From: Hormiphora californensis
Taxonomy: Eukaryota > Animalia > Ctenophora
Assembly: GCA_020137815.1 (NCBI GenBank)
Contig: CM035361.1
Location: 4,650,001 to 4,714,000, forward strand
Reading direction: 5' to 3'
Length of the DNA: 64,000 bases
Each line of letters begins with the position of its first letter. Positions within the stretch are counted from its first letter, which is position 1. A model generated the notes under the pieces. That model had not been told where the DNA came from and did not search any database. It saw only the letters and a list, made by a program, of their open reading frames with translations. Positions 1 through 64,000 of the stretch are shown one piece after another. The position numbers and the translations under genes are program-made.

Positions 1-1375
1 CTCTCTTTCTAAACCCCATATCGGGTGGGCCACCATTCTACTAGTGACGATTCTACTGCATACCGGTAATTGATCTGCGTCTCTCCCCCTGGACCCCACT
101 CTTCCTTCTCCTACTATATCTCTCTTTCTAAACCCCATACCGGGTGGGCCACCATTCTACTAGTGACGATTCTACTGCATACCGGTAATTGATCTGCCCT
201 CTCTCCCCCTGACCCCACTCTTCCTTCTCCTACTATATCTCTCTTTCTAAACCCCATATCGGGTGGGCCACCATTCTACTAGTGACGATTCTACTGCATA
301 CCGGTAATGATCTGCGTCTCTCCCCCTGACCCCACTCTTCCTTCTCCTACTATATCTCTCTTTCTAAACCCCCATACCGGGTGGGCCACCATTCTACTAG
401 TGACGATTCTACTGCATACGGTAATTGATCTGCGTCTCTCCCCCTTGACCCCACTCTTCCTTCTCCTACTATATCTCTCTTTCTAAACCCCATATCGGGT
501 GGGCCACCATTCTACTAGTGACGATTCTACTGCATACCGGTAATTGATCTGCCTCTCTCCCCCTGACCCCACTCTTCCTTCTCCTACTATATCTCTCTTT
601 CTAAACCCCATATCGGGTGGGCCACCATTCTACTAGTGACGATTCTACTGCATACCGGTAATTGATCTGCCTCTCTCCCCCTCACCCCACTCTTCCTTCT
701 CCTACTATATCTCTCTTTCTAAACCCCATACCGGGTGGGCCACCATTCTACTAGTGACGATTCTACTGCATACCGGTAATTGATCTGCCTCTCTCCCCCT
801 GACCCCACTCTTCCTTCTCCTACTATATCTCTCTTTCTAAACCCCATATCGGGTGGGCCACCATTCTACTAGTGACGATTCTACTGCATACCGGTAATTG
901 ATCTGCCTCTCTCCCCCTGACCCCACTCTTCCTTCTCCTACTATATCTCTCTTTCTAAACCCCATACCGGGTGGGCCACCATTCTACTAGTGACGATTCT
1001 ACTGCATACCGGTAATTGATCTGCCTCTCTCCCTCTGACCCCACTCTTCCTTCTCCTACTATATCTCTCTTTCTAAACCCCATATCGGGTGGGCCACCAT
1101 TCTACTAGTGACGATTCTACTACATACCGGTAATTGATCTGCGTCTCTCCCCCTGACCCCACTCTTCCTTATCCTACTATATCTCTCTTTCTAAACCCCA
1201 TATCGGGTGGGCCACCATTCTACTAGTGACGATTCTACTGCATACCGGTAATTGATCTGCCTCTCTCCCCCTGACCCCACTCTTCCTTCTCCTACTATAT
1301 CTCTCTTTCTAAACCCCATATCGGGTGGGCCACCATTCTACTAGTGACGATTCTACTGCATACCGGTAATTGATC
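1..1375 (+). repeat. ~118-bp tandem array, 12 copies of the BCKDHA phospho-loop exon plus GT donor and pyrimidine-rich spacer
   Basis: Near-identical units GGTGGGCCACCATTCTACTAGTGACGATTCTACTGCATACCG|gtaattgatctgc...ctaaaccccata(t/c)cg. Confidence 0.95.
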
Positions 1376-4300
1376 AATTAATACTATACTGCCTCTCTCC
1401 CCCAATCTGACCGCACTCCCCCACCTTTCTCCCAACTTCTACTTTCTCACTGCTCCCCACTCCCACTTTCCCTCTAAACCCCCTCTCCACCCACTCCCCA
1501 CTCTCACCACCCCTCCCTCTCCACTCTCTCCCTAATACAGAAGTATAGATGAGGTAAACTACTGATCCCACTATCCCCACTCTACCCCACTCCTAACCCT
1601 CCCTCTAAACCCCCACTTTACCCCACTCCCATTCTACCCCACTCTCACCACCCCTCCCTCCCCACCCCCACCCTCGCCACTCTCCCTAATACAGAAGTAT
1701 AGATGAGGTAAACTACTAATCCCACTATCCCCACTCCCACTCTACCCCACTCCTGTCTCCTCCTAACCCTCCCTCTACTCCCACTCTACCCACTCCTCCT
1801 AACCCTCCCTCTAAACCCCCACTTTACCCCACTCCCACTCTACCCCACTCCTCCTAACCCTCCCTCTAAACCCCCACTCCCACTCTACCCCACTGTTCCT
1901 AACCCTCCCTCTAAACCCCCACTCCCACTCTACCCCACTGTTCCTAACCCTCCCTCTAAACCCCTACTCCCTCTCTACCCCACTGTTCCTAACCCTCCCT
2001 CTAAACCCCCACTCCCACTCTACCCCACTCCTCCTAACCCTCCCTCTAAACCCCTACTCCCTCTCTACCCCACTGTTCCTAACCCTCCCTCTAAACCCCC
2101 ACTCTACCCCACTATCCCCACTCTCCACCCTCTCCACTCTCACCACCCTCTCCACTCTCTCCACCCTCTCCACTCTCTATCCCGGCCCAACTCACATTCT
2201 CCCGACTCCCTCTAAACGCTCACTCTCCCTAATACAGAAGTATAGATGAGGTTAACTACTAATCCCACTATCCCCACTCCCACTCTACCTCACTCTCACC
2301 ACCCCTCCCTCTAAACCCCCACTCCCACTCTACCCCACTCTCACCACCCCTCCCTCTACTCCCACTCTACTTACCCAACTCACATTCTCCCGACTCCCTC
2401 TCCACCCCACTCTCCCTAATACAGAAGTATAGATGAGGTTAACTACTAATCCCACTATCCCCACTCCCACTCTACCTCACTCTCACACCCCTCCCTCTAA
2501 CCCCCACTCCCACTCTACCCCACTCTCACCACCCCGCCCTCTACTCCCACTCTACTTACCCCACTCACATTCTCCCGACTCCCTCTCCACCCCACTCTCC
2601 CTAATACAGAAGTATAGATAAGGTAAACTACTAATCCCACTATCCCCACTCCCACTCTACCTCACTCTCACCACCCCTCCCTCTAAACCCCCACTCCCAC
2701 TCTACCCCACTCTCACCACCCCTCCCTCTACTCCCACTCTACTTACCCCACTCACATTCTCCCGACTCCCTCTCCACCCCACTCTCCCTAATACAGAAGT
2801 ATAGATGAGGTTAACTACTAATCCCACTATCCCCACTCCCACTCTACCTCACTCTCACCACCCCTCCCTCTAAACCCCCACTCCCACTCTACCCCACTCT
2901 CACCACCCCTCCCTCTACTCCCACTCTACTTACCCCACTCACATTCTCCCGACTCCCTCTCCACCCCACTCTCCCTAATACAGAAGTATAGATAAGGTAA
3001 ACTACTAATCCCACTATCCCCACTCCCACTCTCTATCCCCACTCCCACTCTCTATACCGGCCCCACTCCCACTCTCTTCTCCCTCTAAACTCTCACTCTC
3101 CCTAATACAGGAGTATAGATGAGGTTAACTACTGGGACCGGGAGGACAGTCCAGTGGGTCGGTTAGCACAACATCTCATTACCAAGGGCCTATGGAGCAC
3201 TGATCTAGAGGAATCATACGCTAAAGAGGTAGTTGGATAGTCTTAGGAACCGACCGAATCAGGAAATACTGGTCCCTGATTGGCTGATAACCAGTCACGT
3301 GACCTAAATAACGAGTTGGGGGGGCCGTCACCTTTTTTTTTGTCTACAGGAACATTGCACCAGATTTTGAAAATGAAAGTGTAGACAAAAGTAGACAAAA
3401 GTAGACAAAACTTTTTTTTTCAAGTTAATAATAATAATAATACAGTCAGACCCCGATTTAGGGGCCCCCGATTTAGTGGCACCCCGATTTAGGGACAGGA
3501 TTTTTTTCCCCCGATATAGGAAATTAACCTTATTTGACCCCGATTTAGTGGACACCCCGATTTAGTGGACAAGAGCCTTTCCCCCGAGGGTGTCCCTAAA
3601 TCGGGGTCCGACTGTAACTATGTTTATATTCCGCCCATATCCGACAGGGACAGAGCAGTGAAACTGCTGCTGTCACTGAAGGATAATCTGAACGGTTAAT
3701 ATACTAGTAAGACCTTGACAACTTATCCCTAATAGAACAAAAATTAATAAAGAAAAAACACCGGCTCACATTACTATCGGCTCACATAACTATCGGTGAC
3801 TGATTACATAACAGACTGAGTTAGAGTCCTGGAACTCTAAAAAGATTGATATAAAAGTCCGTAGATTGGAAACACAGAAAAACACTCGTGCTATGAAAAA
3901 ACCCAACTTATGCTTCACACTTCTGCTCGCCACGAGTTAAGAATTTTTTTTAAATTTTCTGCACTTGTTAAGTATTCTCATACACATTATCTACGTTTCT
4001 ATTAGTAATTTCGATTTTAATTGCCCCCTCTTTACCCCCAACCACAAAAGTAGACAAAAGTAGACAAAAATTTTTCAAGTTTAGAAAACAATTCCCAAAC
4101 AATTTCTATCCTTGATATTTATTTCCATGTTCTCTATTTGGACTATATTTATGTGTGTACGGGTGTTTGTGACTTCAATTGCTCCCTCTTTACCCCCAAA
4201 CACTCTTAGAACACTTTAGGAACACCTGTAGACAAAAGTAGACAAAAAATTTCAAGTTTAGAAAACGATTTTTATCCTCGATATGTATTTCCATGTCCTC

Positions 4301-6139
4301 TATTTATGTGTGTATGGGTGTTTGTGACTTCAATTGCCCCCTCTTTACCCCAAACACTCTTAGAACACTTTAGGAACACCTGTAGACAAAAGTAGACAAA
4401 AGTAGACAAAAAAATTTCAAGTTTAGAAAACAATTCCCAAACAATAATTTCTATCATTGATATGTATTTCTATGTTCTCTATTGGAACTATATTTATGTG
4501 TATACGGGTGTTTGTGACTTCAATTGCTCCCTCTTTACCCCCAAACACTCTTAGAACACTTTAGGAACACCTGTAGACAAAAGTAGACAAAAGTAGACAA
4601 TAAAATGTCAAGTTTTAGAAAACGATTTCTATCCTTGATATGTGTTTCCATGTTCTCTATTTATATGTGTATGGGTGTTTGTGACTTCAATTGTCCCCTC
4701 TTTACCCCCAAACAATCTTAGAACACTTTAGGAACACCTGTAGACAAAAGTAGACAAAAAGTTTTCGAGTTTAGAAAACAATTCCCAAACAATTTCTATC
4801 CTTGATATGTATTTCCATGTTCTCTATTGGGACTATATTTATGTGTGTACGGGTGTTTGTGACTTCAATTGCTCCCTCTTTACCCCCAAACACTCTTAGA
4901 ACACTTTAGGAACACCTTTAGACAAAAGTAGACAAAAAGTTTTCAAGTTTAGAAAACGATTTCTATCCTTGATATGTATTTCCATGTTCTCTATTTATGT
5001 GTGTATGGGTGTTTGTGACTTCAATTGCCCCCTCTTTAGCCCCAAACACTCTTAGAACACTTTAGGAACACCTGTAGACAAAAGTAGACAAAAAGTTTTC
5101 AAGTTTAGAAAACAATTCCCAAACAATTTCTATCCTTGATATGTATTTCCATGTTCTCTATTGGGACTATATTTATGTGTGTACGGGTGTTTGTGACTTC
5201 AATTGCTCCCTCTTTACCCCCAAACACTCTTAGAACACTTTAGGAATACCTGTAGACAAAAGTAGACAAAAGTAGACAAAAAATTTCTAGTTTAGAAAAC
5301 GATTTAGAAAATTATTTTTTAAATTTTCTGCACTTGTTAAGTATTCTCATATAATACTTTATCTACGTTTTTATTAGTAGTTTCGTTTTCAATTGCCCCC
5401 TATTTACCCCCAAACACTCTTGTCTATAACACTCGACTACAGTAATTGTTCTTAAAGTTTTCTAATTTAGGAATAAAGAAGGGGCCATTGGAATATGAAT
5501 AATTAATAAAAAACATATCCAAAGTATAATATGAAAATACTTAACAATTAAAGAAAATGCAGAAATTGTTTTCTGTACTTGAAAATTTTTTGTCTACTTT
5601 TGTCTACTTTTGTCTACTTTTGTCTACTTTGCACTGAAATTTTCAAAGTGCTGTAGACAAAAGTAGACAAAAAAAAGGTGACGGCCCCCCCAACGAGTTC
5701 TGATTGGTTGTTTACTTGTTTCGGTCGGTTCCTGGATATTCTTATCTCTTCTGATAGTACACATTTATCTAATAATTCACAACGATATATTTATTACAAT
5801 CAATCAAGCATTGACCTGAGTCCTCACTCCTCAGTCCTGTTCCTTTTCTCATTTCTTTCAAAGCACACGAGAATTACAGTGGTCATCGAGGGTTGGCCTG
5901 ACAGGGTTAAACTCTTCCTCAAAATGCAGCTAACCCCTTCATTATTCTAGTGCCGGAAAGAAATAATGACGTCATTTGCTCGGGCGGAATCTGAACGAAG
6001 CCCCAATCCTCTATGGGTCTTTGACGATGTATACGACTCTCTCTCGGATCATCTGGTCGAACAGAGACGAGAGATGAGGGAGCATCTAGAGAAATACGGA
6101 GAGAACTATTCTCTTGATAAATACATGCCTGTGGAGTAA
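24..6139 (+). CDS. BCKDHA: Branched-chain alpha-keto acid dehydrogenase E1 alpha, 3' part (5' exons lie outside the window)
   Basis: A 42-nt exon-like unit (first copy 24-65) reads (R)VGHHSTSDDSTAYR. Exon 3111-3228 reads SIDEVNYWDREDSPVGRLAQHLITKGLWSTDLEESYAKE. Last exon 5951-6139 reads CRKEIMTSFARAESERSPNPLWVFDDVYDSLSDHLVEQRREMREHLEKYGENYSLDKYMPVE*. Phases are consistent and the peptide matches the known BCKDHA C-terminus. Which 42-nt copy is spliced is unknown. Confidence 0.93.
1380..3110 (+). repeat. C-rich intronic repeats (~187-bp period in 2220-3000) carrying copies of the next acceptor and exon start
   Basis: ctccctaatacag|aagtatagat(g/a)aggt(t/a)aactact with AG ending near 1540, 1694, 2237, 2424, 2609, 2796, 2983; the productive acceptor ends at 3110. 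Confidence 0.9.
3427..3936 (-). mobile_element. 3'-UTR fragment of a LINE with (TTA)n tail
   Basis: 3617-3936 is nearly identical to 25608-25933, which lies downstream of a LINE ORF2 C-terminus; (AAT)n at 3427-3442. Confidence 0.85.
3443..3614. mobile_element. Tc1/mariner-type MITE (family B)
   Basis: CAGTC(A/G)GACCCCGATTTA TIRs, TA TSD, inserted in the LINE tail. Confidence 0.88.
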
Positions 6140-6723
6140 ATGTTTTGGACTTTGAGGTTTTAAAATAGAAGGGTGTTCTGAAAAATGTTTGAGTGGTTTT
6201 AACAATATTACAACTTTATTATTGTTGGAAGTTAACTATGAATGAGCTATGTGTTTTTGGGATACCGAATCGTGTTAGATTGAATATTTATACGTTCTTT
6301 TTTGTTTCAAAAAGGATAATATTTCCTGGGTTTCTATATGTGCTGCTTTCTACTTTTTAATTTCCAAATCCGCGAGTCTCCCATTCTCCAAACTAAAACA
6401 GCCCCCGCATATATCCACATATGCTTGTAGGGACTGTAGTGGGACAAGGCGGAAGAAGTCGGATATATTCATTTTATGCATTTGTTCATGCTCCAAGGAG
6501 GCCAGGTGTCTGACCCCCCAGCACAGGTTGTAACGCGCGGTATGTGGTTGTGAAGGGTTCTCCGCGCGGGAATACATATTGTACAGGACGCGCAGTATAC
6601 CGTGGGAATTTGTGTACAATGTATTTTCCTGGGAACCTGCCCTCAATTGTCCACGATCTCATGTTGTGAAAAAGTGGCAGGTTTTGGAAATTGGAATCAT
6701 CGCTCCTTGATTTTTCTGAGACC

Positions 6724-6937
6724 TAACGGCCTCCCTTGCACCTCCGGAGACGTCTCCCAATTCCCAAAGACGTCCCAGCTGAGGCTGACATGTTCCCAGT
6801 CTGTTGGCTCTCACACCGGGCCTTCGCGAACGACAGACTGGCATATGCATGACTTCTCGGGCGGTGCATCTATTATGATCCCCCAGCTGGGACGTCTCTG
6901 GGGACGTCTCCGGGAGATCTCCGGAGGAAGGCCGTTA
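6724..6937. mobile_element. Degenerate MITE-like inverted repeat
   Basis: TAACGGCC...GGCCGTTA ends with internal inverted GACGTCCCAGCTG and CTCCGGAGA motifs. Confidence 0.5.
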
Positions 6938-7111
6938 TTACTAATTGATCATTTCTCATACCCGGGTTCTTTTTTGTAAGTTGTTGTCTGTAGACAATTT
7001 TGAAATAAAATGAAAACTTTTTAGGTCAGCATCATACAAAATTCACGTAGATTGGTACAAAAAATGAATCACAATTGTCACATACTATACATTTCATGTC
7101 ATTTTTGGCTA

Positions 7112-8473
7112 GGGGAGCCACAGGTAATATGGGATACCTAACAACTTTTGGCCATAATTTTTTTTCAGATGACAATAAAGTCACGCCGTCTTCATAGGTG
7201 TGTCTTATTTGGACCAGGCTAACACATTACCACCAAAAATACCCCAACGAATGCTCCACAACGGAGATCTGGCACTATCCCATATTACCTTGAAAATTTG
7301 CAGTGGAATTTTATTTTGGTGAAATGGGATACCCATTTTTAACGAAAATGGGATATCCCATTTTATCAAAAAATTGGTATCCCATTTTATCAAAATTAAT
7401 TTTTCGTCAGAATATGGTTAGTTTAAATTGCACTTTGCTTGGATTAAACTAGTTTGTAATGGTATTTAAGTTTTGTTTACAATTAGTATGTGGTCTGAAG
7501 GCTCCCGCCATTGCCGGCAGCCGTGAAATCATGAAAAGTTAGGAACAAGCTACCTAATTTCTTCACCAACGGGTCCCTAAAGCCTCATTTCACACTACTA
7601 AGTTCAACGGGAGGGGTAAAAGCGTGAACAGGTTCATTTCCTAGCGGGGTGCTACCTGTATATAATTTCAGACAGGTCCAAAATTAAGAAATTCTTTAAA
7701 GTTTGCTAAAGAATTGGGGACCAAAGAGTTCATCGTTAACACATAAATGTGGATAATATTTAGACTTTAGTAACTGCTAAGAAAGGTACATGGATACCAG
7801 AAACCTTTTGGTGTCTATAATAGAAGATTAGATTAATGAGAATTAAATAATTATATCCACACGTTTAGTCGTATTCTGCAGTTGTCACTCGGTGCATTTT
7901 TTTAGAGAATACAAGTTTTTTCGAGTTATGAGCGAAAATAGGCTATATTAATAATCGTTACTGAGAAATTTGCGTTTAAATGGCCGCTTAAACAGCCAAA
8001 ATTTCAGTATTCCATTTTTCCAAAACATGTTTTGGAAAAATGGGATAGTGAAAATTTGGTAAAATGGGGTATCCCATTTGAGTAAAATAAAAGTATCCCA
8101 TTATACCAAAATCATGAGTTTCTATAATTAGCTAATTATAATTAGACACGTTCATTCTGATGCTGTGATCTCTTTAGGTATCGCTAATAAATATCTTGCT
8201 CATAAACTAAGCCAATCGATAATTTCTAAAAGAAACAGAGACGTGTGTACCAAATGAAAGAAGTGGCCTGGTTTTTCACTTTCCTTATTTTAAGATGACG
8301 AGGGTGCTAGTGTACCATCTAAACACTTCCCACCAAGGCTATAAACGGTTTCAGAACTAATCTAAGATCATTAATAAGAGTTGTTAACTATTTATGAGCC
8401 TGTGACATGGCTAATCTTTTCAAAACACCGATTTCCCATTTTACCAAATTTCCCATATTACCTGTGGCTCCCC
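7112..8473. mobile_element. Non-autonomous DNA transposon, TA-flanked (pogo/Tc1-like)
   Basis: 23-bp TIR GGGGAGCCACAGGTAATATGGGA; internal GGGATACCC repeats. Confidence 0.8.
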
Positions 8474-8835
8474 TACTGATTTTCACTAATACTGAATCAG
8501 TATCACTGATCTGATACTGATCTGTATTTAGCATTTGTCTGGAATCGGGTTGAAATTCTGCCGAGTCATAGATCACTGATCAGAGGCTTGTGTAAAGAAA
8601 GATGTCTTCAAATCTCAGTGGGATGTGATTATCGTATCAAGGAGATTTCCGCTTGTAAGATTTTCCCTTTCTATAAAATGTCCTCCTCGATACACTTGTT
8701 AAGGGTACTATACACCAAGTCAGACATCTCTGCAGCTCTGCCCTGACATCACAGTTAGCTCACGCACACTTTGTTCATTTTTCAACTGTTCATGATTTCA
8801 GTGGCGCAACAAAAATATAAAGTGTCTGTTTTCAA

Positions 8836-8944
8836 CAGGAACCGACCGAATCAGGAAATACTGTTCCCTGATTGGCTGATAACCAGTCACGTGACCTAAA
8901 TAACGAGTTCTGATTGGTTGTTTACTTAATCCGGTCGGTTCCTG
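8836..8944. mobile_element. MITE family A
   Basis: CAGGAACCGACCG TIR; exact 8-bp TSD GTTTTCAA. Confidence 0.92.
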
Positions 8945-9246
8945 GTTTTCAAGCACTGAAAATGTTCGGGTCGGATTCAAAAGTTCCTGTACTTTCGTCG
9001 AATAATTTGTCTCTCTCCCCTGTCAGCTCACATGACAAAATGAAATTGCATTTTCTTCTTAAGTTGTTACTCAGCCTCAGCCTGTGTCTTATCTGCCTGA
9101 AACACAAGCAGCTAGTCACGAGCTAGTGGCATACAGCTTATCTAACACTGCTCAGCAAAATGTGCAGTAAAATATAGGAAACAAGCAATCGGCGGATTTG
9201 AAAATTTCCAATTTCTCAATCTCACCTGCTTTATCTGTGAAATCCG

Positions 9247-12200
9247 TCACCACCACCACCACCATTTGGCATTGAGAAGCTCCTTGATGGTCGTGAAGTC
9301 GTAGAATTTCTTGAAGAATTTGATGAAGAGGAAGAGGTTGAGGGGGATCTTCCTGTTCCAATTCCTGAATCTAAAATAAAAATAACGTTGTATCAGACCA
9401 CACGAAAAAAAGAGATATGATCCTAATTTGAAATGTCTGGCGGTATATATAGTAGTATTACAGTCGGACCCCGATTTAACGGCACCCTGATCGGGGGAAA
9501 GGGTTTTGTCTTAAATCGGGGTATCCGCTAAATCGGGGTCAAATACTATGTCGGGGGAAGATTATCCTGCCGTTAAATCGGGGTGCTGACTGTAATCAAA
9601 AACTTTACCTTGACTCGTCTGTCCTATCAAAACTGCTGGCGCTGCTTCTGGAACCGTATCCTGTTGAACCTAAAACATTATTACTTCGTACCGTAATCTG
9701 GGGTAACTTTGTTTTGCAGGGTAACTTTGGACACTTTCAAAATTTGGCTTTAGTCCAAAATTACCAACAGATAACGACAGATTTGGCATAATTTTTGGGT
9801 GTACAAGTAATTGACCCACAAATGTCTAAGTAACTAACGGTGCAATTATTTTTTTCAATTCTATGCTAATCAGCTCCTAATTAGAGCCAAACATAATTGA
9901 TGTCAAAATCGCTAAAAATGTTCAAATCAAAATGGGTACCATAGATTTGACCGGGCTAATGACCGAATCAAGTTTGCCCCATAGAGTGGAAGGGTTTCGA
10001 TCAAATAATTCGGGGTACCATTTTTCAAACCCGATCAATTACTTTAATTGAGACTAATAGGGGTGGCTAATGTTACCCCACCATTTTTTGAATTTTGGGG
10101 TAACTTTGGACGGGGTGCCAAAGTTACCCCACACTACAGGTTTTGAACTTTTGATGTCTGTAGAGTTGCCTTAGACCCTCACTGAATTATTTAGGGCCAT
10201 ATAACCAAGATTCAGCCCACTCCACGCCCATTTCCATCTATCTATTCGATAGGTTAGTGAAAAAAACTAGGATTTGGAATACTCTATGGAGCTAAATCAC
10301 AGTAATCCGGCCTGAAACCCATCAAACTTCAATAATTTGGGGTTCCTCATCCATCCTGTAGCTTGTTAGATGGTATTGGATCTCTAGGCGAGTGTTCTAG
10401 TTCTTGTAGACAATCTATGCAGGAACACAGGTACCAAAACTCCTTTATTTAGCCAGTACCCATAAGTAGACCACTTCCTGTCTATCCAATTCAGCAAAAA
10501 GAACTAACACACTCGCCTAGATAGAGGGCCAATACCATCTACCAAACTACAGGATGGATGAGGGACCCCAAATTACTGAAGTTTGATAGGTTTCAGGCCG
10601 GATGTGGCAACCTCTAAATCAAGTCCGATTGAGCTGAAATTTTATTTGGTGGCTAGTTTCATCATTCCTCACACCCAAAAAAGTTGAGTCGACATCATTT
10701 ATTGACCCATTTAAACCCCATTTAAACATTTTAGGTTCATTTATTTATCATTGCAAAATGTTCGAATTTATGTTTGTTCCAATATTACTATCGTGGGGTA
10801 ACTTTGGACGGGTGTCCAAAGTTACCCCACCCTCATTCCAAAGTTACCCCATGCCCTAAAACCCCACTTACACTAAAATACACGTTAATTAATGTAATTA
10901 AATGAGAGGGGACCAAAAATTTCACTAGTTATATCTGGTGTACTAGGTCTGGAACGGGATTTTTTGGTTCAAAAATTTTCGAGTGTGGTTCTGGCAAGGA
11001 ATTATTTTAGAAGAATGCTAAAAAGTGGTTGTACAAAGTTACCCCAACTTACGGTATAAACTTCGAGAAGGCTGAAGGAACCTAAAACTTATATTACCTA
11101 AAACTTATATTACCCGGATGTAAAATTAAACAAGAAAAGGACTAAGAAATTTAGTGCCATCATATCAGTATAAAATAACGATGAGATAATTAGTAATTAG
11201 GTTAATTGGTAAGTAATTAGTAATAACTTACCATTATTTGTTCCCTTGTTTGCCCCCGTGTAAAACCCCTGCCCTATTTTCCCTTGCTTCGCTAGCTCAT
11301 TGGTAGGCACGTATTTCTTGAAAGTTGTAGGCATACTACTCGTCCGATTTGAGTTCGATTTGTTGTTGTTGTTGTTGTTGTTATTGTTATTGCTGAAACA
11401 AATTTCCAATAAATCAACAAATATAGAAGGGTTGCTTCAACAGCTGCAGTATCAAATGACTTTGTGACATGAACACCTAGTGAGCGACTAACAGTGCTGC
11501 TTGCAGTCAAAATACGGTAACGCAAAATACAGTAAGGAGACGCGCACGGTGCATAACGTGCGGCAAAAAGTTCATGTGTCAGCACGTACTAGCGCCCTGT
11601 AGGGCACACGAGTTAGGTTCCTCGTGTTCCTACATTGTTTCTCTCTCAGAGTGGCTGAGAGTTAGTCAGGATAGGTATTTGATGATCTTATGATGGTTGA
11701 GAGTGAGTTAGGAGGATACAAATATTTAGGAATTCTTTAGGGGAGAATAGATATTATTTATTTGTTACAAGAGTTAGGGAGAGATATTAGAAGAAGAGAT
11801 TTTGGGACAATGTTTTAGATGAGTAGGAATAGCGGGTAGCCGCGTACTGGGGATTGTGCGACGTGCCGAGAGGAGAAGCTGCCACGTCAGCCTAGGCTGG
11901 CGTGGATCGCGTGATCTGAGAAAGAGGTGACCAGAGAGCGAGAGATGAGAGAGGGGAGAGTTCTGTTTTGAGGGGATTAGAATATGTGGCTCGGGAGATG
12001 GTGGGGAAAACCATCTCTCTTATATATTGGCTTTGCCCGAGTTTTGTGAGTCTCGTAGGAGGAGAAAGAGTTGTTTGAGGGAGTTGAGTTATTAGCAATA
12101 TGGTGTATTATCTATTTAGTCCAAAAACCAATTAAATAAATTAGTTTGGATGCCCGGGCCCATGTGGTGTCACGGGGGTAACACCTTCAGACTACTGAAT

Positions 12201-12272
12201 ATCTTGTTAAATGTTATCCTTCAATCTGTCTATCTTTATCTATCTCTCTCTCACTCACTCTCTCTCACACAC

Positions 12273-12338
<66 letters not shown>

Positions 12339-14977
12339 ACTGTTTCTTTCACTATATCTCTCTTTTTTCTCTCTCCTCTTATTTATCTCTCCATCTTTCT
12401 TGATTATATCTCACCCTTTCTATCCTAATTTCCTTTGCCTTTATCTCTCTCGATATCCATCATATTTGACATTTATAGCCTAAAGGTGTTACCCCCGTGA
12501 CACCACATGGGCCCGGGCATCCAAACTAATTTATTTAATTGGTTTTTGGACTAAATTTCTGTTCTTTTTGGTGTAAAATAGAAAAAGCTATTTTTTCGGA
12601 ATTTTTTCTGATTTCTGCATATTTTCGAATTTGAATAATTCATAAATATGCGAATAACGACTAAACAGTGAGAGATACGACTTTTTTTCAGGGGGACGAC
12701 CCCCCATAAATCGACTATTCTGCGCCGGAATATGTCCATGAAAACGTTCTAGGACCATCCGAAGTGGAAATATTAAGAATATGCATTAAATCATGAATCG
12801 GTGCATAAATATGCAAATAACGGCTTAACGGTGCGAGATGGAGATTTTTGTCCCGAGTAAGACCCCCCATAAATCGACTATTTTGCGTCGAAATATGTCC
12901 AAGAAAACGTTCTAGGACCAGCTGAACTGGAAATATTCAGAATATGCATTAAATTACGAATCGGTGCATAAATATGCAAATAACGGCTAAACGGTGCGAG
13001 ATACGACTTTTTGTCCGGGGGACGACCCTCCATAAATCGATTATTTTGTGTCGAAATATGTCCATGAAAACGCTCTAGGACCAGCCGAAGTGAAAATATT
13101 GAAAATAGGCATAAAATCGTGAATATAGGTGCATAAATATGCAAATGACGGCTTAACGGTGCGAGATATAGATTTTTGTCCCGAGTAAGACCCCCCATAA
13201 ACCGACCCTTCCGCGTCGAATAAGACCGGTTTCAAGTCTTTATGACCTTCCAGTCGTGTCATATCGCAACCATGGTTAAAATGAATATTTAATGAATAAT
13301 TAATGAATAATTAATGAACTATGGCGATTTCGAAGTTCTCACACAGCTATTACCGAGCGCAATGATGTAAGGAACCACTGTTCCAAACGGCAAGTCTCTA
13401 CTATTTGTAGTTTAGGAGAACACTCAAAGATAAAAAAGCGTCCTCCCCCTCCCCTCCCCTCCCCTCCCCTCCCCTCCCCTCCCCTCCCCTCCCCTCCCCC
13501 TCCTTACATTTTTGCATTTTGGGACCCCTCTGGCAAATTTTTACCTTACATCCTATCGTTCTGAAAATTTGCATGCCTCTTCTCCTATATGAGGGCCCTT
13601 GGAGTACAAAATTTCAGCTTTCTACTTCATCTGGAACATGCTTTTTTAAAGCATCAAAAACCTCGAAATCTGCAATGGTATATAGTAGCACTGGCAGGTT
13701 TTCACGCGCTTGTGTGTAGGAGTGTTGCGTGTGCTCTCTCTTTTGTTTTTTGAGTTAGAGGGTATTTCTAAGGTGGGGGCTGTGCCCCCACACTAGGGTT
13801 ATCTATTTGCGCAACGAAAGTCATACTGGAATGTTCGGGCGTCCAGCATGATGACCAGGGGACTTAAGGGGTTCAGAGAATCACTTGCGCGTAGGCAGCA
13901 ACCCTGTGGGCGAGCCGTACGGGCCGATAGTTAATAATAGTTTTTTAAAGTTTTTAAAAGTTAATAAAAGTTAAAAATGCGCGGCACCCTGAAAAGCCGA
14001 AAAAAATTAACTTTTTCAGGGTTCCGCGCATTTTTAACTATTTATAACTTTTATTAACTTTTAAAAACTTTAAAAAACTATTATTAACTATCGGCCCGTA
14101 CGGCTCGCCCACAGGGTTGCTGCCTGCGCGCATATGATTCTCTGAATCCATTTAGACCCCCGGTCCTCATGCTGGACGCCCGAAGTCTCGAAAAGCCAAT
14201 TCCAAAGATCGATAACCCTACCCCACACCCCCCTTTTGGGCCCGGGGCACTTGCCAGTGCTATGATTGTATATATGATTGTAGTTAGGGGCACATTAGTT
14301 ACAACCTTTTAACCGACCCATTTCAATTAGTACAACTCTACTCGGTGTTCCCCAATATTCTCGAGGGGTTCTCTATTTTATCTCTTCTTGCCACATTGGC
14401 AATTCTCACTCTAGGGGAACACTAGGTAACGGATCGGGGGAACTCCTAATGCCTAGTTTAGGGTACAAAGTGTCTCCAGCCTCACTTCTAGCCACATTGG
14501 CAACTCTCTACAAGTGGGGACACTTAGTATCGGCAATAGGAGCTTCACGTATGGTTGGATCGGCCAGTCACAAATCCTAAGGATACTGATCGGTGTAAGG
14601 ATAGGGGTCTTGCACGCTGCTAGACCAGCAAGGTTTATTGGGCTGGAAACCCCAGTCCGTAGGTTGTCGAGCACGCTCAAGGGGAGGTCTAGTTACCCTT
14701 GTAGCGCCTAGCATTTTACAGTCCGTGCTGACGGCTCGGCTCACCCTACAGCCCTGATTGGTCACGGTTGCGCGTCGTCTTACTGTATCTTCGTTTTCCA
14801 TTACCGTTTTCCCACTACAAGCGACCGTGTTAGATTGAGCTCACAATATGTGAACAGGTGGCAACATGGACATAGCAATTTCACTTACCCTCCAATACCG
14901 GCTGGACGTTTTCTCTGATCCCCGTTTCCAGAGTAATTAGAATTGGCAAAGTTGTTCAAGCTGTTCATACCGTTCAT
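9247..14977 (-). CDS. Uncharacterised low-complexity (N/S/G-rich) protein
   Basis: Phase-consistent exons 14977-14889, 11392-11232, 9669-9609, 9370-9247 give [58 protein letters not shown]...ESRFRNWNRKIPLNLFLFIKFFKKFYDFTTIKELLNAKWWWWW*. No family recognised; the last-exon frame is uncertain. Confidence 0.55.
9461..9592. mobile_element. MITE family B
   Basis: CAGTCGGACCCCGATTTAAC...CGGGGTGCTGACTG, TA TSD. Confidence 0.8.
9691..11054. mobile_element. Non-autonomous Tc1/pogo-like transposon with a nested hairpin element (~10306-10602)
   Basis: TIR CCGTAA(TC/GT)TGGGGTAACTTTG, TA TSD; internal ATCCGGCCTGAAACC...GGTTTCAGGCCGGAT arms of about 95 bp. Confidence 0.85.
12115..12555. repeat. ~73-bp perfect inverted repeat pair around a (CT)n-rich spacer
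   Basis: 12115-12187 is the reverse complement of 12483-12555. Confidence 0.85.
12660..13205. repeat. ~163-bp tandem repeats, probably internal to a DNA transposon starting near 12483
   Basis: Recurring CGGTGCGAGAT...GACCCCCCATAAATCGAC...GAAATATGTCC units. Confidence 0.7.
13834..14184. mobile_element. Foldback/palindromic element
   Basis: TTCGGGCGTCCAGCATGA...TCATGCTGGACGCCCGAA; arms of about 160 bp with a short loop. Confidence 0.8.
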
Positions 14978-17900
14978 TCAACAATAAGGGAAAAAGGAAA
15001 TGAGCTACATTTGTATAACAAGCATGTTTTACAACTGGGGGCTGCTGTGATGTACATATACCGCGTCGAAAAAAACAAGAAAGTCACGCAGTTTTGACTG
15101 ATAAACAAATTAAGGTAAAACTAAAATGAGTTGAAATTGTGCAACTTTTGTTAGCAAACTGTGGGCTAAACATTGTGGAAGCATCCCGGGAATTACTAAA
15201 CAAAGATAAAAAAGATTCCCACGTTTTAGTATATTGTCACACTCTCTCACTTTCTCTCACTTTCTCTCTCTCTCTCTCTCTCACTTTCTCTCTCTCCTCT
15301 ATATTTTTTTCTATCTCTCTCTCCCTCTTTTTATTTGGATATTGGATAACAATATTATAGGTACCATTATGCCACCTCGATTACGTAGGTTCTAAAATGG
15401 ACCCAGATAATGATGACACATAGCATTTACTGGCCCCAAATCCCCAATTCACCGGCCCCCTATCTACCGAACGTATAAGCGTATAAATTTCCCCCGATAT
15501 ACCGGATAATAGTAATCGGATACCCCGATTTACCTGAGCATCCCGATAAATTGGGATCTGACTATAACTTTGCAGCGCTGCAGGAGTCGTAAACAAAAGT
15601 ATGGGGAGCGAGTAAGTGTTTAATGAATCTAATTCCTATAATACAACACTAAATTATGAGACAATGATACTGCATATATTCACATTGAGCCAGAGCTGGA
15701 TGCTTGCCTAGCTCGACCCCCTTTTAGGGTTAGAACATAACAGGGGATGCACGTTATGCAAGATAGAGGGAGCCCAACTCTATCTCACAGAACGTCCTTC
15801 AAGGACTAGAGAGAGAGAGAGGGAGAAAGTCATATATAGGCTATATAATAGAGAAAGAGGGGGAGAGGAAGTCGGGGATCTGGGAACTATAGGAAGCATA
15901 ATGTGCACTATATAGTCCCTGAATGAAAATGCTCTACTGTAATCCAAAGAGAATGGGGGGCAACATTTACATTTATGTGGTGAAAGAAAAGTAACCTAAT
16001 ATTCAGCGGGCTTGGTTTCACATTCAAAAGTACCAGAAACTATTCAGTTTTGCATCTCCATGACTAAAGTCATCCAATTGTATTTACGTCGACGTATGTG
16101 AAAGAAGAGAATGCAAAAGGAAATCTAACGTCCGATCATATAAGGATGAAAAGTATAGGACTTGTTCTCTTGTTGCCATAGACATTTTACAAAACAAAGG
16201 TGACATGAAAATACAATTGATCAAAACATATGTTGCGTGATCATGATTCTAGATTGCACTGTGATTCTAATTCTGCCATATAAAGACAAAGTATAAGGGA
16301 TATGTATCTTGATTTTGATACCAAAGCAGAATAAACAATTTGGCGTAGAGCCAGCACCTCGAGTATATTATATAGCAGTAAAATATACTGCAGTACCTTT
16401 CAACAAATTTATGCAAGTGTAATACACTGTCTATATATCTCTTTGCTTTTCTATCTTATACTCTAGACCAACTATGACATAAACTACGCGATGAGGTGAA
16501 ACTTACACGAATTTTCATTCGTATGACATAAACTATAGTTATAATAACAAAATATAGGCCAATCCGGGATACCCTCCCGGCTCCCCTACAGCTTCCCAAG
16601 CCCCTTTCCTCCATTTTACCTATGTGATACAGCCCCGGCCTCATTTGTAACTCCCTTTTGATAGTTCTCACTGAGTAGCATGGCAGTGAGTACATTCGGC
16701 CCCCGATTTACCAGGTTCTGATTTAGCGGAACCTCGATTTACCGGGAGGATAAACTTCCCCCGATATAGAGGAAGTAAGTAGTACACACACAGTGAGTAG
16801 TATAAAATATTCAAGTGGTGTAGTATAAAATATTCAAGTAGTGTCGATGTCAAACTTTGATCACGTCGTACAGACCTTCACAATTGCAGTGTATTAAGAA
16901 TAAAATAAGATAAGAATTAAAAGTTTTCAGATGCATGTCAGCCGTTTTCAGCAGGATCGGTTGAAATTGAGTTAAATAGGGATTATTCACTCGATCTCTC
17001 CCAGCTGTATAACAGGACCTGCACAAACTAATAGGGGGGCGGCCAACTAGGAAATCAAAATGGACAGTATAATAATACTCCGGAGAGAGGGGGTCCGGGG
17101 CAGCATGGTCTGGGTATTATATTGAATGAAGAGAGAGAGAGAGGGAGAGAGATAAAGAGAATAAAGAGAGATAAAGAGACAAGAGTGAGCTGGGTGGAAA
17201 GCATCAAAACATAAGGGTATCAAATTCCCCTCATGTCCCATTATCCAATAAACTTCTTTGTTTGTTATTCAGCGCACTCATAAACTGATAACAGACAAGA
17301 TCTTCTAGAATCTCAATCTCCACCATGGGGGGGGGGGGGCTGTCTGGCGCCGCTGACCCCATCTGTGTTATTTTTAGCTCGGGATTTTACTTCCTTACTA
17401 GTCAGCAAGTCACGACTTCCATCAGTTGTATGTTATCAATACGGTTTTTTTCAAATTGCCTGTTTTTTGTAATACATAATTTGAATACTGAATAGCTAGT
17501 TTTGTAACCTTATATTCCTGTTATCACTAACTCAATACAAATTTATCCAGCGGTTGGGACGGCGTCTGAGTACGCTTTTTATCTAAAATGGCTTGAAGCC
17601 GAAATATGACAGTGTGGACTATACAATAGAGATTTGACTTCGTAATTTATACTTCTAGGAAACAGGAAACGAATGGAACCATTAAAATGAAAGTGAAAAT
17701 ACGCCTGACACTCGCTTACGGCTCGCGTGGGCTCATACCGGGCCGAAGAGTCGACATACTGAGGGGGGAAACACTGTCGTGCCTGACCGTATTCCCCTGA
17801 TATCATTATTACATATGATACGAATTAAACATCATTGGAAATGTAAAACTCAAAGCAGTTATACAACATAATAAACTTTCAGTTCATAATTATAAACTCC

Positions 17901-18397
17901 ATGTTTTTTTGCACCAAAGTGTCCCTCAAATTAAGTTCAAAACCATCCACTGATCTGCTACTCATTAAGTGCAAAACAACAATCACCGGCTGTCAAGTCA
18001 GCAACTACAACTTCTCTAACTCCTTAATTGCCGCCTCGCTGGGATCAGAAGAGAATGAAAAAGTAAAGGAGAATATTATTCTCCAAAAATAATATTCTCC
18101 GAGAATGTACTTTTCTAATTCCTTCGCCGAGAGAAGAGGACAAGACAGTAAAGAAGGAGGGGGATACCAACGAAAAAGCACTGCATAATCCGAACCCAGT
18201 CGATGTTCTTGCGTCTGCTTTTGCTAGATAACTCACTAGAAGTGGGAATTGATATTTAGTTAATTATTTTACTTTTTAGATGATGATATAGTCAATATCA
18301 TTTAAAGAAATTGAAGACTAATATCGAAAATTCCAGTGAATCGGGGTTTGATTCCCGACCAAGCCCTGTCTGGCAGTATGAAATACATTATACTTAC

Positions 18398-19291
18398 ATG
18401 ATACAGTCAAGAGGAGCACGGTGAAGTCCAAGGCCAAGAATAAACGCAACCAGACCACCTGAAATATAATTAAATTACATGCCCATATATGGTCTTAGAT
18501 AAAGTTTTAGGTTACATACAGATGTTTCAGAGAAAACGCTATATCATATTCATCATATTGTTTCTCATCTCATCTTAGATCAGTTATTACAGTCGGACCC
18601 CGATTATTCTCCCCCGATATAGGAAGTTAAAATTATTTGACCCCGATTTAGCATGGACACCCCGATTTAGTGGACAAAACCCTTTCCCCCGAGGATGCCG
18701 CTAAATCGGGGTCCGACTGTACATTCATTTAGCTCCTAGGAATTTAAAAAACACCCCTAGAATACTGATCCCGTAACAAATTGATCTGCGTACCTCCAAA
18801 AGCAAGCCCAAGGTTCTTGCTGTCCATATATTTGGTAGCAAAAACAACAACAAACATGGCCACGAGGAAGAGCCACAAAATCAGTGCGTCATTTGAACAC
18901 TCCTTATCTAAGGGAAGGGGAGACTAGTTTATTAATTAGTAATTATCAATTAGTTAATACAGTTACAAACAAAGCCGTTCTGGAGCGGCAATACAGAATG
19001 GGACTGCAGCGCCCACGGGAATCATAAGAACGGCTGCAGCTTCCCCCAAGATACGCCGGGTTGGTATTATATCCCGGCACTACAATGTTGAGCTCAATCG
19101 ATCCAATTACGAACCGAGAGCAGCAAACAAATTAAAATTAAAACAAATTAAAACAAGTCGGTTTTTGTAATTTGTTATATCCTGGAACTAAACTCACCGT
19201 TAATCTCCAGTATCCGAACGGTTAAAGCATAACCCAGGGAGGAAATAAGCACGAATATCTCATCAGGAAGGTAATGGTGAAACGGCTGCAT
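18398..19291 (-). CDS. Small multi-pass membrane protein, 5' exons only (3' end unresolved)
   Basis: Exons 19291-19198, 18907-18794, 18458-18398 join in phase: MQPFHHYLPDEIFVLISSLGYALTVRILEINDKECSNDALILWLFLVAMFVVVFATKYMDSKNLGLAFGGGLVAFILGLGLHRAPLDCI; three hydrophobic segments. Confidence 0.6.
18590..18719. mobile_element. MITE family B
   Basis: CAGTCGGACCCCGATT...AATCGGGGTCCGACTG, TA TSD. Confidence 0.85.
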
Positions 19292-20134
19292 TTTCTAGCT
19301 ATATTGATCAGCTCTAACTGATTTGGTAAAAAAGAGATTAGGGAAAGAGGGGAAATATAGGCGTGGTATGTGGGACATGGGTACCTCACAAAACTTCATG
19401 GGTCTCACAAAACTTTGAAATGGCATTGGCCGACTCGGATACAAATTGTGACTATCAGATTCAGCCGCGATGAATTTATTCTTTCTGTATCATTCATTAT
19501 TCAATATGCATTGTTCATTGCTCATACTACATGAAAGAAATCATACAACAACAACTCCAAGCAATCCTGACTGGCAATTTCAGTCATCACAATGGACAGG
19601 CAAATTCCCACCCACCCTACTACAAAGCTGCAGACAATGCATTGATTTAAATATAATTTCCGTTCCTCTCTCAACCTATCTCCTCTGTCTCTCTCAACCT
19701 ATAACATACAGCTACTGCTGCTGAATCAACTGTAGAACTGTCATCGAGCGAAGCATCGTCTCTGAGACCTACGGGAATCCGTGCAATGCCGTTACACTCT
19801 CACACTGTCTTGTAAATAAAATGTTAGTGTTACATAAATTCACACAGACAAGCAAACCTAGGACTGTGGATTATTCCTGACTACAATACAACTGCAGAAG
19901 TTGTTGTTGAGTAAGGGCTGTCAGTTTAATGACCGGATTTAAAAGAAGTTAGAATAGGGTCAGGACTTAGGGGGCCTAGCCAGGTGTCATGTCAGGACAA
20001 TGCTAAGGGGTACTGCAGAAGTTGGTCTAAAGTTGCTGGCTATAGGAAAGTGAGATAAATGTATGGAGCCGAGTTAATTGCCTAGCGCTGGGAAATTGAA
20101 GAAAACGGATGAGAGAGATGGGTACGGGAACAAG

Positions 20135-20714
20135 GGTGGGCGGACTCTAGTGCTAACGGACTCTTTATCTAAACCCAAGGCGGACTCTATATCTAAAAAC
20201 GGACTCTTTATCTACAGTTAGATTTTGAAAAAAGTTTAGATAAAGAGTCCTCCCTGTGTAGACTTTTTAGATAAAGAGTCCGCCCTGTGTAGAATTTTTA
20301 GATATAGAGTCCTCTAGTACATTTTGGCGCCAAATCCTCCAACCCGGACTCTATGTCTAAAATCCTAACCCAACCCAAAACCTAACCCTAACACTAACCC
20401 TAACCCTAACCTCGAACCCAAATAACGGCCCTAACACTTCTAAATTAGTATAGGGGTAGAGCAAACTCTCGTTTCCGGCCTAACGGCCGAAATCTCGAGT
20501 TCGCGGCGAAAGGCGGACTCTATATCTAATTTAGATTTATGTAGATATAGAGTCCACTTTGTTTAGACTTTTTAGATAAAGAGTCCGCCCTGTGTAGACT
20601 TTTTAGATAAAGAGTCCTCCTAGAGTTTAGACTTATTTGGACTCTTTATCTAAATCTAAATTTAGATATAGAGTCCACTGTAGACTTAGAGTGTAGCACT
20701 AGAGTCCGCACACC
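20135..20714. mobile_element. MULE-like non-autonomous element containing a short (CCCTAA)n tract
   Basis: TIR GGTG(G/T)GCGGACTCTAGTGCTA; exact 9-bp TSD GGGAACAAG (20126-20134, 20715-20723); many GGACTCTTTATCTAA subrepeats. Confidence 0.87.
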
Positions 20715-20730
20715 GGGAACAAGACGAGAG

Positions 20731-20856
<126 letters not shown>

Positions 20857-21619
20857 GTACAGGAAGCCTGTTGATATTGGCTGCAGCAAACTGCTGCACT
20901 GTTACAGCTGCAAGACAGGAAGCAAGCTATGCATTGCATGAATAATGGGAGAGAGAGGGGGAAGGGGTACTGTAACACATGCAGGTGCAGAATAAGATGA
21001 GTGGGTCGTTTGATAGGGCAGGAATAACGATGCCTGAGCACCTAGTAGGGTAAATCGGGCCTGATACAATATTGATTGTATCGAGATATCTTTCACGATC
21101 TAATCGGAGTGTTGTACATGATGTGGCCACGAACTGCTCAACCACCATTAAATTGTGGTAGCCGAAAGTAACTAAGAAAGTAGCTAAATGCAGTGATATT
21201 GGTACATGAAATGAAGTAGTTGTCTCACTGCTATTTTGTTTTCTTGCACTTTGAGTACTTCATTCTGGAAATTTCAGAGCTGTTCTATTCGGCTTCATTT
21301 TGGAATCAGTTTAGTACATCCACTGTGTAAGCTGTTTATCCGTTCTGTAACGAACACACCAACATTCACCAAGAGGAATCTAGTGAACAATACTCACTAT
21401 ATAAAACACCGCTGCAGTTGCTGCGGAGAGGAAACTTCATCTGTTCCGGTTGACTTCATATATTGAATCTACTAGCTGTCAGAACTAATGGTAGGGAAGA
21501 GAGGAAGAGATATATGGAGTGAGTGAGTGAGATAGATACTAGAGACGTGAAGAGAGGGAGGGACAGAGAAAGAGAGAGAGGTAAATATACTAGGGAGAGC
21601 AAGAGAGAGAAAGAACGGC

Positions 21620-23192
21620 GGATGACAATAGAGATTACCAAAAACGGAGGAGCTGAACCACCGTGACAACTAGCAAGACATTTTTTCGCGCCCTACATAC
21701 ATGAAAGTTCACAACTAGCAGCTCAGCATTGTCACGTGACCAAAACTAGCCCTAATCATTGGTTGACCGGTGACCGTACACCCCTCTTGATTGGGTGTTG
21801 TATTACCACGTGTACATCCCCGTGATCTGTTTTTAACCAATAGGGGGGCCTTCACTCTTACACTTCTTACACACGTTCTGGCCCTCTAGCCGGACTGATT
21901 CTAACGAAAAAGCTACAGAGAAGATTCAAAATATATTTTTCAAATTCCAGGAATAATAAGGAAAATTATTTTAATAGACTAGTAGAGCTGGGGCGATCGT
22001 ACTGATCGCGAATCGAGGAATCTTTCTCTCATCTCTCTCTGTGTCAATCCCACTCTGTCTCTATGTCACTCCTTCTCCAACTCACTCTGCCTCCAACTCA
22101 CTCCGTCTCCATCTCACTCTGTCTCCATCTCATTTTCTGTCTTCATCTCACCCTATCTCCATCTCACTCTGTCTCCATCTCACTCTGTCTCCATCTCATT
22201 TTCTGTCTCCAACTCACTCTGTCTCCATCTCATTTTCTGTCTTCATCTCACTTTGTCTCCATCTCATTCTCTGTCTCCAACTCACTCTGTCTTCATCTCA
22301 CCCTGTCTCCATCTCACTCTGTCTCCATCTCACTTTGTCTCCAACTCACTCTGTCTCCAACTCACTCTGTCTCCATCTCATTTTCTGTCTTCATCTCACC
22401 CTGTCTCCATCTCACTCTGTCTCCATCTCACTCTGTCTCCATCTCATTTTGTCTCCATCTCATTCTCTGTCTCCAACTCACTCTGCCTCCAACTCACTCC
22501 GTCTCCATCTCACTCTGTCTCCATCTCACTCTGTCTCCATCTCATTTTCTGTCTCCAACTCACTCTGTCTCCATCTCATTTTCTGTCTTCATCTCACTTT
22601 GTCTCCATCTCATTCTCTGTCTCCAACTTACTCTGTCTCCATCTCACTCCGTCTCCATCTCACTGATCTGTCTCCATCTCACCCTGTCTCCATCTCAATT
22701 TGTCTCCAAAACTACAGCCGGATCAGAGAGGGAAAGATAATGTTAAAAAACCGGAGAGGGCAAAGGTGTCAGTTGTACAACAAAAGTGGTCACCTTTCCA
22801 GTCAACTAATTTCTGTTAGTTTTTGGCATAGTTATGTTTAAATTTATTTCAATAACATTCCTTTTTATTATTCTTGATCTATTTTGAATCTTCGCTATTA
22901 CTTCTCTAGAATCAGACCTGCTAGTGGGCCTGAACGATGGGTGTAGGTGCGAATGTGTAAGGTCAGCGATTGGTTAAAAACAGATCACGGGGATGTACAC
23001 GTGGTAATACAACACCCAATCAAGAGGGGTGTACGGTCACCGGTCAACCAATGATTAGGGCTAGTTATGGTCACGTGACAATGCTGAGCAGCTAGGTACT
23101 GAACTTTCATGTATGTAGGGCGCGAAACGTTTTAGAGAGCCAGTTACTCCGGTGGTTCAGCTCCTTCACTTTTGGTAATCTCTATGACATGA
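21620..23192. mobile_element. Long-TIR element enclosing a 16-bp minisatellite
   Basis: Arms ~21620-21975 and ~22845-23192 are inverted copies; 22040-22706 is (GTCTCCATCTCACTCT)n. No TSD identified. Confidence 0.75.
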
Positions 23193-23774
23193 CAGCGAGG
23201 GATAATTCGAGTTAATTTACAGAAGATCCAGGGTTCTATGCGTTTCCATGGTGACAATCCATAATCTTCTTGTTGAGTTAGGGCCGGGGTCAACAATGAT
23301 CTTCTCTACTTAAGCTGATTCATCATTGAGATATTATAGCTCAGGTTGACTAGTATTATTATAGACTCTCCCATCTTTCTCCTGTTTTGTCTATGATCCT
23401 ATAATGTTTATGCTTTATGCTGCATTACCGCAAATGAAATTACCATTACTTATTCAAATCCAATAAAACCTAGTATGTTATTCAATTCAGTTACCATGGC
23501 AACCGAGTTCAGTTTATCAGGGAAACCAGTTGTGAAACGGTAGTTTAAGTTAGCATGAAGGTTCAGTACCATGCTCACCGTGATTTCCATAGTTATGTCC
23601 CTTGACGGGTTATGTGCTTTAGCTTTCAAGCTCTTCATGCGTACGTAAGGGATATAATTATAGAGTTAAAGTTCATATCGTGATGTGTGCGGACCTGTAA
23701 TCGGATCATAGGCCAGAGTGTGAGACTGTGCTGTTGCATGCCTTTGAGACACACTTGTAGGCCGAAATACTCCC

Positions 23775-23851
<77 letters not shown>

Positions 23852-25146
23852 TCATCGTATCAGTTTGTAGCCTTTACTGTTATTAATTTATCCTGTGCAG
23901 TAATTATTGAAACTATGATTCGGGGATTTTTAAACTGCTTTCAGTATCATGAGGGGTGCCGGGCGGTAAAAAATTCGGGATCGACCCTTTTTCTTTTGAT
24001 GGCGCCCGGGAATAAACCCACGGAGGATTTGTTGAGTAGGAGGATCCATTGTTCGGGATTCAGTCGGGTCCTTTCAGTGAATATGATACGGTGTTCTAAA
24101 TCTTGAATGTGTTCTAGTAACAGTTCATTTTCGGCTCCGTTTCTATAGTAATTCATTTGTAGTTTGCTATCTATATGGGTTCATGCTAGGAATCTCAATC
24201 TATTTCCAAATCGGAAGTTATTACATGATTGTTAAATGACAAATTATCTGCAAAGAAAATATCATGACCAAGGGGTATAGTAAGTCGATTGAGAAATTGT
24301 TCGTGACGGTGTATCACTGTATTGCATTGAAAGATATTTAGTGTGAAGTGACTATTAGTAGCTTCCTAAATCGCTTATTACACAATACACTATATAATTA
24401 AATAAAATAATTATCAATCATAGTGGTGTCGCTGTGGCCTCCGTTGATTTGCCTTTCTTTGACAGCGGCCGCCCTTACGGAGTGAAAACTACAGTTGACA
24501 TTGTCTTCAGTCTTACTGAGGATGAAATAGATGAGGTATAGAGTTATACAATACACATGTCCGATGAGGTGTGATATTATAGATGAGGTAGACATTCGAG
24601 TTGAATAGCTATTAGCTAAATGTGTCCTCAATGTGTCCTCAATGTGTCCTCAAAAGTTCCGTAGGCAGTATGTCATACTACCAAATGTACGGTTTAAATT
24701 AGGATCAATATTTCAAGGGCTGTTTTGAGATCATGTCGTCGCTACTATAAAACGAATAAAGGATACATTGTGACTTTCTTTGTGACAAAATACAAAATGA
24801 CATACCAAATTGACCGGTGTTGGTTCCTGTGAACTTCACCACTCATTCTTTCAGTACACAAGTTACCAAAGCTGTAAAGAACTAAGGTGTACCGCCCTCC
24901 AATTTACCCTGCTTCCTGTTTTGAACAGACATGATCCCCACCAAGCTGACAAGGTATTAAATGTATGCCATTGAGTCAAGATATTACATGACGGTTAAAT
25001 AGGAGTTTGTAATATTATTTAATATCCAGAGGGGCATTAAAGTAGAGACGATGTGGCTGTACTCTCTATAGTATACTTAGAGTTGTTTTCCTTCTTTTGC
25101 AGTTTGCTCAGTTCAACTTTTTTTCAACTTTTGTTCGCCTTTTCAG

Positions 25147-28100
25147 GCAGTAAAGGATCTGTTTACAGAATGTACGAGTTTCCCACGATCATTTCTTACA
25201 CGGTACAACCTGCTAATTGGTTCTTACTATCTTCACAGACAGTTTCTTGATAGGGCTGAGCTGTTCCTTCAGGTACTATCAGGAACCAACAACCAATCAG
25301 AACTCGTTATTTAGGTCACGTGACTGGTTATCAGCCAATCAGGGACCAGTATTTCCTGATTCGGTCGGTTCCTGGGTACTATAATTTGTTGATCTTCATC
25401 TACCAAACTCTTTATACCCAACCCCTGTAATGTTTCGTTTTCTTACACTGCCGCTGATAATAATGCAGCAAGCATACTTATATGGTGTTTGGAGCATAAT
25501 AATTGATGATCCTCAAACCCGCGGAGAGAGAGGGTCAAATAAAAGGGTAGAACAAGGCAAGCTCATGCTTTGTCCTGTTCATAATAATAATAATAATAAT
25601 AATAATAACTATGTTTATATTCCGCCCATATCCGACAGGGACAGAGCAGCGAAACTGCTGCTGTCACTGAAGGATGATCTGAACGGTTAATATACTGGTA
25701 AGACCTCGCCAACTTATCCCTAATAGAACAAAAATAATAAAGAAAAATTACACCGGCTCACATTACTATCGGCTCACATAACTATCGGTGACTGATTACA
25801 TAACAGACTGAGTTAGAGTCCTGGAACTCTAAAAAAAAAAAAAAGATTTAAAAGTCCGTATATTGGAAACACAGAAAAACACTCGTGCTATGAAAAACCC
25901 CAATTTATGCTTCACACTTCTGCTCGCCACGAGCTTAAATACAGAAAAATAATTAAAAACGGGTACCAGCTAGAGCACATACCTCAGCAAGAAGGAGAGT
26001 GTTAAGAGGACAGTCCAGTCTCACCAAAAGCCTCAGTGAAAAGACTAGTCTTGAGCTTAGACTTGAAAGATTCCACAGACTCAACAGCTCTCAGATCAAG
26101 GGGAAGCCCATTCCAGACTTCAGGCAGGTAAACCGACGGACGTCTTCTTCTCAACTTGGAAGTCGCGTTGACACTTGATAGCTTAGGGTACTTCAGCTTG
26201 AGGCCATCAGGCCAAGCATTTCCTCTAGTAGCCCGGATCACATGAAGTCCATCATCAACAGGGACCTGATCTTGCAGGTAGTCAGGGGCCAATCCATGTA
26301 CAATCTTGTACGCCATAAGGCATGCTTTGAACGTGACTCGTTGTTCCACAGGAAGAACATGCAATTCTTTCAAGTATGGCATGTAGGTGTCTTGGTGACC
26401 GTGTAGGCCGTGTTCATAATAATAATAATAATAATGTCCCCAATAGGAAGTGCTGAGAGAAGATCCGCTCAACCGATCAGCCCTTGCAGCCTACACTGTT
26501 CTACAGTGTGACAGGGGAAGCAGGGAAAAGGCAGCTGTATTCTGGAGACGGTTTAGGGAATTGTGCTCTAATAATTCATCAGGGTATGTGTATTGTGATT
26601 TACTCTTCGGTTAAAATTAATAAATTAGACTAAAGCAAACTAAGGGCAAACTAAGGGCCAGGTTTCATTGGTGAAGATAACAATTCAATTGTTGTAGTAA
26701 CAATCAAATCTTTCCCTCTCAGTGATCAAAGTACTACTGACAGAGCCGTTGCATTTCAAGTATTGGGTATCACAGTGGCTGCCCGGCAACTATACGAAGC
26801 CAGCCTGGCCTCCCCCTCCACATCTCCCACTGACCGTCTCTTTGTTAGTTTTCAACTGGGACGAATATTGGTGGACCATGCAATTGGTAAGAGCTGAGTC
26901 TGTACTAGCTCTGTACTACAGTACTGTTATATTACTGTACTACAGTACTGTTACAGTTGCTGGGTATACTGTATTAGTACTGTACAGTTACAGAACCACT
27001 AACCAGTACAGTACTATTTTTTCCCTGCCCGGGTGATACTGATTGCCGAAGGCAATCACCCGGGATGATGTTTTTAGCACGCACGTGCTAAAAAGATCAT
27101 TCAGGGTTTAGAAATCAGCAGATTGTGTAGTTAACTAAAATGTCCGTCCGTCCGTCCACCGTTACACATAGCAACAAAGTCTGCTCCTTCATAAATCTTT
27201 CAACTCACACTTTGTTGATGCAACAAAGGAAATGATTAACACATATTGTGGCGCGCAATTACTCACTCGTATCACTTCCTATTTTCACCTGAAATCACTT
27301 TGGGTACTCTACAGCCGTACCATGACGTGATAGCAAGTCTTCCAAGCATGAAACTACTATCACACAATAATTGCAAGTGACTGGTGTTAAGATTACTGAG
27401 GCCTGAGGGTAAAGGTGAAGCGCTTGGTCACCAACTAGGGTCTCCTAAGCAACTGTCTTGGTTATCATAGCAACTGCCTTGGTTACCATAGCAACCACCC
27501 TGGTTGCCATAGCAACTAACATCGTATCAGCCAAAAATTGCTCTTAGAGTGCAAAATTCATCGGAAAATCTGAATTTGAAGCTTAGTCATCAATTTTACA
27601 CCCATCTGGGGCAGGGAAACACCGCATTATGAATACATAATGCAATAATTCTTGTTGGGGAGTGGGGTTGGTCACGTTACTCACGGCCGAGGATTTGGGG
27701 TTTGTTTCTGGGGACTGCAGGGGACTGGGAGGTTTGGTGCCGGATCTAGAGTTAATCAGTTAGGGTTTGGATGACTAATATTTAGTATAACTTACTTTCA
27801 TTTGCTTGAAGCATCATACACTAAAACAAATGGCCGAGTTAAAATCCCTTTTTTTCAGGGAAGGTGTTTTTTGAAGAAAAAATGGTTGATCGAGGTATCG
27901 CCTTGCTGACAAATATTCAGAAAGCTTTCCCAAGAGGATTTATACTCAACACAAGCATACTGGTACGCTGCAGATACTTATTACTAGGCTGCAGATACTT
28001 TTAAAACACCCTCCACCATAATATTGAGATATGGAGTCAAGTTTATGACCAATTGTTTCAACAACACTCGAATCTCCCTTTCTCTCCATAGATCGAAGCG

Positions 28101-31100
28101 TTGAACTTCAAGTGGTCCCAACGACACAGCGGGCCCCACCCTACATCAGTTGGAATTGTACAGTCCTTGATGGATTGTAGTAGTAGCGTTGGAAATCTAG
28201 AGCCGTCTTACCTTGTCGCCAAAATCCTGTAAGAATGAAATACTTTCAATTCCGTATTGGTGGTGTCCGATTTGTACCTCACATTATCCCCAATTTGTGC
28301 ACACTAAAGGTTGTCAAACTTTGCAGTTTATTGCTGTTTACCATAAATTTGAGCTGGGGGGTTCGTAGCCTATAATGGGGGTTCCTAGTTGGTTACGAAG
28401 TCACCCTTGTTATTATTATTGCATATTGGGGTTACAGTGGCCAGTGGGGCCCCATGGCCCCACTGGCTCTCTCTCATTCATACGTTGCTGCTGCTGTACT
28501 GCTACTGGTACATTCTACTTCCTAGCTACCGTGTGTGTGCACCCTTTACCTGCATCGTGAATCAAACATCTGAATAGCTTGAGAGAGAGAGAGAATTTGA
28601 TTGTTAACAAAACTTGATTTGTCAATCTGTGAATATGACAAAGACACGCTCTGCTTCTAAATCTGACTCTGTATCCAGCCCGATTCTTGAAATCTTTAAT
28701 GATCCAGAAAGTGTCAACATCAGCTCGATAGAGGATTTGAAGAAACACTTTAACAGCCCTGCTAGTGTTGAGGATGTCCTCCTTGCTCTGTTTTGTATGA
28801 GTCGTCAGCAGCGGCAATTTCTGATTTGCCGCATACGGCGTCTAGACGGCGTCGCAACGCCGTCTAGACGGCGTCTAGACGGTATACCGTCTGGACGGGT
28901 TTCGGTGAAATCAGCTAAAAACGGTACCGAAATTGCTTGAGACGGGTTATAGACGGTATCAGACGGTCTCTAGACGGGTTATAGACGGTATCAGACGGTG
29001 TTGCGACGGTATCAGACGGTCTCTAGACGGTGTCTAGACGGTACCGTCCCGGCGTCTGGACGGCGTCTGGACGGTGTCTAGACGGTATCCGTCCGAAGTT
29101 GAGACGGCACGTCTGAAAATTGTACCAGACGTTGAGACGGACTTTTAGAACTCCGTCTGTATTTCAGACGGAGTTTTAAAAGTACGTCTCAACGCAGTCT
29201 AAAGGAAAATCGATGAAAGTACCGTCTAGACAACGTCTCAACTGAAACCGGTCAACATACCGTCTAAACAACGTCTAGACAACGTCTAAACAGAATCTCG
29301 CGATTCAGTTTCAAATACCGTCTAGACAACTTCTCCAGCAATTTCGATAAGAATACCGTCTAAACAACGTCTAGACAACGTTTCAAATAATGATGTCTAG
29401 ACTCGACCGTTTTCGAAGACCATTCTGGATTACCCATGCCAGTTGGAATTAGTGGTAGATGTGTGCCTATTGAATGAAAATTACACATGTGTTTAACCAG
29501 CACAGTCGTACCGCGATGCTCGGGGACGGGAAAGGGGTTATCCTCCCGGTAATTTTCGTACCCAACTTCTTACATTCAACCAAACTGTTTTGGTATCTCC
29601 ACATTCACTCTTACATCCAGCTATCGCGTTGTAATACAACTGTGAGATACTGTCTATGGCTGATACTATCAGTGATAGATAGTGTCGGTTATGAGACGTT
29701 GTTTAGACGGTATCTGTATCGGATTCGCTTAAGACGTTGTTTAGACGGTATTCGTATCGAAATTGCTGGAGAAGTTGTCTAGACGGTATTTGAAACTGAA
29801 TCGCGAGATTCTGTTTAGACGTTGTCTAGACGTTGTTTAGACGGTATGTTGACCGGTTTCAGTTGAGACGTTGTCTAGACGGTACTTTCATCGATTTTCC
29901 TTTAGACTGCGTTGAGACGTACTTTTAAAACTCCGTCTGAAATACAGACGGAGTTCTAAAAGTCCGTCTCAACGTCTGGTACAATTTTCAGACGTGCCGT
30001 CTCAACTTCGGACGGATACCGTCTAGAAACCGTCCAGACGCCGTCCAGACGCCGGGACGGTACCGTCTAGACACCGTCTAGAGACCGTCTGATACCGTCG
30101 CAACACCGTCTGATACCGTCTATAACCCGTCTAGAGACCGTCTGATACCGTCTATAAACCGTCTCAAGCAATTTCGGTACCGTTTTTAGCTGATTTCACC
30201 GAAACCCGTCCAGACGGTATACCGTCTAGACGCCGTCTAGACGGCGTTGCGACGCCGTCTAGACGCCGTATGCGGCAAATCAGAAATTGCCGTCAGCAGC
30301 GTGAGAATGAGATCCATCTTGAGAAGAAAGTAGTCAGTCTTACCACTGAAGTTGAGCGCCTTACTACTGATCTCGAGAAAGTGGAAGACAGGTTGCTTCG
30401 GTCCGAGGCGTATCAGGGAAGGAACACTGTCTTACTAGCTGGTGTACCCGACTCCACCAACGAGACCCAGAAACAGCTGGAGAACAAGGTTGTCACCGCC
30501 CTCAAGCTCGCTGACCCCACTATCAGACCAGAACACCTTGGTATCGTACATCGGAACAAGGCAAGGCCTGCTGGTCGGACGGTTACAGTCGTCTTCAACC
30601 GTGCCCGACAGAAAGACACCGTGATGAGGAAACAGGGTAGAAACAAGATGAAGAGGATTAACTGTTCGGAGACCTGCCCACCTACTTGTACTGACCACCG
30701 GGGAGTTGCAGCAATGCACAGACTATCACCAGCCCTGGCTGATCGCAAGAAGGAAATTGAGAATTTACCGAGTGTTGAATGGGTGTGCTTTTCAGGCCAC
30801 CGTCTTTTTACAGTGTGCTATGACAAAGACAAAATTAAACACAACGTAATCCGAGCAAGTGATCTTGAAATGGATTAGTTGGCAGTGAATTTCTGTGTGT
30901 TAAGGAATGTGTTTTATTGGAATGTGCGTGAGAATAATTCTCTACCTCCTGCACACATTTTTTCTTAAACTTGCTGTTAACTTCCCTATTTTACCTCCTT
31001 TACCTGTTTTTTAATACCCCTGTTTTTACCCTCTAGTTACCTACTCTTCCTTTTTGACCCATTTATCCATTTTTAATCCCACTAACAATCATTCTCTCTC

Positions 31101-34100
31101 TCTCCATTACTGCATGTCTGTTATGTTTTCATCGTGTGCTGACGTGGAGGTCTGGGCTGTGGCGGTGCTCCTGTGGCGATCTACTATCTCGAGGCTGGTG
31201 TGTGTGTCTGTCTCTTACTATGTATCAGGTATTTCAATTACCCTACTAGTTGTCTCTAACCCCTCTATTGTAAATCCTGGTCCTAGAAAACTCAAAGTTA
31301 TCTTTGCCAATGTTCAGGGTTTGGTTAGTCCTGGTCATGTTGGATCAGCTGACCCTCCCCTGAATATGGCCAAGGTATATGAAATTCAGGACTATGTTTA
31401 CAGAAATGATATTGATATAGTTATTTTTAATGAGACGTGGCTAAAATCTAAAATTGATTCTTCCCTAGTTTTCCCCCGTAACTATAAAGTTTTCCGTCAA
31501 GATAGAACTGGGTACACACACCCCCGTGACCCCAATAACCCTCTTAAGTTTAGGGAAAATGGGGGTGGTGTACTTATAGCCCATCGTGAGAATATTGATG
31601 TTACCAGTGTTCGTTTCTCGGGTGTTAGAGCTAGAGCCGAGTTATTAACTATCTCCCTTTCTTTCTCTTCTGGGAAGAAACTATGTGTTTCGACTTTCTA
31701 CAGAGTCGGAAATTTGAGTGAGGATAATTTTCTTCAGTTTAAAGAACATTTTAATGCTATTTTCTCTCGTCGTAATGTTTGCAAGCATGTACTTGTTGGA
31801 GATCTAAACTTTCCCGGTGTAGATTGGCCTCTGTCCTATCCCCGCACCGGGATCGAAGACAGTTTTCTGCGGTACCTGCTAGATGACTTGGGGCATAGTC
31901 AAATGATTAATACCCCCACACATATTGGTGGACGTATTTTAGATCTCTGCTTTACAAATGATCCTGAGTGTGTAAATAATTTTGATATTCTTGATTCTGA
32001 TGTGCTATGCTCGAGTGACCACTTTCCTTTTACTTTCAATATTAACATGGACGTGAAAAATGTGAAAGAGGACCGACGTAAAGTGTTACTATTTGATAAG
32101 GGTGATTTTGAGAGTATATGTGCTGACTTGAGTGCCATTAACTGGACTAATGTTTTTACTGGTGACATGGAGTATAATGTTTCTGCTTTTAATTCCATCA
32201 TCACTTCACTCATTGAGAAGTATATCCCCACTAAACTTGTTAAAAATATTGTCCTTCCCATTTGGTGGAGTAGCGAGTGTGAGAATGCCAGAACTAGAAA
32301 AGAGAATCTGCGTAAGCGTTATAAGAGTTCGGGTCTGAAATCTGATTATGACAATTTTAGTGCTGCTCGTTCTTATTTTAAAAATGTTTGTGATTCTAGA
32401 AGTAGAAATTGTCTTGATATTGATGATACTGATAACATTAGTAAGAAGTTTTGGAGACAGGTGAAGGTAAACTCCAAATCTACTCGGATACCCAACATTG
32501 TTAATGATGGTGTGGTGTTCAAGTCAGATTCGGAGGGACAATCTAACTTGTTCAACCAGCACTTTGTTTCTAATTTCTCTAGTCCTAGTAACTACAATAT
32601 TGAGGAGACTGTTGAAAACATTTTTGATGCTGGGGATTTAGCCTCTTATGAATTCAGTGGAAGTGAGATACACTCCGTTCTATCTGCCCTGAATGCTCGT
32701 AAGGGGCCTGGCCCTGATGGTATCCATAGCATTGTCTTTAAAAAGTGTGCTGGTGTACTTGCATATCCCCTATCCCTGCTCTATAACCAGGCCTACTTCA
32801 CTAGTGACCTCCCGTCCATCTGGAGATCCGCTAATGTAGTACCAGTCCACAAGTCAGGCGATAAAAGAGATGTTAGAAACTACAGACCTATTTCTCTTAC
32901 TTGTATAGCTATGAAAGTTTTTGAGAGAATGATGAGTAACCGACTTCTTGACCTCTGTTTTGACAAGATTGATCGACGACAGCACGGTTTTCTCCCTGGG
33001 AGATCTTGTCTAAGTCAAATGATTTCTTTCACGGACACCCTCTTCCAGACTGATAACAACCGACTGACAACTGACATTATATATACCGATTACAAGAAAG
33101 CTTTTGATAGTGTCAGTCATGATATCATCTTGGAGAAGCTTACATCCAAATTTGGTATCACGGGTAAATTATTGGGTCTTATTCGTGTTTATCTTATGGG
33201 CCGTACCCAAAGAGTTGCTGTTGGAGGTAGTCTCTCATCCCCCCTGGCTGTTGCTAGTGGGGTACCACAGGGGAGTATTATCGGTCCCCTCTTGTTTGTT
33301 CTGTTTATGAATGACGTGTATGACTGTCTCGAAGGTGATTGCGAGTGTCTTGTTTATGCTGATGATGTCAAGCTCTTTAATAAAATCACTAGTTTTAGAG
33401 ATCACTTAGACCTACAACTCAGTATTGATAACTTGTATCGATGGTCAGTTGATAATAAGATGACTCTACACCCCCTTAAATGTAAAGTAGTTTCTATTTG
33501 TTCTTCTCGTTGTGTGCAAACCTGGGGTCAACTTCCTTTCTTTTATATGAACTATACATTGAATGGAGTTGATCTTATCGGTGTTGACTCTCAGAGAGAT
33601 TTGGGTGTTTTTGTGTCACAAGATTTGTCATGGAAATATCATATAGACTTTATACTTCAGCAGTTCACTGACCGTTTCAACATGCTTCGTAGAACTGTTC
33701 ACTTCATTAAGAACATTCACCAGAGACGTATACTGTACCTCTCTCTTGTTAGGTCCCTTCTTGAGCACTGTCCCCAGGTTTGGGCCCCCACTCAGGTGGG
33801 TCTCCGTGTAAAGCTTGAGGCAGCTCAGAAGAGGGCCATCAAGTGGGTGTATTGCGTCAATCCCATTGTGAGTTGGAGTGAGGAAATATATTATCTTAAC
33901 TTATCCAACATTAGTATTCTCCCTATTCACCTTCACTTTCTCTTTAATGATCTCAAGCTGTTCTACAAAGTTATTTCGGGTATTATAAATCTTGATCTTC
34001 CCCCTTATCTCTTTCTTAAGAGCCCTACTGACATCTCTTACCGAACCCGGGCTAACCGTGACATAATTGACCTTGTCGATTTCACCACGGTTGGCTGTAC

Positions 34101-37100
34101 TGTTCAACCTCTGAGCGCAGCCTTTAGAAACAGCTTTTTTGTCAGAACTTACCCTAAATGGAATGAACTCCCAGTCGAAATCAGACAATCATCTTCCCTT
34201 GATATTTTCTCGATTGGACTGAAGACCCGCCTATTTAAATCTATTACACCCCCTGCTCCCCCTTAACTTTCCCAGCTACTACAGACACACCACTCCAGCT
34301 CTCCTGCCTCGGACGCCGCCATTAGACCACCTCCCTCCTCTTCAGCGCACCGTTATCTTCTTCTACCAGCATGCAGTGAAGGGTTGAGAGTTGAGAACTG
34401 TTTTTATAGGTTTAATTAAGAACAATTTTTAATAGATATTTTTACTCTGGGTGCCACCTGTTATAGTGGACTGACTCCATGTTGGTGGAGCCCGGGACGT
34501 GCGGCTTTATTTATTGACATTTATTTATTGTATATAACGTTCTAATTTTTCCATGATAAAAAAAATGGGGGTTCCTACTATTATAATGGGGGGTCACCAT
34601 GACGTAGCATATATTACAACAAAAATGCAACCTCCCCAGGTTCAATGTCACTCGCTTCTCGGATGCAAAGAAGATTCTGGAGACTCTACCCACTAAAACA
34701 AGTGCCACGCTGGAATTACTGGCTAGTTGTTGGGTGGCGCTCGGTGATCAGATATCTGCCCTTAGTGTGTTCGAGGAGGCGAGGTGAGCCAAGAATTTAG
34801 AAGTTGTATGGAATTATAAATCTAGAATGTTAACAACTCCCAGCTTGGTATAATGGCCTAACATCTTACGGTGAGAGATTGCCCAGCAATCGAAAAAGAA
34901 TTTCCCTCGGTGTACCCTTGTAAATTAGACGAGAAGGATCTTTGTTTTTCCACTTTTCACACTTCTATGTTTGATCAAGCTTTGTTTCCGAATTTCACAC
35001 TTGCACCAGTGCTACTAAGTAAGATATCTTTAAGGAGAAGTTCAACTTCCGAGACTAATGATTGATCCAAACAATTGGTGTTTTGTTTCTCATTTCGATT
35101 AGTTCAAGCTCCAGGTAACACTTTCTCGAGTACTTTCACTAGCATCTCTTCACAGAGCAAGAGACTAATGATTGAAAAGATTTACTAGCGCGAGTATAAC
35201 AATACAGCCGGATTAGCTAGATGAATAGGTTGATTAAGAAACCACGTGTTGTTAGTTTTACACCTTACTCGACACCTGCCAACAAGAGCCTAGTATATTA
35301 ACCCCCCCCCCTCACTACTCACTACCACTACCGACCACTACCGACTACCGACCACTGGAAAAGAAGAAGAAGATGAAGTTCCTGATTGTTCTACTGATCG
35401 CCCTGGCCCACGCTAAGGACGATGGACTGAAGACCATCCTTCAAAGTCCCACCAAGACCCTGGAGCTCTACAAAAAGTTCAAGGGAGAGCAGCACCTCCA
35501 GTTTAGCTCTGCCGAGGAAGGGATGAGGTTCAGGCTGTTCAAATTGAGTGCCCATTTTGTTGCCAGCGAGAATGATGTTGAGGGAGAGACCGCCCACTTC
35601 GCACTCAACATGTTCTCCACGATGGCGGAGGCTGAGAAGCAGTCCTACCTGGGGCTCAATGTTACCGGACATGAAAATGATAACGATGATGTTGCAGATG
35701 ATCTCCTAGCTGAGGGAGTTTCCGCTCCCAGTGAGAAACTCTGGACGAACGAGGGAAAGGTGACACCGGTGAAAAACCAAGGTTCCTGTGGATCTTGCTG
35801 GACTTATGGAGCTGTCGGAGGTCTGGAGACGAGGTACGCTACCAAAACCGGTGTACTGAGAAACTTCGCCGAGCAGGAGTACCTTGACTGTGTCTACAGC
35901 ACCCGAAACGGATGTAATGGAGGATGGCCCGATGATTGTTACACATACTCTGCTAGATACGGACGACTGGCACCTTCCTCTTCTTACTCCTACCGTGGAT
36001 ATGATAGTACCTGTAAAAGGAACTTCCATAATGACGGTCTTGTAGCCGCAACGATTAACGGTAAGATATCCGTAGGAGTATCTGAGTCCCAGAACATTGC
36101 TGCACTGGCTCATGGTTCCCTTTCTATGGCTTTCCAGGCGACAACCCGGTTCTTGAGTTATTCTGGAGGAATCCTGTCAGACAACACATGCACGGGGCGA
36201 GCTAATCATGCTGTTACTGGAGTGGGTTACACCTCTGAATATATCCTGGTTAAAAACTCCTGGGGAAGCAGTTGGGGTGATCGCGGTTTCGTCAAATTCG
36301 CCCGGGGATACCCTAGTGACTGCAAGCTGTTCGCCCACTCTAGCTACCCTGCCCTCAGTTCCACTGGATACCCAGATTCTGGGTCCGATGCCGCTACCAC
36401 CTACAACCCCAAGCCGTGTGAGAATACCGTCAGTGGGGAGTTGTGCAGGCAGTATGATGACGCGTACAATTACTGCAAGTACGATTGGTTTAAGGAGGAC
36501 TACTGCAGGAAGTATTGTACTAAGTGCAGTGACTAGTGGTACGCCATACTTTGTGACGACATGGAGTCTGGAGACATGAGCACATATGTGCTAGACAAGA
36601 CTACTGCAGCTGCACTGCAGCTCCCCCTAAAGACTAGAGGAGAATATGTAGATTGTAGTTCTAATTCAAATTTATTGATTTAATAAATTATTATGCATTG
36701 AAAACTACGGGTGTTTCATGAGCCATGGTTCACTAATTTCGCTATTGGTTACTTTCAAATCATGCACTCATATGTGATGTCTCACACCCGTCGACGGAAA
36801 TATGAGTATTTGAGTATTTCATACTGACTAGGGAACCCATCAAGTTGAAGCCCCGTCGACTACGAAAATCGTGCTAAAAGGAGTTTGGGTTAATCAATCA
36901 GTGGTTTCCTGTACTGCTGCAGTATACACGCCATTTATTTATTTTAACATTTGAAGTCAGTTAGTGATTTCCTCATTCTTCTTTTTGGCAGCTGATAACA
37001 GTTTATTTGATGTAGGTTACCCAGCTGCCCTACGATGCATGATTCCTATAACAACTATAATGGCTAGGAAAAAATCAATGGGGTGTTACACTGTTACACA

Positions 37101-40100
37101 ATCAATTTGTTGAAGCTATATATTATATTTTCTACTAGCTGGAGTATATAAGCTACGTAATGTTTCTAAACCAATATATCAAAAGTCTTATAAGTACATA
37201 GTGCTAAATAGGACAGTACTATAATAGGTACTTAGGGAACCCCTCTCTCTCTCTCTCCCCCTCTCTCTCTGACTAATCAGATACAGCTGCCTCACCTTGG
37301 ATCATTGCTAGGTGGTGGACAAGTAACTCGATGCCACAACCTGTCAACTCAATTATTGAAGCATTTAGCAAAGTTTTTCTTTTTCCCCCGTCAATATTTA
37401 ACACCAATCAACGCGAACGGTGTTAGTACAATTCATTCAACTAGCACAGTTATTTATTTATTCCTTCAATGTCTCGTGGTCTAACAGATGTGTGTTCCTT
37501 TGTTTTTAACCCCTCCCCTCTCGTCACATGACCAGCCTTCCTTTGTTTTATATTTTCTAACCCACCCTGTCATATGACCACAGAAGCTTCTTATAAAAGC
37601 AACGGTGTGATGTTCGTTAACTATTACTACGTTATACTACCACTTAAAGAGGCCCTCTACTACTACAATCACCATGAGGATATTCCTGTTGATCGTTTTG
37701 GTTATTGGGGTTACACTGGCGACTAATGATGCGATCAAATGGATCTACTTGGAGAACAAGTCCGGGACTTCTGGCTCTGGAAACTATGTTGGAGTTCCTC
37801 GGATTATGAATTATGCCGACTGGAAGGGAACTGTGTGCAAGAAGGGGTTTGGACAGAATGAGGCTGACTTCCTGTGCCGCAAGATTGGCTTCCCTGGTGG
37901 GGGAACGTTCACAACCTACGGAGATCTTGAGGGAAAGTACCAGACTTCTACACATTTATGGCAAAACTACCCAGGAAAAATTACAATTACCAACTGTAAG
38001 GCAAACGCAGTGAGACTAAGTGATTGCAACTACCAATATGGCGGGTACTGTACAATAGACGACACTGTGGCCCTGAAGTGTAATCCCACGTGGGAGCTGG
38101 AGAAAGTGGAGTTAAAGAGGAACGTCAGCAGCACGGTTGTAAGTGGCAGCTACGGGACAGTGATCACCGCGATGAGAAATACTGCTGATGGATCCTTAAA
38201 AAGTGGCATGTATTACCGTGGTTATGACTACTCTCCATCCACTAGGGATTTCTTCTGCAGAAAGGCAGGCTATCCTCTTGGGGCCGAGGATCATGGAACA
38301 AACGAAAACAAACGGAATGAAAGCCTAGCGGAAGCATTCATTGGACGCCAATTTGCGTTCCCACGTGGTTGTAACTGCCCGGCAGGTACAAAGGATCTAT
38401 CAGAGTGCGGCAGGTCTTATAGACCTTTTACCTATAATACACGTACATGGGAGGAAGGGGAAGTTTTATTTTGTAGGACACCAGCGCCCACACCAGCACC
38501 CACACCAGCACCCACACCAGCACCCACACCAGCACCCACACCAGCACCCACACCAGCACCCACACCAGCACCCACACCAGCTCCCACACCAGCACCCACA
38601 CCAGCACCCACACCAGCTCCCACACCAGCACCCACACCAGCACCCACACCAGCACCCACACCAGCACCCACACCAGCACCCACACCAGCACCCACACCAG
38701 CTCCCACACCAGCACCCACACCAGCACCCACACCAGCACCCACACCAGCGCCCACACCAGCACCCACACCAGCACCCACACCAGCACCAGGGCCTTGGAA
38801 CTCGACGATAACCATAGAAACGGGACACGGGTTAAAATCAGCCAAGGGCACTGTCGTCCTTAAAAACCAGTACACCCTGAAGAAAAGCCTGATCTGTGGT
38901 AAAGACTTGGACCGACATACCGCTGATTTAATTTGTAGGGCAGCGGGACTCCGGTTTGCAGAAGCGATTGCGATCAACTACGAGATTTCTCACGACGACC
39001 GATTGGATTGCTCTTACGTCAGGGAGAATGGCATCCAGCCGATACTGACAAATGTAAGCTGCCCCCGTAACGCTTCCTCCCTTGACTCCTGTTCTACAAG
39101 CCCAGTTGATGGTGGAGTGTGTGATGCAGACAGTGGACTACACTTGACCTGCACAGACGACATCCCTCCTTCCTCCGTGTGGGATCTAGTTGATATAACA
39201 CTGGCCAGGAACCCAGGAGGAGGCCACATGCCGGAGAATGTTGTTTGGAATGGAAACTTTGGGACAGCCATCGCAACCTTGCACAGCCGTGAGAATGGAA
39301 CCTTCCTGACAGGTCTGGTACCTGTCAGTGCCATGATACAAGGGAGCCCCTACTGCAACACCCAAGCCATGTGCCAGTCCATCTTGGATGCCTCGACCAG
39401 CTTCGCTGACTACAGGAGCACAGGAGAACTTGAGGAAAGTCACGGGAAAGGTCTCTCCTGTGGGTACATCATCAGTAATGATGTCAACTTCCTGCCTGTA
39501 ACCAGTATAGATTGTGGTTGTGGAGCCGATGTCAGTATTGAGGACTGCAGGGATATCGTCGTTTCACCAGAAACCCTACTTAGTGATCCTAAGGAGGCAC
39601 TCTGGGTTAACTGCTACTAGAGGAGATCAAGCAAACATTTTAAATTTCCAAAACCATTTTGAAATAATTTGATCAAAAGTCTAGTTTATCTTATTTTTCC
39701 GAAACACAGTTACAACCGGTTTGGTATTGAAAGCTATCTTGACTGATCCTGCATGTAATACAAGTGTAGACTGTATGTGTATGTGCGTGTACAACTTGTA
39801 CGAATTGTGTTCCTGCAGAAACCCTTGGTCATCTTCAGCTTCCCTTTTCCCTCATCAGAATGTCGCTCGGCAATTTCCGCATTCGCTCGGGAGACGGCTC
39901 GGGAACAACAGGTGGTTTGCCGAGCCATGCGGCCTTGTGCGGTAAGTTTTCGGCGACCTCCTTGACTCTCCGAACCACTGGTTCGGCAAACCACCTGTTG
40001 TTACCGAACCAATCACCGAGCCAATGCAGAAATTGCCGAGCGACATTCTGATGGGGGTTCCTGTACTCATTTCTCTTTTCCCTTGGTCAACTCCCTTTTC

Positions 40101-43098
40101 CCTTGGTCAACTCCCTTTTCCCTTGGTCAACCGACCCTACTAGATGTCGTTGTCGGACATTTTGGATGTTCAATTTGAGCTTAGGAAAGATATAAATGAG
40201 GATTTGAGCCATTTCCACCGAAAATTGGCCGAATTTGAGGCAAAAACTGTTTTCCTAGCTATTTGAAACAGTTTTTGGAAAAATTCACTGCACCAAGCAC
40301 GTGCAACAAAATTCAGATTTCAGACATGAAATGGCTCTGTACAAGCCTTTTCTAACTATTCCATGTCAAAAATTTCGGTTTCGTGGACGACTTGAGGGAG
40401 ATACGCGGGTGTTTCAAATTTGCAGACTGAGGCGGGCTAATTGAAACACCAAATTTGGATAGATATCACGTGGTCCTGACCCCTGAAGACAAAATAAGAC
40501 ATCTCAAACCACCCCAGAAATTGCCCAGGGACTGCCTCGGTACCGTAAGGTCAAAAATGTTTGGCTTTGACTTGATTTGTGGATACTGGACACACAAGGG
40601 AAAAAAGTTAAAAATTGTTTCAATAGCCAGTGGCTACCCTACTCCCCATCACCACACCACGCTTTTCTACTTTATAGAAGAACTGGGGCGATCGATAGCC
40701 CCAGTTCTTTTACGAAGATCGTAAATCTAGAGAAAACTCGATTCCCTGTCCACGTGCTGGTGATTGTGCGACGTAGAAAACTCAACAATACACCACCGAA
40801 TCAGCAGGAACGCGCCAACCACCAATCTACACGTGAAATATCCACCCAATCTCCCCATCAATCCCCTTGCCCACCAACCATAACAAACCCTCAATTTGCA
40901 CGTGTATTTGCATTTAGTATAGTAACTCAAAGAGACCGTGTCTCTGAGACCCCACATTCTAATATCAGCTAAACCTTACCAAGAAATAGTTGCAATTATT
41001 TCTTGGTAGGGAAATGTCAATCAGTTAGTTAGTTAGTTAATACCCTCCGTAGGTTACTGATAGTCAGTACTGGCGGTGAGTTGTCCCAGGAGAGCGTATT
41101 GAAAGAAGCCTCAATTTTACTTGATATGGGACGGAAAACGGAAGCTTTGGCGCTGGCAAGGTCCCTCAGTCCTGGGTGTAAATTCAGAGCTACAGAACTC
41201 TCGCTGTTTCTCTGTGAAATTAACATTGCCGTTTACCCAGAGGTAATAGAAACAAAAAAGAAATATAAACTGGAGATTAGTCAAAAGATCTGACTGGTGT
41301 GTGTGAGATTTCAATCTGTGTGCGACGTCTTTAGATAGGCTTGGAGATATACTTAGATCTCGAGAAACTGTCCGACTTTGACTCATTTCACAGGTTCTGG
41401 CAACGCTTGAGTCATGTACTTCTCTCTTGGTTTCATCTTTTACTCAATCCTTATACAAGCGATATCTCCGAGTGATTCATCTCTTTACCCAACATTTGAC
41501 TAAGTTCTACATTTCCACTGGACTCCCTAGCAACCAGGTTTGGATCTAAGGGAGTCCAAACTTTGTTGCTTAGCAACAACGTTTGGACTCCCTTAGCACC
41601 ATCAGTTTTTACACTTAGCAACAGTTTAAAATGTATTTGTACAATGTACTGCATGCTAATGTACTTATAATCTAGGTTGAGACCCTGCACCGTTGGATAC
41701 AGTTCCTAGAATCCCGAGGGGAGGTGGGTCCTGGAACACTGGACACCCTGATCACCCAGCACCACGACATGTGTGTGAGACCCGGGCACACCAATCGGAG
41801 ACTATCAATAGCCGCCAGGGGAGTCCTTAGTGCAAGGTTTGGAGCTGTTTTAATGTTTGTTGTAAATCGAATTGTTATGGGACACCCGATTTTCTGGAAA
41901 AACTGTCCCCGGCAGTATTTATTAATTATGTTATTAATTATGCTGCTAATTGTGTTATAATAATTAATTAACATCGCTTTATTTTCAGTAAAAGGAAAAG
42001 TACAGTAGTGTCGCCAGGGCTCCATCATCAAACTAACAGATCTAGCCCAGTTCTCAACACAAGCTCCGTGAGTATGATCGTAGTTTTTGTTTATACAGGG
42101 TGTTCGTTTTGGATCTTTACAAGCGTTGGCCTTCACCCAGAAAAAATTTGACAAGATCAGGTCATGAAACTTCATACTTGGACTATTCTATACCCTCATT
42201 CAAGGTTCCTGGGGGTTTTGGAGCTCTAGCACCCCGAGAAGTGTGTTTTCGGCATCAAAACTACCAGAAGGAATTTTTTGCTGGTGCTGAGACTTTGCTA
42301 AAATGTTTTTTGGGTATTTTCTATGTCAATCCTAAAGTTTCATAGAGATTGGATGTGTTTTCGGACTCAAAATTTCGATAAAAGTGGCTGGAAAGGCTCG
42401 AAAACAGCTCAAAAACGGCTAAAATTGAGTCTTTTCAGCCACTTTTTACGAAATTTTGAGTCTGAAAATCACATCCAATCTCTATGAAACTTTAGGATTG
42501 ACATAGAAAATACCCAAAAAACATTTTAGCAAAGTCTCAGCACCAGCAAAAAATTTCTTCTGGTAGTTTTGATGCCAAAAACACACTTCCCGGGGTCCTA
42601 AAGCTCCAAAACCCCCAGGAACCTTGAATGAGGGTATAGAATAGTCCAAGCATGAAGTTTCATGACCTGATCTTGTCAACTTTTTTCTGGGTGAAGCCCA
42701 ACGCTTGTAAAGATCCAAAATGAACACCCTGTATAACTTTGAAGTTTTCGTTTTGAACGTTAGGAAATCAAGGAAGATTATAATCCTACCAGGAACTGAC
42801 TGAATCAGGAAATACTGGTCCCTGATTGGCTGATAACCAGTCACGTGACATAAATAAAGAGCTCTGATTGGTTGTTTACTTGGTTCGGTCGGTTCCTGAT
42901 TATAATCCTACAAATATCTTTCAGTCAGGGGAGTCACCGCCCCCTTCGCAACCCACTGGGGGGAGATCTGGTAGGAGGGTGAGTGTGGTAGCACAGCCAC
43001 GACTAGCTGGGAGAACTAGCGTGTTCGCTTTAGCTTCCCGGACAACAGCCGGAGGGAAAACTCTTACAACAACTTTCGAATCGGAAAAAGAGGCTTAA
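25147..43098 (+). CDS. TPR-like helical repeat protein (5' end unresolved, probably upstream of 24850)
   Basis: Phase-consistent GT-AG exons 25147-25171, 25239-25272, 26447-26550, 26723-26886, 27859-27962, 28092-28228, 34640-34783, 41053-41242, 41335-41415, (41460-41537), 41676-41836, 41989-42067, 42925-43098. TPR-like peptides include [49 protein letters not shown] and [21 protein letters not shown]. Confidence 0.72.
25280..25374. mobile_element. MITE family A (internally deleted)
   Basis: Exact TSD GGTACTAT, which overlaps the donor site at 25273. Confidence 0.88.
25581..26410 (-). mobile_element. 5'-truncated L2/CR1-group LINE
   Basis: ORF2 C-terminus ([16 protein letters not shown]...[23 protein letters not shown]), 3'-UTR and (TTA)n tail; flanked by duplicated TGTTCATAATAAT. 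Confidence 0.9.
27017..27656 (+). mobile_element. Helentron-associated (HINE/DINE-1-like) non-autonomous element
   Basis: subTIRs TTCCCTGCCC (27021) and GGGCAGGGAA (27610), (GTCC)n microsatellite, 3' hairpin GCATTATG-AATA-CATAATGC, terminal CTTGTT. Confidence 0.7.
28635..30878 (+). pseudogene. LINE ORF1 (coiled coil + RRM-like), interrupted by a foldback element
   Basis: Joining 28635-28812 to 30301-30878 restores a 251-aa frame (...[28 protein letters not shown]...[13 protein letters not shown]). Confidence 0.85.
28813..30291. mobile_element. MULE-like foldback element with ~570-bp TIRs
   Basis: GGCAATTTCTGATTTGCCGCATACGG...; exact 9-bp TSD GTCAGCAGC (28804-28812, 30292-30300); arms rich in GTCTAGACGG. 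Confidence 0.93.
31054..34266 (+). CDS. LINE ORF2: AP endonuclease + reverse transcriptase
   Basis: ETWL, GDLNFP, SDH endonuclease motifs; [26 protein letters not shown] motifs. True start codon uncertain. Confidence 0.96.
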   Translation: MTHLSIFNPTNNHSLSLHYCMSVMFSSCADVEVWAVAVLLWRSTISRLVCVSVSYYVSGISITLLVVSNPSIVNPGPRKLKVIFANVQGLVSPGHVGSADPPLNMAKVYEIQDYVYRNDIDIVIFNETWLKSKIDSSLVFPRNYKVFRQDRTGYTHPRDPNNPLKFRENGGGVLIAHRENIDVTSVRFSGVRARAELLTISLSFSSGKKLCVSTFYRVGNLSEDNFLQFKEHFNAIFSRRNVCKHVLVGDLNFPGVDWPLSYPRTGIEDSFLRYLLDDLGHSQMINTPTHIGGRILDLCFTNDPECVNNFDILDSDVLCSSDHFPFTFNINMDVKNVKEDRRKVLLFDKGDFESICADLSAINWTNVFTGDMEYNVSAFNSIITSLIEKYIPTKLVKNIVLPIWWSSECENARTRKENLRKRYKSSGLKSDYDNFSAARSYFKNVCDSRSRNCLDIDDTDNISKKFWRQVKVNSKSTRIPNIVNDGVVFKSDSEGQSNLFNQHFVSNFSSPSNYNIEETVENIFDAGDLASYEFSGSEIHSVLSALNARKGPGPDGIHSIVFKKCAGVLAYPLSLLYNQAYFTSDLPSIWRSANVVPVHKSGDKRDVRNYRPISLTCIAMKVFERMMSNRLLDLCFDKIDRRQHGFLPGRSCLSQMISFTDTLFQTDNNRLTTDIIYTDYKKAFDSVSHDIILEKLTSKFGITGKLLGLIRVYLMGRTQRVAVGGSLSSPLAVASGVPQGSIIGPLLFVLFMNDVYDCLEGDCECLVYADDVKLFNKITSFRDHLDLQLSIDNLYRWSVDNKMTLHPLKCKVVSICSSRCVQTWGQLPFFYMNYTLNGVDLIGVDSQRDLGVFVSQDLSWKYHIDFILQQFTDRFNMLRRTVHFIKNIHQRRILYLSLVRSLLEHCPQVWAPTQVGLRVKLEAAQKRAIKWVYCVNPIVSWSEEIYYLNLSNISILPIHLHFLFNDLKLFYKVISGIINLDLPPYLFLKSPTDISYRTRANRDIIDLVDFTTVGCTVQPLSAAFRNSFFVRTYPKWNELPVEIRQSSSLDIFSIGLKTRLFKSITPPAPP
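35373..36536 (+). CDS. Papain-family (C1A, cathepsin L-like) cysteine protease with C-terminal ShK-like domain, intronless
   Basis: Signal peptide, I29-like prodomain, [17 protein letters not shown]; six-Cys tail [10 protein letters not shown]...C...CRKYCTKC; AATAAA near 36682. Confidence 0.95.
   Translation: MKFLIVLLIALAHAKDDGLKTILQSPTKTLELYKKFKGEQHLQFSSAEEGMRFRLFKLSAHFVASENDVEGETAHFALNMFSTMAEAEKQSYLGLNVTGHENDNDDVADDLLAEGVSAPSEKLWTNEGKVTPVKNQGSCGSCWTYGAVGGLETRYATKTGVLRNFAEQEYLDCVYSTRNGCNGGWPDDCYTYSARYGRLAPSSSYSYRGYDSTCKRNFHNDGLVAATINGKISVGVSESQNIAALAHGSLSMAFQATTRFLSYSGGILSDNTCTGRANHAVTGVGYTSEYILVKNSWGSSWGDRGFVKFARGYPSDCKLFAHSSYPALSSTGYPDSGSDAATTYNPKPCENTVSGELCRQYDDAYNYCKYDWFKEDYCRKYCTKCSD
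37674..39620 (+). CDS. Secreted SRCR-like protein with central (PAPT)n linker, intronless
   Basis: Signal peptide; SRCR-like motifs [24 protein letters not shown] and [19 protein letters not shown]...NVSC...SLDSC; TATAAAA near 37592. Confidence 0.88.
38478..38788 (+). repeat. Coding 12-bp tandem repeat, about 26 copies
   Basis: (ACACCAGCACCC)n encoding TPAP. Confidence 0.95.
39849..40057. mobile_element. Palindromic MITE with CCC...GGG termini
   Basis: CCC(T/C)CATCAGAATGTCGCTCGGCAATTTC TIR. Confidence 0.75.
42096..42731. mobile_element. Tc1/mariner-type foldback MITE
   Basis: CAGGGTGTTC...GAACACCCTG, TA TSD, ~310-bp arms. Confidence 0.9.
42790..42898. mobile_element. MITE family A
   Basis: Flanked by a 13-bp direct repeat ATTATAATCCTAC. 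Confidence 0.88.
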
Positions 43099-43445
43099 TA
43101 TGGACATATTTGGTATTGTGAGATTGTTAGTTTGTTATTTTAGTTTTTTGTTTAGTTTTGACCGAAACAAAAGATTTTTATTGGGCTCTCAAACCATTAT
43201 ATAGAACTGCACTGTCCTAATTCATAACATAACACATGTTCTTAAACTTCGATACAATCAAATTCCTGGGTTTTTTCTACCCCATCCAAGATACTGAAAT
43301 ACATAATATGCAAGATATCACCAAGTGATTGCAGCCCGTAGGGTCCCCCAACAGATCAAATCAAATCAAAAACAGTCCATGAAGTGTAATCTTAGTGTAT
43401 ACCACTTGAGTTGGCTGATACGGTAGTCCATGCAGCGCTTCACAT

Positions 43446-43556
43446 CAGGCAACCGACCGAAACAAGTAAACAACCAATCAGAACTCGTTATTTAGGTCAA
43501 AGTGACTGGTTATCAGCCAATCAGGGACAAGTATTTCCTGATTCGGTCGGTTCCTG
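43446..43556. mobile_element. MITE family A in the NPC2 3' region
   Basis: Same internal sequence as other copies; imperfect TSD. Confidence 0.85.
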
Positions 43557-43564
43557 CTCACATT

Positions 43565-44786
43565 TCAAGATACCACCACCACGGGTATATCGACACAAAC
43601 GAGCATGGAGCCAGTTGTAGAGTCCTTGAGCTTCCATCTGGACACCAGTTTAATTGCTGGGTAGGAAGGCTGAACGTTGAGAGACTGAAAAACGGTTGTA
43701 GGTTAATCGGGTAAAAATTTGTTTTATCCTCCCGAATAGATCTAGGTTATATGGAGTATACGGACTTGAAATTATATTTTTTTCTCTACTTTTACTAGAG
43801 TCTCTGCTGTGAGGCCAATGCTCTGACAAAGTCTCTGAGTAAAAATAAATATTTCAATTTTCAATCAAACCTCTGTGAACGTGGCAGTTGTCCCCGAGGC
43901 AACTGGACATACGTTCCCACAGGCGACACAACCATCACTGAAATTGTGGGGTATTCGTGTCATGATTGGGAAGATTCTTGTTCTTATGACCCTCCTTTAC
44001 TGCAAATGTAAAGAGGGTCGGGCAAGGCAAAAAGATTCATTACATCATCAATGTTCCCAAAAACTCAGTTTTTGACTAACGGTTGGGGTAAAGGGAAGAC
44101 ATAACACGACACATAATGCCCTAATATGGACATAACGTGACACATAATGCCCTAATATGGACACGATACTAACGGTTGGGGTAAAGGGAAGGGGACGGGT
44201 ATTCCAGCAATAACTCCAGCAAGACTGGCCTTCATTGACGTGACAGCCACCTTAGATTTAAAGGTTACATTGATATCGTAACTGTGTCCTAGGAAAGTTA
44301 TAAGTTTTAGACTGATATCAATTAGCAAACTCTTAGATGACATCTCTTATCAGAACTTTATTTCATTTTGGATTTCACTTCATGAAAAACATCCTGAAAG
44401 CTGAGTTTCAATTCCTACATCTCTGTCTCTGCTCTCTATAATTGTAGCATACGGTGTGTATGTAACTATAACCTATCATACCTTCATGGCAGGAACCGAC
44501 CGAAACAAGTAAACAACCAATCAGAACTCGTTATTTAGGTCACGTGACTGGTTATCAGCCAATTGCAGGGACCAGTATTTCCTGATTCGGTCGGTTCCTG
44601 CTTCATGGTAGAGTGAGTAACTTTACCTTTTCGAGCTTTGCAAACAGGATCAGTGCAAGCTTTACTGAAAACTTTGATTATCTCTCCAGAGCTGCTGCCA
44701 CAGTCCTTGAAAGTTAGGTCAACTGCAGAAACAACTGCAGCCAAGGCGAGAAGGAGAAGAATTGAGCGCTGTAGAATAATCATCAT
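43565..44786 (-). CDS. NPC2: NPC2-like sterol-binding ML-domain protein
   Basis: Exons 44786-44627, 44288-44174, 43937-43871, 43684-43565: signal peptide, FKDCGS, GIPVPFPLPQPDGC, YPAIKLVSRWKL, CVDIPV. Confidence 0.92.
44490..44600. mobile_element. MITE family A
   Basis: Exact TSD CTTCATGG. Confidence 0.92.
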
Positions 44787-45098
44787 GAACTATATAATAT
44801 CTGCATGGAAATTGAAAACGATAGTGCATTAATTTGCTTGAAATGGAAAGTAAACGATTTCAAATACTAAAATGAAAATCAATTTCGAGAAGAAAAGTTT
44901 CAATTTACCATTGCCATTGGCAGAGTGTGTACCACTATCTAAATTTAAGGCCAATATATCGGCCGACCCCCCCCCCCCATTTCGGTGGAAGGTATGTTTC
45001 TTTATCGCGGTATATCGTGGCCCCAGAATCACCCCACTGCACTGCTGCAGGAGAAATTACAGTTGTGGAGAAACGAATGGAATGTTTATGGTGATATG

Positions 45099-45206
45099 CA
45101 GGAACCGACCGAAACAAGTAACAACCAATCAGAACTCGTTATTTAGCTCACGTGACTAGTTATCAGCCAATCAGGGACCAGTATTTCCTGATTCGGTCTG
45201 TTCCTA
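45099..45206. mobile_element. MITE family A
   Basis: Exact TSD GTGATATG. Confidence 0.9.
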
Positions 45207-45697
45207 GTGATATGTATGTCAAAAGTACAAGTTTAGATAAAAATCAAAGACATCCGTTTTTAAATGCAATGTCAAAATTTTAAATTAAAATCACATTAAA
45301 TTTCAAATTGATAAATAGAGTTTAGTACTAAAAATATCCTCTTTTCGAGATTATTTTGCAATACAGAAAGTAAGCTCACCGATTTAAATATGCGTGTTCT
45401 GAAATTCTGCAATAATTTACTAAATACTTTAATTGGTAGATCATTCCTTCAGGCAATACACTTTTCATCACTCGTTCTTTAATTTCTCGGGCGTCCTTTT
45501 CTGATAGATTTATTTACACAATTCATATAGTTTTATTTAGATGGCATCTAGCCTATATCATATCATTTAAAATATTATTAAGTCCTATTTATTGTAATTT
45601 ATCATATCTGTGCTAAAACCGAACTGTTTTTTCGTCCCATAGCTAGGAATCGAAGAAAGGAAGTTTCAATTTCTATATTTCTAAAATCTAAACATTG

Positions 45698-48303
45698 CTA
45701 TCTGAATCCATCTAACACCGCAAAAGGGTCGTCCATAAGGGATAGGTCGTCCTCCATACAACTGCATTCAGTGACAACCATGATTGCTCGGTAGCTGTTG
45801 GGAGAAAGTAATTGATTAGTAATTAACTTGTTGGGAGGAAGTAGTTAACCTGTAATTAACTTGTTGGGAAAAAGTAATTTTTTATCAATCAATTAATCAT
45901 TTATAGCATATATTTGAAGTATGACAAACTTGAACCAATGAACCACTGATAAGTTTATTAAACTTTTTGACTAGCCTTGGCAAGCTCTAGGTTACTCTGT
46001 CGAGCACTTTCGCTGCAGCATAGCATCTCTTTACAGATCAAGAAAAGAAGTTTACACACTCACTGTAGTTTGGTGGACCCTAATATGGGCATATAAACTC
46101 ACTGTAGTTTGGTGGATCTCCTAATATGGACATATAAACTCACTGTAATTTGGTGGATCTCCTAATATGGGCATATAAACTCACTGTAGTTTAGTGGATC
46201 CTGGACAGATGAATCTCTCCGTGGAGACATGCCAGGAAGTTGGTTTGTTTGCAGAGCCAACATCACACAACTCCGTGCAGCGGGTGTGGGGGATAGTGGT
46301 TACTGACTTGCACTCATCTACTATCAGGTAGGTGTTCACCTGGAGAGGGGGTCAAGGTTAGTCCAATTGTTGAGTAACCAGTGGTTACCAGTGGTTACTA
46401 GTGGACTAAGTTAGTCCATGATACCCCTTACTTAGTCCTTAAGATACAGATGTGATATTATTTTCAATTTTAGCACTGGCACGATTTCAAATCGTATATA
46501 AATTTAGAAAACTATAAAAAACATAGACATAAATATTGGCAGTAAAACTACTATTGTAGGAAAAGAATTTTGTAGTCTTTTTGGCGCTCGAATTAAAGGT
46601 ATCTTAAAATTGCAGCTGTATTAAGTACTGCCAATATAAAAGTATTTAATAGGCAGCAAGTTATCGTGTAAGTGCATGTGTGTGTTTTGCACCTCCCATG
46701 GATAAAAGTATAAAATATTATTGGCAGAAGGCAGTGCGAAGCTTATACAAGAGGCTATGTACATAATCATGACTTACTTGAGCGTTTCTATTTGTAAGTG
46801 GATCAAAGACTACGTCACAATCTCGAACGTTACAGTAGGCAGATTCAGCAATTTCCTCCCCGCATTTCCTTCTCTCTCGGTAGGGTAGTGAGAACTCTAA
46901 ATACCTGTAAAATATAAATGAAGTCTTTCACCTGGGTCTGTAAAAAGTTCACCCCTTACTCAACAAGTAAGAATTGGTGATCATAAACAATTGTTACCCA
47001 ACAATTTCAAGAAGGTTCATTTTTGAGTCAAAAGGTTCCATTTCTATTGATTAAACATAAGAACACTCTTGTTTTCTACCTATTCATGGTCCCAGGGCCG
47101 CATTCAGAGGAGCATTCCGTCCAATCGCTCCACGTTGCTGACGAGTGGCAATCTAAGATAGGATTAGGTTTTAGAGAACAAGTATCATGCTGCCAGAGCA
47201 ACCCCAATGAACCGCACCAACCCCTTGGTGACATAGACACCTGTTTAGCATTGTTCTAACCCTCCCTTTACATACACAAAGTATAGCTACTGCTAGGCAA
47301 TTACCTGTTGGGCATTGTTCCCCAGATGGCAGGACCCCATTGTTGTAGGAAACTCGGAGAAGAGTGGCAGTTTCAAGCTGGGAAATGGGAGCAAACCCAT
47401 CAAATCCGGATCCCGCGTGAACACTGAAAGATGGATTCTGTTTACTCCAAACAGAACAAATACATTAATTGTTAATTACAGATTAAATATAATCGGATAT
47501 TTGATATTATGTGTAGTCGCATGACAGACAGCGATTAGTTTCCGCCGAAAAGAGTTTAATCTTATCTCTGTCTCAGTAACAAAAGAGTTGGCATATTTAC
47601 CCGAAGGATCCATCCTCATATCGTGTGAGAAAGAACGCTAACTTTGCTCCCTTTTCTAAGTTCCTATAGCAGTTGCCTCCTGAACAAATGCTAAATGTCA
47701 AAGGTGGCCAGTAATTGTTTTCTTCAAAAGAATCATAAAAAATTATATTTTATTAATTTTAAATTAACTTACGTCCGCTGAAGTAGGCCGTTTCCACGCT
47801 AATTATCTCCGATGTGACTGGTCCTTTGAATCGACACAGCACTGACACCGTCAAAACTAATTTATATGAACTCTCCCTGCAAAGTATCCAGTCAAAAAGG
47901 GATACAAATTTTTTTTCTTTTCTTGTTTAGCCTTATTTATCTATTTTAGCTATTTCTGTAAAGCTTATGGTATTCACCAAATAGCAAGAACGCGAACGAT
48001 TGAGTAACGTAAATGATACCTTCCATCGAAGTGTGAGAGAGGGACAGATCAGGGTCGGGCAAGGCAAACGCTTACTCTCGTTAAAAAGTTTCTTACTAAA
48101 GCGTTTCTTAAAAAACGAGAGTAAGGTATATCATTTATTTCTCACCTATGAGTAGCAATGATTTCCCCATACACAACAGAGTCAAGGTAAGAGTTACTGT
48201 TAGTTAGTTGCTGAAGGGTCGGAACGGTGCAGGATTTAGCCGCAGAGAGGGAGGGGAGGACAAGGAAGAGAGTTATGAGGTATGATCCTAGGTTTATCAT
48301 CAT
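45698..48303 (-). CDS. Secreted 303-aa protein: NtA/NTR-like + TSP1 + CT cystine-knot-like domains
   Basis: Exons 48303-48146, 47876-47773, 47679-47601, 47423-47305, 47152-47080, 46904-46778, 46339-46185, 45794-45698 are all in phase. Motifs: DSVVYGEI...VSVLCRFKG; WSDWTECSSECGPG...CNVRDC; ECKS...FICPG...MVVTECSC. Confidence 0.85.
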
Positions 48304-48794
48304 GTGATTCTAGTTTGAAATCCTGAACCTATAATTGAGCTGGGAGGGGGGATAATGATTAGAAAGATTTGTTATGTTCTAACTCTACTTTACATTTGTT
48401 ATGTTCTAACCCTACTTTACATTTGTGTTTCGCGGGCGGGGCGCGTGAAACACAGTCTAGCTAGGCAAAGAAAGATTGGTGGAAAACATGAGTCGTGCCT
48501 GACCCTCAGGTTCATGGGCACGACTATTTTCCCCCAATGTGGTCACCATGCACAGTGGAACCTAAACCAAAACAAAATAAGATAAGATAAATAGAAATAC
48601 AAAATGAAATAAAAGAATTAAGTATTAAGCAACAGGAAACAAGCATATAATTGTAGACAAACATACAGTTTTTTATTTCACATTTAGGGGAATAGAAATA
48701 TAAAGGAAACAGGTATATTAAACTATAAAGAAGAAGGAAAAAAGAGAGAGGGAGAGAGAGAAAGGGGGGGGGGAAGAGAGAGAAAGAGAGATAA

Positions 48795-48829
<35 letters not shown>

Positions 48830-49249
48830 AAAAACAGTCTGGTGGTTTTTGATAAAACTAAAAGTTACTATTGTGGGTTTGAAGCGTCAAATGAACAACA
48901 AATAACAAACACTCGAATTCCCCCACACCACAGAAAAAAGCTGAGTTTTCAAATCTACAAAAGAAAAGAAAAAGCGAATGAGTTTTCAAGTTCGAAAATC
49001 ACAGAGGTTTCACTTTTGAAATTAAGAGAAAAATGATAGGCATGTAAAATCATGAATGCTCGCTTCTAATTGCCACCATTGTATACAACATGAACATATG
49101 TAGTATTAAGACTGCTAGCGCCACAATTGCAATTGTTTGGCTTGAATAGCCAAGGAAATAAAGCAGACAATGCAGCTGATTCAATGTGAAATCCGCAAGA
49201 TGTGACTTCGTAAAAAAAGACAAAAGTGGTGGGTCTCTTGCAATCACTG

Positions 49250-49487
49250 CGAAAGCCGGCGGTGCTTATCTCCGATTCATAGCCCTAAGCCACTCCGTAC
49301 CGTGGTACTAAACTAACAGTAAGGGGGCCAGCCCTACGTGCAGGGGAGTGTGACTTTCCAGCCGAAGCTGTACCAATTTATAGCTCGGTCAACTAGACGG
49401 CTTAAGCATTAGATCCCGAACCGAGATTCGAACCCGGGACCTTCTGCATGAGAAACGAGTGTGTTACCACTATAACACCACCCAGCC
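49250..49487 (-). mobile_element. tRNA-derived SINE
   Basis: Minus-strand head GGCTGGGTGGTGTTATAGTGGT...GGTTCGAATCTC (A and B boxes) followed by ~160 bp of non-tRNA body. Confidence 0.72.
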
Positions 49488-51115
49488 GTAAAAAGCAAAT
49501 AAAAATGAAACCAATCCGGAGCGTATAAAATAAAAAATGATCAAAATTCAGTTTTTTTTAAAACTAATCCCCCTGATTCCGGATGGGCTATACAGCAGGG
49601 AGCTTCCTATTATTGGGCGCCAATTAGGACTTGGATCAGGAAACTGTTGTATACTGCCAATACAACAGTCTCTCGAGGGAAGCCCTGTAAATCCAATAAT
49701 TGGCACGGACATATATATTGATACATATATATTTGTACAAGCTCGAAAACCAATATATGTGGGCGGAGGGAGAGGGAGGAGTCGGTCTGTAGAAATTTGG
49801 CGCTTTTAATGGACAGGAGAGAGAAAAGTGAGGTGCTAAAACTGTTTTTGAATAGAAATCTCTCTCAAATGAGCAAGTGATTTCTGAAGGAAAGATTAAA
49901 AATAGATGGAATATTTTAGAATGCTTTTATGTATACTTCTTGTGAAGTTTCACTTGAAGAATTCCTGCAATAAAATATTTAAATATATTTGTTCGTACAT
50001 GATATACCTAGCCACTCACGAGCACCAGTGTCGACCAAATCGTAAAGACGAAATTCGCCATAGTTCTTTAATCTTTAAAGGGTCTCACACCTGACACTCG
50101 CAGAAAATGTGTTTTTTAGACCTCCCCGCGCTAACATTTGTCACTCCCTGTATTACATAAAATGTACCTGTGTCCACGGTTTGACAGATGTTAAACTCTG
50201 CAGAAGATGATATACCTAGCAAACTTTTGACATACCGATTACCAGGACTGTTAATCGATTGTGACTAGACTATTTGAGCCCTAATTGCTATAATAATAGG
50301 GCCTATAATTATAGGGGCTTGTATATTCTCAAAAAGTTTATAAAAAAGGAAAAACCATATTGTGACAGCTATCGACCAAATAAAATCACATAGGATTTGT
50401 TCAAAATCCACAAAGTCGTTGAATTTAGCCGCACAGGTCCTAGATCCACAGTTAACCACAAGAGTTTAATACTGCAGTGCCTCAATCCAACGGTGCACAA
50501 CTGCACAATTTGATCCCTTTTTAAACCTCCAATGGGATATGGGTTTTAATAGTATCGATATCACCCATATTATTATTGTGCAGTTATATTTTGATTATCA
50601 GGGCGTGGTGATTCTAATAATAATATATCCATCCGTGCTGCACCAAGATATAGACGAGATAGAGAATAATTTAGTTTTCTATATCTCGATTAAGATTTAA
50701 GATTATCAATAAAGATCTATCCGGCTTCAGAACAACTGCACATATACCCACCAAATTTGCAGCAATTGGTGATAAATGAAAAGATATTGTTGATGGTCCT
50801 TGTCCCGGAGAGTGCTCTACTCACGGTTGCGAGGAGCTATTTACAAGTAAAACAAGGAACTGTTGAACTAAAACCTCCTTGTTTTACTTGTAAATGAAAA
50901 GATATGAAGATACGAAAAATAACACACTTTTTGAAAAATAATCAATTTCTAAAACAAGGTCAAACTTTCAAACACTACCATAAATCACTAATTTTCAATA
51001 ACTCTTCAAAACTGATAAGAAGTAAAATTTTCCTAGCACCATGCATGCAAGATTTCTCAATTCCGAGCTGATATCGAATCAGCGGGGTTTCAATATTCGG
51101 CGGGTATTTCCAGAT

Positions 51116-53508
51116 CTAATCCTCCTTAACATGGATAGTGAATCGAGCATTACCTCCGGTCCCGGTCTGTTTGGGATCTCGGGGCTCCTAATTAGGGGAA
51201 GAAAGGATTGGTTTAAGATTATTTTTCTGAAGGAGACAACCTATAGATTAGACTAGTTCTATGAACGAAATCATATGTTTGCGTGTCCCGTAATTGAACG
51301 GATGCGGGCCTAGAATACAAACATCATTTTTTTAGGAAGGGGGGCCGATCTGGGCCTTAATTATTATAAACATCCCTTGAAAAAATATTGTATTTCAGTA
51401 CCTGATCCTCGTTAAAACCAATGTGTCGTCCAGGGAAGTTTACAGACTGGAAAGACACGGATCCGTCCTTGTGGAAATTGGGCTTGAATACACAGTATCG
51501 ACCTCCCGCTCCCTGTACACACAAAGAAAATGTGGTTAGATATGTAGAGTGGTACATAATAAATACGCAAATTAGGTGGTTAGATGTTATAGAGGAGATG
51601 TAGTCGAGTGGTGGATTTGAATTAGCAGGAGTTGTAGATCTGTTATAGTAGAATTTTCTACAGATATTCAAATGAAAAGCTAATGATGATTTGTTAGGAT
51701 CTTTGCAGCCTGCAACAGTGTATCAATCACAACTCACAGTTGTAAGACCAGATTTCTTGATGGCGATGAATCGGTGAGGCTTGTTTTCATTTTGAAGTCT
51801 GAGAGTTCCATCGTGATCGTTCTTTTGGACGATAAATGTTGCCCAGCTTCCATTTCCACCTGGGTGAGATATATTCTTGTTTTGTTGTGGGGCGCGGGGA
51901 AGGAGGTTCGAACAAGGCAAATGTATTCAGAGTGAAATTGCTGCTAGAAAAAAACTAGCTAATTAATGAAAATTTATTGCTGATTTAAATACCAATTAAA
52001 TGCTAATTAATGAAAATTTATTGCTAATTTAAATACTAATTAAGCAATAGTTAACTAATCAAACACTAATTTAATACTAATTAACTAATTAACTAATTAC
52101 CCTGAAGATCCAGCTCGTCATCTCCATTGCACCTCACGTGGCCTCCATGTCGAGACTCCAGGTGGATTCGAGAACCATCCTGCATCTTACCGAACCGGGC
52201 TGAAATCGAATCAAGGGGTTACTTTAATTTGGAAGGGATTTTTTTTTAATCACGGGGTTACATTTCTTGTGGGTGTTGTGTGTGTGCTTCGCTGCCAACT
52301 TCGTCAGAGACGAAGTACGGGGGCGGAGCGACTGCGTCGCTCGTGCGTTACATACAGGGGATAGCGCGACGTGCCCAAGTGTGTATGAGTTGAAGTGCTG
52401 AAATTATCACGGGCGGGATGGTTTTTCCCAGACAATTTTAGTTTGAACCTCGCGGTTGCGCGAGTTCTAATACCAGCTGCTAGACAATACAAATACTCAC
52501 CGATGACGTAAGAAAAGTTGTCTGTTTTCCTCTCCTCGCCTCCAAAGGGGAAGTGGCACTCAAAGTTTCCACTGTCAAAGTTGAACTTTCCCGGAATATC
52601 TCCCTCATCAGTATGAGCAACGGTAACGTAGGTACAAGCACCATCATCCTTGGAAGGGAGTGTTAATACCATATATGGGCATGACACGTGACCCACACTC
52701 CATATATGGGCATGAGACCTAACATACACTCCATATACGGGCATGACACATAGTATACCTGGGCACCGAGAAGGAGAGCTCCCTCAGGGGGATCATTTCC
52801 CTCCACAGCGGGCCTCAGGATAACACCATGTCCATTAGAACTGATCCACTCGAAATCCCCGCAAGTGTGCTCTTCTCCTCCATAGGGAAACCAGCATTCT
52901 CCACCATTAGCCTGGGCTTTTCCTAAAAATAGCAAGGAATAACTTTGCGGTTTTTCCTAAAATTAATAAGGAATAACTTTGCGGTTTTTCCTAAAATTAA
53001 TAAGGAATAACTTTGCGGTTTTTCCTAAAAATAAAAAGGAATAATTTTGCGGCTTTTCTTAAAAATAACAAGGAATAACTTTACAGTTTTCCTAATAATG
53101 ATAAGGAATAACTTTGCGGTTGAGACTTCAAGTACTCCCGCGCCCATAAAGGGACTGGAAGCTCACTCCTTGTTATCATACAAATGAGAGTAATTTGTAG
53201 TTACCTGGGATTGTACCGAACTCAGTTCGAGCGAGGACACAATAGTAATCACCCGAATCATACTGATGTCCCAGCCTGAAGAAAATAAAATGAGGTTTAG
53301 GGATATATCCACACAGATTTTGGAAAAAACGGCACAGTTTTTGCTTCACCGACACAGAAAGGGTAGCCGTTCATCCAAAGTTATTGATAACTTTATGAAG
53401 TTTTGTGAAGAATTATGAAGATCTGTGAAGATTTGTGTACCTGAAAGAGTGGTCGGCACATCCGTCCCCGCACTCGGTAAATCGAAGTCCACAACAGTCA
53501 CGATCCAT
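51116..53508 (-). CDS. Cytosolic protein with two DM9-like repeats and a C-terminal beta-trefoil-like domain
   Basis: Exons 53508-53441, 53275-53205, 52922-52759, 52648-52501, 52199-52101, 51859-51738, 51512-51402, 51187-51116. Motifs: GTIPGK...CWFPYGGEEH, GDIPGK...CHFPFGGEE, DGSRIHLES, DGTLRLQN, DGSVSFQSVNFPGRHIG. Confidence 0.85.
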
Positions 53509-54391
53509 GGTTATTTGCTTGGGGGAATTATATTTATACTTAATTGGTTTATTGGTTACACTTTTTGTATAATTGGAGTAATTAATAATGTGATTTTTAT
53601 GTCACTTTTACTATAGGTATGACAAAGAATAGACCAAGCTTCGTAATTGATGATGGTGATCAAAGCGACAAAATATAAAAAGGAAAATGGGGCATTGTTC
53701 GGCAACAGGTTTTCTGAAATACAAAGAATTGGAAACCACGGCGGGGGGTTTTGTCAGACGTGGCACAACAAGTTCTTATCTAATTGTTGAAAAAAAGGTA
53801 ATGTTTCACGAAGTGATAAGGATATTATAGAGAGGCTCCTATTTCTTTCTCAAGAAAATGTTCAATGCCCTGTCAGGCCAATGCTCTGACAGTCAATGCC
53901 TTATCTGTTTACGTTAGAGATTCACAAAAAGAGATAAATATTGAATAAACATTAAAGAATTACAGTATTCTTGCAGTGCTGGATATGGAAGTGGCCATGG
54001 CTTGGGGTAACGAAATTACCCATACCTTACGGACACCTACCGTGATATGCCTCCGTTACCAAATATTTTTATAGGCCAACTAAAAATGTTGGATGAGTAG
54101 CTTACACTCCCACAAAAGTGGCAAATACACCACTCTTTTGAATATTTCTATGCGAAAACGGCACTCCCTTTCTACCGATGAAAATAGGATATATTCTCAG
54201 AAAAAAAACGCAGCGACCAATATGTAGCTGCAAAACTGGCAAAGCTAGCGGGCCAGGAAGCTAGACGTTATATTGGATTATGGGCTGCATAGAAAGCTAC
54301 TGGGCTGGACGTGGATTCAATAGACCAGGGAAAACATATACCCCCGCAATATATGCGTATAGCAAATGAGCTGTAATCCAACAGCTCGTGT

Positions 54392-54526
<135 letters not shown>

Positions 54527-56401
54527 TCCTGAACGAGGTTTGAGAAAATATTTTTATACGACGTGTCATATCCTTCCCATGTCTCGAACCCATAGTCTGA
54601 AAGCACCGCACCTGTACGATAGAGAATTGAGTGTGATATTATATGCGCATATATGAGCATTTCCTGATTCAATTCTCGGATTGATTAACCATGCTCCAAT
54701 ATAATTGTAGTTGTAGGTGAAAGATAATTGAACGAATCTACAAGCTGGAAACTATATAAACCTATATTGGACCTGAGACCACATTATGAAAAGTCTGGTA
54801 TACCTGAGCTGGGATAATTCAATACGGCTTGTGGAATATGTCATCACTCCTGCAGTAGCTTGAATCACAGACTAGCTTGAAATTTGTCACCCCGTGTGAG
54901 GTGATAAAATACTTCGAGAAATATTTATTAGGGTTTTAGGGTACACTCTAAATTGCATATATTTCAAAGGTTTACAATCATTTTCATAGACTAAATGCCA
55001 AATGGGCCGGACTATCTCTATTATAATTTGGAGATGAACGTCGTGGTCGAAGTCGTTCGTTCAGTGCGTTTCTACGCGACAGTCTGCTCCTTCATTAAGA
55101 ATTTCAATGGCGTCCTGTAGTGGTGCAGTGTCCAAAATTACGTAATTATGACGGAAGTTGAGCCGCGCACACACAGTGGCTACTAACAGCGACTACTTTA
55201 ACTTCTCCTTCCGCTGTGCGCGTTCCTGGAATGATGACTTCCTGTCATGACCACTTCATGTTGCTATGGCACTGATTTAAATTGTTTTGGGTCCTCTTGA
55301 TGTGTGCTCACTGCTCCTGCTATCCGATCACATTTCATCTCATCAGAAACCAGGCCCTGTCAGTGTCACATATCTCACAGTCATCAGCTCAGTACACTGC
55401 ACAGTGTCACATGTTTAAATTACCACACCCATCATTATGCGAGTGTCGAATAGAACTCTAAATCAGATGTCAAACCCAAATCGTTACGTGTAACACCCGG
55501 CCCTCTTTTGGGAGCAGTTGTTTTTACTTTGCTGGCAGTTTGAGATCATTTCGGAACATAATTTAGCAATTCAGTCTCCATAGTTACCGATTTAGTTGCC
55601 ATGGCAACCATTGAATTGGTGACATATGTGGGAAAAAGAGGGCCATCCGGCGGAGCCGGGTGGGTTATCAAAACGCCCTTACTTGGGGCGCACCCAATGG
55701 GTGCGCTATAACATATGATGTAGGATCTCGACACATTGCACATGAATTACGCAACAAGCCCTAATTCACACCAGAGCGTTTTCTAGGTAACCTAGCAACT
55801 TGCCACTCTCGAGGAAATCACTTGATAAGTGGATTTTAGAGAGTTTCGATACAAATTTAACAATTTTCCTGGAAACTTCATTACTGGAACTAAAGACCAG
55901 CTGTGACCTGGATATAAAGCAGTAATATAACACGGAGAATGTTCGTGTGAGTTGTAGAACAAAGGAGCTGAGAGGAGCTATCCGGGTCACACAGGAGCGC
56001 TACATCTCAATGTGGTGAGAGAGACATGTAATGGGCGAGAGATGAAGGGCGAGGGAAGGAGAGAAACGAGAGATTGATAGAGAGAAAGATAGGGAGAAAG
56101 ATAAAAATGAAAGAATAATGGATGAAATGATGAGATGATGTCGAAGCAGCGATCTATTTTAATTTAGGATTTTTAGAGGAGTTGCAGGTAGCTTATGAAA
56201 TTAAAATGCTGGAGAAGGCCGAAAACGAAATCTAGTGCGCAGATGGTTTGATGAGATATGTGGCTTTGAAAGGGGACACGGCCTCTCTCATTTAAAGCGG
56301 GGGAGGGAGAACTCTGAGCTTTCTGAGCAAAGTTCTGAGAACTCTGAGCTCCGTACAGACCATTAGCCACCTGGGTCAGATGCATGAAACGTGATACCTT
56401 A

Positions 56402-56602
<201 letters not shown>

Positions 56603-56865
56603 ATCCCTACCTTTCTCATTTCGTAACCAAAACTCCATGAGCTGCAGTTATTTAATAGCTTAGGAGAGTGAAAGGGAACCAACATGACCTTATTACAAGC
56701 CGAGCTAATTCCAACTTTGTATATCAGGTTTCCATAGTGACGAAACTACATTCCAGAATTCTAGGAAAAATTCCCGCAAACTACCTAGCCGTTCGAGCAC
56801 GGTTTCCCCTTTTTCTCACACTACTGACACCATCCCGCATCCGATATCCGATTACCATATACCTA

Positions 56866-56965
56866 CAGTCGGACCCCGATTTAGGGACACCCTCGGGGGA
56901 AAGGCTCTTGTCCACTAAATCGGGGTGTCCACTAAATCGGGAGCCCCTAAATCGGGGTCCGACTG
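56866..56965. mobile_element. MITE family B (short form)
   Basis: CAGTCGGACCCCGATTTAGGG TIR, TA TSD. Confidence 0.88.
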
Positions 56966-57509
56966 TACTCGATAGTTGGGTAAACCATATTTGGAATCAC
57001 GGACCCTAACCAACCAACCCTCGACTAATAAACTATTTTTCAGTACAAGCGTCCGTCTCCCCAAAAAAACGGCTGCCAAGAGACGATTACCAAGATCGCC
57101 GGAAGGAGGTAAAAAGTATAACTTTAAGTCGTGAGACCTCTACTGCGATAATGTGTGTAGCTCTAACAGCATGTTCTTCCTAGTTCAATGCATTTACTTT
57201 GCTCCAGAGCTGCTGTGTGTGTCCTTTGTTTCTCAATATACATATTGTATAACAGTGTGCACATGCACAAACCATTTTATGAAGGAGCAAGCTGTTGCCT
57301 ACCAACGGCTTCTTAACTCTTAATTCTGAATTTCAATTAAGATGTTGAGGATTTTACCTATGCTTTTAATAATATAAAATTGTAAATTGCCATTGTAAAT
57401 ACCATTGTGTAGGTATATATTTTTAATTGTTTTTCCAAAAAAATTTCAATTAAGATGTTTCACCTGTTTTCTTATTCTATGACTCATTAGGCCCCTGAAG
57501 ATTATTAAT

Positions 57510-60040
57510 ATGGCCCACCTGGGGATTGATTTCGGGACCACTTCAGTGAAGGTTTGCCTGAAATTAGCTGATGGAACCACTCGAGAGGCCAAGGTAAAGA
57601 GTTTAGTAAATTAGAATTTGAAAATGTTGTAACTTAAAACCAGATTATATGATCTGCAATTGTAAATTGTTCTGTCACAGGAGCATTGGCCTGAAACTTT
57701 CAGGACAATGCTCCCGTTCAGAGTCTGGCCACGGTTTTCGCCTGCAATATGGCCAAAGCTCTGTCAGCCCATGGATATGACATGTACCCTTAATCATGTT
57801 CCAGGTGATTACAAAGCTCACAAACCAGCTGATACCATTAATTGTTCCAGGTGGTCCACAACAGCGACTCAAGCCCCGGGGAGCAAGACGCCATGGAAAC
57901 TTTTTTAGCCGTCACAAGCGCTATTGAGGAGCTTTCTGCCTGCTTTTTTGGTGGATTGGTAGTGGATACCTTATCAACCTGTTGTCAAATGCATGGTAAG
58001 AACCTGATATAACACCATATATGGGCATCACGTGATAATAACTCTCCATACATGGCCATCACTTGATAATAACCAGGAACCGACCGAATCAGGAAATACT
58101 GGTCCCTGATTGGCTGATAACCAGTCACGTGACCTAAATAACGAGTTCTGATTGGTTGTTTACTTGTTTCGGTCGGTTCCTGATAGTAACGCTCCATATA
58201 TTTAGAAACATATGAAACCCGATAGCTGATTTATCAGTCGTTTGAACATTTTGCGCGCACATGATATCTGCTAGCTGGGGGATTTAACACCCTGCTCGCG
58301 TTTTAACAGTCCAGTTCCCTTTTTCTCGCGTTTCTCTTGATTTGAATAACAGGCGTGTAAAATTCCAAGTAATAAAAATGTGTGTAAACACACAGTTCCG
58401 TCAACAAGAGAGAGAGGAAACATGTCTGCAACACTTTTCAATGTTATCTCTCTCATAAAAAAGCAAAAGAATCGCATTCCTATCTTTCTCTCTCTCTCAT
58501 TCCCTCTTTTACTGTTCAATATCTCTCACTGTGTGTATTGGCCCCAATCTTGCTCTCTCTTACTCAAATATGTTAGGAACAGTTGCAACTAGGTGCCAGT
58601 TAGTCTACACACAGTTTGGGGACGTCTGTTGACTATTTTCCAGTACTCCTTGTGTGTTTTACCTTGTGTTGTGTCTCTTATTTATGTGTAATTACTATCG
58701 GGTTTCATAAACTATGAACGTTTGTTAGCCTATCGCGTTATAGGTTTAAATCACCTCCCCCTCACCCTCGGCTGGCGCCTCGGGATCGGCGTCGGGATTT
58801 AAACCAGTTTAATCGCCCTGCTGGGCGATTAAACTCCAGTTGGCTGTCCCCAGCTCGCGCTGGCAACAGCCAACTTCATAACGCGCCAGTCTACAAACGT
58901 TCATAGTTCATATATCACGTGACCACAGTTCCAACTCCAGGTTTAATTCTGTGGAACACCGATGGAACATGTTCACGTCTCATAACCTGGGAGGATGGAA
59001 GGTGCACCCCGGAATTTCTTTCTCAGCTCAAAAAGAAATCCAACCGGCCCCACGTAGATTTACACACGGGATACGGTTGTGCTAGTTTAGCTTGGATGAG
59101 AGAACATGATATGCGCCAGCTCCAGAAATGGCAGTTTTCCGGGACAATCGGCGATTACTTTCTCTGGAGACTGTGCAGTGGCATGAAAGGATCCTTTATC
59201 AGCGACCAAAATGCCGAAAGTTGGGGGTTTTTTGATGCGACCACTGGTGATTGGGATTGGGAGGCAGTGAGGGCACTGGGAATTGATAAATGGCTTCCCA
59301 AAGCTGTAGTCCCAGGAGGAACTGTCGTAACTGACAACCACCAGTGTTTGAACCCGGGACTGCGCGTGGGAAAAGTGTTTGTGCCACTGGGAGATCTCCA
59401 GGCTTCGGTTTACTCGGTCATTGGCGGGAACTCCGGTCGAGTTTTCAATTATGGCACTGCGTGTCAGCTTATAAAAACTGTACCCCCACAAGTTACCCAG
59501 CCACCGATTCTAAACCCATCCTTCCGAGTTTGTCGCTATACTCGGTCCCTTCACCTTCTCACAGCTGCTTCACTAAACGGTGGGAACGCCTTGAAACCCC
59601 TTCAAAACCAGACTGGAGTTCCATTTTCGGAGATTTTAGAGCTTGCTTGGCTGCGTCGGGATACCCCACTGAGATGCAAACCGACCTTTTTGGGCGAGAG
59701 ACATGATGTGAGTGGAAAGGGTCGGTTCTGGAATGTTGGGCTTGATAACTTTACCACCGGTGATATTGCGGCTGCTATATGCCGGGGTGTAGTGGAAAAT
59801 GTAATTGAAATGATGGGCGACCAATCAGAGAGATCAGATCAACAAATGAACCAATCAGAGAGATCATACAATCAAGAGGGCCAATCAGATTTGAGCAATA
59901 ATGTGGATATGTATGCTGTCGGTATTGCCAGTCGGCCGATTATGGAGTACTATGTGAGGAAACTACTGGGTAATTTCAAGTCGGGTGAAGCATCCGCTGC
60001 ACTGGGGGCTATACAGTTTAACCTTGGCGAGTCAGTTTAG
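57510..60040 (+). CDS. SHPK: FGGY-family sugar kinase, sedoheptulokinase-like
   Basis: Exons 57510-57593 (LGIDFGTTSVK), 57851-57995 (EQD...CQMHG), 58941-60040 (LITWEDGRC, GYGCASL, QNAESWGFF, LGDLQAS, AASLNGGN, PTFLGERH). Confidence 0.9.
58074..58182. mobile_element. MITE family A
   Basis: TSD ATAATAAC/ATAGTAAC. Confidence 0.9.
58211..58907. mobile_element. Two adjacent MITE-like elements in SHPK intron 2
   Basis: TATGAAACCCGATAG...CTATCGGGTTTCATA (~58211-58708) and ACTATGAACGTTTGT...ACAAACGTTCATAGT (~58711-58907). Confidence 0.6.
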
Positions 60041-60286
60041 TTTATGAAGGAGTACTTATAGGTTTTATAAAGGAGCAGTTTTTATCAATTACTTAGATAT
60101 TCCCATCATTGTCAAATGAATTTCTTACAATTCACTGCTTATAAGTGATATTTAATACGAAAAAAACAACAGTAAACGATTCTTTATGTGAAAAAACTTA
60201 AACGTCCCTTTGATATATCAAATATATAATTACTTCCCACCCTCGTCTTTTTCACTCACGCCAGAGATATTTCTCATTTACCAAAT

Positions 60287-63200
60287 CTACACGGGATTAG
60301 ACTGGCACACGTGCACGTACACGTGTACTGGGTCTGCTCCAAGACCCATTCGAGAACTCATCTCCTCCAAATGCTGTTCAAGAGCCTGGCAGAGTTCACA
60401 GGAACAGTTTTCAGCGGGTGGTGAAGCAGTTTCCTGATCCTCAGCTGCATCTGTTTCAGTCGCAGCATCGCACCGGTCACTAGGGGGGAGGAAACAAGAA
60501 TTATTACACGGAGTAAGGAGGAAAAGTCGCGACTGAAACCTCGAGTTAAACCTCAGGTTTCAGGCAATGAAATTTAATTGTAGTATCAAACTATTCACTG
60601 AAAATTTTAGTGCAGTGATCGCATTGCGCCAGTTTTTATTATGCATTGGGATTTTTAAACGCGGAAATAGTATTGTCAAGTATATGGGGGAAAACAGTCG
60701 TGCCCGAACCTCAGGTTCAGGTCACGGCTATTTTTACTGAGACCTGAGATCTCAGGTTTCAGTGGCGGCTATTCCCTTAAATCTCAGGGAATAGCCGACA
60801 CTGAAACCTGAGATCTCAGATTCTCAGGTCTCAGTGGAAAATGGCCGTGGCATGAACCTTTGGTTCAGGCATGACTGTTTCCCCCTATGACTTACCCAGT
60901 GGAGGGGGATGGTTCCAAAGTGAACTCTTCGTGCTGGACAATATCACACCCAGTCCCAATTCCAACCGAAGTCCTCGCCCTAGAACTGGCACAGTTGCAC
61001 GTGGTGAAGATATGAGAATGATTTGGAGAACTGCTCGCATCCTCCTTCTCCTTCTTCTTCTTCACATCTTTGATCTTCTCCAACAGATCCCTGTGATACT
61101 CCGCTGCCTCCGGTATTTCCTCCGTGTTCTGTTCTTTGAACCTGCCAACCACATCCGCGACGTACAGTGGAGAAAGGTAGGTAGGAGCGTCACCATAGTT
61201 ACAGTCAATGGTAACCATGGTAGGCTTGTTTCGTCTTGCCTGAGGTGGGGCACTTTGACCTCTCTTCTTCTTAATTCGATACGTCACCACGATGAGGGAT
61301 TCGGTACTGGAGTAGATAGATGCGGGGATACTTGTACTTCTCTTGAGTGCCACGCCCTCTCTCTGAGGTTTCCTTCCCCTTATCTTATCCAGGAGGCCGG
61401 ACACAAGACTCGAGGCGGATGTCGTGGTTCCTGTAGTCGTGCTGGAGTCATGAGTGCTGCTCTGTTTGGATGAATCAGTCAGTTTTGAGTGTTCCCGGTC
61501 GGGCTCGCCACGGGTACAAGGATTCTTCCACCAGGGTGCTCGCTTCGCTCGGGGTGGGGGTAGTGGAGCTATAACAGAGTGATCGTGTTCAGAGGACTTA
61601 ACAGATGGTAGATCAACTCCTTGCTGGAGATCAGCTACCACGGCTGGACCAAGTGGGAGGACATCTGATCTCTTGGAGATGGATTTTAGTGAGAAATCCG
61701 GTTCTTCGGGTACGTAGCTCATGACAGGTTTGTCGCCATCATACAGGGCACCGGAGGGAGAAATGTGTGGCAGGGAGAAGGTATGAGTCAGTGGTCTGAT
61801 GGGGTTTTTGTCTCCGTCGACAACCGGAACTCCATCAGGTCCCAGTAAAGTTCCCTTATCATCAACCTCTAAAGGCTTGTCTGTTGGCAACTTAATAGGA
61901 CAACCATCATTGTCCAATAATGGTTTTCCATCGGGACCGAGAAGGGTACCATCCGGAGCCATGATGACCTGCCCAAGTGGGTCTTCTCCAGGTTTGAGAG
62001 GACATCCATCGGGCCCAAATATGGGCTGACCATCGGGACCTAGGATGTTTCCATCTCCATCCAAGGGGAGACACCCATCGGGAGTGAGTTCAATCTTGAT
62101 CGGACACCCATCTGCATTCAAGATGGGAGACCCATCAGGACCTAGAAGAGTGCCATCAGGGGCAATTCTCGGAATCCCGACATCCTCCCCACACTTGATT
62201 GGCTCTCCATCAGCACCAAGTAGAAGTTCCTCATCAGGACCGACCAGGAACCCTTCCTCATTGGGTCCCCGGGGCATCATCTCCATCTCAGGATCTGGCC
62301 TGAGTCCAATTAGTAGGGGTACACCCTCAGCGGTGATCATGGGAATACCATCGGGATCCAAAATGTGTCCATCATCATCGATCTCGGGGAGGACAAAGTT
62401 GGTTGCCGGGGAAACAGGGATATCTTCCACGATGACTGGAAGTCCTTCACAATCCAACAATTCTCCGATATCGCTAACCTGGAGGGGCTCATCCCCACAG
62501 GGGCATAAAGTGGAGACAGGCCGCCCCTCAGGGTCCACAACACGCTGCCCATCAGGCCCGATAACCTCACCCTGGGGTCCGATAACAACCACCGTGAAGG
62601 GATCCTCTCCTGGCTTCAGAGGGGTTCCATCAGGTCCAATGATGGGGTTACCATTCACATCCACCATGTTGCCATCCTCGTCCAATGGTAGAGACCCATC
62701 GGGATTGAGGGCCACCCTCACAGGCTCCCCTGTAACCGGGTCCCTGATTGGTTGCTTATCTGGTCCATGGAGCACACCCGCGGGGTCAATGTACGGTACA
62801 CAAACCTCCACAAGGGCCTTAACTGGCTCCCCATCTGGACCTAACACGGGCTCACCATCAGGACCAAGGATCCTACCCTGAGAATCAGGCTCAACTGGAA
62901 TCAGATCCACGGGCTTCATGGCCACAAAGACAGGCTCACCCTGGGCATCAATAATGGGTTTACCGTCCGGTCCGTAAACCTGGCCATTAGGCCCGACTAT
63001 GGGACCTGCACATGGGGCCTCCTCCTCCTCCCCAGTTGGCCCTATGTAGACAAGAGGATTTCCCTCTGGATCCAGCAGACAACCATCATCATCCATCATT
63101 AGAGTCCCGTCTGGGTTGATTCCAATCTTCAGCTGCTTGGGCTGGTAGGATGGTTTGGGGACATCAGGGGGTCGGATAACGGCCGAAGTAACCCCGAAGG

Positions 63201-64000
63201 ACTCCAGGGAAGCGAGGGATCCATCTCGAAGGGTATCATCATCATCATCATCATCGTCAGAATCCTCCTTAGGATCAGATGCAGGCTGACCTCCGAAGCA
63301 AGACTTTCCTTTAGGTTTCTTGGGAGCATCCAGGGAGAGTGAGTCTACATCTGGCTTACCAAGACCACAAAGTCCACCAAATGGTTTCTTCTTTTTCTCC
63401 GGTCCGATTTTAACCGCCTTTGGATGGGGGTCAAACGCGTTTTCTTTCGTTCTCTGAGAGGGTGAGTGTTCGGAGGGAATGATATCGAGAGGAACCTTGA
63501 GCGAGTGAACCGATCCAGCAGAGATGGAGGGCGCCTCAGCATTGAGGACGGGGGCTTCCACTTCCACTGCTGCCTCAGGGATATCAATAGCAGGGACCAC
63601 TGGTTCTGAAATATCCGGCATTGGGATATCCGATTTGAGTGAAATGCGATCCGATTTGTCAGGGAGTGAAACGTGATCTGATTTAACCGAGAGTGACTTC
63701 GCCGATAGTGAGATAGGATCCAGTTTTGCTGAGAGTGAGATATGATCCGATTTAGTAGAGAGGGAGGGTGACTTGATCGCTTCTGGCATCGCCACATCAG
63801 CATCCAAACTGGGCAGCAACTCGCTCTTTTCACTCTTCTCCCCGCCCACAGATTTAATATCCATCTCCGGGGTATCAACTCTGATTTCTGGGATTCCAAG
63901 TTTGGGGCTTCCCGAAGTGGTACTGTGTGACGTTAGTTGCAGCCTATCAGGTGAGGGAGAAAGCACGGCAGTCTTCCTTGAGAACGGAGGACAAAGTGGA
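60287..64000 (-). CDS. Large acidic Pro/Gly-rich protein with many (I/L)LGPDGxP repeats, 3' part
   Basis: Exon of more than 3 kb ending at donor 60896, spliced in phase to last exon 60479-60287 (...HVYVHVCQSNPV*). The 5' end lies beyond the window. Confidence 0.85.
60686..60885. mobile_element. Palindromic MITE in the last intron of the GPDG gene
   Basis: GGGGGAAA(A)CAGTC(G/A)TGCC(C/T)GAACC inverted ends; internal CTGAGACCTGAGATCTCAG motifs. Confidence 0.75.

Follow-up and report, generated by a model that had tools for sequence, protein, structure and literature searches.

At the start of a 64,000-nucleotide stretch of Hormiphora californensis DNA (the window; CM035361.1, positions 4,650,001 to 4,714,000) coding sequence for the phosphorylation loop of a metabolic enzyme is repeated in tandem, which raises the question of whether an exon, and with it the loop, is multiplied in the protein, or whether the copies are stepped over by splicing. 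The array is a forward-strand minisatellite of at least 12 units at positions 1–1375 (TRF: period 118, 11.6 copies, 97% matches), delimited by TRF, translation and, for its upstream join, DNA contigs. One unit consists of the final 47 nt of a BCKDHA exon and the donor GT with 71 nt of intron, the GT being counted in the 71. The last exon-end copy (1319–1365, forward strand) runs from Tyr-Arg to Ala-Tyr-Arg with a phase-2 end, the remaining copies on the same strand begin at 19, 138, 257, 375, 493, 611, 729, 847, 965, 1083, and 1201, and the 71-nt spacer of one unit, donor GT first, occupies 1248–1318 (forward strand; alignment and shuffles). All 12 units open with Tyr-Arg, continue into the VGHHSTSDD motif and end at a phase-2 GT donor; their translation is YRVGHHSTSDDS(T)xY, after which the GT stands in the reading frame of the exon. 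Similarity between units is about 97%, with a single substitution other than in the Tyr codon across the 12 exon parts; the unit at 1083 carries Ala>Thr. Every donor copy is identical to the true donor. The array runs off the 5' edge of the window, which makes 12 units a minimum for this assembly and puts the authentic exon, with its first donor, 5' of the window. The initial annotation had described 12 tandem copies of about 118 bp, each an in-frame block followed by GT; the array is real, its period is that found by TRF and the block with GT recurs in 12 of 12 units, but the count stands only as a lower bound, and what had been called a 42-nt exon corresponds to the 3'-terminal 47 nt of a longer one, with no acceptor at that position.

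The unit peptide aligns to human BCKDHA 285–300 (E 6e-4). Downstream on the same strand lie the true next exon at 3111–3228 (human 302–339, E 5e-8), which RNA shows spliced to the loop exon, and the last coding exon at 5951–6139 (human 342–398, E 1e-8), whose junction to 3228 is predicted from frame and numbering. As the three pieces match successive parts of the human protein they are consecutive parts of one gene, BCKDHA (2-oxoisovalerate dehydrogenase E1 alpha), and the gene assignment made at the outset is borne out by this colinearity, as is the reading of HHSTSDD as the loop with the site-1 serine. The donor named at the outset is genuine too, its position being confirmed by RNA. The loop motif was found in 12 of the 124 relatives compared, most of which are too short to reach it. 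A representative search returned mostly fragments, the sole named cluster member being a carp protein; word-index protein searches with single exons gave no scored match among 8 and 25 candidates, and metagenome contigs scanned for the exact pattern yielded 0 matches. We take Ser292, which follows His291 in the numbering of PDB 1dtw, to be site 1, that is, Ser293 in the other numbering. The unit covers chain residues 286–301 of the E1-alpha loop (PDB 1dtw and related structures), among them His291 and Ser292. The second-site serine (302) sits in the next exon, however, and the array copies are intronic and not predicted to be translated, while kinase action in this animal is putative. Phosphorylation of E1-alpha is described at Ser293 and Ser303 (PMC8329528).

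The nature of the unit's 5' boundary is decided by DNA contigs that reach upstream of the window. A contig of DNA run X6 (record 9; 156 nt, depth 1023) ends in 30 bases that match from the TAC codon at 965 onward and has 126 nt before that codon; the 30 letters shown are coding and end in Ile-Glu-Leu-Met-Thr, and 27 of them are shared with, and identical to, the RNA contig described below. The exon thus reaches at least 30 nt further 5' than the exon part of the unit. In a relative (run X12, record 2), with an exon about 90% alike, coding likewise runs straight into Tyr-Arg and the donor after Ala-Tyr-Arg is kept. The depth of the X12 contig is 20.6 before the exon end and 9.9+21.0 after it, and this relative seems to be without a large array. 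In every unit TA(T/C)CG precedes the Val codon (8 TAT, 4 TAC), which confirms the observation of cata(t/c)CG where an acceptor had been expected. Since coding is contiguous with Tyr-Arg in the DNA contigs, the 'CG' belongs to the Arg codon and there is no intron before Val-Gly-His-His: TA(T/C)CG is a Tyr codon, variable (T/C) at its third position, plus two bases of Arg. The evidence for this join comes from sample S2 and from the relative X12, not from sample S1, and X6 and X12 were assigned as DNA by an index guess that is supported by intron-bearing contigs and by the absence of a spliced loose end. That X6 might be RNA, as its share of 0.82 would fit a holder of exon plus UTR, was considered and rejected, since this run has deep spacer contigs and shows no spliced loose end at the donor.

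On the RNA side, run X8 yielded one contig (321 nt, depth 13.8) that matches 1322–1366, has 102 coding letters before this and uses the true acceptor at 3111. It contains one exon copy spliced to the exon at 3111, with no spacer cover and no additional joint. This contig, from a metatranscriptome, is the whole RNA record from two RNA runs (X9 gave 0), contigs of this kind drop rare isoforms, and in the X8 animal the array may be shorter or missing.

The intronic part of the unit is composite. The first 40 nt of the spacer correspond in alignment to the intron sequence after the last unit, shortened by a 14-nt and a 4-nt piece. The score of the spacer against the downstream intron was reached by 1 of 1000 shuffles for the whole spacer, by 0 of 1000 for positions 11–40 and by 370 of 1000 for positions 41–71. 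On sequence comparison, therefore, the 5' part is derived from the downstream intron, while the match of the 3' part (41–71) to that intron is no better than composition would give and is not distinguishable from it. Against the intron minisatellite, the score of the 3' part was reached by 25 of 1000 shuffles. A derivation of the 3' part from an upstream polypyrimidine tract is ruled out by the coding-to-unit join in the DNA contigs.

Junction copies are present at the opposite end of this intron too; they had been missed before. The rest of the intron (1366–3110, forward strand) is C/T-rich with short repeats, and 28 of its 29 AG dinucleotides lie within decoys, the 29th being the true acceptor. 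Seven decoy acceptors with intact AG are spread over 1534–3006 (forward strand), each of which leads into some 23 nt of next-exon sequence and an in-frame stop. The exon-like pieces begin on that strand at 1541, 1695, 2238, 2425, 2610, 2797, and 2984, are identical to the true exon at 20–22 of 23 positions and reach the stop after Tyr; four and a half of the decoys lie within a 187-bp tandem array. The +1 base is A in 7/7 decoys and G in the true exon. Both ends of one intron therefore carry junction copies, at least 12 surplus donors and seven surplus acceptors, and a stop follows each of them: TAA directly past the Arg codon after every donor copy, and a stop within 8 codons of every decoy acceptor. 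As a separate observation, the decoys at 1541, 1695, 2610, and 2984 (4/7) have a donor-like GTAAAC 13 nt past the acceptor where the true exon has GTTAAC, and these may form a 13-nt frameshifting pseudo-exon.

An array at a contig edge could be an assembly artefact, and short-read contigs argue that this one is not. In run X1 a single 148-nt contig spans the entire 92-nt test stretch; as 148 nt is one 118-bp cycle plus a 30-nt overlap, the unit is arranged head to tail outside the assembly too. Deep contigs across the spacer-to-exon junction were present in X4, X5, and X6. The runs are possible sources of the window or come from the same sample, so they check the assembly and are not all independent animals; the last exon region is present whole or partly in 13 of the 15 listed runs, and the contig comparison covered eight of the 15 (X1, X4 to X9, and X12), of which RNA run X9 and DNA run X7 gave no contig, an outcome that carries no weight. 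The one-nucleotide deletion reported near 420 is in the window, at 418/419, but as a real variant it did not hold up so well. Of the 11 full units, units 1–4 contain all six one-base indels (P ~0.002 under an even spread), and none of the six appears in the indel tables of X4/X5 and X1/X6, where absence of a row is no proof of identity, the X1 contig hides variants and the X1/X6 stretch covers 3 of the 6 indel sites. The deletion is probably an assembly or consensus error near the contig edge. Among the records listed, depth gives about 9 spacer-exon junctions per single-copy flank in X4 ((1398+688)/~230) and about 3 in X6 ((2244+1082)/1023), compared with 12 in the window; depth is no copy number, and these ratios are a hint that array length differs between the two samples. 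X5 had no cover past 1376, for which a different allele or a filter is possible, and short loose ends at 966 and 982 (X6) and at 1297, 1301, and 1360 (X5) look like chimeric or adapter pieces.

Copied splice junctions are found elsewhere in the window. In a gene on the minus strand (46340–45720) both borders of one intron are copied: an exon end with a GTGAGT donor occurs four times with a 41-bp period (near 46188, 46147, 46106, and 46067), and an acceptor-like word three times with a 33-bp period (near 45868, 45835, and 45802). The two exons of this gene join in frame and are cysteine-rich and cystine-knot-like by eye, with no Pfam match. A second minus-strand gene (44800–43880), with an ML domain (NPC2-like) by a weak Pfam match below the cut-off (E 0.007), carries two copies of one exon end with its donor, at 44179 and 44086, which are spaced by 93 bp with a 31-bp repeat in the interval. 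The last BCKDHA intron holds a 2.4-kb element (3318–5691), which we take to be hAT-like from its terminal inverted repeats and 8-bp target duplication; it contains 167/334-bp internal repeats and splits a short element of about 115 bp with inverted repeats, whole copies of which lie at about 8820–8945, 44490–44600, and 45100–45200. The window further contains two 11-bp repeat arrays in opposite orientation (28830–29108 and 29996–30274, in the region 28800–30900), an L1-ORF1-like frame (30135–30878, by eye) just before a LINE-like reverse transcriptase frame (31015–34266, by eye), a papain-family protease open frame (35373–36536; Pfam C1, E 2e-50), a frame with about 26 copies of a 12-bp Pro-Ala-Pro-Thr repeat (37611–39620) and an FGGY kinase open frame (58907–60040, E 2e-9). 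For a cathepsin encoded in the window, the only named animals among the 120 matches listed were Bolinopsis microptera and Mnemiopsis leidyi (45–58% identity), which by itself makes the source a likely ctenophore other than these two.

The array at the 5' end is a splice-junction minisatellite, of the type called 'mirage' or of the F7 IVS7 type. It is very probably a neutral by-product of local duplication, mirrored by the seven acceptor copies and stepped over by splicing. A duplication across the exon/intron border, one at each border, would have been multiplied by slippage or unequal crossing-over. In human F7 the most 5' donor is chosen among identical sites, as shown experimentally (PMC1557585), and by analogy the spliceosome would here take the most 5' donor, while the acceptor nearest the next donor would be chosen through exon definition. 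The authentic junction is held by the outermost unit on either side: coding joins a unit in X6, the first unit being outside the window, and on the acceptor side it is the last copy, at 3111, that is joined in RNA. The splice signals themselves are intact, with GT in 12/12 units and AG in 7/7 decoy acceptors. Use of any other donor or acceptor would lead to a stop within 1–8 codons and probably to nonsense-mediated decay. Recent expansion would explain both the near-identity of the units and the A shared by the decoys at +1, selection being a possible alternative. That two further genes of the window have copied splice junctions points to a genome-wide habit rather than to a function specific to the loop.

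An unlikely alternative to this neutral origin is that the decoys tune BCKDHA output, more units giving more stop-containing, degraded mRNA so that array length would act as an expression dial. The identity of all donor copies to the true one and the AG kept in all seven decoys would fit such a role, as would the depth ratios of about 9 and 3 if they reflect length differences, and in human 6-16 and CBS splicing does take the nearest pseudo-donors (PMC1557585). F7, lamin B2, and PDGF, on the other hand, use the first site only (PMC1557585), amphioxus mirages leave splicing undisturbed (PMC3087553), no RNA contig with spacer was found in X8 and the relative X12 seems to do without an array. Still less probable is splicing of the unit as a 97-nt intron and a 21-nt in-frame micro-exon, which would insert acidic pieces of 7 residues, in variable number in animals with long arrays, between the two kinase sites. 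Each unit does have a single AG, in frame, 97 nt past the prior donor and 21 nt before its own, which leaves a latent segment in every unit (1345–1365 on the forward strand in the last one), and mirage units have been proposed as recruitable exons (PMC3087553). The segment was not seen spliced, however: neither the insert nor its joint occurs in the X8 RNA contig. The bases before the AG are purine-mixed exon sequence with the pyrimidine tract some 25 nt away, and a longer active-site loop would likely harm the enzyme. If true, a length-polymorphic repeat would provide tunable control of branched-chain amino-acid breakdown and an intron gain would have been caught in the act.

The explanation favored initially, that an entire 42-nt exon had been multiplied with its acceptor AG turned into a dead CG and that an AG-bearing functional copy lies upstream, is refuted by the DNA contigs. 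The T/C variation does fall at −3 of the supposed acceptor, and the open reading frames of some fragmentary relatives (P0040, P0052) turn unrelated just before Arg-Ile-Gly-His-His, where human BCKDHA presumably has an intron. Against this, coding is contiguous with Tyr-Arg in two DNA runs, T/C is explained as the Tyr third base, and no AG-ended intron before a unit was found among the five loose-end rows of the X-run DNA contigs; a second, intron-less gene copy could have given the X6 and X12 contigs, but these runs show no spliced loose end at the donor, which argues against it. The contigs instead agree with the other option offered by the initial annotation, namely that Tyr-Arg is exon-derived and that just the exon end and donor were copied. 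The expectation that any included copy would multiply the loop in frame fails for two reasons. Read-through of a donor meets TAA at once, and the only AG of the unit lies inside the exon part and could release a piece of at most 21 nt without His-His-Ser. No complete exon bounded by acceptor and donor, as in tandem whole-exon duplication, was found in the unit.

As a splice-junction minisatellite the array belongs to a known class. The 37-bp VNTR in human F7 intron 7 and the similar repeats of 6-16, CBS, lamin B2, and PDGF likewise have a tandem unit spanning the border with the donor unchanged (Borensztajn et al. 2006, PMC1557585); F7 splicing goes to the most 5' donor (PMC1557585), and the one RNA contig fits such a choice here. 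Compared with the F7 type (PMC1557585) the unit is longer (118 bp) and takes in 47 exon bases where F7 has 4; a second, acceptor-side array lies in this intron, and the host is a ctenophore and not a mammal. The mirage minisatellites of amphioxus Adh3 and of the globins BflGb6 and BflGb9 have units of 150–160 bp that span 5' or 3' borders with AG/GT kept (PMC3087553). Their number differs between haplotypes, they are homogenized except for the boundary unit and splicing is normal, but in the examples described the donor-side and acceptor-side cases are found in different genes (PMC3087553), whereas here they share one intron. Splice-junction repeats are unmentioned in the available parts of PMC8527503 and of bioRxiv 2020.01.20.912931, and a limited search of the open-access literature returned no ctenophore splice-site minisatellite, which does not prove absence. 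The two-sided arrangement and the phylum are thus mildly new within a class of feature already known.

The phospho-loop content of the array looks incidental, and the array does not demonstrate exon multiplication of the loop. Its significance is modest: it extends splice-junction minisatellites to a ctenophore and is a warning for annotation, as such junction copies can create false exons. It also provides a natural test of splice-site choice, in which at least 12 identical donors face eight near-identical acceptors across one intron of a metabolic gene.

Follow-up and report, generated by a model that had tools for sequence, protein, structure and literature searches.

Why do introns of unrelated genes in one stretch of the Hormiphora californensis genome carry tandem copies of their own splice junctions? 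Either a mutational process is aimed at splice sites, or ordinary local duplication is being seen through what survives. The stretch analyzed here, referred to as the window, is 64 kb long, and all counts given below are counts within it. Nine spliced gene models with open frames were built, comprising 32 complete GT-AG introns; with the BCKDHA intron, which is cut by the window start, 33 introns were counted and 65 junctions were visible. Intron length in these models ranged from 93 to 3496 nt, with a median of about 240 nt. The exon chains were backed by homologues for the DM9/FGF-fold gene, part of the TSP1-domain gene, the gene at 19291-18115, BCKDHA and exon 2 of NPC2. Homologue support for the SHPK-like gene consisted of an FGGY match to exon 3 only. 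A homologue search with NPC2 exon 1 returned none, and a PDB search with NPC2 exon 3 gave no meaningful match. The genes at 14977-9229, 41053-43098 and 63999-60287 were modeled on reading frame and splice consensus only. In the window, local direct repeats accounted for 34% of intronic bases (14% when the intron is shorter than 500 nt), 10% of bases between genes and 4% of exonic bases; tandem repeats are reported to make up 13% of the Hormiphora genome (PMC8527503). Related DNA carrying a window repeat was found in no stretch of either viral_contigs or genome_contigs (0 in each), and a metagenome scan for relatives returned three, of transcript length only.

The repeats that lie at or close to junctions are the following:

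1..1375, + strand: BCKDHA donor array, 118-bp unit x 11.6, with 12 donor copies
1523..3133, + strand: BCKDHA acceptor array, seven decoys and the real acceptor at 3110
44075..44191, - strand: NPC2 intron 2 donor x2, a 24-bp direct repeat (18 nt of exon and 6 nt of intron)
46058..46202, - strand: TSP1-domain gene intron 7 donor x4, 41-bp unit with a CArG box in three copies
52915..53121, - strand: DM9/FGF-fold gene intron 2 acceptor x6, 34-bp unit (about 24 nt of intron and 8-10 nt of exon), real acceptor at 52923
57783..57865, + strand: SHPK-like gene intron 1 acceptor x2, 46 nt apart and decayed, real acceptor placed at 57850 from the reading frame
45796..45879, - strand: array at the last acceptor of the TSP1-domain gene, 33-bp unit x 2.5, adjoining the junction without crossing it
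11080..11114, - strand: two copies of a 16-bp unit that abut an acceptor and enter the exon by 2 nt, in a gene modeled on frame and consensus only
41519..41610, + strand: hairpin after a donor (z -6.8) with a degenerate copy of the exon end lacking GT, not a junction tandem

The copy counts of the initial annotation were borne out for the BCKDHA donor (12) and acceptor (8), the TSP1 donor (4), NPC2 (2), DM9 (6) and SHPK (2). Its further statement, that the repeat units straddle the exon-intron boundary, stood for five arrays (BCKDHA donor, BCKDHA acceptor, TSP1 donor, NPC2 donor and DM9 acceptor), each of which crosses its junction by at least 6 nt on either side; the four besides the BCKDHA donor array reach 23, 18, 18 and 8 nt into the exon. 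The SHPK pair is a decayed sixth, with an 11-nt exact core and 26 of 35 aligned columns in agreement, under the straddle-detection threshold of 13 that 0 of 145 shuffled introns reached. The statement did not hold for the "acceptor-like" TSP1 array and the repeat at 11080, which abut their junctions, or for the hairpin at 41520. Besides the straddling arrays, three repeats have ends within 2 nt of a junction. Unit lengths among the junction arrays range from 34 to 187 bp, and the units differ in their boundaries and share no common ends. About 6 of 66 junctions are affected.

The BCKDHA intron carries arrays at both of its ends. The donor unit combines about 50 nt of exon end, 10 nt of intron start and intron-like filler; in its coding part (~50 nt), 12 of 17 residues match bacterial E1-alpha, just upstream of the next exon. 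The true donor exon and the productive donor lie before position 1, outside the window. In the acceptor array, the AG dinucleotides of the decoys end at 1540, 1694, 2237, 2424, 2609, 2796 and 2983, and a stop codon closes every decoy piece, as read from the sequence. These copies differ from the real junction by 2-5 of 42 substitutions, some shared and some private. The base at exon position +1 is common to all seven decoys and differs from that at the real site, the inner copies being homogenised and the edge copy divergent, which reflects either copying among the decoys or a subsequent change at the real site.

Two of the donor arrays resemble each other. In NPC2, the donor copies flank a 69-bp filler made of two 31-bp CArG-bearing units. 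In the TSP1-domain gene, an alignment of the 41-bp unit with the final 39 nt of exon end plus donor requires a 7-nt insertion. In both genes the exact duplicate takes in the first 6 nt of the intron, against at least 10 nt in the other arrays. At the last acceptor of the TSP1-domain gene, the 45796-45879 array stops 1 nt before the exon and its copies end in CAA, not CAG. P0003, the closest protein found (94% identical), joins the exon that ends at 46185 straight to the one that begins at 45794. In the DM9 gene, homologues match the exon starting at 52922; copies 2 and 3 of its array are identical and copy 5 is decayed. Candidate MEF2-like sites in the DM9 acceptor array were rejected: the pattern occurs at 23 places and falls on the AT-rich acceptor tract, and for these reasons it was not taken as evidence.

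Most of the extra copies look serviceable as splice sites. The GT or AG signal is kept in the 12 BCKDHA donors, the seven BCKDHA acceptor decoys, three TSP1 and one NPC2 donor decoys and most DM9 decoys. Decoy positions include 52957, 52991 and 53025 in DM9, 57804 in SHPK, 44080 in NPC2 and 46143 in TSP1. A scoring matrix derived from the splice sites of the window puts donor decoys level with the real donors; among acceptors, three DM9 decoys score 9.9-10.8 vs 8.5 for the real site (the sixth copy being left out) and the SHPK decoy scores 11.9 vs 9.3. The silence of the decoys is therefore not obvious, since these four outscore the real acceptors. Homologous proteins join at the exon-adjacent copy, in agreement with the initial annotation, which took this copy as the productive one in the cases that can be resolved. 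Splicing at any intact decoy would bring a frameshift or a stop codon, as computed for TSP1, NPC2, DM9, SHPK and the 16-bp repeat and read from the sequence for BCKDHA. Because every intact decoy would break the protein, productive splicing at the exon-adjacent copy is close to a condition of survival and does not signal a special mechanism. One RNA run compared with 41000-48700 and 48900-54300, and sharing next to nothing with the window, yielded one contig per region, each less than 90% alike; none of the joints in these contigs was informative on decoy use, and one fits the splicing out of DM9 intron 6 in a relative (247 nt skipped, 22 nt between, an intron of 225 nt).

Whether repeats favor junctions was assessed per position and per event. 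The per-position test scored a junction 16-mer as recurring when it was found again in the intron with at most two mismatches within 250 nt. This was the case for 4 of 65 junctions vs 1653 of 6010 intron-internal positions (27.5%; mean per intron 11%), so that no excess was seen; the own-intron expectation was 6.6 (P 0.95), and four other settings gave 2-4 of 65. The control understates any excess, because the junction arrays are part of it. The per-event list held 30 duplication events, with microsatellites excluded and SHPK added by hand; seven events with units under 14 nt were dropped, transposon-internal events were labeled by eye and the missing BCKDHA exon was set at 120 nt. Six of the resulting 23 events straddle a junction vs 3.6 expected when placed within their own intron (P 0.11) or 3.0 in pooled introns (P 0.049). 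For the 16 non-transposon events, the corresponding values are 6 vs 3.3 (P 0.075) or 2.3 (P 0.013), and without SHPK and long units 3 of 12 vs 2.1 (P 0.35) or 1.0 (P 0.064). Much depends on the null, with 1.4-1.8-fold and P 0.075-0.35 for own-intron placement and 2.0-3.6-fold and P 0.013-0.064 for pooled introns. As repeats, the junction arrays are beyond chance; that they are more junction-focused than other repeats is only borderline. A two-fold excess at junctions may exist, but a window selected because it shows the pattern does not establish it. The proposal of splice-site-focused duplication was to fall if tandem repeats overlapped junctions no more often than expected: no excess exists per position, and the per-event excess of 1.4-3.6-fold (P 0.013-0.35 over ten test variants in one window chosen for the pattern) does not establish it.

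The likeness of the NPC2 and TSP1 arrays extends to a common 14-nt motif, which reads as a putative CArG box with the flank of the serum response factor (SRF) consensus. That 18-nt consensus, a CArG box with an ATG flank, is tabulated in PMC2553773. In the window it has three exact matches (about 0.0001 expected) and seven at two mismatches or fewer (0.08 expected). CArG boxes, CC(A/T)6GG, number 17 vs 6.4 expected, and those with an ATG flank 10 vs 0.15 expected. All ten of the latter lie in annotated introns, at five loci in five genes, and each locus has a box 14-24 nt from a splice site. Besides the NPC2 and TSP1 arrays, these loci are:

52665..52749, - strand: CArG array in DM9 gene intron 3 (110 nt), 31-bp unit x 2.6, with one exact 18-nt match and no junction included
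58005..58073, - strand: CArG array in SHPK intron 2, 31-bp unit x2, with an exact SRF consensus match, the CArG box starting 20 nt after the donor
18479..18496, + strand: a lone exact match to the SRF consensus, lying 24 nt upstream of an acceptor in the small membrane-protein gene (19291-18115)

About 12% of collapsed intron positions are as close to a splice site as the CArG loci. Since the motif was found through two of the arrays, only three loci provide an independent test of this closeness (about 0.002 if random). Four of the five loci are tandem, with periods of 31, 31, 31 and 41 bp, or about 3 and 4 helical turns, and two of these four are the NPC2 and TSP1 junction arrays. Among the other seven CArG boxes, one (51187-51196) overlaps the last DM9 acceptor. 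Flanks outside the CArG core differ among the loci, except for an E-box-like hexamer just upstream at three of the five. The TSP1 box may have arisen within the exon copy, as the unit aligns to the exon end with a 7-nt insertion. Two other accounts of these loci were rejected. RNA hairpins are not apparent, with z between -1.5 and +1.1 at all five loci, and introners or other transposon-made introns do not fit five introns that share only the 14-18 nt core and the hexamer, in both orientations and at either end. Compared with the tabulated SRF consensus, the three exact and four near matches are alike in sequence; the Hormiphora sites, which are candidates by sequence match, differ in that they adjoin splice sites and lie in tandem arrays.

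Taken together, we favor ordinary local duplication plus survivorship as the origin of the junction arrays, with a probability of roughly 0.6. A stretch across an exon border would be copied tandemly into the intron, likely by the same duplication that makes the other intronic repeats, with slippage or break repair providing the seed. Since introns here are short (median about 240 nt), overlap with a junction is common by geometry alone. Duplication over one junction would leave one intact exon and place the spare copy in the intron, and duplications wholly inside exons would be lost. Arrays may then grow via unequal exchange among copies, to which the difference from the real site shared by the BCKDHA decoys points. 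Decoys would be silent or cleared by nonsense-mediated decay, and the arrays likely persist since the copy adjoining the full exon still wins splicing. A subset is associated with an SRF-type CArG unit of putative function; the presence of this motif in two of the six arrays is not predicted by neutral duplication.

Junctions would be duplicated preferentially if mutation were focused on splice sites, for example through breaks or template switches where splicing occurs co-transcriptionally. The pooled-intron result for non-transposon events (6 of 16 vs 2.3, P 0.013) speaks for it, as do the three further repeats that end next to junctions and the inclusion of exactly the first 6 intron nt in both the NPC2 and TSP1 duplicates. 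However, the excess shrinks when events are placed within their own introns and disappears per position, the window was chosen for the pattern and events were labeled by hand, and the longer intronic parts of the other arrays do not repeat the 6-nt coincidence. We consider such a process unlikely. Compatible with ordinary duplication, and confined to the NPC2 and TSP1 subset, is the idea that putative high-affinity SRF sites just inside the junctions of short introns are amplified in phase into tandem clusters and drag the adjacent donor along. The cause could be selection for more binding sites, or a bound or palindromic site that destabilises local DNA. The three exact SRF matches, the five intronic loci near splice sites with four of them tandem, and flanks that differ past the core save for the hexamer all argue for this idea. 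It is weakened by the four of six junction arrays that have no CArG box, by a shared 31-bp period that may instead come from dispersed repeat units with a common origin, and by host genes that in our judgement are not an obvious SRF set, and on balance we hold it to be quite doubtful. If true, a single transcription-factor motif would repeatedly have caused junctions to be duplicated and introns to grow.

Ordinary duplication must also be weighed against a function of the arrays and against error. Decoys could draw some of the transcripts into forms with a frameshift or a stop and so tune expression. Most of them keep GT or AG and score like real sites, and some pseudo-sites are used in human 6-16 and CBS (PMC1557585). 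Yet the arrays sit in unrelated genes, some copies have decayed (DM9 copy 5, SHPK), and splicing is described as undisturbed by comparable arrays in amphioxus (PMC3087553, PMC3902484) and in human F7 (PMC1557585), which makes regulation a very improbable explanation. Assembly artefact is scarcely credible: the copies of the BCKDHA donor show 97% likeness, some of their differences lie in homopolymer length and the array overruns the window start, but the shared and private substitutions of the BCKDHA acceptor copies and the mere 82-93% likeness within several arrays argue for genuine repeats. At most, assembly error could have produced a wrong BCKDHA copy number.

The initial annotation knew of no named system of this type, yet the main pattern belongs to a known and named kind, of which the Hormiphora arrays are a new, dense ctenophore instance. 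In amphioxus, "mirage" minisatellites are described in Adh3, the globins BflGb6 and BflGb9, troponin C (TnC) and PGBD5 (PMC3087553, PMC3902484). They hit both boundary types and apparently leave splicing undisturbed, their origin is called unclear, and normal splicing and length polymorphism are demonstrated (PMC3087553, PMC3902484); they have also been suggested as raw material for new introns (PMC3087553). Human precedents include border-spanning minisatellites in F7 (the IVS7 37-bp VNTR), 6-16, CBS IVS13, LMNB2 and PDGF intron 4, and F7 transcripts are spliced solely from the donor that lies farthest upstream (PMC1557585). Within the limited literature searched, no report of mirages or CArG arrays in ctenophores was found. 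A link to CArG boxes, if it holds genome-wide, would give a cause for a repeat class of unclear origin and would suggest that ctenophores have intronic elements under SRF control. Mirages are natural tests of how the spliceosome chooses among identical sites, and with the dense ctenophore set they reach the deepest branch of the animals and come to include acceptor arrays in which decoys outscore the real site. The Hormiphora arrays have the same anatomy as those of amphioxus, with a unit that spans the exon-intron boundary and extra copies that are intronic; they differ in that two carry an SRF-type CArG box, which the available text of the amphioxus reports does not mention. Similarly, in the human minisatellites the first unit spans the exon-intron border and identical donor copies trail the real donor. 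The human cases listed are all donors in scattered single genes, whereas the Hormiphora window has acceptor arrays as well.

Extra intronic copies of the BCKDHA acceptor (decoys, from tandem duplication of the exon-intron junction) lie at 1541-2996, and four of the seven have gained an improved internal donor 13 nt in. With a splice-site matrix built from the window's own sites, the internal donors in these four score 7.3-8.1 versus 5.0. Paired with the decoy acceptor, each gained donor could form a 13-nt pseudo-exon. At another junction, a strong hairpin (41552-41598, z -6.8) lies immediately 3' of the donor, where the exon end is copied in direct orientation and degenerate form; the feature looks like the product of fold-back templated insertion.

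Candidate SRF-type CArG boxes (CC(A/T)6GG core with ATG flank) were matched at five loci, all intronic:
18479-18496
44116-44164
46079-46174
52665-52744
58011-58059
At each locus a splice site is 14-24 nt away. Tandem arrays with a period of 31 or 41 bp occur at 4/5 loci, and an E-box-like hexamer adjoins the boxes at three.

Between the DM9 and TSP1 genes, 49950-50950 holds exon-like stretches and short repeats without annotation, and these may add junctions to the 65 visible in annotated gene models. The four middle exons of the TSP1-domain gene (48300-45698), including the TSP1 exon, are in open frame in the window and absent from a relative's gene model, P0003 (the closest protein found, 94% identical), reflecting either an isoform or a model difference.

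Further genes and long elements are:
13834-14184, 21715-23095 and 42091-42736, long inverted-repeat elements
28812-30292, foldback element of 11-bp repeats, arms 561 nt, 99% complementary
30270-30878, 202-aa ORF
31114-34266, non-LTR retrotransposon, its 1050-aa ORF intact and coding for endonuclease and reverse transcriptase domains
35373-36536, papain-family protease gene, intronless
37674-39620, SRCR protein gene, intronless
The retrotransposon ORFs are directly downstream of the foldback element. The protease and SRCR genes are arranged in tandem, and the SRCR protein carries a Pro-Ala-Pro-Thr repeat (12-bp x26).

Dispersed through the window is a MITE-like element of ~109 bp with inverted ends:
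3244, 8836, 42790, 44490, 45099 and 58074, copies
near 5700, 25281 and 43451, extra copies seen by eye
A contig of sequencing run X1 carries a similar copy. The 8-bp duplications that flank the copies at 44490 and 45099 hint at a hAT-type origin.

Follow-up and report, generated by a model that had tools for sequence, protein, structure and literature searches.

How is an intron removed cleanly when its splice sites have been repeated many times over? The question is raised by a locus of the ctenophore Hormiphora californensis, within a 64,000-nucleotide stretch of contig CM035361.1 (hereafter the window). The original prediction, made from the sequence, described an acceptor that recurs together with the start of its exon, each upstream copy leading into an in-frame stop. 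It offered poison exons, recursive splicing or a departure from first-AG scanning as explanations, with neutral duplication as the fallback.

Matches to the human chain identify the host gene as BCKDHA (branched-chain keto-acid dehydrogenase E1 alpha). The coding pieces follow one another in the order of the human residues (286-301 in a repeated unit on the donor side of the intron, then 302-339 and 342-398 in the penultimate and last coding exons; Table 1), giving frame continuity across them, and the 16 residues encoded by the donor unit directly precede exon 3111-3228 in BCKDHA. The penultimate exon has its donor GT at 3229, and an RNA contig ends at 3228. Among the five best relatives, the open frames of four start and stop at the same exon limits, while the fifth (P0045) reads through at the intron position. 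Because these limits are common to four of the five, the intron is likely older than the arrays that now occupy its ends, and a gain of the intron through boundary duplication was rejected on the strength of these shared limits. An exact 27-nt scan of metagenome contigs gave no matches; a protein scan with the last BCKDHA exon found a single locus (L001, 50% identity over 36 residues), and homologue searches with the same exon returned one 57-aa fragment (96%) and no longer match. The last BCKDHA intron is filled by a MITE-like element (3310-5699) with 31-nt terminal inverted arms and internal repeats of 167, 178 and 334 nt.

The acceptor side of the preceding intron is repeated as described. 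A search with a 35-nt word recovered eight copies of the acceptor plus exon start between 1528 and 3135, all with 0-3 mismatches, and no further match on either strand of the 64-kb window when as many as eight mismatches were allowed. The 13-mer that ends in the acceptor AG is present eight times on the forward strand and never on the reverse strand; the eightfold recurrence is not chance. The repeated exon start is present in every copy, but the copies are not identical: the +1 base is A in all seven decoys and G in the true exon, GAG has become AAG in two copies, and GTT has become GTA in four. Each decoy keeps its AG, and translation confirmed that all seven read SIDEVNY or SIDKVNY and meet a stop after those seven codons (TGA in copy 1, TAA in copies 2-7). 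Only copy 8, the authentic acceptor, reads TAC TGG and stays open (YWDREDSP). The AG/GTAAAC motif that would bound a 13-nt microexon is likewise found in four decoys (1, 2, 5 and 7; the slash marks the possible splice point).

The layout of these copies is mosaic. In addition to the 187-nt period, irregular units of 154, 543 and 127 nt occur on the acceptor side; decoy 3 has the upstream tract of the true acceptor, and decoys 4-7, whose codon variants alternate, belong to the 187-nt array. The copies most unlike the inner ones are the true acceptor and decoy 1. Decoy 1 retains the TG of the Trp codon before the spacer (TG/A), and the other six read TAA, one substitution away. The seven stops are thus probably one duplication-junction event copied six times, and therefore not seven signs of selection. 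Every one of the 28 AG dinucleotides between 1366 and 3108 lies within the seven decoys, and each acceptor copy has a pyrimidine tract of its own. Other C-rich minisatellites, lacking a splice signal, surround the arrays, whose copy numbers are taken solely from the assembly.

The donor repeats of the same intron (1-1375) were overlooked in the original prediction. In each unit, ~47 nt from the end of the upstream BCKDHA exon are joined to the GT donor and to ~70 nt of intron rich in C and T; the exonic part encodes the last 16 codons of that exon (human chain residues 286-301, E 3.5e-5). The GT is kept in 12 of 12 units in the window, and reading through any donor copy leads to CGG TAA, a stop. 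With both ends amplified, this one BCKDHA intron holds at least 12 extra donors and seven extra acceptors. Single-base indels are found in the first four donor units. The 118-nt unit may begin at a breakpoint within the exon, or at a dead acceptor where other animals, humans included, have an intron; the match of relative P0048 begins at this position, and no unit in the window has an AG there. An internal AG of the donor unit was considered as the acceptor of a 21-nt in-frame pseudo-exon and rejected as too weak (0.2 bits).

Table 1. Positions of the repeated splice sites and associated features in the window
Feature	Position	Strand	Details
Donor-side array	1..1375	+	118-nt unit, 11.6 copies, 97% matches; continues past the left edge of the window; GT at 66, 185, 304, 421, 540, 658, 776, 894, 1012, 1130, 1248, 1366
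Decoy acceptor 1	1528..1565	+	AG ends 1540; SIDEVNY then TGA; AG/GTAAAC at 1554
Decoy acceptor 2	1682..1719	+	AG ends 1694; TAA; AG/GTAAAC at 1708
C-rich spacer minisatellite	1827..2104	+	45-nt unit, 6.2 copies, without AG
187-nt array	2186..3032	+	4.5 copies, 97% matches; decoy acceptors 3-7, AG ends 2237, 2424, 2609, 2796, 2983; AAG/GTAAAC in decoys 5 and 7 (GT at 2623, 2997)
Authentic acceptor (copy 8)	3098..3110	+	AG ends 3110; +1 base G
Penultimate BCKDHA exon	3111..3228	+	118 nt; human chain 302-339, E 5e-8
Last BCKDHA coding exon	5951..6139	+	to TAA stop; human chain 342-398, E 1.3e-8; RNA contigs
Exon end and GTTAGT donor 44173, ML-domain (NPC2-like) gene	44075-44190	-	repeated once, 93 nt downstream (2 copies)
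Exon end and GTGAGT donor, 41-nt repeat	46058-46200	-	true donor 46184; copies 46143, 46102, 46063
Acceptor 52923 and 5 exon bases, 34-nt repeat	52918-53121	-	6 units; AG in register in 4 of 5 upstream units

RNA was available from three runs as assembled oligo-dT contigs, of which one was informative (X1, a metatranscriptome); it derives from another sample, not this individual, the allele in that sample may have a lower copy number or lack the copies altogether, and rare isoforms are lost from contigs. An X1 contig of 321 nt (depth 13.8) covers 3105-3228 with one differing letter. It also matches the donor unit 1322-1366 without mismatch and passes from there into the letters of 3112-3141, including TAC TGG, and the Trp codon TGG is found only in copy 8. 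By the record positions the joint runs exactly from a donor to acceptor 3110, and the upstream exon and the intron end alike, which accounts for the 6-nt overlap into the intron. At least this one spliced contig passes over the seven proximal acceptors, as the prediction had required of the mRNA. The contig extends 102 letters 5' of 1322; the 30 of these that are shown are BCKDHA-like coding sequence present in none of the 12 units, and therefore the authentic exon and donor lie to the left of the window. No X1 contig was found on decoys 1, 2 or 7, the three tested, which is weak evidence at this depth of coverage. Run X2 gave four pieces of 31-32 nt on the C-rich spacer, and X3 gave nothing on the exon. 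The normal junction is present in RNA, which does not show that rare junctions are absent.

Amphioxus has arrays of this kind, known as 'mirages': exon-intron boundaries duplicated in the manner of minisatellites, at 5' and 3' boundaries alike, which are reported to be unstable in copy number and to leave regular splicing undisturbed (PMC3087553, PMC3902484). The genes concerned are Adh3, troponin C, the globins BflGb6 and BflGb9, and PGBD5; the BflGb6 mirage has units of 150-160 bp, 81-100% identical, in three or six copies depending on the haplotype (PMC3087553, PMC3902484). In those accounts, as at BCKDHA, the tandem unit joins an intron end to an exon start or an exon end to a donor, and most units keep their AG or GT. 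The amphioxus boundary units escape homogenisation, and at BCKDHA too it is the outer copies, the true acceptor and decoy 1, that differ most. The differences are the ctenophore host and the amplification of both ends of a single intron, for which no counterpart was found in the amphioxus passages compared. At BCKDHA the copies are tandem and minisatellite-like (periods of 118 and 187 nt), both units span a genuine boundary with coding sequence and an AG or GT, and regular mRNA arises from the authentic sites (one contig, from another sample). The pair of arrays belongs to the known mirage class and stands out only by the amplification of both intron ends.

Duplicated boundaries with comparable properties are found in humans. 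The CBS 844ins68 allele has a duplicated intron-exon boundary with a stop codon that is bypassed by use of the distal acceptor; it differs in having one extra copy where BCKDHA has seven. Donor-spanning minisatellites are described in F7 intron 7 (37 bp), CBS intron 13, LAMIN B2, PDGF intron 4 and the interferon-inducible gene 6-16, where the most upstream donor is used mainly or only, with some leakage in CBS and 6-16 (PMC1557585). In these arrays, as in the 118-nt array, the first unit spans the boundary and identical intronic donors follow; as described there, the human arrays are confined to the donor side, and the F7 unit holds four exon bases compared with ~47 in BCKDHA (PMC1557585). A literature search for intron mirages in ctenophores, over a collection with few subscription journals, returned only a paper on a transposon family; the BCKDHA case would extend the class to ctenophores. 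It also puts exon definition to a natural test: with at least 13 donors and eight acceptors in one intron, the spliceosome has to choose the outermost of each. The locus would gain in importance if tandem duplication were genuinely biased towards splice junctions, or if one of the decoy microexons proved to be regulated; as it stands, this intron is a neat instance of a repeat type already known.

We asked whether the strength of the sites distinguishes the authentic acceptor. An acceptor matrix built from 22 other hand-annotated acceptors in the window gave 3.2-7.0 bits for the decoys and 6.4 for the true site. The true site falls within the range of the decoys, so strength by itself does not explain the choice, and position offers the simpler cause. 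The 12 donor copies all reach 8.1-9.1 bits. The internal donors of the four decoys that carry one reach 8.0-8.5 bits, compared with 6.7 for the true downstream donor and 2.2-9.2 for real donors in the window. Folding of four stretches of 111-118 nt (z -0.83 to +1.10) gave no sign that the decoys are masked by RNA structure; the region of the true acceptor folds more strongly, only through its G content.

Neutral duplication, the fallback of the original prediction, gives the best fit, and the BCKDHA repeats are most probably mirage minisatellites, silent and tolerated, rather than a means of regulation. They would have originated in one short tandem duplication across each exon-intron boundary, followed by expansion and mixing of units through slippage or unequal exchange. 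The acceptor duplication may have ended within the Trp codon, so that the stop was made once. Exon definition, a general principle of splicing that we apply to ctenophores by assumption, could account for the silence: only the last acceptor is followed by a coding exon, with a partner donor at a distance of 118 nt; for the decoys the distance to that donor, at 3229, is 245-1688 nt. Likewise only the first donor, upstream of the window, would follow a real exon. The decoys carry the less favoured +1 A (the +1 base is G in 11 and A in three of the 22 other window acceptors), and any rare leak would bear an early stop and probably be degraded. Several points weigh against silence. The RNA support is the single contig from a different individual, possibly with a shorter or repeat-free allele; the internal donors of four decoys outscore the true downstream donor, so that these decoys could be recognised as exons of 13 nt; and leakage has a precedent in human CBS and 6-16, each using one or two pseudo-donors (PMC1557585).

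The principal alternative is that one or more of the AG/GTAAAC decoys is included as a 13-nt poison exon, shifting the frame and tuning BCKDHA through nonsense-mediated decay. By hand reading, inclusion of the 13 nt would shift the frame, and a stop would be met within a few codons of the true exon, ~105 nt ahead of the last junction, and an acceptor-donor pair whose inclusion gives a premature stop is present in four of the seven decoys. The donor-like sites score within the range of real window donors, and the unstable products would be missing from contigs. That no contig was found on decoys 1, 2 or 7 is weak evidence against this reading. The GTA that creates the donor-like site is a synonymous Val change from GTT and may have been copied from another allele, and 13 nt is very short for exon definition. 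The amphioxus mirages, as reported, yielded no aberrant mRNA (PMC3087553, PMC3902484). On balance we consider a regulated microexon improbable. A bolder version, in which ctenophore tandem duplications start preferentially at splice junctions and the BCKDHA array has already produced a working 13-nt microexon coupled to nonsense-mediated decay, would be a poison exon caught at its birth from a mirage in one of the animal lineages that branched earliest; it is slightly less probable again.

Unregulated use of decoys or extra donors at a noticeable rate would make this a leaky, mildly harmful allele with lower BCKDHA output. Decoy acceptors that score like the true one and 12 strong donor copies are compatible with such leakage, as is the reported spill of the human CBS and 6-16 arrays to nearby pseudo-sites (PMC1557585). 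Against it, the sole transcript seen is normal, and the build-up of at least 19 additional sites within a single intron, in a core metabolic gene, suggests a low cost. We regard appreciable leakage as quite unlikely.

It is more doubtful still that the arrays or their copy numbers arose by mis-assembly. The copy numbers come without DNA-read coverage, and the single-base indels of the first four donor units are such as read errors would give. The units nonetheless differ in a mosaic fashion, with three spacer types, nested 45-nt and 187-nt periods and diagnostic variants of the +1 base, codon and stop; duplicated reads would not give such structured differences, and other genes in the window carry similar arrays.

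Least credible of all is stepwise removal of the intron through the decoys or a non-scanning rule of 3' splice-site choice: ratchet points of recursive splicing resemble the decoys in being acceptor-like intronic sites with cryptic exons behind them, but are described as needing a donor juxtaposed to the acceptor AG (PMC8605326), an arrangement found in none of the seven decoys, which all read AG/AAG, regenerate no donor at their AG and are therefore not recursive sites, any use leaving exon-like bases in the mRNA, while the AG/GT juxtaposed 13 nt inside four of them uses the fourth AG after the pyrimidine tract, preceded by purines; and scanning, as described, selects whichever AG comes first after the branch point and not the earliest one of the whole intron (PMC12081236), so that skipped upstream acceptors, each with its own tract, break no rule and distal choice needs no new one.

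Ctenophores use spliced-leader trans-splicing (PMC8527503). Use of the decoys as spliced-leader acceptors was set aside, there being no evidence for it.

Duplication of splice sites is not confined to BCKDHA. Among the other splice sites annotated by hand in the window, 46 in all (a set that leaves out the selected BCKDHA acceptor and in which the out-of-window donor is not countable), three are duplicated into their own introns, in two unrelated genes, all on the reverse strand and without RNA support (Table 1). Relative to matched GT and AG controls, the excess gave P 0.20-0.34 when all non-exonic DNA was used and P 0.01-0.10 once seven stretches picked by eye, rich in repeats and mostly MITE-like, had been masked. 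Tandem repeats account for 13% of the Hormiphora genome (PMC8527503), so that a high background is expected.

Several further features of the window were observed. The multi-exon gene with the 41-nt donor repeat has weak DM9 and TSP1 matches, and the intron between donor 46184 and acceptor 45795 also has two upstream pyrimidine-tract copies ending in AAG, so that both of its ends are repeated. A motif family, CCATATATGG / CCTAATATGG / ATATGGGCAT, occurs within ~100 nt of splice sites in four genes, often in small tandem repeats (18479, 44120-44160, 46079-46175, 52669-52713 and 58015); it may be a very small dispersed element, or may seed duplication in its neighbourhood. In a sedoheptulokinase-like gene (57781-57850, forward strand), two similar acceptor-like words lie 46 nt apart; its exon has a 90% match to 'eukprot:sb/3468406/', and the best named match is Bolinopsis microptera (41%). 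By eye, a large near-palindromic element of 11-nt units (28830-30274) splits an open frame, just downstream of which lies a LINE-like reverse-transcriptase frame (~31100-34260). Two apparently intronless genes on the forward strand, also recognised by eye, encode a papain-like protease and a secreted protein in which Thr-Pro-Ala-Pro is repeated in 26 copies (35372-36535 and ~37690-39620).
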